Source of the DNA: a virus
IMG/VR virus record: IMGVR_UViG_3300025895_000020
Coordinates: 404 to 64,403 of that record
Length of the DNA stretch: 64,000 nt
Reading direction: 5' to 3' (one strand)
The notes beneath the pieces were generated by a model that was not told the origin of the DNA, made no database searches, and saw nothing but the letters and a program-made list of their open reading frames with translations. A program made the position numbers and the translations under genes. Below are positions 1 to 64,000 of this stretch, one piece after another (within the stretch, counting starts at the first letter, position 1; every line of letters begins with the position of its first letter).

Positions 1-1
1 G

Positions 2-1120
2 CTCGCCAACGGGCTCTCCGTGGCCGTGAGCCCCGATCAGCCCCTAGCGGTCGTCCCCTCAGAGAGCGCCCTAGGCGCCCCCTTGTGGCGCATGCAACAG
101 GCGATCAAGGCGGGTGACCGCGTGCTCATGAGCTATCGGCGCGATGACACGGAGCTGAACGGGTCGACTTTCTTCGAAGGGCTCGACTTCCGGGGCTTTT
201 CGCCGACCCGCGCCCTACTCGAAGATCCGGGCATCTGGCACTTGCTCGGGTACGCGCTCGGGAACGGCTACTTTCCCGACAAAGAGCTGCGCACGGAGTC
301 GTTCCGGGTCTTCGCGCCCACACTGCCCGATGAGCCTTTGCTCGATGGGTTCGAAGCGATGTGCGACTGCCACGAGATCCCGGCCATGCGCACCGAAGGC
401 GAGCACGCCATGCTTTCGATCTGGGACCGGGGCTTTCAGCAATGGCTGCGGGATCTGGGGTTCCGGTCGAGCGCAGAAGTGCAGACCATTCCGAACCGCT
501 TCTTCCAAGGCCCCGCGTGGATTCGCGAGGCGTTGCTCAAGGGGCTCTTCGCGAGCGCGGGGCGCTGGGATGTTTCGGACAACGCGCCCGTGCTCTACCT
601 GCATCCGCCGCAGCTCCGCCAGTCCGCACTGCGGTGCCTTTGGAGCGTGGGTATCGCGGCGCACGAAAAGCGGGGCGACTACGCGGTCCACAAGATCCGG
701 GTCTCCGATGTGGCGAGCTACATGGCGCAAGTCAATTCGCTTCGAGAAGAGCCGCGTGAGGGTAGGGGCGAGCGCGTACGCGTGGGCCTTTGGGACAAGC
801 TGCCCGTGTCCACATCGCAGACCATCGTCCGTGCGTGCATGGTGAGCCCCGCGTTCAAAGAGCTAGACCAGCTCGACCGCACGAGTCTCATCCGTACCGA
901 AGCGCAAGGCTTGGCGTTCCGCCGGCCGGTGGCCTTCAATTGGCTCAGCAAGCTCGGCTTAGAGATTCCCGACGCGCTGCACTACCACCACGCCAAAGTC
1001 GGCGTGGTGGATGCAGAGCCGATCTCGCAAGCGCTCATGTACTACGTGGAAGTAGACGATGATCCGCACATGTTCGTAGCGAACCATCTAGTGCTTGGAG
1101 ACTCACGCGCGGTGCTGTAG
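2..1120 (+). CDS. C-terminal part (5'-truncated) of a protein carrying a degenerate intein: Hint domain with inserted LAGLIDADG endonuclease-like domain
   Basis: Frame is open from base 2 (LANGLSVAVSPDQPL, block B-like). WHLLGYALGNG and EALLKGLFASAG are LAGLIDADG-like blocks. MYYVEVDDDPHMFVANHLVLGD|S is block F/G-like. Confidence 0.75.
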   Translation, partial: LANGLSVAVSPDQPLAVVPSESALGAPLWRMQQAIKAGDRVLMSYRRDDTELNGSTFFEGLDFRGFSPTRALLEDPGIWHLLGYALGNGYFPDKELRTESFRVFAPTLPDEPLLDGFEAMCDCHEIPAMRTEGEHAMLSIWDRGFQQWLRDLGFRSSAEVQTIPNRFFQGPAWIREALLKGLFASAGRWDVSDNAPVLYLHPPQLRQSALRCLWSVGIAAHEKRGDYAVHKIRVSDVASYMAQVNSLREEPREGRGERVRVGLWDKLPVSTSQTIVRACMVSPAFKELDQLDRTSLIRTEAQGLAFRRPVAFNWLSKLGLEIPDALHYHHAKVGVVDAEPISQALMYYVEVDDDPHMFVANHLVLGDSRAVL

Positions 1121-1447
1121 CTCTTTGATAATCAAGAGCTGGTCGACGACCATGTTTCGAAGCTGTTGGTTTTCCGCCTCAAGATGATTCGTCTTCGCGT
1201 ACTGCACGAGTCGCGTGCTGCGCGTACGCGATTGCTGGCGCCGCTTCTTAGGCTTCGCCGTTGGCGTAGGCGTCGCAGCGGTTTGGAGCTGCGACTTCCA
1301 CTTGTAGATCAGCGCAGAGCTGAGTTTGTACTTCTTAGCGACCGCAGTTGCGCTCGTGCGATTCGCTTCGGCGACGTACTTCTGCTTCTGTGCGGGGGTG
1401 AACTTACGACGCTTGACGTGCCGCTTGCTAGTTGCCTTTGAGGGCAT
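1103..1447 (-). CDS. Stand-alone IS3-family OrfA-like HTH protein (HTH_Tnp_1-like plus leucine zipper)
   Basis: RRKFTPAQKQKYVAEA...ATAVAKKYKLSSALIYKWKSQL HTH and LEAENQQLRNMVVDQ coiled coil. No DDE OrfB nearby. Confidence 0.7.
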   Translation of the reverse strand: MPSKATSKRHVKRRKFTPAQKQKYVAEANRTSATAVAKKYKLSSALIYKWKSQLQTAATPTPTAKPKKRRQQSRTRSTRLVQYAKTNHLEAENQQLRNMVVDQLLIIKELQHRA

Positions 1448-1488
1448 GGGGGTTCCCTTCGGGGTGGTAGGTTGTAGGACTACGGTCC

Positions 1489-1520
1489 ATCATATTCGAC
1501 GGACCGTAGACGCTTGTCAA
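1489..1520 (-). promoter_or_regulatory. Possible sigma70-like promoter with operator-like site for the HTH gene
   Basis: Minus strand TTGACA (1520-1515) and TATGAT (1494-1489), but the spacer is 20 bp (atypical). ACCGTAGACGCT at 1503-1514. Inverted repeat TACGGTCC-N12-GGACCGTA at 1481-1508. Confidence 0.4.
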
Positions 1521-1528
1521 GCCGTTCC

Positions 1529-1837
1529 TTAGTTCAAGGCAGGATCGGTCGTAGCGGGCTTGCCGCAGTTGGGGCAGTCGGGGTCTCCACAAGTCTCTTG
1601 GGGGATTAGAGAGTCGTAGTACGACATGATCCGGTTGAGCCCGTCTTCGAGTAGCGATAGCGGCACCTTCTTATCTCGGAAAATGCCCACGATCTCGTCG
1701 TCGTCATCGATCACTACCACGTCTTGCCAGAAGACCGGCGTGGGGCTCCCTTCGAGTGGCGCAGCGGGTCCGCGCGTCCAGATGATCATATGCCCTGTGA
1801 CTTTGACTCTCATGCTTACTGCCCCCATCCCGCACAC
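1529..1837 (-). CDS. Hypothetical protein with C-terminal CxxxxCxxC motif
   Basis: ORF directly downstream of the DUF6011-like gene. CGDPDCPNCG near the C-terminus. Confidence 0.55.
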   Translation of the reverse strand: MCGMGAVSMRVKVTGHMIIWTRGPAAPLEGSPTPVFWQDVVVIDDDDEIVGIFRDKKVPLSLLEDGLNRIMSYYDSLIPQETCGDPDCPNCGKPATTDPALN

Positions 1838-2337
1838 ACGGGGCCAAGCCCGCGTTCGATGCTCTCCGGCACGGTGAGCTTACGACCACATCGGCCGCAG
1901 CGCCCCTCGTGCCAAAACTCCGCGGGTGCGAAGTCTTCATCGGTGGTGAAGCGCTTCCAAAGCCAGCGGAAGGCCCGCGCGCTTGGCGCCTCTTCGGTGA
2001 TCCGGCTCTTGCGGCCGTGCACGAACTTTTCAGCGTCGAAGATCGTTCCGAGAAACGAGTAGTCGGAATCGTTGTCGGGTCCGCTCAGCAAGCCGACGAA
2101 AAAGAGTTCCTTGTTCTCTTCGACTTCCTTGCGCTTGATCTTGTACGTGAAGCGGTTGCCGGTCTCCGGGTTCAGCACGGTGAACGTCGCGTTGCCCGCG
2201 AGCGCGTACGCTTTCGCAAAAGCTGGGGTGTGAAGTCGTCCGCGCATGCTCACGGGCGCATCGTCGGGCAGCTCTTGCGCACCCATCACGTCTTCGATCG
2301 TCGGGGGGTCTACAAACTCGTCGGTGTGGTCAATCAT
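1816..2337 (-). CDS. DUF6011-like phage Zn-finger protein
   Basis: C-terminal HEGRCGRCGRKLTVPESIERGLGPVC motif. RBS GAAGGGA upstream. Promoter at 2359-2387. Confidence 0.7.
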   Translation of the reverse strand: MIDHTDEFVDPPTIEDVMGAQELPDDAPVSMRGRLHTPAFAKAYALAGNATFTVLNPETGNRFTYKIKRKEVEENKELFFVGLLSGPDNDSDYSFLGTIFDAEKFVHGRKSRITEEAPSARAFRWLWKRFTTDEDFAPAEFWHEGRCGRCGRKLTVPESIERGLGPVCAGWGQ

Positions 2338-2358
2338 GGTCTTAGTCCCTTCACCTAA

Positions 2359-2387
2359 AGAGTACGGTGCACCGTATAGAATGTCAA
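2359..2387 (-). promoter_or_regulatory. sigma70-like promoter (leftward) with operator-like sites
   Basis: Minus strand TTGACA-17 bp-TACTCT. ACCGTATAG at 2371 and 2392. Confidence 0.7.
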
Positions 2388-2419
2388 ACCGACCGTATAG
2401 CTCCGTGTTTTGCAGGGAT

Positions 2420-2448
2420 TTGTAATCGTATACGATGTATGGTATACT
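2420..2448 (+). promoter_or_regulatory. sigma70-like promoter with extended -10 and perfect palindromic operator; predicted leaderless transcript
   Basis: TTGTAA-17 bp-(TGG)TATACT. ATCGTATACGAT at 2425-2436. ATG at 2455 lies 6 nt after the -10. Confidence 0.7.
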
Positions 2449-2454
2449 TGGGGG

Positions 2455-2988
2455 ATGAAGCGCTCTCAGCTATTCGCGCGTCTTGTCGCCCGACTCCCCG
2501 ATATCGTGTTCGCGGAGTACGGGCGGAAGGACGTGTGCATTCCCGCCGCGTACCACTGCCAGGAAATCTTACGCGCCAAGGGGATACCCGCGCGCCTTGC
2601 GTGCATGGACGCCGTTGCGATGAATTGGCCTTTCGTCGAATGGGTGAACCGGCGCTTGGATGGGCACCACGATCCAATGCCGCACTACGCATGGTCGGTC
2701 GGGATCACGCACATGAACCCGGATGCGGAAGGCTACCTGAGCCACCTTGTGTGTGTGTCGAAGGGCGCGGTGATCGATTGCGCAGCCGGGGGAATGTCAC
2801 GGCCGCAGCAAGGGATGCCCGTTCCCGCTGGGCTCATCGTGAAAGGCGGCAAGTGGCACGACGACACGACGGTGGTCACGTACGAGCCGTCGCCGGAGCC
2901 TGTTCCGCCGATGTGGCGGCTCGACCCCATCGCCACGGCGCGCGTGCAAGCGCGGATCAAAAAAGAGATCCTAGAGCAAGGGAGCTGA
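2455..2988 (+). CDS. Putative transglutaminase/papain-like (Cys-His-Asp) protein
   Basis: DVCIPAAYHCQEILRAKGIPARL...SHLVC...AVIDC pattern. Start moved from 2410 to ATG 2455 to match the promoter. Confidence 0.5.
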   Translation: MKRSQLFARLVARLPDIVFAEYGRKDVCIPAAYHCQEILRAKGIPARLACMDAVAMNWPFVEWVNRRLDGHHDPMPHYAWSVGITHMNPDAEGYLSHLVCVSKGAVIDCAAGGMSRPQQGMPVPAGLIVKGGKWHDDTTVVTYEPSPEPVPPMWRLDPIATARVQARIKKEILEQGS

Positions 2989-3022
2989 TTATCCTGAGCC
3001 CGTGAGCTAACCTTGCGGGGAC

Positions 3023-3874
3023 ATGGCCGACCCTTCGAAGCTCGCGCCCCCCGCGCCCGTCGATCACTCCGATCGGACCGTCGACGTACCGCGGACCATC
3101 GGGGCCTACGATCCAAGTGAAGACTACCCCGCGAAGCAGAAGACGCGGGCTGATTTCCGGCCCCAAGAGTTCGATCGAGTCATCGGGCAGCACGGCAAGT
3201 ACGTCACGTGGCGCAAGGCCCTGCTTTGCCCGTGCGAGAACCGCGATACGGGGCAGCCCCAAGTCGATTGCGAGGACTGCGACGGCTCGGGCTACGTCTA
3301 CGTCGACAAGCACCGCATCCGCGCGCACATGGTGAGCTTCGACAAGGCCACCAAAATCTACGAGAAGTTCGGCATGTGGCTCGAAGGCAACGTGCAGATC
3401 ACCGTGCTCCCGCAGTACCGGCTCGGCTTCCGCGATTCCATCGAAATGGAAGACGCGCTCATGAGCTTCAACGAGCTACTTCGGAAGGGGAACCGGCGCG
3501 GCCGGCGGAGCAAGCTCCCAGACGGCTACGACTCCGCTCGCTACCGGATCACCACCGTGACGCGGCTGGCGTATCATTCGGGAGACTCGTTCGCGCTACT
3601 CGAATCAGGCTACCATTTCGAAGTGAGCGATGAGGGGTGGATCAAGTGGCTCGCGCCGGGGAACAACGCCGTGCCTGACGGCGAGACAATCAGCGTGCTC
3701 TACGATTTCCACCCCGTTTTCCAGATCATTAGCCACCCGCATGCGACGCGCGATGACGTGCGGGGCACCAAGGTGGCCAAAGACACGTCCTACGCACTCC
3801 CCATTCAGGCCGCGGCGCGGCTTGATTACCTCATCGATATCAACGCGGCTGCGATACCGCCGGTCACAGGATAA
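3023..3874 (+). CDS. Neck / head-tail connector protein (Herelleviridae-like, Zn-binding)
   Basis: WRKALLCPCENRDTGQPQVDCEDCDGSGYVY motif. First gene of a coupled run leading to the sheath. Confidence 0.65.
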   Translation: MADPSKLAPPAPVDHSDRTVDVPRTIGAYDPSEDYPAKQKTRADFRPQEFDRVIGQHGKYVTWRKALLCPCENRDTGQPQVDCEDCDGSGYVYVDKHRIRAHMVSFDKATKIYEKFGMWLEGNVQITVLPQYRLGFRDSIEMEDALMSFNELLRKGNRRGRRSKLPDGYDSARYRITTVTRLAYHSGDSFALLESGYHFEVSDEGWIKWLAPGNNAVPDGETISVLYDFHPVFQIISHPHATRDDVRGTKVAKDTSYALPIQAAARLDYLIDINAAAIPPVTG

Positions 3875-4677
3875 TGGCGCTCGTCAGAGTCGATCTTGCC
3901 GATGTGGTAGCCAACGTGGCGCGGGGGTTGCCACGGCTCAGCGACACCCGGCGACTCCAAATGGAGCTGGGTGCATCGGCGATGCAGTATTGGAAGCAGC
4001 TCGCCAAAACCAAGCTACTCAGCTCATCGGCTTCCTACACGTCTTCGCTCAGCCATCGGTCCACGGAGAGCCGGGAGTACATCGTGCTCACGGGCGTGCT
4101 CCCGAACATGATTGAAGGCGGGTTCAAGGGCGGCGACATGCGCGATTGGATGCTCAAGGGCGCCAAATCCAAGATGGGCAAGAACGGGCGGTATCTCACC
4201 ATCCCGTTTCGCCACGGCTCCAAAGACACGACGGGCCGCAACGTCGGGCCGGAAATGCCCAGACCCATCTACAACGCCGCCAAGAAGCTCGACGGCACCA
4301 AGAGCAAGGCGAAGCGACTCACGGGCGAGGGCGGCAAGAGCGTGCTCTACGGCAAGCGCCTTGAGCCCCACGGGCGCGGCGTGAGCAAGCAAGTCACCAA
4401 GATGCTCAACACGAAGGCCAAAGACTGGCACACCACGAGCATCTACACGGGCATGCAGCGCACCGAAAAGCAGTACGAATCGGCGAATCAGACGGGCGGT
4501 TACACGACCTTCCGGCGGATCAGTACCAACACGCGCTCAGGGATCGACCCGAAGACCGGGCAGATGCGTAAGAGCTGGCACCATCCGGGGATCAAGGCCG
4601 TCAACTTCGCGGTCAAGGTGCGGGAGCGCGTGGAACAGCTCGCGCCTATCACTTTGCGGCAGATTTTAGGGGAATAA
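3874..4677 (+). CDS. Neck / tail-completion protein (HK97 gp10-like position)
   Basis: RYLTIPFRHG motif, basic composition, and position between neck and terminator genes (TAATG coupling). Confidence 0.55.
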   Translation: MALVRVDLADVVANVARGLPRLSDTRRLQMELGASAMQYWKQLAKTKLLSSSASYTSSLSHRSTESREYIVLTGVLPNMIEGGFKGGDMRDWMLKGAKSKMGKNGRYLTIPFRHGSKDTTGRNVGPEMPRPIYNAAKKLDGTKSKAKRLTGEGGKSVLYGKRLEPHGRGVSKQVTKMLNTKAKDWHTTSIYTGMQRTEKQYESANQTGGYTTFRRISTNTRSGIDPKTGQMRKSWHHPGIKAVNFAVKVRERVEQLAPITLRQILGE

Positions 4678-5462
4678 TGGGGCGCAAAGACAAAGCGAAC
4701 ACCCGCAACCTAGGCGGCACACTCCAAAACGAAATCGAGCCCTTCTTCGAAGGGCCGCTACTCGCCAACGCGCGCACGAGCATCGTGCTCTTGGAGCGTG
4801 TGATCTTGGGTCTTTTGCGCTCCGAGGTAGACCGGCTGAAGGATAACGAGGAAGAGCTGACGCGCTTTTTCAGCCATTTTTTCGATCCCACGGCGGGCGC
4901 CGAAGAGCGCGCGCGATTCGTCACCAACTTTCAACGCGAGCCGCCGGTCACGGTCATCGGCTACCCGCGCGCAGCGGGCGACTTCCCATGCTTCGCCATT
5001 ATCCTTGAGAGCGAGGAAGAGACCGACCCCCCGATCATGGGGGACTACGTTGGGATGACGCTCGAAGGCGAGCCCGGCGAAGCGGCGGAGTACGAGGGCG
5101 GCTTCTTTCGCAACACCTACGGGATCTACATCTACGCGCAGAATTCCGATGTGGCCGTCTATCTCTACCAGTTTGCCAAGATGGTGATTTTCGGTGCAAA
5201 AACCGCGCTTCAATGTGCGGGTTTCACCGACTTGAGCTTCAGCGGCGGCGAGCTGAGCCCGCAGGAAATGTACTTGCCGGATAACATGTACGCGCGCGTC
5301 TTGCGCGTTCAGGCGACCGCGCCAATGACGGTGCCGCGCCTCGTGATCGATCCTGCAAAGGTTCGTGTCCTAGGGCTGTACATGGATGATATCGTAGTGG
5401 ACGGAATGCGCGGGGGCGTGACACCGTACGCTACAGAAGGATCTGAAAATGGCGAAAGCTAG
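4677..5462 (+). CDS. Tail terminator / completion protein
   Basis: VIGYPR...FPCFAIILESEEE pattern and position two genes before the sheath. Confidence 0.5.
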   Translation: MGRKDKANTRNLGGTLQNEIEPFFEGPLLANARTSIVLLERVILGLLRSEVDRLKDNEEELTRFFSHFFDPTAGAEERARFVTNFQREPPVTVIGYPRAAGDFPCFAIILESEEETDPPIMGDYVGMTLEGEPGEAAEYEGGFFRNTYGIYIYAQNSDVAVYLYQFAKMVIFGAKTALQCAGFTDLSFSGGELSPQEMYLPDNMYARVLRVQATAPMTVPRLVIDPAKVRVLGLYMDDIVVDGMRGGVTPYATEGSENGES

Positions 5463-5787
5463 GGGGCGCTCCGGGGGGAGCACACAGAGTTCGTCGGAAC
5501 CGCGTAAGTCGGAGCCGGCGGTAGAGGATAACGGGGCCACGCCAGAGGCCGCGCCGGAGCCCGGTTTACCGGAGCCGACGCCCGAAGAGAGCCCTTCGGC
5601 AGATAGTTTGCCGCAAGGGCTGCCAGACCGAACGCCACGCGTTACGATTCAGGCATTCGTGCGGGGGGCCAAAGATCCAATTCTACGTGCGTTCGCAGGC
5701 CAAGAGCGGCTGACACAGGCCGCTCGGAAGCTGACACGGGCTGAGTGGAAGACGGCATTCGAAGCCTTCAAAAGTGAACCTAGGTAG
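5449..5787 (+). CDS. Small hypothetical protein preceding sheath
   Basis: Overlaps the upstream stop. Pro/Glu-rich N-terminus and helical C-terminus. Confidence 0.6.
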   Translation: MAKARGRSGGSTQSSSEPRKSEPAVEDNGATPEAAPEPGLPEPTPEESPSADSLPQGLPDRTPRVTIQAFVRGAKDPILRAFAGQERLTQAARKLTRAEWKTAFEAFKSEPR

Positions 5788-5801
5788 GGGGTAAGGGGTA
5801 C

Positions 5802-8072
5802 ATGGCTACTGCAATCTTTTTCAACGGGCGGCGAATTAACGTCCCGCAGGTCGTCAGCAAAGTCGACGCAAGCGCGCTGAGCAGTGTCAGCCCGTCCGCA
5901 GTCGGAATCGTCGCGCTGATCGGCACTGCCGAAGGTGGCGTTCCGTTGACCGTCGACGAGTCGGATTCCGACATGACACGGGCTGGCCAGGTCTTCGACC
6001 GCTACCGCACGGGAGACCTGAAAACCGCGTCGCTTTTCGCGTTCGAACCGTCCAGCGATGACGCCGTGCCCAACGGCGCGCAGAAGATCGTTGCCGTGAA
6101 AGTCAATCCCGCCACGCAGAGCACTGCGACCCTGCAAGACGGAACACCCGCCGGGGCCGTGGATCTCACGAGCCGCGACTACGGGCTGTTCACGGAGCAG
6201 ATCAATATCACGATCGAAGCCGGCACGAATCAGGGCAAAAAGCTCACCGTCGTCTTCGAGGATGAGAGCGAAGTCTTCGATGACGTGGGCGGCGATGCCG
6301 TGTTCACCGCGGGTTACGCGGCGGGCTCAGACGGCTACGACACGATCACAGGGCAAGTCACGGCGACGGAGTTCCTTGCTGCGGCCACCAAAGACGAGTT
6401 GGGGCTCTCCGCAGAGCGCACCGCCGATATCCCGGCACCGGGCGTGCTCGATGTGGCCAGCGACAATGTAGGCGACACGACTCAGACGATCACCGTCTAC
6501 GGGCTCGACGCGTCGGATGTGCCCATCAAAGAGAGCATTGCACTGAACGGCACCACGAACGTCACGGGCTCCGTGAGCTTCACCAAGGTGCTCGGGTGCG
6601 TGCTCGATGGGGTCGCTCTTGGCACCGTCACAGTCAGCGACTCGCCGATCACCGCCACGCTGTTCGCGCTCGCGACCACCGTGCTTACGCGCGGCGTCGT
6701 GCTCACCACCAATACGCCCGTCAACGGCGTGGTCACGGTGACCATCGATACGGACGACGCGACCGATTGCGTGATTCGAGGCACCAACGCTTCGGGCATC
6801 GAAATCGCAGAGCGCATCGATCTGACGGCCGCGAACACGTTGCCGGTTGTCGGCACCGTGGTGTTCGCCAAGATCACGCAAATCGAGCTGGGGGATACCG
6901 CCTTGGTGCGTACCGTCTCGATTAGCTGCAACGCAGAAGCCACGAAGCACAGCACGTTCGCAACCGTGTCGAAGCTCGTAGACCGGCTCAACACACTCGA
7001 TGGATTCACTGCCGCAGCACTTGTGCGGAACCCGACCACCTTTCTCATGACCGACATGGATAACGGGGCGGCAGTGAACCTTTTGGCGGTGACGGCCGAC
7101 TTCGATGGGGATCTCTTCAAGATCGTCGATAAGCTCAACACGGAAAGTGCCTACGTCAGCGCCGCACGCGCGACGGGCGCCGCCGGAGCGCCGGCAGACA
7201 CCGCAAGCCCGATCTACCTCACGGGCGGGATCGAAGGCGTCACGACGATCAGTCAGTGGCAAGCCGCCTTCGAACTTCTTCGCAAGCGGCGGGTGACCAC
7301 CATCGTGCCGCTCACTCAAGACCCCGCAGTGCACAACCTCTTGCTCTCCCATCTGGTCGAGCGAGCGGGCCGACTCCGCAGCGAGGCGAACGGCTACGCA
7401 GGGCTCGGCACCACGGACGGCGAGGGCGAGACTCGGGCCAATATCAAGTCGCAGATTCAGGTCGTTCAGAGCCGGCATATCAGTGCCATCGGCGAAGAGT
7501 GTCAGCGCTTCGACCCAGAGACCGGCGTTGCTACTTGGTATCCGCCGTACATCTACTCAGCAATCGCGGCTGGCATGCAGGCGGGAAGCCCCATCGGCGA
7601 GCCGATGACGCGCAAGCGCCCCAATGTCACGGACACCCGCAATGACAGCTCGTGGAGCGTCGAAAACGACGTGGAAGAGCTGATCGACGCAGGGCTCATG
7701 ATGAGTGAAAAGGTCGACGGCGTTGGCATCCGCTGGGTCCGTTCGATCACCACGCACTTGGCAGACGATAACGTCGTCTTCACGGAAATGAGCGCGAACG
7801 AAGCGGCCAACACGGCCATCTTCGAGTTGCGCCGAACACTCGAATTGAAGATCGGTCAACGGGGGTTGGCGGGTTCAGCGGCGGCTATCAAAGGGCTGGC
7901 CAACGATGAGCTTGGTAGGCTCATCGATGACGAGATCATCGTGGCGTACCGGGCACTGCAAGTAGAGCAGATCGGCGACGTGTTCCCGGTCTCGGTCGAG
8001 ATTGCGCCGGTACTTCCGATCAACTTCATTCCGATTACCGTCCATCTCGTGGCGGTACGGGCAGCGGCATAA
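5802..8072 (+). CDS. Contractile tail sheath protein
   Basis: N-terminal VSKVDASAL...VALIGTAEGG and C-terminal sheath signature (ELIDAGL...VRSITT...EMSANEA...VEIAPVLPINFIPITV). Strong RBS. Confidence 0.92.
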   Translation: MATAIFFNGRRINVPQVVSKVDASALSSVSPSAVGIVALIGTAEGGVPLTVDESDSDMTRAGQVFDRYRTGDLKTASLFAFEPSSDDAVPNGAQKIVAVKVNPATQSTATLQDGTPAGAVDLTSRDYGLFTEQINITIEAGTNQGKKLTVVFEDESEVFDDVGGDAVFTAGYAAGSDGYDTITGQVTATEFLAAATKDELGLSAERTADIPAPGVLDVASDNVGDTTQTITVYGLDASDVPIKESIALNGTTNVTGSVSFTKVLGCVLDGVALGTVTVSDSPITATLFALATTVLTRGVVLTTNTPVNGVVTVTIDTDDATDCVIRGTNASGIEIAERIDLTAANTLPVVGTVVFAKITQIELGDTALVRTVSISCNAEATKHSTFATVSKLVDRLNTLDGFTAAALVRNPTTFLMTDMDNGAAVNLLAVTADFDGDLFKIVDKLNTESAYVSAARATGAAGAPADTASPIYLTGGIEGVTTISQWQAAFELLRKRRVTTIVPLTQDPAVHNLLLSHLVERAGRLRSEANGYAGLGTTDGEGETRANIKSQIQVVQSRHISAIGEECQRFDPETGVATWYPPYIYSAIAAGMQAGSPIGEPMTRKRPNVTDTRNDSSWSVENDVEELIDAGLMMSEKVDGVGIRWVRSITTHLADDNVVFTEMSANEAANTAIFELRRTLELKIGQRGLAGSAAAIKGLANDELGRLIDDEIIVAYRALQVEQIGDVFPVSVEIAPVLPINFIPITVHLVAVRAAA

Positions 8073-8086
8073 GGTAGGGGGCATCA

Positions 8087-8521
8087 ATGGCCGGTAGAGG
8101 ATTGGTTCTTTCAGGCGCGAGAGCGCGACTCATGATCGAGGGTGTGAAGGTCATGTACGCGACGAACGTCTCGTACTCGGAAGAAATTCGCCATGACGCC
8201 ATCGAAGTGCTCGACCAATTCGATGTGGCCGAACATGTGCCAGTGTCGTACAATGTAACCTTCAGCGCACAGATGGTTCGGGTCGTGACGAATCCCATCA
8301 AACTCCGCGATGGCGTGGTGATTCAGCCCCGGCTCGAAGACATTCTTTCGGCCCCTGAGTTGACGTGTTCCATCGAGGACCGCGCGACGGGGAACGTGAT
8401 TGCGAACATCGAGCGCGTGAAGGCGACTCGCTACACGCAGAACACGGGTGCGCGCGGGATCGTGTTGAACGACGTGGAGTTCGTAGCGATCAGAATCCGC
8501 GACGAATCCGAGATCGCGTAG
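8087..8521 (+). CDS. Tail tube protein
   Basis: 144 aa beta-rich protein immediately after the sheath, with RBS AGGGGG. Confidence 0.8.
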   Translation: MAGRGLVLSGARARLMIEGVKVMYATNVSYSEEIRHDAIEVLDQFDVAEHVPVSYNVTFSAQMVRVVTNPIKLRDGVVIQPRLEDILSAPELTCSIEDRATGNVIANIERVKATRYTQNTGARGIVLNDVEFVAIRIRDESEIA

Positions 8522-8533
8522 TAGAAGGGGGAC

Positions 8534-9073
8534 ATGAAAACCCCCGAAGAGATACTAGAGAACATCGAGCGCGAGTCGGAGCCCGCAGTCTCCGACGCGA
8601 AGCTGCCCGGTATCACGAAGTTCCACATCGATGTGATCGGCACGCGTGGAGTTCGCTACAAAGGCGACTTCATCTACCGCGTGCCTCGCATGATCGATCA
8701 AGTGAGCATCGGCCGGCTCAAGAGCGAGTACCTTCCGCAAGGGGGTATGGCCGACCCGAACGCAGCGATCATCGTGGAGCAGTTGTGCTACTTGGCGGTC
8801 ACGATTCAAGACCCGAAGCCCGATTGGTGGAGCCCCAGCGAGTTCTACGATGCAGCGCCACTAGGGGCGGTCTACAAGGAGGCGCTCAATTACGAGCGAA
8901 AATTTCACGGAGGGGATGCGGACGATTCCGAAGCTCGAAGCGGAGTTGGAAGCGATGGAATTCTCGAATCTGACGGACCTGACGCGCCTCGTGAAGCTAC
9001 TGTGGGTCGAAAAGTTCAACCGCCCACCAAACGACGGGAGACTCTTGTCTCTCACTCTGAGAGAAGCGGCTGA
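8534..9073 (+). CDS. Tail assembly chaperone (G-like)
   Basis: Follows the tube gene. YLAVTIQDPKPDWW...YERKF pattern. The region after RKFH is low complexity. Confidence 0.75.
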   Translation: MKTPEEILENIERESEPAVSDAKLPGITKFHIDVIGTRGVRYKGDFIYRVPRMIDQVSIGRLKSEYLPQGGMADPNAAIIVEQLCYLAVTIQDPKPDWWSPSEFYDAAPLGAVYKEALNYERKFHGGDADDSEARSGVGSDGILESDGPDAPREATVGRKVQPPTKRRETLVSHSERSG

Positions 9074-9314
9074 ACAGGTATTCGAACAGACGGCTTTCAG
9101 CACGTACATGAAGAAACGCGCCGACAAGAAAGCCCCTACGTGGCGGGACGTAGACGAGTGGGCAGCCCCCGAAGTCGAGACCGTGACCGGCAAAGAGGCG
9201 GAGCGTATCGCCGACGTGCCTCATTTGACTGGCGACGCGGAGTGGGATGCCGTTGAGCTGGCAGAGACCGATCCAACCCGCCCGTTGCTATCTGAACGGT
9301 TAGAGGGCTGGTAG
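8916..9314 (+). CDS. Tail assembly chaperone second frame (T-like), probably reached by +1 frameshift at 8900-8906
   Basis: Overlaps the previous ORF by 158 nt in the +1 frame. LLWVEKFNRPPNDGRLLSLT motif. Lies directly before the tape measure. Confidence 0.65.
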   Translation: MRTIPKLEAELEAMEFSNLTDLTRLVKLLWVEKFNRPPNDGRLLSLTLREAAEQVFEQTAFSTYMKKRADKKAPTWRDVDEWAAPEVETVTGKEAERIADVPHLTGDAEWDAVELAETDPTRPLLSERLEGW

Positions 9315-9324
9315 GGTTAGAACC

Positions 9325-11310
9325 ATGGCGGGGGAAAGCAGACAACGTACAGTCGTCGAGATCGGCGTTGACGATCGGGCGGTCAAGGGTCTCGGGCAGA
9401 CCATGGAGCGCGCCTTTGATCCCGCGATCATCGAGAGCTTCGCCCGCAGCGTAGAGCGCCTTGAACGGACGCTGGACCGGCTTGCGGACACCGCGGGTAA
9501 GGCGGGCGTAAGCGGCGGTGGCGGCGGCGGGGGCGGTTCAGGCGGTGGCACGAGCGCCCCAAGAGGCCCCGGCACAAGCGCCCCTAGAGGCGGCGGCGGT
9601 GGCGGCGGAGAGCGCGATGGTCGTGGTCGCTTCGTTGGGGCTGGCGGCGGTGGCGGCGGTGGGGGTGGCGGCTTCTGGCCCACTTTCGGCGGCGCGGGGC
9701 TCGGCTCGTTCATGGGCACGTCCGCAGCGGGCATGATGAACCGCGGCATGGGGGCCGTGGGTTCGATGGCGTCGGGCCGTGGCTTCGTAGGGCAGATGGC
9801 GTCAGCCATCCCTTGGATTGGACCCGCGCTTGGGGGTGCCGTGGGGGGCATCGGCGGCATGTACGGGCAGTACGCGCAGCAAGCGGGCGCCATTGCCGGT
9901 TCGTACGGCCGTACGGGCGTCGCAGGCGCCGGTAACATGGGCATGGGCACCCGGTTCGGGCTCGCGCCGGGGCAGATGGCCGGGCAGATGGCCAACTACG
10001 GGGCGCAGACGGGGCTCAAGGGCTCCGCGCTCCAAGGGATCAGTCCCGATCTCTTGGAAATGGAGAAGGTGCGGGGCTTTGGCTCCGCGGGTGCCGTCAT
10101 CGGCGGTGCGGGCGCGGCTGGGGGCCGCACGGGCAACGCAAAGAAGCTACTCGAAGATTCGATCGCCACCGGCTTCCAAGTCGGCATTCGCGAAAGCCGC
10201 ATGGACCAGTTTTTCATGCAGATGGGCGGCTGGGTCGAATCGATGCGCAATCAGGGGATCAACCTGAGCACGGAGAGCGCCAACGCACTCGTGACCGTCA
10301 TGGGTAATCTAGGGCTCAAGGGGATGGCCGGCGTGAAGGCCGCGCAGAGCACGCAAGGCGCGCTCAGCCGCATCGGCAAGGGCGGTGGCCCCGCATCGGC
10401 GATTGGGCTTCGGGCAGCGGGCATGGCCGGCGGTGGCTTTGGGAACAAGAGCTACATGCAAGCTCGGATCTTCGCGGAAGCTGAGCCGCAGACGGTCATG
10501 AACAACTTGGGCACGATGCTCCGCGATAACGGGGGCGTTACGGACGCCGAAGGGCTCGCGCTTGGCATGGAGCAGATCCTAGGCGGGCTCGGGATCGATT
10601 TCGGGGGACCGAAGGCGTATCTTGACGCCGCGAACCGCATCATGGGCGGGGGCAACCTACTGAGCACCGAAGCCGGCGCCGCAGCCGCCGGAGCGCAAAA
10701 GGCGGGTCGGAGCAAGGGTGCCGCGGGGGCGTTCGCTGCACCCGCGCACGAGGCGCGCATGACCGCTCGCCGGGCCGGTGCGGGCGCGAAGCTCGCTGGG
10801 ACGCAGCGCAAGATCGACGAGCTAGAGATCCGGCTTGCGGAGAAGACGCTGCCCGCGTTCTCGGATGCCGTCTACGCGGCCGTGAGCGGGCTAGAGGATC
10901 TAGTCACGGCGTTTTCCCAAGGGGGCATGAAGGGGCTCAATAAGAAGGTCGCCGAAATGAGCGTCAACGCCGGCACCGTGGTCGTCAACGAGCTGGGGGA
11001 GTCGTTCAAAGACGCCGTGTTCGGGAGCGACGCGAGCAATCAACCCGGCGGCCCCGGCAGTAGGGAGTGGGGTTCGAAGTCGTCAGACTTCAAAGAGAAG
11101 GATCAGAGCATGATCGCGCGCACCGTGCGCGCCTTCCAAAAGGGTGGTGCGGGCGCAGCTATGGATGTGCTGCAAGGGGGCGCAGAGCCGACTTCCTCTA
11201 GCATGGCGAAAGCTAAAGCGGCGTACCACGCGCGCAAAACTGCCGAAGCGCTCGAAGAAGACGCGGCCATGAGCCTTCCGTCCGATGCGCAGTTCACGGG
11301 TCCGAACTAA
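9325..11310 (+). CDS. Tape-measure protein (Gly/Ala-rich)
   Basis: Position after the chaperones. Low-complexity G/A/M-rich helical sequence, 661 aa. Confidence 0.75.
   Translation: MAGESRQRTVVEIGVDDRAVKGLGQTMERAFDPAIIESFARSVERLERTLDRLADTAGKAGVSGGGGGGGGSGGGTSAPRGPGTSAPRGGGGGGGERDGRGRFVGAGGGGGGGGGGFWPTFGGAGLGSFMGTSAAGMMNRGMGAVGSMASGRGFVGQMASAIPWIGPALGGAVGGIGGMYGQYAQQAGAIAGSYGRTGVAGAGNMGMGTRFGLAPGQMAGQMANYGAQTGLKGSALQGISPDLLEMEKVRGFGSAGAVIGGAGAAGGRTGNAKKLLEDSIATGFQVGIRESRMDQFFMQMGGWVESMRNQGINLSTESANALVTVMGNLGLKGMAGVKAAQSTQGALSRIGKGGGPASAIGLRAAGMAGGGFGNKSYMQARIFAEAEPQTVMNNLGTMLRDNGGVTDAEGLALGMEQILGGLGIDFGGPKAYLDAANRIMGGGNLLSTEAGAAAAGAQKAGRSKGAAGAFAAPAHEARMTARRAGAGAKLAGTQRKIDELEIRLAEKTLPAFSDAVYAAVSGLEDLVTAFSQGGMKGLNKKVAEMSVNAGTVVVNELGESFKDAVFGSDASNQPGGPGSREWGSKSSDFKEKDQSMIARTVRAFQKGGAGAAMDVLQGGAEPTSSSMAKAKAAYHARKTAEALEEDAAMSLPSDAQFTGPN
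9514..9672 (+). repeat. GGC/GGT trinucleotide runs and duplicated GTSAPRG unit within the tape measure
   Basis: Three poly-Gly tracts, with GGTSAPRGP/GTSAPRGG repeated. Confidence 0.8.
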
Positions 11311-13106
11311 TGCCCGAAGCCGCTCCCCATTCGAACCGGAACTTCTACAATCCGGGCGCGGCCAACACACGGTGCGCCGTGTCGTTTCATTCGGATGACA
11401 ACTTTGACGGCACCGTCCTAGACGCGCACCCCGTGCTGGGGCGTATCTCCGGGGTGTCTACGAGCAAGAGCTTTGGCGGCGCGTCGGGCTCGTTTTCGAT
11501 CACGATCAAAAAGCCGCCCCAGCTCACTACCGCGTGGCACCGGCTCTTCTCGAATCCCGAAGGCACGTGGGTGCGGATCACCTACTTAGCAGACGGGCAA
11601 GGTATCCCGGTGCTTTGGGGGATGGTCGACGCGATCCAAGAGAGCACCACGCGCACCGAGAAGGGCACACGCACGGAGAGCTACACGATCACAGGGCGCG
11701 ACTTCGGCAAGGTGTTCGAAGATTCCAAGACACTGATCAGTCTCTTCGCCGTGCACAATCTCGACTTGGTGCTCGGCATGTACCAAGCGGCGAACATCGA
11801 TCCGTACGTAGGGACGGCCGATGGCATCGTGAAGAAAGCCATCGATATCTGGCTCGGCAATGGCGGGCTCGCGAGCAAACAGTACCGTTTGCCGAAGTCG
11901 CTCGCTGAGTTCGCCAACGCGCAGTCGATCTACGACGCGATCAATTTCAGCACGATCCAGAAGTTCGATGACGGCAACGGGATCACCGAAGCCATGAGTA
12001 TCATCAATATGGACCAGCAAAGCGGTGGCGCGCTTTGGGATCTACTCCAACAGTATTGCAACGGTGTCTTGAATGAAATGTGGGTCGATCTTGCCCCGCA
12101 CCCTGAGTTCAACGGCGCCATGCGACCCGCGTTCTACCTACGCGAGCGCATCTTTCGTACCCAAGAGGGCAACACCCGGTGGGATCAGACCCGCGTCCGT
12201 AGGCTCGAAAAGACCGACGTGAGAAGCCGCAGTCTTGCCAAGGGTGGGGCCGCGAATCGGTACAACTATTGGGTAATCACAGGCAGCGTGCTCGGCGATC
12301 AGTTCGAAACGCAAGCACAGACGCACAGTATGGGCCTTGAGCCGTTCAAGCCCGGCGCCATCCCGATCATCAACGTCGAATCCGTACAGCGCCATGGGCT
12401 CCGGCCGTACACGGCCAACACCAACTTCCTACCGTTTTTCAAGCAAGGTGAGGGCACCAACTTCATCCGGCTTGCGGCCAACTGGCTCAAGCGCATCCAC
12501 GATTGGTACGGCGTTGCGCCCTTTCAGCTCAGCGGCACGATCACCACGTCACGTATGTTCCCAGAGATCCGCATCGGCGAGCGCATCCAAGAGCTGCGCG
12601 ATGAGGGGACAGTCACGTACTACGTCGAAGGGGTCGACCACAATTGGAGCTACCCCGGCGCTGGTAGTACGACGATCACCGTGACGCACGGGCAGTACGA
12701 GTCTGAGCCCGCGCTAGCGGATCTCTATGCGCAATACGAGACCCCCGCAGCCAACGCCGCCGCACTAGACGCCTTCAGCAAGCAGAACAAGATCAGCGCT
12801 CGTGCCGCCGATCTGGCTTTGATCGATGAACACCAAACGGTCGTTCCGGGGGATACTGTGAACGCCAAGAGCACCGATGAGGCCGCTGCCAAGGCCAAGA
12901 GTGCCGACTCCGGCATGATACCCGGCAAAGATGGGCCAAGCTCCCAAGCTACCAAGGTGGCCACGGGGGCATCCCAAGATCCCGTCGCGGATCAAGAGGT
13001 TGAAACGACGCAGGAAGCGGTGTCGCTCCCGCAAGACAATCTCGAAGCGATCTTGCCCATCGCTGTGGCACCGGGGCGCACCCCCAAGGCACCGGGAGCG
13101 CTATGA
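11310..13106 (+). CDS. Baseplate hub protein (gp27/late control D-like)
   Basis: YTITGRDFGKVF, SGTITT...PEIRIGERI and YYVEGVDHNWSY motifs. Follows the tape measure. Confidence 0.75.
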   Translation: MPEAAPHSNRNFYNPGAANTRCAVSFHSDDNFDGTVLDAHPVLGRISGVSTSKSFGGASGSFSITIKKPPQLTTAWHRLFSNPEGTWVRITYLADGQGIPVLWGMVDAIQESTTRTEKGTRTESYTITGRDFGKVFEDSKTLISLFAVHNLDLVLGMYQAANIDPYVGTADGIVKKAIDIWLGNGGLASKQYRLPKSLAEFANAQSIYDAINFSTIQKFDDGNGITEAMSIINMDQQSGGALWDLLQQYCNGVLNEMWVDLAPHPEFNGAMRPAFYLRERIFRTQEGNTRWDQTRVRRLEKTDVRSRSLAKGGAANRYNYWVITGSVLGDQFETQAQTHSMGLEPFKPGAIPIINVESVQRHGLRPYTANTNFLPFFKQGEGTNFIRLAANWLKRIHDWYGVAPFQLSGTITTSRMFPEIRIGERIQELRDEGTVTYYVEGVDHNWSYPGAGSTTITVTHGQYESEPALADLYAQYETPAANAAALDAFSKQNKISARAADLALIDEHQTVVPGDTVNAKSTDEAAAKAKSADSGMIPGKDGPSSQATKVATGASQDPVADQEVETTQEAVSLPQDNLEAILPIAVAPGRTPKAPGAL

Positions 13107-14083
13107 CGCGTTTCCAAACGAGAAAGACACGCGGCGGGACCATCGTTCAATCCGGGCTCGATTCGCGCAACCGGGACCACCCAGCAAGCCGCGCGAAGCC
13201 GACCTTGGGGCTCTACCGGGCTTTCGTGTACCGCACGTACACGCCCTACGACTCCGAAGGCGAGCGCCGCGAGGATAATCGGCGGGGCTACCAAGTCGAG
13301 TGCGATGTGCTCTTGGTACGTACCCAACAGCTCTTGCTGAATGTGCCGGTCATGCAGACGACCTTCGGCGTGAACAACGCGAAGCCTTGGACTCCGAGAC
13401 CCACCACGCGCACGCTTTCGGGGCAGAACGAAGTGCGATTTCAGGTCCAGGGCAGCGACGGGCGCTTCGAAGGGGTCGCCACGCCGTTCGATGATATCGA
13501 CGGCGAAATGGTGATCGTGCAGTTCGTCGAAGGCGACCCTGACTTCCCGATCATTACGGGCGCGCTCGTGCACCAAAAGACGCAGCGCAAGGTTTTGCAG
13601 AGCCCTGAAGGCCGCGACGGCTGGGCCGAAGGCGAGCAAGAGCAAGGGATCGCGTACGAGGAAGAGCAATACCTTCACCACCAAGGCACCGAAGTGCGCA
13701 TCAATGGGGGTGGGGATATCTTGATTGATACCACGGGGGCTTACGAAGACGGCGCCACCGAAGACGCTGCCGTTGCGCGCGGGAACGTGCGCATGCGCAT
13801 CAAAGAAGGCCAACGGCTCACCCTCGCCATGGGCGCCGATGAAGACGTGCTCGAAGTCTACAAAGACGGCGACCAGCTCCGGGTCGACCTAGGGGAAGAC
13901 GCCGACGAGCGTATGGTGCTGGGGGATGGCTGGCGCGCGTTTTTCAACGATTGGCTCACCAACGAGTATTACAAGCACACGCATCCCACGGGCGTCGGGC
14001 CATCGTCGGCTCCGATTGAACAGCTTGCAACGGAAATGAGCGAAGACCTGCTTTCCGACCTGAGCAAGACAAAGAAGAGCTAG
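13103..14083 (+). CDS. Baseplate central spike (OB-fold, beta-helix, HxH apex)
   Basis: GEMVIVQFVEGDPDFPIITG OB-fold motif and C-terminal YYKHTHPTGVGPSSAP. Confidence 0.8.
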   Translation: MTRFQTRKTRGGTIVQSGLDSRNRDHPASRAKPTLGLYRAFVYRTYTPYDSEGERREDNRRGYQVECDVLLVRTQQLLLNVPVMQTTFGVNNAKPWTPRPTTRTLSGQNEVRFQVQGSDGRFEGVATPFDDIDGEMVIVQFVEGDPDFPIITGALVHQKTQRKVLQSPEGRDGWAEGEQEQGIAYEEEQYLHHQGTEVRINGGGDILIDTTGAYEDGATEDAAVARGNVRMRIKEGQRLTLAMGADEDVLEVYKDGDQLRVDLGEDADERMVLGDGWRAFFNDWLTNEYYKHTHPTGVGPSSAPIEQLATEMSEDLLSDLSKTKKS

Positions 14084-14265
14084 TGGACACCAAGAAACGA
14101 TTCAAGGTGCCCGATGAAGCGCATCCCAACCGCCGCAAGACGATCCAGGCCGTCTACATTTGCGGACACTGCGGGTACGAAGGGGATTTCATGTTCTGCC
14201 CGTACTGCGGGGTACGCCGACCGTGCCCGACCCTGCTACCTGACAGCTCGCCAAAGAAGACCTAA
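14083..14265 (+). CDS. Small Zn-ribbon protein
   Basis: GTG overlaps the spike stop codon. CGHC...CPYCG motif. Confidence 0.55.
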   Translation: MDTKKRFKVPDEAHPNRRKTIQAVYICGHCGYEGDFMFCPYCGVRRPCPTLLPDSSPKKT

Positions 14266-14267
14266 CC

Positions 14268-14771
14268 GTGGCCCTTGTCGCCGCAAACCTCGTGACCGCG
14301 CTCGAAGCCCTTTGGACCGAACCCACCGATTCGATCGTGATCGAAGACACGGGGGACGCCATCGAAGCCTTTTGGACCCCCGCGCTTGTGGGCACAGTCG
14401 GCGGGCCAGCGATCTTTTCAGCGGGCGTCACGCACCCTGCTTTGAAGCTGTTGCGCACGTACCCGCCCACGGGGGCAGCGCCCGACACGACCACGGCCGC
14501 GCAAGCCTTCGACGACGCGTGCGTGGCCATGATCACAGGCACCGCGTTCACCCCGATTGCCCCTGCTACAGCGGTGGCCGTGCCGATCCCGCTCACGCAG
14601 AGCCCCGGCGCATTGCAGCCGGTCTTGAAAGCCATTTTCGACGCTCCCAGCGAAAGCGTGTCGGCTCAGGCGTCGTCGATCGGCAACGCCATCGCGACGT
14701 TCTGCTTAGGGTGGCAGTGTGTCGTCACGTTTCCGACCCCGACGCCACCGGCCAACGTACCTATCGTCTAA
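14268..14771 (+). CDS. Hypothetical virion/baseplate-associated protein
   Basis: Ala/Pro/Thr-rich, lying inside the baseplate operon. Confidence 0.6.
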   Translation: MALVAANLVTALEALWTEPTDSIVIEDTGDAIEAFWTPALVGTVGGPAIFSAGVTHPALKLLRTYPPTGAAPDTTTAAQAFDDACVAMITGTAFTPIAPATAVAVPIPLTQSPGALQPVLKAIFDAPSESVSAQASSIGNAIATFCLGWQCVVTFPTPTPPANVPIV

Positions 14772-14831
14772 AGGATAATCGAGCCGCTAGCATGGCGTAC
14801 CAACCCCTTGCGAGGGTAAGCTAGGCCAGCG

Positions 14832-16598
14832 ATGGCGAGGGAACGCGGGGCTGGGCTCAACTCTCTGAGCCCAAGGAACATACAAGTGGGGCCGGCTGGG
14901 GAAGCCGTAGCGCCGCTTCGCGATGTTCGTACGGGCTTTCGGTCGGGATTCGTCTTCGAGCTGCGCGATCTTTTGCGCCCCGATCGCCCCGTCGCCGTGC
15001 ACAGTTTCGCCCTGAATCCGCAGCAATACATGCTGACGGAACCGTTTCAGAGTGTACTCACGCCTACGGAGGATAATACGGTCGTGGCCGAAGAAAACGG
15101 TCAAATCATCCGTGAAATCGTGATCTCAGGCACCTTTGGGCTCAAAGAGAAGCGCGGCCCCTCGTTCAGCGGCGATCAGGGCTCGCGCTCGGGCAATGAG
15201 CACTTCATCCATCTGCGCGAGCTATTCCGGCAGTATTCGCGGATCAAGCAAAACCCGGAGCTATCCGCTCGGCACGTGCTGATCTTCCATTCGATGCGCG
15301 ACGATGACCATTTCATCGTGGTGCCCCGGAGCTTCGAGACCCCGCGCGACTCGAAGAGCACGCGGTTCCATTATCCTTACCGGATTACGATGGCCGTGGT
15401 CGCGGAAGCCGCGGTGGCCACGAATCTCTTGGGGCTCCCCAACGTCGTCCGCGCGCTCAGCGCTGCATTTCACGACGCGCGAGCCTACTTCGCCGAAGTC
15501 TCCGCCGTGCTCGGCAGCATCAAAGGCAAGGTGCAAGATATCGAGTCGGTGCTGGTTCAGTCCGCAGAGCTGATCAACGGCGTGGGGGAAGTGCTCGATG
15601 GGACACGGGATCTCATCAACTACCCCTTGGAGCTGGCGGCCGACGTGGCGACGGATCTCGCCGTTGCCGCCGACCGGCTGGCCAACAGCACATTGCAGCT
15701 CACGCCCGGTTCCATCGAAGAGCAAGCGTCCCGGCAGATGCGACGCCTAGAATCGGCCCTGGACCGCATCTTAGCCATCCCAGAGAAGTTCGGGCCGTCG
15801 TCCATCCAAGACACGCTAGAGCGCTACGAGGGCGAACAGGGGCTCTCAGAGGATGATCTGGCGAACAACTCCGCGGGCGCCACCATCGGCTCCCGAACCC
15901 GGCTCGCGCTGGGCTCCGGCGGGGAATCGGGGATCGACGCGTCGGAGTACCGTGGGGTGCTTCGAGAACGGCTCGACCGGACCCAGACGATTCTGGGTCT
16001 TTCGGTCGAATTTGGGGTGCCCGAAGAGCTGATCATCTTGGTGAACGACCTGAAATATCCGTACATTGCCGAAGGGGGCGGGCCGGGGGTGCTCGCGCCG
16101 GGGGACGTGATCTTGATTCCAGTGCGGCAAGGGGTTCAGGGGGGCGAGGTTTCGCCTAGCAATTCGTATCTCACGCCTGAAGAGGCGCTGTACGGAATCG
16201 ACATGGCGCTCGACCCCGCCATCATGGCCCAACAGGACGAGCTAGAGCTGCGGTGCGCCCAATCAGGCATGGACGTGGACCTGATCCGGGGCATCGATAA
16301 CGTCGTCCAGGGCACGGAGATCACCGTGCGCACAGAGCGGGGCTCGACCGTCTACGTTCCCGAAGTTGGCATTCGCCGCAACGTCGGCAACAAGGGCACA
16401 ATCCAGTACATGCTCTTGGCTGCGCTCGCGCTGCGCGAGGGCATTCTCGGAGACCCCCGCGTAGAGGGCATCCACGATTCGCGCGTTGTGCTCGAAGACG
16501 ACGTGCTGACGCAAGAGATCACACCGCGACTCCGGGGGGATCGCACCGGGATCAATTTCATTCTGCCGTTTGGCACTGCCAGCGGAGAAGGGGGCTAG
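14832..16598 (+). CDS. Baseplate protein: tube-initiator-like N-terminus, LysM-like domain and gp25-like C-terminus
   Basis: FALNPQQY...ISGTFG (N-terminus). LSVEFGVPEELIILVNDLKYPYI...LAPGDVILIP (LysM-like). GIDNVVQG...RTERGSTVYVPEVG...ILGDPRVEGI (gp25-like). Confidence 0.65.
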   Translation: MARERGAGLNSLSPRNIQVGPAGEAVAPLRDVRTGFRSGFVFELRDLLRPDRPVAVHSFALNPQQYMLTEPFQSVLTPTEDNTVVAEENGQIIREIVISGTFGLKEKRGPSFSGDQGSRSGNEHFIHLRELFRQYSRIKQNPELSARHVLIFHSMRDDDHFIVVPRSFETPRDSKSTRFHYPYRITMAVVAEAAVATNLLGLPNVVRALSAAFHDARAYFAEVSAVLGSIKGKVQDIESVLVQSAELINGVGEVLDGTRDLINYPLELAADVATDLAVAADRLANSTLQLTPGSIEEQASRQMRRLESALDRILAIPEKFGPSSIQDTLERYEGEQGLSEDDLANNSAGATIGSRTRLALGSGGESGIDASEYRGVLRERLDRTQTILGLSVEFGVPEELIILVNDLKYPYIAEGGGPGVLAPGDVILIPVRQGVQGGEVSPSNSYLTPEEALYGIDMALDPAIMAQQDELELRCAQSGMDVDLIRGIDNVVQGTEITVRTERGSTVYVPEVGIRRNVGNKGTIQYMLLAALALREGILGDPRVEGIHDSRVVLEDDVLTQEITPRLRGDRTGINFILPFGTASGEGG

Positions 16599-17996
16599 GT
16601 GCCAGTTTTTCAACCCCGTAATCGGGTACAGATTGAGCGCGACATGATCGCGCGCGTGGTCGGGCGCTCCAAGTTGACCGGGCTCACGCGTAATGCCGCG
16701 ATCTACCATCTGATCGCCGCCGCTTCGAACGAAGACGCGGAGCAATACTTTCAGATGAGCCGGCTGCGCGATCTCTTCGCGATCGACAAAGCCACGGGCT
16801 CGGATCTCGATGCGCGTGCTGCGGAAATCGTGCCGGGCACAATCAAGCGGCGCGAGGCGTTGAAGGGGTCGACCACCGTGGTCTGCGGCCGTCCAGGTAT
16901 CGTAGGCACCACCGCTATCCCATCGGGGAGCATCTTTGCGGCGGTCGACGCCCAAGGGCAGATCAAATTCCAGACGACTTCTGCGGGCTCCATTCTTGCG
17001 GGCAGCACCGATTCTCTTCCGATCACCGTGGTCGCCGTCGAAGCAGGTACACGAGGCAACGTCGCAGCGGGCGGAATCGTTCAGTTCGTCAGCCGTATCG
17101 CAGGGGTCACGACGGTCACCAACGGGACCGCGGTCTCCAACGCGCAAGACCGGGAGAGCGATGACGCGTTCAAGGCGCGTATCCGCGCCTACGTGCAAGC
17201 ACTGAGCCGCGCGACGCCCACGGCTATCGAGAGTTTCGCGAACAACGTCACGCTGAGCGATGGCCGGCGCGTGCTCTTCGCGAACCTCAAAGAGCCCATT
17301 ATCCCGAACGGCACGATCCAGCTTTACATCGATGACGGCACGGGCAGCGTCGAAGAGTTCGATAGTACGTTCGTTACCACGCCCGAAATCGTGGTCGCTT
17401 CGGCCGTGGGCGGGGAAGTGCAAGCCTTCTCAGGGCAGAAACCCATCCGTGACGATGGGAGCTTTGTGCTCGAAGTCGACTTCGGCGGTGGCTATCTCGT
17501 GCAGACCCTAGGCGTCGATTACAACTTCAACGCTGCGCAAGGCAAGGTCGTGTTCGCCACGGCGCTTCTGGCGGGTGACGCCGTGCGCATGACGTACCGC
17601 TACTACACGGGGCTCATCCAAGAAGCGCAGAAGGTCATCGATGGCGACCCTTCAAACCCGCTCGTGTACCCAGGGGTTCGGGCTGGCGGCATTCAAACCT
17701 ATGTGCTCGCGCCTTCCCTTGTGGCGCAGAGCGTGGCCGCGACAATCAGTGTGCTCGGGGGCTTCGACACCACCACCGTGGCCGCCGCAGTTCGCACTGC
17801 GATTCAGGACTACATCAATGGCTTGCCGATCGGCGATGACGTGATCGTGAGTGAGATCATCGAACGCGCGATGGGGGTGACCGGCATGTTCAACTTCCGG
17901 TTCCAAACACTAACGGGCTCCACACCGCCCGCAGATCAAGTGATTCTCGATGATCAGGTCGCGCGGATCACGGCCGCCAATATCACGCTCGTGTAG
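16599..17996 (+). CDS. Baseplate wedge J-like protein
   Basis: ATGSDLDARA, VVAVEAGTRGNVAAGGI, DRESDDAFKARI and LPIGDDVIVSEII motifs. Confidence 0.9.
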   Translation: MPVFQPRNRVQIERDMIARVVGRSKLTGLTRNAAIYHLIAAASNEDAEQYFQMSRLRDLFAIDKATGSDLDARAAEIVPGTIKRREALKGSTTVVCGRPGIVGTTAIPSGSIFAAVDAQGQIKFQTTSAGSILAGSTDSLPITVVAVEAGTRGNVAAGGIVQFVSRIAGVTTVTNGTAVSNAQDRESDDAFKARIRAYVQALSRATPTAIESFANNVTLSDGRRVLFANLKEPIIPNGTIQLYIDDGTGSVEEFDSTFVTTPEIVVASAVGGEVQAFSGQKPIRDDGSFVLEVDFGGGYLVQTLGVDYNFNAAQGKVVFATALLAGDAVRMTYRYYTGLIQEAQKVIDGDPSNPLVYPGVRAGGIQTYVLAPSLVAQSVAATISVLGGFDTTTVAAAVRTAIQDYINGLPIGDDVIVSEIIERAMGVTGMFNFRFQTLTGSTPPADQVILDDQVARITAANITLV

Positions 17997-18007
17997 GGGA
18001 AAAGCAG

Positions 18008-18514
18008 ATGGCACTCGGAATAACAACGGTAGAACGCGCGAATGACGTAGGGGAACAACCCTTCCTGATCTTCACGGACCCTTCGACGCGGCGGATTCAG
18101 ACATTCGCTTTCGTAGACGAAAACGGCGTGCACGCGGGCATTGCCGGGAATCCGTTCATCGTCAGTGCGGAAGCTGCGGCGACGCGTTGGAAGTACGATA
18201 CAGTTGGAGCCGCCGAAGCCGGCGCGCAGCTTCGTACCGGGGCCGGGGATATCCGAGAGCTGCGGGTCTTGCTCGACCCTTCCGTGGTCGCGGTTCGCTA
18301 CCTCATGCTCTTCGATAGCGCCACGCCCCCGACGCTCGGTGCCGTGCCCGACTGGCGCGGGCTCATTCCCGCTGCGGGCGAGGCAAGCGAGTCGTTTCCA
18401 GGCGGCGAGTTTGAGTTCACGGCGGGGTGCTACGCGATGATCAGCACCACGCTGCCCACGCTCACAGTTAGCGCTGCGGATGGGTTTTTCCATGTGCGGG
18501 GATTAGAGGCTTGA
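18008..18514 (+). CDS. Hypothetical virion protein
   Basis: RBS AGGGG and beta-rich sequence within the structural operon. Confidence 0.65.
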   Translation: MALGITTVERANDVGEQPFLIFTDPSTRRIQTFAFVDENGVHAGIAGNPFIVSAEAAATRWKYDTVGAAEAGAQLRTGAGDIRELRVLLDPSVVAVRYLMLFDSATPPTLGAVPDWRGLIPAAGEASESFPGGEFEFTAGCYAMISTTLPTLTVSAADGFFHVRGLEA

Positions 18515-18517
18515 TCG

Positions 18518-18988
18518 ATGGGACATTCGGGCACATCGGGCATAGAGAACGTCAATCCTGAGTATCGGATTCCCCTACTCATCGAAGGCGAGTGGGAACA
18601 GTCCGTTACGCTAGTTGAAACGCGGATTGGCCGTTTCGAGCTGGACCCTGACGGCGCGGGCAAGGCCGATCTAGAGCTGTACGTCGTAGGCTTCCTTGCG
18701 GACGCGGGAGCGGGCGCTCCTACGGTCGAGCTGCGGCTCTACGATATAGGGGCGCCGAACACGCCGATCACAGGCGACCTTCGGGCCACAATCACGTCTG
18801 CCACAACGAACGCCATCGTGCGCGAGAGTGTGGCGCTCACGGCGAGCGGCACGCCTACCGTACCGGGCTCCGACCCCAACGATGGGACGATCTACAACGT
18901 CGTGCGCATCTATGAGCTGCGCGTCATTTTCACCGCGGGCGATGCCGGCGACACCATTCGATACGATACAGTCGGCATTCTTTCGTGA
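18518..18988 (+). CDS. Hypothetical virion protein (beta-sandwich-like)
   Basis: Tightly packed in the operon and beta-rich. Confidence 0.65.
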   Translation: MGHSGTSGIENVNPEYRIPLLIEGEWEQSVTLVETRIGRFELDPDGAGKADLELYVVGFLADAGAGAPTVELRLYDIGAPNTPITGDLRATITSATTNAIVRESVALTASGTPTVPGSDPNDGTIYNVVRIYELRVIFTAGDAGDTIRYDTVGILS

Positions 18989-18999
18989 GGTAGGGGAAC

Positions 19000-20151
19000 A
19001 TGGGCGGGACAATAAGAGGCGTCATTGACGCGTACACCAATGAAACCACGGAGTTTCGGAACGCCGCGAATGGGTGGAAGGTGTGGTTCGATTTCCTAGA
19101 GGCGCACCCGATCACGACGCGCATCGCGCTCCAATGGGGATCTGGCGGAACCGGAACGGACTTCTGGGATGGGGCCAATCCGTTCGGAAAAAACTGCTTT
19201 GCGGTTTGGCGATTGGGGCCAAGCGCGGCACGCACCTATCCGATCTACCTAATGATGCAGTGCGCGAACGGAGACGGTACCCAGGTCACCCCGTTCCAGG
19301 CACCGGGAGATCCGGGGGACCACGCCGGAAACAGCACGTCGGGCTCGTACGCGCATATCACCACTTCGATGGCGATCGGTGTTGGGGGCGACGAGAACCC
19401 CTGGAATGGGACGACGAACAACGACGGCACCGACTCCAAAGGCGGATCGGCCGCCTTCCCGGTCGGCACCGATGGGAACGGCAATGTTTGGCGCATCCCG
19501 GCCGGCGGAACCGCGTATCAGGCTTATCCGCGATCCAATGGCGTGGGTGGCGCCGATGCAGCCACGGGTCGCCAGATGTTTCCGACCATGAACGACTCTA
19601 GTCCCGGCGCTGCTTATTACAGCCTGATCATGGATGACGACAACTTCGTCTTCTTTTGGTCCGGCAATCTCGACCGTCAGACTCTTGGCGGGCTTATGAC
19701 ACCGCATCCGGGGCTGACCATCGATCAGCCTTGGCTGGCGTTCTACTCGGGGGGTGACGCTATCAGCACGACCGTCCGTTCGGAGGAACTTGGCGGTGCG
19801 CCTAGTCCCGCCAATATCTTCACTGAGCCGGTTCGACAAATGGTTCTCGACGACCCCGACTGGTTCATTGCCGGCCAGCAACCGAACAACCTGTTTGACG
19901 TTGCGCAGTTCGATCTGATCCCCCTTTGGGTCCGCATGAACGAAACGCCCTACAACGGTTTGCTTGGGTCGTTCGGCGCCGCGGATGGCTTTTTCCAATT
20001 TTGTTGGGGCGTAACTCCGCAGTCGACGAGCTTGACGAAAGACCGCATCGCTCTTGGGGTCACTACAGTCAGCGGCGTGAAGGCGTGCGTCCCTTGGGAC
20101 GGCGCAACAGTCCCCAGCACGAATGTGACTAGGGCGGGGATCACGTTCTAA
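19000..20151 (+). CDS. Putative tail/fibre-associated protein, paralogue A1
   Basis: Shares EAHP.TTRIALQ.GSGGTG, IG.GGDENPWNG.T.NDGTDS and LIMDDDN with 20425-21594. Confidence 0.75.
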   Translation: MGGTIRGVIDAYTNETTEFRNAANGWKVWFDFLEAHPITTRIALQWGSGGTGTDFWDGANPFGKNCFAVWRLGPSAARTYPIYLMMQCANGDGTQVTPFQAPGDPGDHAGNSTSGSYAHITTSMAIGVGGDENPWNGTTNNDGTDSKGGSAAFPVGTDGNGNVWRIPAGGTAYQAYPRSNGVGGADAATGRQMFPTMNDSSPGAAYYSLIMDDDNFVFFWSGNLDRQTLGGLMTPHPGLTIDQPWLAFYSGGDAISTTVRSEELGGAPSPANIFTEPVRQMVLDDPDWFIAGQQPNNLFDVAQFDLIPLWVRMNETPYNGLLGSFGAADGFFQFCWGVTPQSTSLTKDRIALGVTTVSGVKACVPWDGATVPSTNVTRAGITF

Positions 20152-20420
20152 TGGCTGACGTGGCAATGGGATCGGCTGCGCTTCCCGACGTAGGCCCAGA
20201 GGCGCTAGAGCAGAGCGCCGTGTTTGGTACGGCAGCGGCTAGCGGCGGTGCAACCGTGCCGGATACGAGCGTGGTCACGAATCGAGTTTGGGACGTGCAA
20301 GCGGGACCGGGCTTTGTCCGGTGGGAAACCGCCGATCCAGACCCAACGGGAACGAGCTACCCCGGCCCCGGAACCTTTGGCGTTGATACGGACGACTATT
20401 GCATCGAGTACACGGAGTAA
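20151..20420 (+). CDS. Small paralogue B1
   Basis: NRVWD...GFVRW...YPGPGTFG..TDD.C.EY shared with the N-terminus of 21595-22548. Confidence 0.75.
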   Translation: MADVAMGSAALPDVGPEALEQSAVFGTAAASGGATVPDTSVVTNRVWDVQAGPGFVRWETADPDPTGTSYPGPGTFGVDTDDYCIEYTE

Positions 20421-20424
20421 AGCA

Positions 20425-21594
20425 ATGAGCGGAACACTCAGAGGCGTTGTCGATATCAACTCGGCACTGGCGAACGAATACCAGAATGGGGGCGACCTTT
20501 TCAAAGTGCTCTTCGATGCGTTTGAGGCGCATCCGGGTACGACTCGGATCGCGCTCCAACACGGGAGCGGTGGAACGGGCGACGGCGCAGGAACAGGCCG
20601 ATGGGATTCAGGCGCGGGCTCGTTCGCGAACAACGCGTTCGCCGTGTGGCGCATGAACACGAACGGCGGGCGAACCTGGCCTTGGTACTTCACCCTGCAC
20701 AGCCAATGCGCTGGGGGAAACTCTGCAACGTGGGGGGCCGCTCCCGGTGATCCGCTCGCCAGTGAGCAGAGCACCGCGTCTTCGACGGGCTACGTCGGCT
20801 TTCAGGCCGCGATCGGAATCGGCGGCGACGAAAATCCGTGGAACGGCAGCACCGCCAATGACGGAACCGATAGTCGTGCGGGCTCGGCAGCGCTTCCACT
20901 TGGCGGCGACGGCAGTGCAGCGGTTTGGCGAACCCCGGTGGGCGGAACCAATCTCATGGTGTTCCCGCGCAGCAACAATCCAGGCGGGGCGTACGACACC
21001 GGCAAAGAAGACATGTGCGTACTCATGAATGGGGCTGCGGGGAGCCAGATCCGCTCGCACCTCATCATGGACGACGACAACCTCTGTCTGTATTGGGACT
21101 ACGGCGACGCCGGCACGTCCAATCAAACTTGGATGTTCATGGGCGTTTTCGATCCGCATCCGGGGATTTCGGCCTACGACAGACCTTTCGTGCAGTGGCG
21201 CTCCAACACGTCCATTAGCGAAGCGGCGGCCACAGAGCGGAGCGGCGGAATCGCGGTGCCTGACAGTACGGAGTTGAATTCGGTCATGCGGGTCGAGTTC
21301 AATGCCCGGAAGTTCCACGACGCGGCAAACACGCCGAACGCCGTGTTCGTGCCCCCGGAGTACGATCTCACGCCGTTTGACATTCTCATGGCAGACGGCG
21401 CGCGGAAGGGCTTTGCCGGAACGACGCAAGACGTGTTTCAGGTTTGCTACGGCGTTCCCCGAAACAGCTCCAACGCCGCAAAGACGTTTGGGATTCTCGG
21501 GAACAATACCGTCGACTCATTGAAAGCGGCGTTCAAGTGGACCGGGGTACTTGAGCCGGGTGCGACGAGCACGCGGGAAGGGGTGACATTCTAA
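20425..21594 (+). CDS. Putative tail/fibre-associated protein, paralogue A2
   Basis: Start moved to ATG 20425 (MSGTLRGVVD), which matches the A1 start MGGTIRGVID. Confidence 0.75.
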   Translation: MSGTLRGVVDINSALANEYQNGGDLFKVLFDAFEAHPGTTRIALQHGSGGTGDGAGTGRWDSGAGSFANNAFAVWRMNTNGGRTWPWYFTLHSQCAGGNSATWGAAPGDPLASEQSTASSTGYVGFQAAIGIGGDENPWNGSTANDGTDSRAGSAALPLGGDGSAAVWRTPVGGTNLMVFPRSNNPGGAYDTGKEDMCVLMNGAAGSQIRSHLIMDDDNLCLYWDYGDAGTSNQTWMFMGVFDPHPGISAYDRPFVQWRSNTSISEAAATERSGGIAVPDSTELNSVMRVEFNARKFHDAANTPNAVFVPPEYDLTPFDILMADGARKGFAGTTQDVFQVCYGVPRNSSNAAKTFGILGNNTVDSLKAAFKWTGVLEPGATSTREGVTF

Positions 21595-22548
21595 GTGGCT
21601 GACGAGCTTCTAGCTGAGACCGGACCGGGGCCTTCCGAGAATATGCTGGTCGGCGGGTTCCGGCTGATCGAAGGCGGATGCGTTACGGAAGAGAGCGGGA
21701 ATTCGTATCACAACCGTGTTTGGGATACGATGGCGAGCGGCTTCGTGCGTTGGGTAACGCTAAACACGGGCGATCCCTTTGGCGCGCAGTACCCCGGCCC
21801 CGGTACGTTCGGCATTCACACGGACGACTTCTGTGTGGAGTACGTGGACGACGCGATAGAAGTGGTGGAAGTAGAGAACCCGCTATGGACGCCCGGCACC
21901 CCGGATCTAACTAGGGACTGTGAGCTATGGCTTCCCCTTGACGGAGACGCCTTCGGCAAGGCACCGGGCAACTTCACGTCACAGTTCACCCATACCGGCA
22001 GCTTCTGTCCTGCCGGCAGCGGTATGGGCCTCGCCCAAGACCCGACAAACCCGCTGCGCGTCACAGGCGTCAACGCGGCACTCGACCCCTCGACCTACGC
22101 CCCCGCGTGGGAGTTCACGATTTGCATGGGCGTGTGGATGTGGGCGTATCGGGCTAGCTGTGCATGGGCACGCTGCGACGTGTTCGCAGGCAGCCAGTCT
22201 GTTTTCCAGTGGTATCAGGGCGGCGACGGCCATCAGCGAGTCGGTCACGACAAGCCCGACTGGGAATCCGCGACAAGCGTAACGCCCCTGATTCCGCCGC
22301 TGTTTCAGTGGAACTTCCTAGCGATGACCATGAACGCGGACGGCATCACCGGCACGTTCACGCTCAACGACCAAACCGAACCGTACGCGCTCACCACCAT
22401 CGGCACGAAGACGGGGCAGCCGTTTACGCTCGGAGACTCGTGGAACACCGCTCCGATGGACGGCGCGTTCTCGGGAGTGCTCATGGAGAGTCGGGTCGAA
22501 TCTCCGGCGGAGTTGCAAGTCATCCGTACGGCAATGATGGGGTTGTAG
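21595..22548 (+). CDS. Paralogue B2 with added LamG/concanavalin-A-like domain
   Basis: B-module N-terminus followed by FTICMGVW...WNFLAMTMN...FTLGD...DGAFSGV jelly-roll-like pattern. Confidence 0.6.
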   Translation: MADELLAETGPGPSENMLVGGFRLIEGGCVTEESGNSYHNRVWDTMASGFVRWVTLNTGDPFGAQYPGPGTFGIHTDDFCVEYVDDAIEVVEVENPLWTPGTPDLTRDCELWLPLDGDAFGKAPGNFTSQFTHTGSFCPAGSGMGLAQDPTNPLRVTGVNAALDPSTYAPAWEFTICMGVWMWAYRASCAWARCDVFAGSQSVFQWYQGGDGHQRVGHDKPDWESATSVTPLIPPLFQWNFLAMTMNADGITGTFTLNDQTEPYALTTIGTKTGQPFTLGDSWNTAPMDGAFSGVLMESRVESPAELQVIRTAMMGL

Positions 22549-22556
22549 GTGTATTA

Positions 22557-23297
22557 ATGGGCCATTCATCATTTAGACCAGTCCCAACGGGCATTTCCCC
22601 GGCGCCAGCCAAGCCCGATCCGGTATGGGCGTGGAACGGGATAGACACGAGTCAGTTCGAAGGGAGCGCGGCATACGACAACGCAGGCGGAACCGTGCCT
22701 ACGCTAACCGTCGTGCCGACGTTTGCCGACGCGGACAACCCTTGGGTGAACGGCCTTGAAATGCGCGCCAACGGAAGTGGGCTCGCAGTCTGGCTCGCCA
22801 ACGACACGCTGAGCGGTCTTGGGCTCGCGGAGAAGGGGTTTTTACTCCATTGGGTGGGCGCGGGGATCACTGCCAATTGCAGGGGCGGGCTTGCCTTTTT
22901 ATGCGACGATAGCCAGCCCAACTTCTACGGCTACGCGATGAGCTGGGGTAACTTTTGCTATCGCTACCGGATCGATAACGGCGTCACCGTGAGCAGCAAC
23001 GACTCGGTACAGCTATGGAGCACGGCCGCCAGCACCAATCCGGTGATCGGCACAGACCGCCTATTCGCGCGCAAGCCCGCTGCGGCGCAGCCGGAGTTCA
23101 TCCGGTTCAGTGAGGTTCTTTCGGGTACGGGTGCGGATACCCAGACAAAGTACCGTCAGCGGCAATCGCAGTGGCCTTCGGAGCCGCCGCCGGTCGGTTG
23201 GAATAGCTTGGATTGTGACCGATGGGGGCTTTGCATGGGGGAGTCGGGGAACAACCTCATGATCCTTACCAAGCTGGAAATGTACGAGCTGATCTAA
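22557..23297 (+). CDS. Putative lectin-like virion protein, paralogue C1
   Basis: Start moved to ATG 22557. WNGIDTSQFE...VWLA...W..LDC.RWGL family motif. Confidence 0.7.
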   Translation: MGHSSFRPVPTGISPAPAKPDPVWAWNGIDTSQFEGSAAYDNAGGTVPTLTVVPTFADADNPWVNGLEMRANGSGLAVWLANDTLSGLGLAEKGFLLHWVGAGITANCRGGLAFLCDDSQPNFYGYAMSWGNFCYRYRIDNGVTVSSNDSVQLWSTAASTNPVIGTDRLFARKPAAAQPEFIRFSEVLSGTGADTQTKYRQRQSQWPSEPPPVGWNSLDCDRWGLCMGESGNNLMILTKLEMYELI

Positions 23298-24040
23298 TGG
23301 GCTACGCAGGCTACCAACCTAAGAATCTAGTCGCGGCTGCCCCGCCCGGTGCGCCGTTGTTTCAGTGGAACGAAACGGACACCACGCAGTTTGAAGCGAC
23401 ACCCGCATTCACGAGCGGCGGGTGGGTGCCGACACTGACGGCGGTCGCGAACAGCGACACCGACTGCCCCTCCGACAACGTGCTCCGACTCGAAGGGCAC
23501 GGCGTCGCCGCGGGGGCCGGGGGTCGAGTCGTGTGGCTCGCCAAAGACCCCTTGGCGTTGGCCGGCGACGACCGCAGTTTCCAGATCGATTACCTCGCGA
23601 CCAACAATCGCCAGGCTTCGGGGTTCGCCATCATGGCCGACTTGGGGGGTGGCGGATTGCACTGCATGACGTTCCCGCTCGATTCGGTGTCGACTCCCGG
23701 CGATCGTATCGACGCGGGAGCCATCGGAGCACCCGCCGTGGGCGTGAATCCGATGTTCGATTTGCTTACGGCTTGGACGTACCTTCGGGTGACTGTGCGG
23801 GGTCGGAAAGTGGTCGGCACACCGCCTGAGTTCGCGGTGGACGTGTCTTGCCAGGGAAGGCTGTACTCCACGGCTGACGATCAGTACGTTGGGTATAGAC
23901 GCATCTTCCGAAGCGGCTACGGCGCACCACCCTCTTCATGGGATAATCTCAATTGCCTTCGTTGGGGGCTCACCGTGGGGGCGTTCAACGCTTCTGATTC
24001 CAAAATCGATATCGGCAAACTGCGGATAAAGACGATCTAA
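23297..24040 (+). CDS. Putative lectin-like virion protein, paralogue C2
   Basis: TAATG coupling at 23297. WNETDTTQFE...VWLAKDPL...WDNLNCLRWGL. Confidence 0.7.
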   Translation: MGYAGYQPKNLVAAAPPGAPLFQWNETDTTQFEATPAFTSGGWVPTLTAVANSDTDCPSDNVLRLEGHGVAAGAGGRVVWLAKDPLALAGDDRSFQIDYLATNNRQASGFAIMADLGGGGLHCMTFPLDSVSTPGDRIDAGAIGAPAVGVNPMFDLLTAWTYLRVTVRGRKVVGTPPEFAVDVSCQGRLYSTADDQYVGYRRIFRSGYGAPPSSWDNLNCLRWGLTVGAFNASDSKIDIGKLRIKTI

Positions 24041-24726
24041 TGGCAGACACCCTACTATTCGAGTGGAACGGAGTAGACGCCTCGCAGTTTGAGGCGTCCG
24101 CGATGTTCGCGAGCGCGAGCTGGGTGCCGTCGCTCAACGTCGTGCCGACTTCGGATGTGGACTGCTTCGCCGACAACTACTTGGAGTTGGTGACCACTGG
24201 CCCCGCGTCGGCGGGTGGCGTTGTCTGGCTTGCCAAAGACCCCTTGCCGCTCACGGGCGAAAACCGACGCTACCGTATCGAGTGGGACGGTTTTGGGCTC
24301 GGCTCACAGTACGGGGGTTTCTCGGTTTTGAGCGATCCCGCGGGCGGGGGGCACGCGGTCGTGAATCTACTCGGGCAAGCCGGTTGGAAAAGCCGTGTCG
24401 ACGCAGGGGTGCACACCACAAACGGCAGCACACCCCCACAGGTATGGAACGGTGAAAAGATGGCCCACGGCAATACGTGGGTACTTGGCCGCAAGCCCGC
24501 AGCCGCGCGGCCGGAGCTGAGCATCATGCACCAAGTACAACTTGGGACGGCGCAAAATAGCCGCCGATTGAACGACTCGATATGGACGGGGATCTCCGCG
24601 TACCCGGCGTCGTGGAACAGTCTTGATTGCCTCTACTGGGGGCTCGCGCTGCAAACGTCTGGCGGAAACCTACCTTCTAACGCGATCATTCAACTCGCGA
24701 CTTTGAAAGTGTGGTCGTACGAATGA
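24040..24726 (+). CDS. Putative lectin-like virion protein, paralogue C3
   Basis: TAATG coupling. WNGVDASQFE...VWLAKDPL...WNSLDCLYWGL. Confidence 0.7.
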   Translation: MADTLLFEWNGVDASQFEASAMFASASWVPSLNVVPTSDVDCFADNYLELVTTGPASAGGVVWLAKDPLPLTGENRRYRIEWDGFGLGSQYGGFSVLSDPAGGGHAVVNLLGQAGWKSRVDAGVHTTNGSTPPQVWNGEKMAHGNTWVLGRKPAAARPELSIMHQVQLGTAQNSRRLNDSIWTGISAYPASWNSLDCLYWGLALQTSGGNLPSNAIIQLATLKVWSYE

Positions 24727-25148
24727 GCTTGCTGATCCTATTCGACGGTGCCGCAGCCGCTAGTGGCGCTCCCACAATCACGAGCGTGAGCGATCCCATC
24801 GTGCCCCGGCGTGGCGGCAAGGTCGTCAAGATCCTTGGTACAGGCTTTGAGGCGGGGGCCGTGGTCGAGCTTTTGCAGGCTTCGGTCGTTCAGGGGGCGG
24901 GGTACATCTTCGACGCGGACTTCGACGTGACCGCGACGTGTATTTTCGTGGGGCTCCCCCCGCTCCCCGATGGCGTCTACGACCTGCAAATAACCGTGGG
25001 GGCTGCGACCGCTACCTTCATCGCCGCGTTTGAATACAGGCTCTTCGCCGAAGAGACGAAAGTTATGCGCGTGCGCGGGAGCTTTGCGCAACCGTGGCGC
25101 ACCGGGCCGCGCATTCTCACCAATAACATCGCGGGGCTAGCGCTATGA
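24723..25148 (+). CDS. IPT/TIG (Ig-like) domain protein
   Basis: APTITSVSDPIVPRRGGKVVKILGTGF...GVYDLQITV. ATGA coupling at 24723. Confidence 0.7.
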   Translation: MSLLILFDGAAAASGAPTITSVSDPIVPRRGGKVVKILGTGFEAGAVVELLQASVVQGAGYIFDADFDVTATCIFVGLPPLPDGVYDLQITVGAATATFIAAFEYRLFAEETKVMRVRGSFAQPWRTGPRILTNNIAGLAL

Positions 25149-26245
25149 GCTTGGAGCAAGGGCTCTTTTCCGCGATTCTCGATGCCATCTTCGGCTCCGA
25201 CGAAGACATTGCCGGCAAGCCCGTCACGCGGCTTGTGGCGCCGCTTCTCGACACGGAGACGACCACCATGGTGGTCGAGAGTACGCTCAGCATCGGCGAG
25301 AACACGGACGGATCGGGGGACGCCCGGCTCTTGGTGGGTGGTGAAATCATCGAAACCACCGGCCGAACCGATGGGCCGGGTACGTTCACGTTTGATACGC
25401 TGAGCCGCGGGCTCGACAATACCAAGGCGATCACGCACCCGCCGGGCTCGCTCGTGTTCGATCTGAGCGACAACGCAAGCGCACTCGACCTTCTGCGCCG
25501 CGGGCTCTTGGTGGACTACGCGGTAGGCGAAGACCTGGATATCATCGGTCGGAACTTGGGGCTCACCCGGTGCCCCGGTATCACCGAGGACCAGTGGCGG
25601 GCGGTCATCAAAGCGGTGGCCTATCTCCCGAAGAGCACGATTCACGCCTTCGATGAGGCCCTAGAGGCGCTTCTAGGGGCCAGTCAGTACGCCATCCGAG
25701 AGAACATTACGGCCGACCCTTGGAAGGTCTTCGTGGACGTGATCGTGCTCTTGGCCACAAGCCTACGGGGCCGCTTCATGCTGAATGGGGGCGAGCCCGC
25801 GCTCACCACGGGGCTCACGACCGTCGACGTGGACTACGATGTGATCGAGCCCGCGCTCGCACTCTATCTAGGCGAGGCGTCGCAAACCTACGGACTGCGC
25901 ACCATTGACTACCCGGCTGGGTCCACCGGGACCGCGACCGTAGGCGTCTATCTCGACACCCCAGAGTCACGGCGCGGTCTTCGGGAAGGGCTCACCAACT
26001 ACTTTTTGCCGGGGGGCAGCGTTGCAGGGGCCACGATCACGCTCGGCACGAGCCCCGGCGCCGCGGGTACGGCGGTGATCGTGGATTACACGGCGCTGAG
26101 CGCGCACTATCTAGCACTGAACGAAACCGTGTCGGAAGACGCGGACTACTACGCTTATCTTTCCGACCCCCTCTTAGCGGTGCGGTGCTTACTCGACCAG
26201 ATCCGGGCCGCGGGGATACACGCCGAAGTGGCAGTACAGGTATAA
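25145..26245 (+). CDS. Baseplate wedge protein (P2 gpI-like)
   Basis: DYAVGEDLDIIGRNLGLTR...TEDQWRAVI...TIHAFDEAL and C-terminal LDQIRAAGI. Confidence 0.7.
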   Translation: MSLEQGLFSAILDAIFGSDEDIAGKPVTRLVAPLLDTETTTMVVESTLSIGENTDGSGDARLLVGGEIIETTGRTDGPGTFTFDTLSRGLDNTKAITHPPGSLVFDLSDNASALDLLRRGLLVDYAVGEDLDIIGRNLGLTRCPGITEDQWRAVIKAVAYLPKSTIHAFDEALEALLGASQYAIRENITADPWKVFVDVIVLLATSLRGRFMLNGGEPALTTGLTTVDVDYDVIEPALALYLGEASQTYGLRTIDYPAGSTGTATVGVYLDTPESRRGLREGLTNYFLPGGSVAGATITLGTSPGAAGTAVIVDYTALSAHYLALNETVSEDADYYAYLSDPLLAVRCLLDQIRAAGIHAEVAVQV

Positions 26246-26249
26246 AACA

Positions 26250-28793
26250 ATGCGAATCGTCAAATGGAATCCCCAAGAGCGCGTCGACATACCCGATATC
26301 ACGGCGCAAAACTTTCTCATGCTGGGCGAGTTCCGTCGCACGGTGCGCGGCGCGCTGGGCATTGAAGCGAACGGGATCATCAAAGGCTTCGCAGTCGAGC
26401 CGGCCGCCGTTCCTGATTCCACCATCGTGGTCAAGCTCGACGATGGCGGCGTTCTGAGCTTTGCCTTCGGCTCCGAGGCTATTGGCGCGCACACGGACTA
26501 CGGCCAGCTCATGGGGGGCGACAACTCCGATGGCAACACCGAAGGCAACGCGCAGCAATCCATTGACTTCATTGCGCAGCCCGATGCGACGTACACGGTT
26601 GGGATGCGCTTTTCATACACAGATGGCGCCAACGATAACCGGGCCTTCTGGAATGAAGGCACCGACTCGGAGTTCATCGCAGCCGTCAACACTCGGCACC
26701 TTCCACAATTCGAAATCGCGCTCAATCCGGTTGGCAACGAGTGGCTTCTGCTTGCTGACGTGGTGTGGAACAGCGGCGTCGGGATCATCAATACCGGCGA
26801 TATCACCGACTTGCGCGAGGGTGCTTTCGAAGGCCCTTCCCCGTGGCAGCAAACGACCCGGCTCGGAAGCGGCGGGATGCCTGACTTCTCGCGCTCTTCG
26901 ACCAATCGTCACGACACGGAAGTGAACGCCGTCTACCCGGCCATCAAAGGGGTCGCTCGGCAGATTCAGGATCTCAAAGGCCCCGACGACGCGTTCAACT
27001 GGAATTGGTGGAACGACCCCTACAAGCCCGCCGATCCTTCGGGCACGCTCACGCGCGACAATGCCACCAATCTGCGGTCGCTCCGTACGGTGCATTTTAC
27101 CGTAGGCGATGGGGTGACTTCATGGGGCGACTTCAATGGGCTTGTCTTGGGGACGGGGCTCGATGCGTGCCTTTCCCATATCGCAGCGGAACAAGGCACG
27201 CCGACCCTTCTCGGAAGTCACGTCATCATTCAGATTCTCGTGAACGGGAGTAACGGGGTCGCAAGCGAAGCCTTTCAGATCGGCAACTACGTCTTCGATC
27301 GTACCTTGATCGAGATCCGCGGCGGGGGCGGTCGCGATACCAGCAACGGCTCGTACTGGCACAACTCACAGATCGATTGCGTGGGCACGCTGACGACCCC
27401 GGCTTTCGATATGAACATCTACAGCGGTTTGGTTCTTCGCGACTTAAAGTTCAACACCACTGGCTCCGATACCCGCATCGCTCGGATCGACGGGCAAGGA
27501 ACCCGCTTTGGGATGTACAACTGCTACGTGGAGTGCCAAAGCAGCGACATTACGCCGTGGCTTGAGCAAGACAATTGCGATTTTGTGGAGATTGCACATT
27601 GCGAGCTAGGCGGCACCGCGCTTATTACCGGCAGCCCCCGTTCGGGCGGAGAATGGCGCCACTGCGGTATCAACGGGGAAGTGCGCTTGCTCGGCGGTGG
27701 TTCCACCACGTTCGCTAGTTGCGATTTTGACTACCAGGGCGACTTGCACGGCATGATTTGGGCGAGCAATTGCTACGGCGTCTCCTTCAATGACTGCCGC
27801 TTCGCGTCGTCCACACAAGAGCACGATGTGGTGCACTTCGAAAACTCACTCGGCGAGTTCGGGGGTATTCGATTCCAAGGGTGCCAATTCTCATGCTTCG
27901 AAACCGCGCCCGGCCACGTACCTGACGCCGGAAGTAACGGCGCGAATGGCACGGGGTGGTGCCTCTACTTCGATAACGGGGGCGGCACTGCGATCAACAC
28001 GGGGCCGGTGATCGTCGATAACTGCCAGTTCAACGGCAGTGGTAACTTCGGCGGCGGGCACATCGATTCGGGCGGGATCTTTTGCGATGATCTCGATGTT
28101 TTCCTTGTTACCAACTGTAGTTTTTATACTTTCGGACTGCACCCCGGTGGCACGCCTAGGTGCTCGCACATACGCACGAAAAGCTCGGCAGTCGGGTTCC
28201 CTTCGGACTACCAGATCCGAGGCTGTACGTTTTTCGATTGGGTCAATGACGGTGTTATCGCGAACAACACTACGAAGATCCCCGTCTACTTGGATGACTC
28301 GGATTCTACGATCGTTTCCAACTGCAAGTTCAGCGGCACGTTTGCCGGGACACTAGTGTATCTCGACAACTCCGATTACGCGCAAGTGCTCGGGTGCAAT
28401 ATGAAAAACGCGGCCTTGTGGGGCGTCGAAGCAATCGCTTCCGCGATCCTTTTGATCGCCAATAACACAATGTTCTCAGGCACCGATGCAGGATTCTTTC
28501 TCGATGCGTCTTCGGGCTCTTCGGTGATCACCGGCAATAACATCGATGGGGGCGGTTCGACGGCGAACAGCGTCGTGGGCAACGGCATCATCGAATGCGA
28601 TGGGCAAGTTATCGTCAGCGACAACCGGATCGACAATTGGAGCGGCACCATTTATCACGCCATCGATTTAGGCGCGAACGATTGCGTGATCATGGGCAAC
28701 CATTCCGCCGGGATCATCGATTCCAACGGCACCACCGGACACGCCGGTTGGGCGACAAGCCCGAAAATGAACGTCGTCGGCGGATATCTGTAA
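26250..28793 (+). CDS. Tailspike / receptor-binding protein with right-handed beta-helix
   Basis: N-terminal baseplate-attachment-like region followed by many pectate-lyase-like rungs (IVDNCQF, VTNCSF, IRGCTF, VSNCKF, ITGNNI, IMGNH). Confidence 0.75.
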   Translation: MRIVKWNPQERVDIPDITAQNFLMLGEFRRTVRGALGIEANGIIKGFAVEPAAVPDSTIVVKLDDGGVLSFAFGSEAIGAHTDYGQLMGGDNSDGNTEGNAQQSIDFIAQPDATYTVGMRFSYTDGANDNRAFWNEGTDSEFIAAVNTRHLPQFEIALNPVGNEWLLLADVVWNSGVGIINTGDITDLREGAFEGPSPWQQTTRLGSGGMPDFSRSSTNRHDTEVNAVYPAIKGVARQIQDLKGPDDAFNWNWWNDPYKPADPSGTLTRDNATNLRSLRTVHFTVGDGVTSWGDFNGLVLGTGLDACLSHIAAEQGTPTLLGSHVIIQILVNGSNGVASEAFQIGNYVFDRTLIEIRGGGGRDTSNGSYWHNSQIDCVGTLTTPAFDMNIYSGLVLRDLKFNTTGSDTRIARIDGQGTRFGMYNCYVECQSSDITPWLEQDNCDFVEIAHCELGGTALITGSPRSGGEWRHCGINGEVRLLGGGSTTFASCDFDYQGDLHGMIWASNCYGVSFNDCRFASSTQEHDVVHFENSLGEFGGIRFQGCQFSCFETAPGHVPDAGSNGANGTGWCLYFDNGGGTAINTGPVIVDNCQFNGSGNFGGGHIDSGGIFCDDLDVFLVTNCSFYTFGLHPGGTPRCSHIRTKSSAVGFPSDYQIRGCTFFDWVNDGVIANNTTKIPVYLDDSDSTIVSNCKFSGTFAGTLVYLDNSDYAQVLGCNMKNAALWGVEAIASAILLIANNTMFSGTDAGFFLDASSGSSVITGNNIDGGGSTANSVVGNGIIECDGQVIVSDNRIDNWSGTIYHAIDLGANDCVIMGNHSAGIIDSNGTTGHAGWATSPKMNVVGGYL

Positions 28794-28810
28794 GGCTGTA
28801 GTGGGGGAAC

Positions 28811-29326
28811 ATGCTTGAATGGTGGCAAAGCGCGATTGAGCCCCACTGGCCTTTTTTGGTCGCCGCCGTGGTGTTCATGGTGGTCGGCCAAGTCATGAAG
28901 CGGAGCGTGTTCACGCGCCCTCGCGCGTATGCGGTGTACGTCGACCAGCTCCCGTACGAAACCAGCTACATGCCCGGCCGGCCGCGCGTGAAGCGCAAGG
29001 CCAAGTGGTTTTGGTGGTGGGCCTACAAGACCATGCCGCTGCACCCGGTCATGACCGGCGTCGTGCTCGGCTTCTTTGTCACGGCGGAGCCCGGCATGAC
29101 GCCGGGGCAGAGCGCGCTCTACTTCGCGGGCGCCGGAGCGATCAGCGTGTTCCTGTATCAGACGGCCAAGGGGCTACTGAAACGCAAGGATATCGAGCTG
29201 CCGATGCTGCCCGGCCAAAGCAAGAGCCCGTCGCTTCAGGTACACAGGCCCTTGCCCTTGCCCCCGAAGGTGCCTTCGGTGGCCAGGGTGCTCAAGGAGC
29301 TAGACGACAAGGATCTAGACGAATGA
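28811..29326 (+). CDS. Holin-like membrane protein
   Basis: About three hydrophobic segments and a charged C-terminus. Follows the tail genes. Confidence 0.5.
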   Translation: MLEWWQSAIEPHWPFLVAAVVFMVVGQVMKRSVFTRPRAYAVYVDQLPYETSYMPGRPRVKRKAKWFWWWAYKTMPLHPVMTGVVLGFFVTAEPGMTPGQSALYFAGAGAISVFLYQTAKGLLKRKDIELPMLPGQSKSPSLQVHRPLPLPPKVPSVARVLKELDDKDLDE

Positions 29327-29676
29327 CTTGGCCGTTGTGGCTCGTCAAAGCCGGGCGGTGGCTCAGCAAGAACACGCAAGCCGCGCTCGCCGGGCTCGTG
29401 CTCTTCTTTGGTGCGGGGCTCGCGTACACGTATCACAAACGACGCCTTGGGAGCGTGAAGGATCTCTTGGCGGTCGAGAAGGCCCAAAAGGAGATCGTGG
29501 CGCTGCAAACAGAGCGCAAGATGCTCGCGCAGATGGGCAGCACGCTCCAAGGGGATCTCGATGTGGTCGACATGCGCATCGATGAACGCAAACGGACCAT
29601 CGTCGCGTTGCACGAGGAAGCCGAAGGGCTCGACGATAACCAAGTGGCCGAAGCATTCGCTCGGCTCGGATACTGA
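29323..29676 (+). CDS. N-anchored membrane coiled-coil protein (i-spanin-like)
   Basis: ATGA coupling at 29323. One N-terminal TM followed by a coiled coil. Confidence 0.5.
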   Translation: MTWPLWLVKAGRWLSKNTQAALAGLVLFFGAGLAYTYHKRRLGSVKDLLAVEKAQKEIVALQTERKMLAQMGSTLQGDLDVVDMRIDERKRTIVALHEEAEGLDDNQVAEAFARLGY

Positions 29677-29685
29677 GGGGGACAC

Positions 29686-29781
29686 ATGAGCAAGCTCGAC
29701 AAAGTTGATACCAAGAAAATCGCCGTACTCGCCGCCATCGGCGTGGCCGTGATCATCGTCCTGTACGTCGTCTTTTCGTAG
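29686..29781 (+). CDS. 31-aa single-TM peptide (not in ORF track)
   Basis: RBS GAGGGGG. MSKLDKVDTKKIAVLAAIGVAVIIVLYVVFS. Its TAG overlaps the next GTG. Confidence 0.65.
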   Translation: MSKLDKVDTKKIAVLAAIGVAVIIVLYVVFS

Positions 29782-30242
29782 TGAAGGCCGCGATTCTGAT
29801 CGCGATATGGCTCATGGCTTCGCCGGCCGCTGCGGCGGAGCCTGTGCCGTCTATCGAGCTTTGCGCGCCGGGCGTGCAGATGCGCCGCGTTCAGATGAAC
29901 CACCATGGCAAGCCGGGGATCTGGTTCGATGCCCGCGTGGCCAAGTGCATGATGGTCCAGCTCCAAACCATCGATGCGCTCCGGGCTCAGGTCGCGGACT
30001 ACGAAGTGCGCACGGGCATGAACGACCAGTTCACGCTTTTGGTGGAGCGCCAGCGCGACTTGGCCGTGCTCGAATCGGAAAAGGCCGTAGGAGCCCTTCA
30101 GAGCGCCGTACGGGGACGGCGGGAAGCCGAGGAAGCCCTGAACAAGCCAGGGCGCTCACGGGCCTTGTGGTTCGCCCTAGGCATCGTTTCGGGTGTGCTC
30201 GTGATCGGCGTGAGCGCGTACGCGATCAGTGCGACTCGCTAG
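29781..30242 (+). CDS. Secreted coiled-coil protein with C-terminal TM anchor (spanin-like topology)
   Basis: Signal-peptide-like MKAAILIAIWLMASPAAAA, coiled coil, and C-terminal ALWFALGIVSGVLVIGVSAYAI. Confidence 0.55.
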   Translation: MKAAILIAIWLMASPAAAAEPVPSIELCAPGVQMRRVQMNHHGKPGIWFDARVAKCMMVQLQTIDALRAQVADYEVRTGMNDQFTLLVERQRDLAVLESEKAVGALQSAVRGRREAEEALNKPGRSRALWFALGIVSGVLVIGVSAYAISATR

Positions 30243-30616
30243 GTGTTGCCGGGCGGGTTACACACGTGGCGTACGAATTCGGGCTTGGGAAGCCCGTTAT
30301 CCGCAGAACGGCCCCTGTTTTTAGGGGTCGAGCTTCCAAACGGCGTGGGGGTCGACCGTTATCCCCTACGGCTGTTGGCTGATTACGGACCCCGCAAAGG
30401 GCCTTGAAACACGGGTGATACTGATTTCCGCAGGGGTGTACAACCTCTGCAACGCAGCGGCTACCCTGATTGCAGATCCCTTCCGCCGCGTTTCAGTCGT
30501 TCCGATAATCACGGCTAAGTGCCCGAACCCACACGGTAATCAACCCGCTACCAACACGGTTGAAGTAGCCAACTCTTTGCCGCTCATAGGTGAGTCTGTA
30601 ACCGCGATGTACCGGA

Positions 30617-30937
30617 CTACCCGCGCTCGATACGGTCGGCGAGCCTACGGAGAAGCCCCCCGACGAGCTGGCGTGTAGCCGGCCCGCTCTTGCGAATGGT
30701 GCGCGGGGGCTGCTTTGGGATGGGCACGCCATTGCTCATCGGGGGGTGGGGCTCGCGCCGCCGGAGGGGGCACTCTTCGGCGTGGTAGCCGTCCAGGCCA
30801 TCGCACTCCGGGCAGATGCGGCGAACAGGCCGGGCGACCAGCCCGTCTTCGGGAAGGGCGTCCGTAAGCCGCTGCGCGGCGTCGTCATCGGTGCCCGGTA
30901 CAAAGCCGAGAAGAGCATGGTGGCGGGGCTTCGACAT
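30617..30937 (-). CDS. Hypothetical protein with CxxC...HxxxC motif
   Basis: CPECDGLDGYHAEECP. Starts 5 nt after the stop of 30943-31527. Confidence 0.55.
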   Translation of the reverse strand: MSKPRHHALLGFVPGTDDDAAQRLTDALPEDGLVARPVRRICPECDGLDGYHAEECPLRRREPHPPMSNGVPIPKQPPRTIRKSGPATRQLVGGLLRRLADRIERG

Positions 30938-30942
30938 GGCGC

Positions 30943-31527
30943 TTAGGACGCTTCGCGGGAGAGCCGCAAACGTACGGTCAACTGGTTATCGCTCAGCTCC
31001 GCCGTGGAAGCTAGCTCGCCTTCGAACGCGCGCTTCATCCGGGCGAGCTTGGCCTTCTTTTGCTTCAACAGCGTCTTGCTCCGTTTGAGCTGGCGCTGTA
31101 GTTCTTTGATCCGATCTTCATTTTTGGCAGCGGCCTTTTGGAGCGCGACGAATTTGCGGTCGAGCGTGGGCTTGCCGCGCTTGCGCTTTTTCTTTTGCGG
31201 CACCTCATCGTACCCGGTCGTCGACGCGTCGTGGTAGACGCGGTGCAGACTCGCCTGACTCACATCCGGTTTGGCGCAGCGGACCATGCCATACGCTACA
31301 GCGCCTTCGGCTTGGCGCATGGTGAGCGTACTCTTCGGCACCGTGATGACGATGCGCCGCCCTTCGGCGAAGATGCGAAGATTGCGCGCCCGCGCTCGCG
31401 TTAGAAAGCGCACGGTGTAACTGGGAGCGGGCAACGCGTGCTGCTTAGCGACCTTCGCGCCCAGCGTGATCGCGCGTCGCAGTGCACGGCCGGAGTAGTT
31501 CGTATCGTTGACGAGCGTATGTGCCAT
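30943..31527 (-). CDS. Basic hypothetical protein with C-terminal coiled coil; predicted leaderless
   Basis: Start moved to ATG 31527 (MAHTLVNDTNY), 6 nt from the TATACT box. Confidence 0.65.
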   Translation of the reverse strand: MAHTLVNDTNYSGRALRRAITLGAKVAKQHALPAPSYTVRFLTRARARNLRIFAEGRRIVITVPKSTLTMRQAEGAVAYGMVRCAKPDVSQASLHRVYHDASTTGYDEVPQKKKRKRGKPTLDRKFVALQKAAAKNEDRIKELQRQLKRSKTLLKQKKAKLARMKRAFEGELASTAELSDNQLTVRLRLSREAS

Positions 31528-31533
31528 ACGAGA

Positions 31534-31561
31534 AGTATAGCATGCGTCGTATACGATGCAA
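31534..31561 (-). promoter_or_regulatory. sigma70-like promoter with operator
   Basis: Minus strand TTGCAT-16 bp-(TGC)TATACT. GTCGTATACGAT at 31546-31557. Confidence 0.7.
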
Positions 31562-32374
31562 ACGCGCCAACCCAGCGTTTTGCCAGAGAAGCGCCGGCTT
31601 AGGTGAGCCGGAGCACGAGCAAGATGAGGATCACGATGACGAGAACAGAGATTGCTGCCGAAGCGAGTTGGTTCAAATGCTTCATGGCCGGATCGTACGT
31701 GAGGGGCCGAAATAAAGAAGCCCCCGGAATGACTCGTTCCGAGGGCTTCCCATCCTACAACGTGGCTTCCACAACGAAGCGCACCCCGACCGTACCACGG
31801 ACGCAACTCTCCCGGTATCCCGCGTCCTGGCTCGGCGTCGCTTTACGTTCGGGGCTCCGCTTCGCTCCGCCCCGTGAGTCGGGAGCCTTCGGCCCCCTCC
31901 CATCTTTGAAAGAAGTGCCATCGGATCGAAACGCTTAGCGAAAGCGGCGATTTGATCCTCTTGTTGCGCACGCAACTGCGCACACACGCGAGGCGCCCCC
32001 GCTGTAAAAATCCGTTCTACTCCAACTAAGACCTAGACGTGCGCGTTGTAACGCCCGTGTACGCTTTTGCCGCTTGGGAACCTTCGATGGCCTACCATAC
32101 AGTTCCGCTCTGTCTCGCCACGCGCCGCTATAGATGCGCTCGTGTGGCTTTGTCCGTTGTTGGCTCTAGGTGTGATCGTCGATCCGCTATCGCAGCGCGT
32201 GTCGTAAACCCGCGCCCCTCTTGCACCCCGCCAAGTTGAATGGGCATTACGGCTCCCCAATGAGCTGCCCCCCGCGAGTTTACTAGCGATGCTTTGAAGT
32301 CGATCGATGACCCCACGGTGGGCTTGTAGATCGATCGTTTGGCGCTCCGCAAGACTCAAGAGCGATACAACCGG

Positions 32375-32398
32375 CGTCCCCTGGTAGGCCAGGGGACG
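32375..32398. other. Perfect 10-bp hairpin/inverted repeat
   Basis: CGTCCCCTGG-TAGG-CCAGGGGACG. Confidence 0.8.
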
Positions 32399-32678
32399 TA
32401 AGGCCCGGCGACCCATGTGGAAGTCGACTCGTGCGGGTCTGGCTAGCCGCCCTACCTCTTTTGGTAAAGTGTGGGTGCGCGAGAAGGCTGCCCCATGCAG
32501 CACCACATGGACGGCTTTGCTTCTACGTCGATTGCGGCCCGCGGATCAAGAGGGCCGTGATAGAAAAGGGACCGCCCTGGACCGATGTGGAACGACCCAG
32601 GGCGGTATATGCGCAAAAACAGGGGTGTTTTCGCTGATAGGTCGAGAAGTTACCAGACGCCCCCTACAAAAAGCAACG

Positions 32679-32701
32679 GCCTAGGTCTTGGGAACCTAGG
32701 C
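32679..32701. other. Perfect 8-bp hairpin/inverted repeat
   Basis: GCCTAGGT-CTTGGGA-ACCTAGGC. Confidence 0.75.
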
Positions 32702-32820
32702 CGCTACCGGCACGGACAACTAACTCTTGACGACACACCCTACACGGATTGGGAAATCCCGTTTCAGGATAACGGCATTGTGCCATTATCCTCTGAGTAG
32801 GGCAAGCACATCTAGGCCCC

Positions 32821-34191
32821 ATGATCCATTTGATTCGAAGCAATAGCTTCACCGATATCCTTGGCGCCCCGCAGTGGTTCCTAGACTACACCGCGCGCCA
32901 TCTGAGCATCCCCATCGAAGTGCGCCAGAAGAAAGGCGCGCGTTTCGGGAAGGTATGGTGGCACGAGGGGGAGCCGTGGGGCTCGCTCGTCCACGAGAAC
33001 CGGGTCGCCGCGGGGCTCACGCCGTACGTTGAAAAGCTCGCCGCGCACTACGGGCTCCAACACCAAACGCGGGATATTCGTCAGCGCCCCGAAGAACAAG
33101 TGCCGTGGTGGAGCCTGAACGTGAAGTGGCGGCCCTACCAAGACGACATTCACCAAAAGACGTGCACCACCCCCACGGGGATCATCAATGCGGTGCCACG
33201 CTCCGGCAAGACACTTATGGCTGCGCGGGTCATCGATTCCATCGCGCTGCCCGCGCTCTACATCGCGCCATCGGTCGCCATCGTGCGCCAAACCTACAAT
33301 GTGTTCGTTTCGCACTTCGGCGAACACATGGTCGCGCGGCTCGACGGCAGTGCGAAGCCGCACGAGCGGGATATCGAGAAGCCTATCGTGATTGCCACTA
33401 CACCAAGTGCAGTGCGCCAGTCACGCGAGTGGTTCGACACGCGCGGCGTGTTGATCATCGATGAGAGCCACCACAGTGCGGCCGAAACGTACCACCGGAT
33501 CAATCTGCTCGCGGAGAACGTGCACTACCGCTACTTATTCACAGGCACGAATTTTCGTTCTGGCGACGATACGCTGGCGATGGAAGCGATCTGTTCCCAG
33601 GTTATCCACAGGGTGACCGTCTCTGACTTGGTGCCCAAGTACCTCGCGCAACCGCGCGTCTTCTTTGCGCCCGTAAAGGGGCCGAAAGTGAGCGCGGAAG
33701 ACTGGCGGGCCGCATACGATAAGGGGATCGTCGACTACGAACCGCGCAACAGTCTCGTCGTCAACTTAGCGACGATGCTTTCACAGGATAACGCGTTGCC
33801 GACAATCGTATTGGTGCGCCGACGTAAGCACGCGACCTTGCTCGCTGAACGCATCCCCAATGCCGTCGCGGTCCGCGGTGGCGAGGCCGCTCTCACGAAT
33901 GATTCCATCGAAGATTTCCTTGCGGGCAAGGTGCAAGTGCTGGTAGGTACAACGGTCCTAGGAGAAGGTGTGGACGTGCCGCGAGCGGCGGCTTTGATCT
34001 ACGCTTCTGGGGGTGCTGAAGGGGTGTCGATGCTGCAATCATATTTTCGTCCGTTGACGGCCCACGAGGGCAAAGACCGGGCGTACATTTATGACTTCAT
34101 CGATTCGCAGCACCGTACTTTGCGACGGCATAGCAAACAGCGGATCGATTTTGCGCGGTTACACTTGGGAGACTGCGTGAACGCTCCGTGA
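32821..34191 (+). CDS. Superfamily 2 DNA helicase (UvsW/ResIII-like)
   Basis: NAVPRSGKT (I), IIDESHH (II), FTGT (III), VLGEGVDVP (V), QSYFRPL (VI-like). Confidence 0.9.
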   Translation: MIHLIRSNSFTDILGAPQWFLDYTARHLSIPIEVRQKKGARFGKVWWHEGEPWGSLVHENRVAAGLTPYVEKLAAHYGLQHQTRDIRQRPEEQVPWWSLNVKWRPYQDDIHQKTCTTPTGIINAVPRSGKTLMAARVIDSIALPALYIAPSVAIVRQTYNVFVSHFGEHMVARLDGSAKPHERDIEKPIVIATTPSAVRQSREWFDTRGVLIIDESHHSAAETYHRINLLAENVHYRYLFTGTNFRSGDDTLAMEAICSQVIHRVTVSDLVPKYLAQPRVFFAPVKGPKVSAEDWRAAYDKGIVDYEPRNSLVVNLATMLSQDNALPTIVLVRRRKHATLLAERIPNAVAVRGGEAALTNDSIEDFLAGKVQVLVGTTVLGEGVDVPRAAALIYASGGAEGVSMLQSYFRPLTAHEGKDRAYIYDFIDSQHRTLRRHSKQRIDFARLHLGDCVNAP

Positions 34192-34212
34192 CGAAAGGCA
34201 CTGGACGACACA

Positions 34213-34815
34213 ATGGGGACAACGGTTTGGGAAACCTTAGAGCACTATCATCAACTCAGAACGAAATACGGACGCCGGAGACCGCGTTCGATTGGGACAG
34301 AGAGGCGGAATTCAGACGCGAGGCATATCGAACAGTTTCTCGCATGGTGCACGACGCAACAGCTTCCCCCGCGGCTTTTCATGGAGAAGCGATTCGAGGC
34401 GATGTACCGGGCGTCGCACAAAAAAGTCGTTCCCCGAACAAGCCAGCTCGCAAGCGAACGTCTTGCCAAGTGCTGGTCACGGGTCGAGCAAGATCACTAC
34501 ACCGATCAGCACACCAAGCGCGTCACCAAAGCGCAAGGCACAACGGTGCAGATCGATGTGCGCGCGCTCGTCGCTGATCCGATGGCGTACCAAGAGGACG
34601 TGAAGCGTCAGAACGCGGGCGCACCCGAAGGCTGCCTCGCAATGCAGCGGTACTCAGGCGGTTACCATCCGAAGAGCGAGTGGTGCAAGGCGTGCACATG
34701 CAAAGCGCGTTGCAGCGATCAGCTCAAGACCGCACACGGCTTCGATGTAGTGGCGCTTCGCACAGGCCGTTACCAGCAAGTACCGAATCATATTCTTAGG
34801 GCAGCGTTTGCGTAG
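34213..34815 (+). CDS. Hypothetical replication-associated protein with C-terminal Cys cluster
   Basis: Lies between two helicases. WCKACTCKARC. Confidence 0.65.
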   Translation: MGTTVWETLEHYHQLRTKYGRRRPRSIGTERRNSDARHIEQFLAWCTTQQLPPRLFMEKRFEAMYRASHKKVVPRTSQLASERLAKCWSRVEQDHYTDQHTKRVTKAQGTTVQIDVRALVADPMAYQEDVKRQNAGAPEGCLAMQRYSGGYHPKSEWCKACTCKARCSDQLKTAHGFDVVALRTGRYQQVPNHILRAAFA

Positions 34816-34824
34816 GGGTGAGTC

Positions 34825-36189
34825 ATGGGGGTGTTCTCGTTCGATGCGAGCTTTCAAAGAGCGATCCTTCGCCTTTGCATGGTGGATGACGCGTTTTGCC
34901 TACGGGCTCTTCAGTGGTTAGAGCCGGCCTACTTCACGAGCCCGGCGTTCGGGTGGATCTTCAAAGAGATCGATCGGTACTGGCAAGAGTATCAAATGCG
35001 CTGCACGGAGATTCCGCTCCGCCAAGCGCTGCAACAGCTTCCCGACGATAAGCGCGCGCTCTACAGCCAAGAGCTAGAGGCGATCGTCAACTTGGGGCTC
35101 GTTCCCGAAGCCCCCTACATCCGCCACGAGCTTTCCGAGTATTGCAAGCGCGCGATGTTCGCCGACACGCATCAACAGGCGGCGGTGCACTTCAATCAAG
35201 GCCAGTTCGAAGAGGCGTACTCGATGACTTCGCAAGCGTCGGAGAAGATGGCGGAGATCGACTTCGGTGCCGAAGACCGGCAGTGGTTCTTTGACGAGCT
35301 GGGTGAGCGCCAAGTGGGTCGCTGGCAAAACCAAAGCGCGATGCGCCCCGAACCGTTCTTTACGGGCATCCATGATCTCGATGAGCGCACCAATGGGGGC
35401 GTGCACCGGGGCGAGCTATGGGTGGTCTTCGCGTACGCCAAGCGCTGCAAGAGCACGTGGCTCATCAATCAGGGCTACAACGCGCTGAACGTCATGGCCC
35501 GGCCGGTGCTGCACATCGTGCTCGAAGGGTCGGGCGCGCAGATCGCGGCGCGCTACGATGCGATCTTCAGCCAAGAGCTGTACACGAACGTCAAGCACGG
35601 GACGATCAACTCCACGGCCTACAAGGCCATGCACGAGCGGTACGCGCGGCTCAAAAAGAAGCTCGTCATTCGCACCCTGAACGATTGGGATGTGAACGTG
35701 CTCCACATTCAGGCCGAAATGGCCAAGCTCAAGGCGCAGAACTTCAAGCCTGAGCTGTTGCTCGTAGACTACATGGACCTACTTCGCTCGCGCACGCGCT
35801 GCGATAGTGAGACCCAGCACCAAGTCAACGCCGCTCGTGACCTGAAGCGGCTCGTGAACCAAGAGCAAGTCGCGTGTTGGAGCGCGTGGCAGGCGCAGCG
35901 CCCGAAGCCGGGCTCCCAAGAGCGGGAGCACACGCTCACGAGTAGCAACGTCGCCGACGCCTACGCCAAGGTCCGTATCGTCGACGCTTATGGGAGTCTG
36001 AACGCTACGGACGCCGAAATGGCGGAAGGCCGGATGCGGGTCTACATGGAAGGGCATCGCGACGCGCCGATTGGCCGGCTCTACACGATTCGCAATGACC
36101 TTTCGACCATGCGGATGATCACATCGGTTGAAGGGCCGGGGGAATCGATATTGCCGCCCCCAGATAGCTACAAGGGGGCAACGACATGA
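34825..36189 (+). CDS. dnaB: DnaB-like replicative helicase
   Basis: Variant Walker A AYAKRCKST, LHIVLEGS, Walker B LLVDYMD, WSAWQAQR, and ADAYAKVRIVD. Confidence 0.85.
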   Translation: MGVFSFDASFQRAILRLCMVDDAFCLRALQWLEPAYFTSPAFGWIFKEIDRYWQEYQMRCTEIPLRQALQQLPDDKRALYSQELEAIVNLGLVPEAPYIRHELSEYCKRAMFADTHQQAAVHFNQGQFEEAYSMTSQASEKMAEIDFGAEDRQWFFDELGERQVGRWQNQSAMRPEPFFTGIHDLDERTNGGVHRGELWVVFAYAKRCKSTWLINQGYNALNVMARPVLHIVLEGSGAQIAARYDAIFSQELYTNVKHGTINSTAYKAMHERYARLKKKLVIRTLNDWDVNVLHIQAEMAKLKAQNFKPELLLVDYMDLLRSRTRCDSETQHQVNAARDLKRLVNQEQVACWSAWQAQRPKPGSQEREHTLTSSNVADAYAKVRIVDAYGSLNATDAEMAEGRMRVYMEGHRDAPIGRLYTIRNDLSTMRMITSVEGPGESILPPPDSYKGATT

Positions 36190-37196
36190 TCAGCTTCGAG
36201 CGCGCGCTCCGGCAGTTCGATGTGGGTGGGTTCATTACCAAGGTCGGCGGGCAAAAGGAAAGCCGATCGAGCCATTCCCACGAATATCTCATGACGTGCC
36301 CGAAGTGCGCTTCCGAACGGCTCCGGTGGAACCATCAAAAAGACGCGTGGATCTGTTGGGGCTGCAACCGCCGTGGCAACACCGTGGCGCTCTTGCAGAT
36401 CGTCTTCGGGCTCGATGAGCAATCGGCGCTTCGCTACATTCTGGACGGCTACGAAGGGGGTGATGGGCAGCACACGAGCTTAGACGTGCAGAGCATTGCG
36501 CCGGCCACGCGCAAGCGCGCCACGCTTCGCCGACTTCCAACGATCCCGTGGCCCCCCGATGTGGAACGGCTCGACTACGTGCACGCGCACGCCCAAGCGT
36601 GGATCTACTTGCACCGTCGCGGTGTGTCCCAACAGCAAGCGGCGGCGTGGCGCTTGGGCTTCTGCCGGCACGGGTGGCTTCAAGGCTATCTCTTCTTTCC
36701 GGTCTACATGGACGATGGGCTCGTGTACTGGCAAGCGCGCGCCGCGTTTGATCCACCCGGTGGTGAGCGCAAGGGGTTCAAGAAGACCATGAACCCGAAG
36801 AGCGTCGAAGGTCACGCCACTGCGGGTGACGTGTTGCTCAACTACGATCGCGCACGGACCGAACAGCACGTCGTGGTGACCGAAGGGCCGTTCGATGCGA
36901 TCAAGGTCGGCACGCACGCCGTGGCGATGCTGGGCAAGGTGCCGACGCCGCACAAGGTTGCGCGACTTCTGCGCATGCGCGCGATGCGGTACACGATCTA
37001 TCTCGACCGCGGGCAAGAAGAGCGACGGTACGCCGAACAGTTGGCGAGCCAACTCAGCGTGCAAGCGCCGGTCTACATTGCTGAACCCCCCGAAGGTTAC
37101 GACCCTGGATCACTGACTCCCGAACAGAACGCGTGGGTGATCCAAAACGCCACACGCTACAAAGCACAGTTGAGCGAGCGTCCGCTAGCCCACTAG
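36186..37196 (+). CDS. dnaG: DNA primase (Zn-finger plus TOPRIM)
   Basis: CPKC...WICWGC zinc finger, VVTEGPFDAIKV and IYLDRG TOPRIM motifs, and DPGSL. Confidence 0.9.
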   Translation: MISFERALRQFDVGGFITKVGGQKESRSSHSHEYLMTCPKCASERLRWNHQKDAWICWGCNRRGNTVALLQIVFGLDEQSALRYILDGYEGGDGQHTSLDVQSIAPATRKRATLRRLPTIPWPPDVERLDYVHAHAQAWIYLHRRGVSQQQAAAWRLGFCRHGWLQGYLFFPVYMDDGLVYWQARAAFDPPGGERKGFKKTMNPKSVEGHATAGDVLLNYDRARTEQHVVVTEGPFDAIKVGTHAVAMLGKVPTPHKVARLLRMRAMRYTIYLDRGQEERRYAEQLASQLSVQAPVYIAEPPEGYDPGSLTPEQNAWVIQNATRYKAQLSERPLAH

Positions 37197-37385
37197 CGAT
37201 TCCCACTTGACCCGGTTCCCGGTCGCCTCTTGAATCTTGCGCGCGGTTGCGACCGTGGCTTTGCGTGTTCCTTTGAAAAGGTCGTGGATGGTCTGATAGC
37301 GGAGCCCGGTATCACGCGCGAGCATCGCCCGCGCTCCGTGCCCTTGCTTGTCACACCATTTTTGGAGTTCCGTTCGTTTGCTCAT
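37185..37385 (-). CDS. Cro/YdaS-like HTH transcriptional regulator; predicted leaderless
   Basis: ARAMLARDTGLRYQTIHDLFKGTRK...ARKIQEATGNRV. ATG lies 6 nt after CATAAT. Confidence 0.8.
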   Translation of the reverse strand: MSKRTELQKWCDKQGHGARAMLARDTGLRYQTIHDLFKGTRKATVATARKIQEATGNRVKWESLVG

Positions 37386-37391
37386 CCCTTG

Positions 37392-37420
37392 ATTATGGGT
37401 GACGCCCGTTGGACGGTCAA
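37392..37420 (-). promoter_or_regulatory. sigma70-like promoter for the HTH gene
   Basis: Minus strand TTGACC-17 bp-CATAAT-6 nt-ATG. Confidence 0.75.
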
Positions 37421-37464
37421 CCGTCCAGTTTTTTCAAGGGAAAAGACCCCTTTGCGATTATCCC

Positions 37465-37494
37465 TTGCATCGTATACGGTCAAGCGTCTATTAT
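37465..37494 (+). promoter_or_regulatory. sigma70-like promoter with operator (divergent from HTH)
   Basis: TTGCAT-18 bp-TATTAT. ATCGTATACGGT at 37469-37480. Confidence 0.7.
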
Positions 37495-37516
37495 GGGTGT
37501 GAAGGGAAAAGAAACC

Positions 37517-55735: not shown

Positions 55736-56466
55736 GGCGAGGTAGCCGGGGGCGACTTCCCTTCGATTCGAGCGGTGCACTCCGCCCCGAAGGGTATGGG
55801 CCGCTCCCTGAGATCGATGACGACTCCGACCTAGACGGCTTGCCGTGGCATCGGCGTACGGAGGATGCGTGGACGGATCTCGCTTTTCGTAACGTCATCC
55901 GTTCGCAGCTCGCGCACTACATCAAATGCCGTCCCGTCGTGTCGAAGTGGGAGCTTTGGGAGATCGCGACGGTGGTCAAAAGCTCGTGCACTCGACTCCC
56001 AGCCGATGAGGCGTATCTGCGGCTTCGGATCACGACGTGCGTGGGCGGGGATGGGTGCGGGTGTTCGCATGAAGGTTGCCAGCAATGTGAGGTCGCGGCG
56101 CCGTTTCCGGTGGAAGCGCGCAATCCGGTCGACTCGAATCAGATATTCGCGAGGATGTTCAACTCGCTCGATATCCTGTGCGGGATGGTCGTGAGCGGAC
56201 CGGGCATCGGGATTCGCTTCTACAACGATACGCCAAGCGGGGCGATCGATGGGGTCAACACAGACTTCAAAGTGAGCCAGAAGTTCTTTCCGAACCGGGA
56301 GTCGGTGTATCTGAACGGTGTGAGGCAAAAGCCCGGTGCCACATGTGACTACGTACGCATTGAATCTGGCGGCACGGGAACGGGTTTTGATACCATTCGT
56401 TTTGTACACTTTGCTCCGATACCGGGGGACAGTATTTTGGTGGACTACGACCTTCAAGGGGTCTGA
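55723..56466 (+). CDS. Putative virion protein with C-terminal small beta domain
   Basis: TPSGAIDGVNTDF...VYLNGVRQ...DY...TIRF...PGDSILVDY resembles a recurrent phage structural module. Confidence 0.55.
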   Translation: MGVLRRGSRGRLPFDSSGALRPEGYGPLPEIDDDSDLDGLPWHRRTEDAWTDLAFRNVIRSQLAHYIKCRPVVSKWELWEIATVVKSSCTRLPADEAYLRLRITTCVGGDGCGCSHEGCQQCEVAAPFPVEARNPVDSNQIFARMFNSLDILCGMVVSGPGIGIRFYNDTPSGAIDGVNTDFKVSQKFFPNRESVYLNGVRQKPGATCDYVRIESGGTGTGFDTIRFVHFAPIPGDSILVDYDLQGV

Positions 56467-56488
56467 GGGGAATCTAGGGGGATTTTAG

Positions 56489-58408
56489 ATGGCACGGACA
56501 TTCATACGACAAGACATTCAGATCGGGAGTACGAACGATACTCTCATCGGATTCAATGATGCGGTATCGCCCGCAGCAACAATGGAATCGGGCGCCGGCA
56601 CGGTAGCGGACGACCTGAACAACTTGCGCTCGATGGTTTCGAACCTGATCGATGTGCAAGCGGGCAATTGGTACACCGATGCCAACATCCCGGCCACGTT
56701 GGAGACGGGCGTCAAGCGAGGCGTCAACGATCTGAACAGCGGCCTTCATGCGGTCGAGAAAAAGCGCATCTTGCGCGACGTTCACAATCTGGTCGATGTT
56801 TGCGCTGGCGCTGCGGCGACCGGAACCCTGACCGCTGGGGGACAGCCGGCGAATGACGATACGGTCACGATCGGCTCGCAAGTTTACACTTGGAAGACGG
56901 TCCTGACGGGCGCGGCCGATGAAGTGTTCATTGGCGGTACTGTGGCGCTTTCGCTAGAGAACCTACGTCGCGCCATCAACGCCGATGGCGTCGCGGGCAC
57001 AAACTACGGCACGGGCACAGTCGCCAATGCCGATGTGACCGCCACTGATACGGCCACGACCGTAGTCGCGACGGCGATTATCGGAGGCACGGCTGGTAAC
57101 TCGATCGCCACGACCGAAAGCGGAGCAACCACGAGCTGGGGCGGCGCAACGCTCTCCGGTGGTCTGGATGCCAACTTTTTGATCCTTGGTACTGGCGAGC
57201 TTCCGACGCAGACCATAGCCGCAGTCGGTTTGGTTTCCACGCTGGGCACCGTAGTCGCGGCGCACACCGGAACCTTCGGTACACACTCGCTCGATGAGGT
57301 GGCGGGCTCCAACGCCTTGAGCCCCTTGAACCTCATGCTCATCGTGGACGGCGACACTCGCGACCCGATCCTATCAGCCGGTAGGGAAGTCTGGGGTCTG
57401 TTGCAGTCCGAAAGCGCAACGGATGGTCATACCATTACGGATGCCACCACGACGCGCGTTCAGATTTCATTCGTGGTCGAGAACGCTACTGGCGACGATC
57501 TCATAGCGTGCCCAGTGGGTGACATTTCGGGCAAGTGCGTCGACTACACGACTCGCGAGCGAGTTCGCTTCGAAGACCTGAACGAAGCCGACTTCTTGCG
57601 CGGCGCCATCGTGGATATCGGTGCTGGCACTGGCACCGTGGACCTGCAAACGGCCTACGACAATCAGGGTTCTACCCCGATCGACTCCACGACGAACGTG
57701 TTTGTCGACTTGGAGGGTCCAGGGATCAAGCATTGCTGGCGCGACGACCTAGAAGCAGAGCTGTTCTGCATCATTGAGGGCAGTGCGGGTGGTACTACTC
57801 AGATTGCGATCTCATCGGACGTTGACACTTTCAACGTGGATGCGGTCGTCAATGACTTCGCGAATGGCGTGACGGTCAATAGCGATGGCACAAGGCCCAT
57901 CCAAGTCGGCGTCACCGATGGCGTCATCGAAAGCACGGCGGGCAATCTTCGGGTCAACTCCGCGGACGAGCTGTACCTAGATGATGTAAACCAGACGGGC
58001 TCCACGTGGGCACAGACCGATGGTATCAAGCTCTCCGAGACCACGGCGGAGTGGGATGCCTTCGAAACGGCGTTCGGCGAGGTCTCGCTCTTGAACGCAA
58101 TCACGCAGGCGTACGCCGGGCAGATTCGTACCAAGGTCCAGGCGACCGTCACGAGCAATGTCACGGCGAGCAACGATGTGAACGGTCCCGGCACTGCACA
58201 CGCCAACACGGATGTGGACTTGGCGCCGTTCAATAACGTCACGTTCAACACGGACGTTGACGTGTTCCTGAATGGTGAGCTAATGAGGCACACCGATGAC
58301 GTGGTAGCGGGGGGTACACCGGCAGACGGCGACTTGCAGTTCCTTTTCAATCTGAAGGGGACCGGCACCAAGCCCGACCAAATCACCGTCATTGTGAACG
58401 GACAGTAA
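56489..58408 (+). CDS. Virion structural / decoration or collar protein
   Basis: T/A/G/D-rich. GTLTAGGQPANDDTVTIGSQVYTW...ENLRRAIN module and C-terminal DVFLNGELM. Confidence 0.7.
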   Translation: MARTFIRQDIQIGSTNDTLIGFNDAVSPAATMESGAGTVADDLNNLRSMVSNLIDVQAGNWYTDANIPATLETGVKRGVNDLNSGLHAVEKKRILRDVHNLVDVCAGAAATGTLTAGGQPANDDTVTIGSQVYTWKTVLTGAADEVFIGGTVALSLENLRRAINADGVAGTNYGTGTVANADVTATDTATTVVATAIIGGTAGNSIATTESGATTSWGGATLSGGLDANFLILGTGELPTQTIAAVGLVSTLGTVVAAHTGTFGTHSLDEVAGSNALSPLNLMLIVDGDTRDPILSAGREVWGLLQSESATDGHTITDATTTRVQISFVVENATGDDLIACPVGDISGKCVDYTTRERVRFEDLNEADFLRGAIVDIGAGTGTVDLQTAYDNQGSTPIDSTTNVFVDLEGPGIKHCWRDDLEAELFCIIEGSAGGTTQIAISSDVDTFNVDAVVNDFANGVTVNSDGTRPIQVGVTDGVIESTAGNLRVNSADELYLDDVNQTGSTWAQTDGIKLSETTAEWDAFETAFGEVSLLNAITQAYAGQIRTKVQATVTSNVTASNDVNGPGTAHANTDVDLAPFNNVTFNTDVDVFLNGELMRHTDDVVAGGTPADGDLQFLFNLKGTGTKPDQITVIVNGQ

Positions 58409-58412
58409 GCAC

Positions 58413-59045
58413 ATGAATGAACGCGTTCTCGGTAAGATTGAGGTTTCGGGGCTGATCGGGGAACAGCTCGATGCGGCGCTTCAGCTTGCCGAGAACGAGG
58501 TTCAACAGCGTAAGGGGATGCAGTTCGGTTGCCAGTCCGCGGGCAAGGCAATAGCCGGGCTGCTTCCGCATATCGACAAGAGCTGCGATGAGGGTGAGTT
58601 CGATGGGCTCGAAGGGGTCGAGCTGCGCAACGCGATCAAGAAATGGATCGTGCGCGCCAACGATGCGGTCGAGAATCTGTACAAGCGCGCGCAAGCCGAA
58701 GAAATGGTGGCGCATGGGAAGGCCGCGGCGATGAAGACCGCGGTCACGATCGTCCAGCGTTATCACGACTCCGCAGCCGCGCGACACGCGCAGCTCACGG
58801 CGGAGCCTGAGCCCGACGATGGGACTGGGGATAACAAGGGTCGACGATCCGGCGAGCGCCCCGGCGTTAGCTCGCTTGACGAGCGGCGGGAGCAAGCCGC
58901 GCGTGAGCGTGCGGCGAAATCGGAAGCTGACGCAGAGAAGACCGTCGACGCTGCGCTCAAAGCTGCGGCGCCTACGAAGCGAGCGACTAAGAAGCGAACG
59001 ACTAAGAAGCGCGCACCAAAGAAGACCCCGAAGAAGGGCAACTAG
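58413..59045 (+). CDS. Coiled-coil protein with Lys-rich C-terminal tail
   Basis: Helical core ending in TKRATKKRTTKKRAPKKTPKKGN. Confidence 0.7.
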   Translation: MNERVLGKIEVSGLIGEQLDAALQLAENEVQQRKGMQFGCQSAGKAIAGLLPHIDKSCDEGEFDGLEGVELRNAIKKWIVRANDAVENLYKRAQAEEMVAHGKAAAMKTAVTIVQRYHDSAAARHAQLTAEPEPDDGTGDNKGRRSGERPGVSSLDERREQAARERAAKSEADAEKTVDAALKAAAPTKRATKKRTTKKRAPKKTPKKGN

Positions 59046-59048
59046 CAC

Positions 59049-59504
59049 GTGGCGGGCGCGCGCGATGAACGGGTCAATGATCTTTTCTTCTGCGATCAGA
59101 CCGCGGAAGGCAATCCCAACGAAGAAGGGATGGTCCGCTATGTGAGCGGCGATCTCGTGGCGCTTCTAGGCGGCGTCGTCAAGAGCCTCACGGCCGGCGT
59201 GGGGGGCGGGATCACACCTAGCCAGCACCGCGCGCTCGACCAGCTTGTTCACGGCATTGCCGAGAACAGCTTCGATGAGGTCATCTACACCGGCACCAAG
59301 GTCACGTCGATCATTGTGTGGACCAGCGTCGCCAAAACAACGAAGATCCGCGAAGAGCTATTCACGTACACGGGGAACCAGGCGACAACGATCGTCACCA
59401 AGCAATACAATGCGGCGGGGACATTGATCGTGGGCGAAACGATGACTGAGACAGTGAGCTACACGGGCAGCAAGGTTGACGATATCACGCGGGTCATGAG
59501 CTAA
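59049..59504 (+). CDS. Putative virion protein
   Basis: Beta-rich C-terminus. TAATG-coupled to the next gene. Confidence 0.6.
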   Translation: MAGARDERVNDLFFCDQTAEGNPNEEGMVRYVSGDLVALLGGVVKSLTAGVGGGITPSQHRALDQLVHGIAENSFDEVIYTGTKVTSIIVWTSVAKTTKIREELFTYTGNQATTIVTKQYNAAGTLIVGETMTETVSYTGSKVDDITRVMS

Positions 59505-60589
59505 TGGCTGGCGTCGTCGTTCTGAATCAAGTTCCCGTCACGCTCTACGATTCAGCGGGTAATGAGATCGCGCCGGCAACGCAGGCCACGCTCGAAGCAG
59601 CTCGCGTGCTGTTGGCGTCGCTCGAAGGCAAAGACTTTGCGACGCAGGCCACGCTCGCGACGCGCGCATCCGAAGCCACGCTTGAAGCCGCGCGTGTGCT
59701 GTTGGTATCCCTAAACGCCAAAGACTTCTCGACCGCAGCGAACCAAGTGGCGCTGGGCGTCATTCTGGGCGCGATTGAAACCAAGGTCGCCACGGAGACC
59801 ACGCTCGCCGCTATCAAAGACACGGACGGGATCAAAAAGATCACCGATCCGCTGCCCGCCGGAACGAACATTATCGGCGGCACTCGCCTCTACGATCACA
59901 ATGGGAATCCGCTATCGGTACAGGATGGCGTGGCCTATCCCGCCGGCAACGATCACTTGCTGATCGGCGGTGTCCATGAATCAGACGGCAACACGTACCA
60001 CGCACGGATGAGGGACGACTTTGTTACCCCGGCGACCAAGCGCATCCTGGTCGAAGCGGCCATCGCTCCGGGGTCATCCATCGCCACGACTACCGGCGCA
60101 AGCGCGGGGGAAGGAGCCGTCGCAGAGCGGCTTTTGAATGGCAGCTCTTACGATATGGTGGTGAACGGGTCGGGTACGCCAGTCACTTTCCAGTTCGATG
60201 CGCTTCCGGTTGACGACGTTGTGCTCAATAGCTTGCGGCTCGTGTTCTCTGCGGGCTTTTTTGACTTCACTGGCAACGCCTTCGGTAAAGGGGGCGGTGC
60301 TTTGAGTAACGGCGTTACCGCAAGCATCGTGTCAAACAACGGCGCGTTCTCTGGGCAGCTAGCGGAGCTGATGGTGAACGAAGATTTCCTTCGCTTGCTC
60401 GACTTCTCGGTATCGCAGGCGGGTTCTACGGACGTGATGGCGGCGAGCGTTCCCTTCACGGGGAATATCCGATTGGTGGGAGGGAGCAGCGATTACGTTC
60501 GTGTCACCATCAACGATAACCTGACTCCCGGCTCGCGAGGTATCACCCACTTCACGGCCACGGTTTACGGCACGGAGATCATGCCCTAA
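59504..60589 (+). CDS. Putative virion fibre/collar protein with internal helical repeats
   Basis: ATLEAARVLL.SL..KDF occurs twice. C-terminal MVVNGSGTPVTF...FG...ALSNG beta domain. Confidence 0.6.
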   Translation: MAGVVVLNQVPVTLYDSAGNEIAPATQATLEAARVLLASLEGKDFATQATLATRASEATLEAARVLLVSLNAKDFSTAANQVALGVILGAIETKVATETTLAAIKDTDGIKKITDPLPAGTNIIGGTRLYDHNGNPLSVQDGVAYPAGNDHLLIGGVHESDGNTYHARMRDDFVTPATKRILVEAAIAPGSSIATTTGASAGEGAVAERLLNGSSYDMVVNGSGTPVTFQFDALPVDDVVLNSLRLVFSAGFFDFTGNAFGKGGGALSNGVTASIVSNNGAFSGQLAELMVNEDFLRLLDFSVSQAGSTDVMAASVPFTGNIRLVGGSSDYVRVTINDNLTPGSRGITHFTATVYGTEIMP

Positions 60590-61596
60590 TGGCTCATAAG
60601 TTCAACGAAGACCGCTCTCTTGTGATTGCCGATCGCAATCTCACGCTAGGCCAAGCCGCGTTCACACGGCAGGACAACGGCACGGAGCCCATGAATATCA
60701 ACGGGTCGGCTTCTGGCGCTCCCGTCAATCTTTGGAATGGCAGTGGCGGGGCCGGTGACGCAGGCGCGGATTGGGCTGTGTCTGGCGTGGGCTCTGAACA
60801 AGCGGCGGCAGCGTTTGCTGGCGACGATGGCTGGGACACCGGGGTGACCGCGCAGAACGACATAACCACGTTTGACAACGGCTCATTGCTGGACGTGGAC
60901 GCGCTTTACGGGGACTTGCAGTTTCAGATCAATCCGCAGGCGTGGCCCGTAACTTCGCGGCTTCGAGTCGGATTCCTAGACGCGGCAAACAACCTTGTGG
61001 GCCAGTGGCGTCGGGTCGAAAACTACACCACAAACATGGACCTTGGGATCTGGCAGCCGGTGTCGATTCCGATTGCGGACTTCGCGCTCACTGGCCAAGT
61101 GCAAAAGCTCCGATTCGAGTACCGGGTAACCAGCGGGCAACGGCACTATTTGGACGATATCAAGCTCGTGCCTTCCGGTGGCAGCGGTCCCTATCGGTTC
61201 CGGGTCGCTGCGCCCGATGCGCTTACGAAGTACCACGTTTCCATGATCGTGTTCATCGTGAGCGGGCCTAGTGCGGGCTGGACTTCGACGACGTTTGCGA
61301 ACATCGGCGCGCTTCCAAAGGGGCTCATCCTTCGGCAGCGGCGGGTCTCGGATGGTGAGATATTGTGGAGCTTCAACAGCAAAGACAATGTAGAGCTGTT
61401 CGGGCGCTACCACCCCCAAGACGATATCGAGTTCGCCGATGGCACCTTGCTTGTCGGGTTCATGGTGAAGCCCGGCAAAGCGAGCATCGTGGTGACCGAT
61501 GACGATGTGTTGGAGTTCGTCGTGAGAGACGACTTGAGTGCGCTGAGTGCGGCGCGCGCCTTTGCGCACTTCGGCACGGAGGTAATTGAGCCATGA
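60589..61596 (+). CDS. Putative virion protein with carbohydrate-binding-like domain
   Basis: WQPVSIPIADFAL...KLRFEY...YLDDIKL (CBM-like). The C-terminal domain resembles that of 59504-60589. Confidence 0.55.
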   Translation: MAHKFNEDRSLVIADRNLTLGQAAFTRQDNGTEPMNINGSASGAPVNLWNGSGGAGDAGADWAVSGVGSEQAAAAFAGDDGWDTGVTAQNDITTFDNGSLLDVDALYGDLQFQINPQAWPVTSRLRVGFLDAANNLVGQWRRVENYTTNMDLGIWQPVSIPIADFALTGQVQKLRFEYRVTSGQRHYLDDIKLVPSGGSGPYRFRVAAPDALTKYHVSMIVFIVSGPSAGWTSTTFANIGALPKGLILRQRRVSDGEILWSFNSKDNVELFGRYHPQDDIEFADGTLLVGFMVKPGKASIVVTDDDVLEFVVRDDLSALSAARAFAHFGTEVIEP

Positions 61597-62315
61597 GTAT
61601 CAGCATGAAGCGGGCGCCGACCACGAGCGACGGCCGGCCGATTTCGCTCACAAGCCGCTTTCGTGGCAACGTCGATCCGTTCTTTGCGGGCTCAGGGGAT
61701 AATGAGAACGGACGCGGGCAAGACGCGCTGTTTTGCATCCATTGGCCGAGCGCGCCTAGCGCCCCCGAAGACAAGGCGTTCGACTTCGGGTTCTGCGACT
61801 GGATCTACATCGCCAAGGGCACCATGCGCTGGATCAATGGTGGGCCGGGGGACTTCATTAGCTTCTACGCGTACGCGCCCGCCACTACGGTCACGCCGAA
61901 CGCGGGGGCCGGTAACTGCAATCTCGTGGCCACGGGAATGGGCTTCAATATGATCGTCGCTGCGGCCGGCAATGGGAGTCATGACTACTCCGATGAAGTG
62001 CCGGTGCCGGCCTTCGATGCAGACGGCGAGCCCAACGGTTACTGGGCGTGGGACGAGCCTGACACGGGCAAGGGAGTCATGAGCTTCGTAGGTGACGGCA
62101 AGAGCATGTACAACCTGTACGACGCCACGTTGCCGCTTGTGTACTGGGTCAAGAAAATGCCGATGCTAGGCGACGGGCAGACGGTGCTGCACCCCGAAAC
62201 CAAGGCACGCAAAGTGCTCCCCCATTGGAAGTTCAAAGTGACCGTGCACAACGAGGCACTTGGCCCACTGCAAGTGAGCTGGCATCTGGATTGCGCGCGG
62301 AAGAGCACGCTATGA
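61593..62315 (+). CDS. Hypothetical (probably virion) protein
   Basis: ATGA-coupled. Aromatic- and Gly-rich beta sequence. Confidence 0.65.
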   Translation: MSISMKRAPTTSDGRPISLTSRFRGNVDPFFAGSGDNENGRGQDALFCIHWPSAPSAPEDKAFDFGFCDWIYIAKGTMRWINGGPGDFISFYAYAPATTVTPNAGAGNCNLVATGMGFNMIVAAAGNGSHDYSDEVPVPAFDADGEPNGYWAWDEPDTGKGVMSFVGDGKSMYNLYDATLPLVYWVKKMPMLGDGQTVLHPETKARKVLPHWKFKVTVHNEALGPLQVSWHLDCARKSTL

Positions 62316-62324
62316 GGGGGGAAC

Positions 62325-63239
62325 ATGCGGGCATTGGTTTTAGGGGGCGGGGGCAGTAAGGGGCCGTACCATTTGGGTGCGATCACGACGCTGTTATCCC
62401 AAGGATATCGGTTCGATCTATTCGCGGGTGTGAGCGTGGGGGCGCTCGTCGCCGCGTATCTGGCGCAGTTCGATGATCGCGAAGTGCTCATGGGGCACCG
62501 TGCGCTGGTCGATACCATGCTGCGCGTGAACACGCGGGATATCTGGCGCAACTGGAAGTTCTGGCGCCGCGCCGCGGGCATGTGGAAGTCGAGCATCTAC
62601 AACTCCAAGGGGCTTCACCGGCTCATCGATAAGAGCATCGATCCAAAGAAGGTGCGGGAGAGCGGAAAGAAGCTGCGCATCGGGGCCGTGGATCTCTACA
62701 GCCGGGGCTACACGATCTTCGATGAGAACTACGTTCCGCTCACCAAAGCCATTGCAGCGAGCGCATCGATTCCGTTCGCGTTCAGTCCGGTGGCGATGGG
62801 GGAGAGCCTTTGGATCGATGGGGGTGTGCGCAGTGTCACGCCGTTGGCGTCGGCCATTGAAGCGGGGGCCACCGAAGTCGTCGCGATCACCTTGCAAGCC
62901 AAGAACCCGAGCTTGCGGTTCGAAAAGAAACCCAACGCGCTCGACATTGGGCTCCGCTCGATTGATCTCATGAGCGATGAAATCGTCGCCAAGGATATCA
63001 AGATCGCGCAGCTCTACACGAAGGTCCGAAGCCTTGAGCTACAGCTCGCCGGGGCCACCGGGCGCTCGCTCGATAAGACCACGAACAAGCGGGCCGTGCA
63101 TGTGCTCCACATCCGGCCGGAGTTGGGGCTGAACGAGGATAGCTCTGTGTTCGATCCCGCCGAAGCGGCACGGCTCTACCAGCAAGGCCAGGAAGACGCG
63201 CGTCACGCGGTGCTTGCGGACGTGCCCTTGACTACCTAA
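62325..63239 (+). CDS. Patatin-like phospholipase
   Basis: VLGGGGSKG oxyanion loop, GVSVG nucleophile, ASASIP, and WIDGG catalytic Asp. RBS GAGGGGGG. Confidence 0.9.
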   Translation: MRALVLGGGGSKGPYHLGAITTLLSQGYRFDLFAGVSVGALVAAYLAQFDDREVLMGHRALVDTMLRVNTRDIWRNWKFWRRAAGMWKSSIYNSKGLHRLIDKSIDPKKVRESGKKLRIGAVDLYSRGYTIFDENYVPLTKAIAASASIPFAFSPVAMGESLWIDGGVRSVTPLASAIEAGATEVVAITLQAKNPSLRFEKKPNALDIGLRSIDLMSDEIVAKDIKIAQLYTKVRSLELQLAGATGRSLDKTTNKRAVHVLHIRPELGLNEDSSVFDPAEAARLYQQGQEDARHAVLADVPLTT

Positions 63240-63257
63240 CCGACCGTATACTATCGT
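63228..63257 (+). promoter_or_regulatory. sigma70-like promoter with operator, embedded at the patatin 3' end; predicted leaderless
   Basis: TTGACT-18 bp-TATCGT-6 nt-ATG(63264). ACCGTATACTAT at 63243-63254. Confidence 0.6.
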
Positions 63258-63263
63258 GGGATA

Positions 63264-63932
63264 ATGACCGCGGAGCCATACCCTTGGGAGCGTGAAGCCG
63301 ACGAATACGAAGGCGAGTCGGGCGGGTTCAAGGTTCGGCTTCGGCGGAACACGGAAATGGGCACGTGGTGCGGCTACATCATTATCCCCGAAGAGCATCC
63401 GTGGCATGGGCTTTCGTACGGCGATCTCGAAGAAAGCGGCGTGACCGTGCACGGCGGGGTCACGTACACAGGCGATGACATATTCCATGAAGAGTGGGCG
63501 GTCGGCTTTGACTGCGGGCACGCCTTTGACCTGATCCCCATGTTCGTAAGCGGGAAGTTCGCGGGCTCCGCACTCGAAACCATGAACGCAGGCACGTACC
63601 GGGACATGGCGTACGTGCTCGATGAGTGCCGGCAGTTGGCCGTGCAAGCGGGCAAGGTGTTCACGCCGCCGCCGTTACCGCGCTCGACCGATCCGCTCGA
63701 CCGTTCCGATGACGAGCTGCGCCAAGCCTTGCGCGCGTTGCGTGGGGAAGCAGAGCCCGAGCCCAAACCGGAGCCCGTTCTCGATCCCGTGACGGGCACA
63801 CCGCTTGAGTACACCCGCGAAATGGGCGAGACCGATGCGGAGTTCAAGCGGCGTATCATCGAAGATAACGCGCGCGTGGCTGCGGGCATGGCGCCCCGTC
63901 GCCGTCGTGTGGAGCGCAAAGACCCATGGTAG
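63264..63932 (+). CDS. Conserved phage hypothetical protein (WCGY...HPWHG...VHGGVTY...GFDCGH family)
   Basis: Recognisable motif string plus a C-terminal helical extension. Confidence 0.75.
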   Translation: MTAEPYPWEREADEYEGESGGFKVRLRRNTEMGTWCGYIIIPEEHPWHGLSYGDLEESGVTVHGGVTYTGDDIFHEEWAVGFDCGHAFDLIPMFVSGKFAGSALETMNAGTYRDMAYVLDECRQLAVQAGKVFTPPPLPRSTDPLDRSDDELRQALRALRGEAEPEPKPEPVLDPVTGTPLEYTREMGETDAEFKRRIIEDNARVAAGMAPRRRRVERKDPW

Positions 63933-64000
63933 AGGAAGACACCACCGGGCTGAGCGATGACGCGCTGCGAGACCGCTTGCGGGTGCTTCGTGGGGAGCCT
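63926..64000 (+). CDS. 5' fragment of next gene (runs off window)
   Basis: RBS GGAG. MVEEDTTGLSDDALRDRLRVLRGEP, open to the window end. Confidence 0.5.
   Translation, partial: MVEEDTTGLSDDALRDRLRVLRGEP

Follow-up and report, generated by a model that had tools for sequence, protein, structure and literature searches.

Eight copies of one 12-bp palindromic site lie in the accessory and early gene islands of this phage, at seven separate promoters of sigma70-like type, and the site is rare elsewhere. We consider it probable, from the sequence comparisons below, that the palindrome is the operator for a phage-encoded and probably dimeric repressor of early promoters. The window analysed is the whole 64,000-nucleotide stretch of an IMG/VR virus record, and marine and sediment metagenomes are the only known source of the phage. 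The record covers about two thirds of a phage genome of approximately 100 kb, so regulators may lie outside it. The promoters and their sites are as follows, the sites being given without strand.

P1, 2420-2448, plus strand: TTGTAA-17-TATACT (-35 at 2420-2425, -10 at 2443-2448); operator site in the spacer at 2425-2436, ATCGTATACGAT, a perfect 12-bp palindrome.
P2, 31561-31534, minus strand: TTGCAT-16-TATACT (-35 at 31561-31556, -10 at 31539-31534); spacer site at 31546-31557, GTCGTATACGAT.
P3, 37465-37494, plus strand: TTGCAT-18-TATTAT (-35 at 37465-37470, -10 at 37489-37494); spacer site at 37469-37480, ATCGTATACGGT.
P4, 38551-38580, plus strand: TTGACG-18-TATAAA (-35 at 38551-38556, -10 at 38575-38580); spacer site at 38557-38568, ACCGTACACGAT.
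P5, 2387-2359, minus strand: TTGACA-17-TACTCT (-35 at 2387-2382, -10 at 2364-2359); spacer site at 2371-2382, ACCGTATAGAAT.
P6, 1520-1492, minus strand: TTGACA-17-GAATAT (-35 at 1520-1515, -10 at 1497-1492), the own promoter of the HTH_Tnp_1-like gene 1447-1103; spacer site at 1503-1514, ACCGTAGACGCT.
P7, 63228-63254, plus strand: TTGACT-15-TACTAT (-35 at 63228-63233); probable site of different placement at 63243-63254, ACCGTATACTAT, overlapping the -10 TACTAT.
O2, 2392-2403: distal site, ACCGTATAGCTC, with one strong half-site.

All seven 12-mers of the original prediction were present at the coordinates it gave, and O2 is an eighth. The site consensus is A-Y-C-G-T-A-T-A-C-G-R-T, in which the invariant CGT and ACG triplets (positions 3-5 and 8-10 of the 12-bp site) are the most important. 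Allowing three or fewer mismatches to ATCGTATACGAT, the window holds 31 matches compared with 15.1 ± 3.8 in shuffled versions, none of 100 of which reached 31. Enrichment over coding DNA, on which the original prediction depended, was borne out: the word CGTATA/TATACG occurs in 13 copies, 11 intergenic and two coding, in a genome with a non-coding share of 6.5% as called, and it is the most intergenic-enriched hexamer (rank 1 of 2017; Fisher p 1e-11, Bonferroni 2e-8), although this split rests on home-made gene calls and some ‘intergenic’ stretches may hold small genes. All three exact copies of CGTATACG are intergenic. A matrix scan gave six coding matches at ≥12 bits against about one expected under a first-order Markov model, a surplus that codon usage may explain. 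TATA-containing words are generally intergenic in this phage genome, which counts against the specificity of the motif. TATA itself is strongly depleted (20 copies compared with about 95 expected), and 13 of the 20 copies are intergenic. The CGTATA word is specific despite this bias, since CG directly precedes 8 of these 13.

The original prediction placed every site in or overlapping the spacer of a sigma70-like promoter; six of its seven lie in the spacer, while the site at 63243 overlaps the -10 box instead. Only P1, P2 and the motif-less promoter of the Cro-like gene passed a strict consensus promoter scan, and the remaining motif promoters combine a strong -35 with a weak -10. When the phage and its relatives were scanned with the site's own matrix, the resulting table of 22 distinct promoters had spacers of 15-18 bp throughout, and in 14 of the 22 exactly 6 bp separate the end of the 12-mer from the -10, with an overlap of 0-3 bp at the -35, so defined a position being shared across promoters. 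The -10 regions often carry a further half-site, and the arrangement of strong half-sites may be head-to-head, tail-to-tail (at 2363-2376 and at 1481-1508) or that of direct repeats of 21 bp.

P1 and P2 each precede a leaderless gene, of 177 aa (ATG at 2455) and 194 aa (ATG at 31527), respectively. P5 drives the DUF6011 gene (2337-1816) together with those that follow; its spacer site lies 21 bp, centre to centre, from O2, which is itself 4 bp upstream of the leftward P5 -35, and TACGGTGCACCGTA (2363-2376) forms a 14-bp palindrome extending into the P5 -10. The P6 site belongs to an inverted repeat of 28 bp (1481-1508) that has the -10 at its centre and has been kept through changes on both arms. 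P3, divergent from the Cro-like gene, drives a 343-aa gene (37517-38548), and P4 drives an AAA+ (MoxR/CobS-like) gene, a vWA-type gene and the sigma gene (38601-42945), with a further half-site ATCGTA (38571-38576) extending into its -10. P7 is upstream of a MazG-like gene (63264-63932); its site scores 14.7 bits on a matrix built from the other sites and has AACCGACCGTATA in common with O2. The structural gene blocks are without the palindrome, in agreement with the original prediction, and in relative L066 the structural operon retains its own upstream element (TGATTATCC...GCTAACCTTGCG) though P1 and the P1 gene are missing.

The palindrome persists at orthologous promoters of five to seven uncultured relatives, amid drift in the bases around it. 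Within these promoters its conservation exceeds that of the adjacent non-box bases and even that of the -35 3' half. At P1, TCGTATACGAT is invariant in five distinct promoters, with variation in the -35 3' half and in three of the six gap bases. The alignments thus indicate that selection acts on the site independently of the -35 and -10 boxes. At P3, CGTnnACGGTC is invariant in five distinct orthologues, the variants being ATCGTACACGGT, ACCGTATACGGT, GTCGTATACGGT and ATCGTCTACGGT. O2 keeps TATACGGTCG in six of seven orthologues and has the full CGTATACG core in L009 and L065. The P2 site is kept in relative G001 with one outer-position change, where the flanking non-coding DNA has diverged; the whole P4 promoter is nearly identical in G001 but the upstream coding DNA is not; and the P7 site reads ACCGTCTATTAT there, with only the left half kept. 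Orthologues of the P6 site keep the TACGG half and vary in the other. The P5 site is the least constrained, as it is retained in L006, L008 and L066 and degraded in L007 and L009. Since only one half is well kept, the P5-type, P6 and O2 sites are not truly symmetric.

Counts of YCGTATACGR with one mismatch or fewer exceed those of the backwards control in this genome (16:3) and in G001 (16:5), G003 (13:2) and G005 (8:3). A distant relative of approximately 100 kb, G002, has no such excess (3:7). Further promoters built in this way, which the present genome lacks, occur in relatives of approximately 100 kb (L045, L048, L028 and L060).

We propose that a phage-encoded DNA-binding protein, probably dimeric, would bind the 12-mer between the -35 and -10 of strong host-RNA-polymerase promoters and block the polymerase. 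As it accumulated, all early and accessory transcription units, the phage sigma factor operon among them, would be turned down together. The twofold symmetry of the full sites fits a dimeric protein; the contacts of RNA polymerase to a promoter are asymmetric. Given near-consensus -35 boxes and spacers of 15-18 bp, sigma70 promoter geometry suggests that a factor bound in the spacer should repress. A single dimeric repressor of the early islands, as the original prediction had it, is the most economical reading. The sequences show a palindrome that is promoter-confined, fixed in position and conserved; protein binding, repression as its effect and the identity of the binder are inferred.

Other readings of the site are considerably less probable. 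In one, a host transcription factor would bind the site, which the phage would have copied from a host operator or activator site, and the early promoters would follow the host's physiological state. A short, symmetric site of this kind is typical of many bacterial regulators, and no binder was identified among the phage proteins, the candidates having no PDB relatives that we could find and only generic Pfam HTH matches. We nevertheless regard a host factor as unlikely: the absence from G002 of both a motif excess and detectable genes for the two HTH candidates described below is better fitted by a phage-borne pair, four of the eight sites cluster round a single small operon of the phage whose last gene encodes an HTH protein, and we know of no host motif that matches the palindrome. 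The site could also act as a spacer element of the promoter, positive or polymerase-related, that is recognised by RNA polymerase itself, the phage sigma or a phage activator or appropriator. The 6-bp distance to the -10 in most promoters and the better conservation of the TACGGY half beside the -10 in P5-type promoters, P6 and O2, an asymmetry that would suit such an element, point in this direction. The fixed offset, however, follows from fitting 12 bp into a 17-bp spacer with the extended -10 bases left free; full sites are perfect palindromes (P1 throughout, and the 8-bp core in P2, P3, L045 and L048); and the same word occurs upstream of the -35 in O2 and L060 and over the -10 in P7. With -35 boxes so near consensus, no activator is needed, and we find this reading improbable. 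Its MerR-like form, which the original prediction had offered as an alternative, shares with MerR-family systems a palindrome between the -35 and -10. MerR-type promoters have over-long spacers of 19-20 bp that the activator untwists, and MerR-type activation was rejected on the 15-18 bp spacers of all 22 promoters; no MerR-family protein matched among about 48 proteins scanned against Pfam, from a record without about a third of the genome.

It seems very improbable that the site has no separate function and is left over from duplication of promoter cassettes, together with the confinement of TATA-rich words to the non-coding DNA of a GC-rich genome. Over the stretch that starts with the palindrome and includes the first base past the -10, P1 and P2 are identical at 22 of 25 positions, and P5-type cassettes have about 60 nt in common, including the leader and ribosome-binding site. 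Part of the similarity within these two promoter families, which extends beyond the palindrome, is thus due to common descent, and the intergenic bias of TATA is in keeping with this reading. However, P3, P4 and P6 have little in common besides the site, the palindrome outlasts its neighbours and the -35 3' half in orthologues, and the CG prefix sets it apart from TATA as such.

Two small HTH proteins, both named in the original prediction, are candidates for the binder of the proposed repressor regulon.

P0002, 1103-1447, minus strand: candidate binder of 114 aa, last gene of the leftward P5/P6 unit.
P0001, 37185-37385, minus strand: candidate binder of 66 aa, Cro/YdaS-like HTH, divergent from P3.

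P0002 matches PF01527 (HTH_Tnp_1, IS3 OrfA-like; E 5e-8). Its AF2 model has an N-terminal three-helix HTH (helices 18-58), a basic low-confidence linker (59-75) and a long C-terminal helix (76-113) that is nearly invariant among 15 homologues. P0001 gave Pfam matches to HTH_3 (E 1e-4; 22.7 bits, cut-off 23) and YdaS (17.9 bits, cut-off 30); its HTH region is invariant in eight homologues, and in relatives it always adjoins a P3-type promoter. Its own promoter (TTGACC-17-CATAAT, 37420-37392) is without a full site. P0002 was found in G001, G003, G004 and G005. Both proteins co-occur with the motif in close relatives and neither gene was detected in G002, so with the same pattern of presence and absence the choice of binder is a guess. 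We tentatively place P0002, with its HTH-linker-helix build, first and slightly ahead of the Cro-like P0001, which is a doubtful second; another phage protein, possibly one encoded in the missing third of the genome, is ranked third and is similarly doubtful. The promoter and operon of P0002 carry four of the eight sites, and half-sites in three arrangements would suit its modelled HTH domains on a flexible linker. A spacing of about 5-7 bp between the CGT and ACG triplets would be short for a compact Cro-type dimer, and this too would favour P0002. It is conceivable, if rather doubtful, that P0002 is a transposase-OrfA-like protein, dimerising through its long helix, that was co-opted by this phage clade as an Aca-like autorepressor and then extended to a genome-wide early regulon that also controls the sigma operon, its tethered HTH domains reading ACCGTA half-sites head-to-head (the 12-mer), tail-to-tail (around the P6 -10) and as direct repeats of 21 bp.

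Several known phage systems offer parallels. Lambda Cro turns early transcription down during lytic growth, and the Cro/CI systems of lambda (OR/OL) and phage 434 resemble this one in having palindromic operators that overlap divergent early promoters, with three sites between them at lambda OR as between P1 and P5 here, and in having a small Cro-like HTH gene beside one target promoter. Lambdoid operators are 14-17 bp long, with recognised bases about one helical turn (about 10 bp) apart; the present site spans 12 bp, and 5-7 bp separate its conserved triplets. The sites here are also dispersed over the genome, and the Cro-like gene's own promoter has no full site. No CI-type repressor, integrase, immunity region or partition gene was found among the proteins scanned from the 65-kb record, an incomplete genome. 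In bacteriophage P1, which is temperate, one repressor (C1) coordinates separate units through many dispersed, asymmetric operators. The stoperators of Cluster A mycobacteriophages, also temperate, likewise let one repressor coordinate separate units from many sites over the genome, but it is a monomer that binds them, and they also halt elongation within operons (PMC9283540, PMC6550527). Our sites share the dispersal of both systems; theirs are asymmetric 13-17-mers, whereas the sites described here are palindromic and promoter-confined.

The promoter and gene layout matches that of acr-aca operons. These begin with small accessory genes and end with the gene for an HTH repressor, and their experimentally tested promoters combine a consensus promoter with an inverted repeat inside the core promoter and often a second one just upstream or downstream; Aca proteins have been shown experimentally to repress by excluding RNA polymerase (PMC9410906). 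The leftward unit 2387-1103 has the same layout, encoding a DUF6011 protein, an acidic 86-aa protein and, last, the HTH protein, with sites inside the core promoters P5 and P6. The likeness is one of promoter and gene layout, the HTH here being IS3 OrfA-like (PF01527). In contrast to acr-aca operons, the same site recurs at distances of up to 60 kb, on at least four further promoters, one of which drives the sigma factor operon; this indicates a regulon rather than a single autoregulated operon.

Phage gene control of this sort is familiar, and the regulon adds a case to a common strategy rather than a new principle. At about 30 bp the promoter-operator cassette is compact; it is also conserved and, judged by sequence, strong, and once its repressor is identified it could provide a tight expression switch in GC-rich hosts. 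For an uncultured clade of marine-sediment myoviruses of approximately 100 kb with their own sigma factor, the sites provide a map of host-polymerase (early) transcription units and name two or three small proteins as candidate early-gene repressors. Should the reading of P0002 as a co-opted autorepressor be true, one protein would determine how long the early phase lasts and when transcription passes to the phage sigma.

All seven 12-bp palindromes that the original prediction had located in the window were found there, and the enrichment over coding DNA that it asked to have tested was borne out. The core word, CGTATA/TATACG, is intergenic in 11 of its 13 copies (on rough gene calls from a codon-usage model, 93.4% coding) and is the most intergenic-enriched of 2017 hexamers (p = 1e-11; 2e-8 after Bonferroni correction for all 2017). 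CGTATAC leads the heptamers in the same way, while the exact core, CGTATACG, is present in three copies, all intergenic. With at most one mismatch allowed, YCGTATACGR occurs 16 times in this genome, against 3 for the backwards control. TATA itself is depleted about five-fold genome-wide, with about 95 copies expected and 20 present. Intergenic DNA carries 13 of these, nearly all within -10 boxes or operator sites. Since 8 of these 13 have CG directly before them, the CGTATA word is specific despite the general intergenic bias of TATA.

The window, bases 404-64403 of a record totalling 65,426 bp, has a G+C content of 61% and encodes:

5802-8072: tail sheath gene of a contractile-tail module, with baseplate genes
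replication module: helicases, primase, DNA polymerase, UvsX-like recombinase and SbcCD-like proteins
AAA+ (MoxR/CobS-like) gene, vWA-type gene and sigma gene
41554-42945: the sigma gene (Sigma70_r2 match, E = 4e-6)

A Dam-type N6-adenine methyltransferase of the phage is also present at 54821-55306 (PF05869, E = 3e-15). No close relative of the window DNA was found among sequenced phages, and neither megablast against a phage collection nor a scan of genome contigs for an NCBI relative gave a match. Uncultured relatives were recovered from other assemblies as well as from IMG/VR. They comprise G001, of 101 kb and with about 75% nucleotide identity, G003 to G006, several short contigs and the distant G002 (100 kb). 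The sequence-bearing runs are marine and marine-sediment metagenomes. In the relatives, the capsid module (SU10_MCP) follows the gene adjoining the HTH gene, and in those of 95-101 kb the capsid and terminase genes lie beyond the left-end 423-aa gene; all are absent from the 65.4-kb record. Because the relatives carry a capsid module that it lacks, the record is, judged by gene content, incomplete, with about two thirds of a predicted genome of ~100 kb.

The palindromes had been placed in or overlapping the -35/-10 spacers of sigma70-like promoters. Six sites lie within the spacer, and the seventh, at 63243, overlaps the -10 of its promoter, P7. The six promoters and an additional, eighth site are as follows:

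2420-2448, + strand: P1, site in the spacer, TTGACA-like -35
31561-31534, - strand: P2, site in the spacer, TTGACA-like -35
37465-37494, + strand: P3, site in the spacer, TTGACA-like -35
38551-38580, + strand: P4, site in the spacer, TTGACA-like -35
2387-2359, - strand: P5, site in the spacer, TTGACA-like -35
1520-1492, - strand: P6, site in the spacer, TTGACA-like -35
2392-2403: O2, the eighth site, which precedes the P5 -35 by 4 bp and is 21 bp away, centre to centre, from the site in the P5 spacer

In a table of 22 distinct promoters from this phage and its relatives, compiled by scanning with a matrix of the site itself, the overlap between 12-mer and -35 is 0-3 bp, and in 14 promoters a gap of exactly 6 bp separates the end of the 12-mer from the -10. 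In promoters with this 6-bp gap the dyad falls near -24/-25, taking the -10 hexamer as -12 to -7. Several promoters have CG just ahead of the -10 box, which creates, as read from the sequences, an extra half-site that follows the spacer site at a distance of 14 bp on the downstream side; P4 and the P5-type promoters show it, and P1 and P2 do so less strongly. The genes behind P1 and P2 are leaderless, with ATG 6 nt past the -10 (starts 2455 and 31527); behind P3 to P6 there is a leader that includes a TGAAGGGA ribosome-binding site. The same leaderless spacing of exactly 6 nt recurs twice: ahead of the 423-aa gene, whose TTGGGC-17-TATAAG promoter precedes the window (bases 238-265 of the genome, approximately), and at 45359 (TATAGG-6-ATG). 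Just upstream of P2, a 27-codon open frame (31601-31684, - strand), conserved in G001, encodes the hydrophobic peptide MKHLNQLASAAISVLVIVILILLVLRLT. Short contigs of the phage are present in two metatranscriptome runs, and one of 207 nt starts at 37499, 5 nt past the P3 -10, although contig ends cannot show a transcript start.

Conservation in the relatives centres on the site. At P1, TCGTATACGAT is invariant across five distinct orthologues, with variation in the last three -35 bases and in half of the six bases of the gap. CGTnnACGGTC is invariant across five P3 orthologues, whose sites vary at outer and central positions (ATCGTACACGGT, ACCGTATACGGT, GTCGTATACGGT and ATCGTCTACGGT). G001 keeps P2 and P4 amid diverged flanks; the P5 spacer site is missing in some relatives, and O2 is retained. 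Promoters of the same build with no counterpart here occur in L045, L048, L028 and L060. The motif exceeds its backwards control in G001 (16:5), G003 (13:2) and G005 (8:3); the distant G002 shows no such excess (3:7), and neither HTH gene considered below was detected in it.

Since RNA polymerase contacts its promoters asymmetrically, those contacts alone would not lead one to expect a perfect palindrome. As the site is symmetric, under its own selection and within otherwise strong promoters, it is best read as the putative operator of a dimeric repressor that would exclude RNA polymerase. The constant offset between site and -10 needs no special mechanism, since a 17-bp spacer has room for a site of 12 bp only where the site abuts the -35 and spares the extended -10 bases. 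A MerR-like spacer-binding activator had also been proposed, but MerR-type promoters have spacers of 19-20 bp and those here are 15-18 bp, which rules it out. Under repression, as we infer the whole mechanism from sequence, a dimeric protein occupying the palindrome in the promoter core would keep RNA polymerase out; because P4 heads the operon ending in the phage sigma gene, it would also cap sigma production, and the early phase would be a self-limiting pulse.

Two HTH proteins are candidates for this repressor:

1103-1447, - strand: P0002, in which a basic low-confidence linker joins an IS3 OrfA-like HTH to a long C-terminal helix that is almost invariant
37185-37385, - strand: P0001, a 66-aa Cro/YdaS-like HTH protein with an invariant HTH region

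The P0002 gene is the last of a unit holding four of the eight sites, one of them in its own promoter, while the P0001 gene is always divergent from P3. Sequence searches of the PDB with both, and with P0005, the protein made from P2, gave nothing usable; among 5.8 billion proteins, only close homologues of P0001 and P0002 (at least 61% identity) were found. Co-occurrence failed to choose between the two genes, which have an identical presence/absence pattern and track the motif equally (G003, without the replication module, is uninformative on P0001); neither is encoded at more remote DUF6011 loci. The conserved triplets of the site lie nearer to each other than is usual for the target of a compact Cro dimer, and this inclines us towards P0002. 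So do the strong ACCGTA half-sites, which come in several orientations and spacings, and, by analogy, the resemblance of its unit to a tested acr-aca operon (PMC9410906).

Other possible binders are P0005, the DUF6011 protein or a product of the missing third of the genome. P0005 is a basic coiled-coil protein whose N-terminal half has a weak likeness to metallopeptidase-like folds (Atlas, TM 0.4-0.5), with no HExxH seen in its sequence. A zinc-ribbon regulator role for the DUF6011 protein gained no support: its AF2 model is of good quality (pLDDT 82), yet a Foldseek search of the PDB gave no match at E <= 0.001, and in distant phages the genes beside DUF6011 genes do not encode regulators. 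Unrelated phages likewise have DUF6011-family genes behind sigma70-like promoters with long, unrelated palindromes:

L023, about 3860-3900: TTGACA followed by the 18-bp AGATGCTGATCAGCATCT
L019, about 3860-3920: palindrome with 15-bp arms
L015, about 3900-3960: palindrome at the DUF6011-gene promoter

From these sequences, genes of this family seem typically to be the first cargo behind early promoters gated by an operator.

Further elements were noted. A 28-bp inverted repeat at P6 (1481-1508) has 11-bp arms flanking the -10 hexamer. Seven relatives keep it although both arms have changed (GGTCC/GGACC here, GACGC/GCGTC in L066), and it could either serve the HTH gene as a special site of autoregulation or form a hairpin in P5 read-through RNA. 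The palindrome TGGACGGTCAACCGTCCA (37411-37428) was ruled out as an operator, being the stem of an intrinsic terminator (hairpin and T-run, 37408-37434) downstream of the primase operon. This terminator is retained in relatives via compensatory and G-U changes, and its stem includes the -35 of the Cro-like gene's leftward promoter. [CG]ATTATCC is strongly over-represented genome-wide: base composition predicts about 2 copies, and 17 occur on the two strands together, in coding and non-coding DNA, including:

2986-2994, 32783-32791, 37455-37463 and 45323-45331: copies of [CG]ATTATCC

Three + strand copies lie 33-35 nt ahead of the start codons at 3023, 32821 and 45359, three directly follow a TGA stop, and the copy ahead of the structural operon is retained in L066, where the upstream gene is missing. 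The word may be part of phage-sigma promoters, a role that the many antisense copies do not fit.

The Aca/acr promoter (PMC9410906) is the closest tested system. The regulatory logic is similar to that of lambdoid Cro, and the sites are dispersed, like those of the C1 repressor of phage P1 and the Cluster A mycobacteriophage repressors (PMC9283540). What differs is that the site here is a contiguous 12-bp palindrome, restricted to promoter cores and spread across seven units, including the sigma operon. The shared palindrome is real, and the kind of phage control it probably represents is already familiar.
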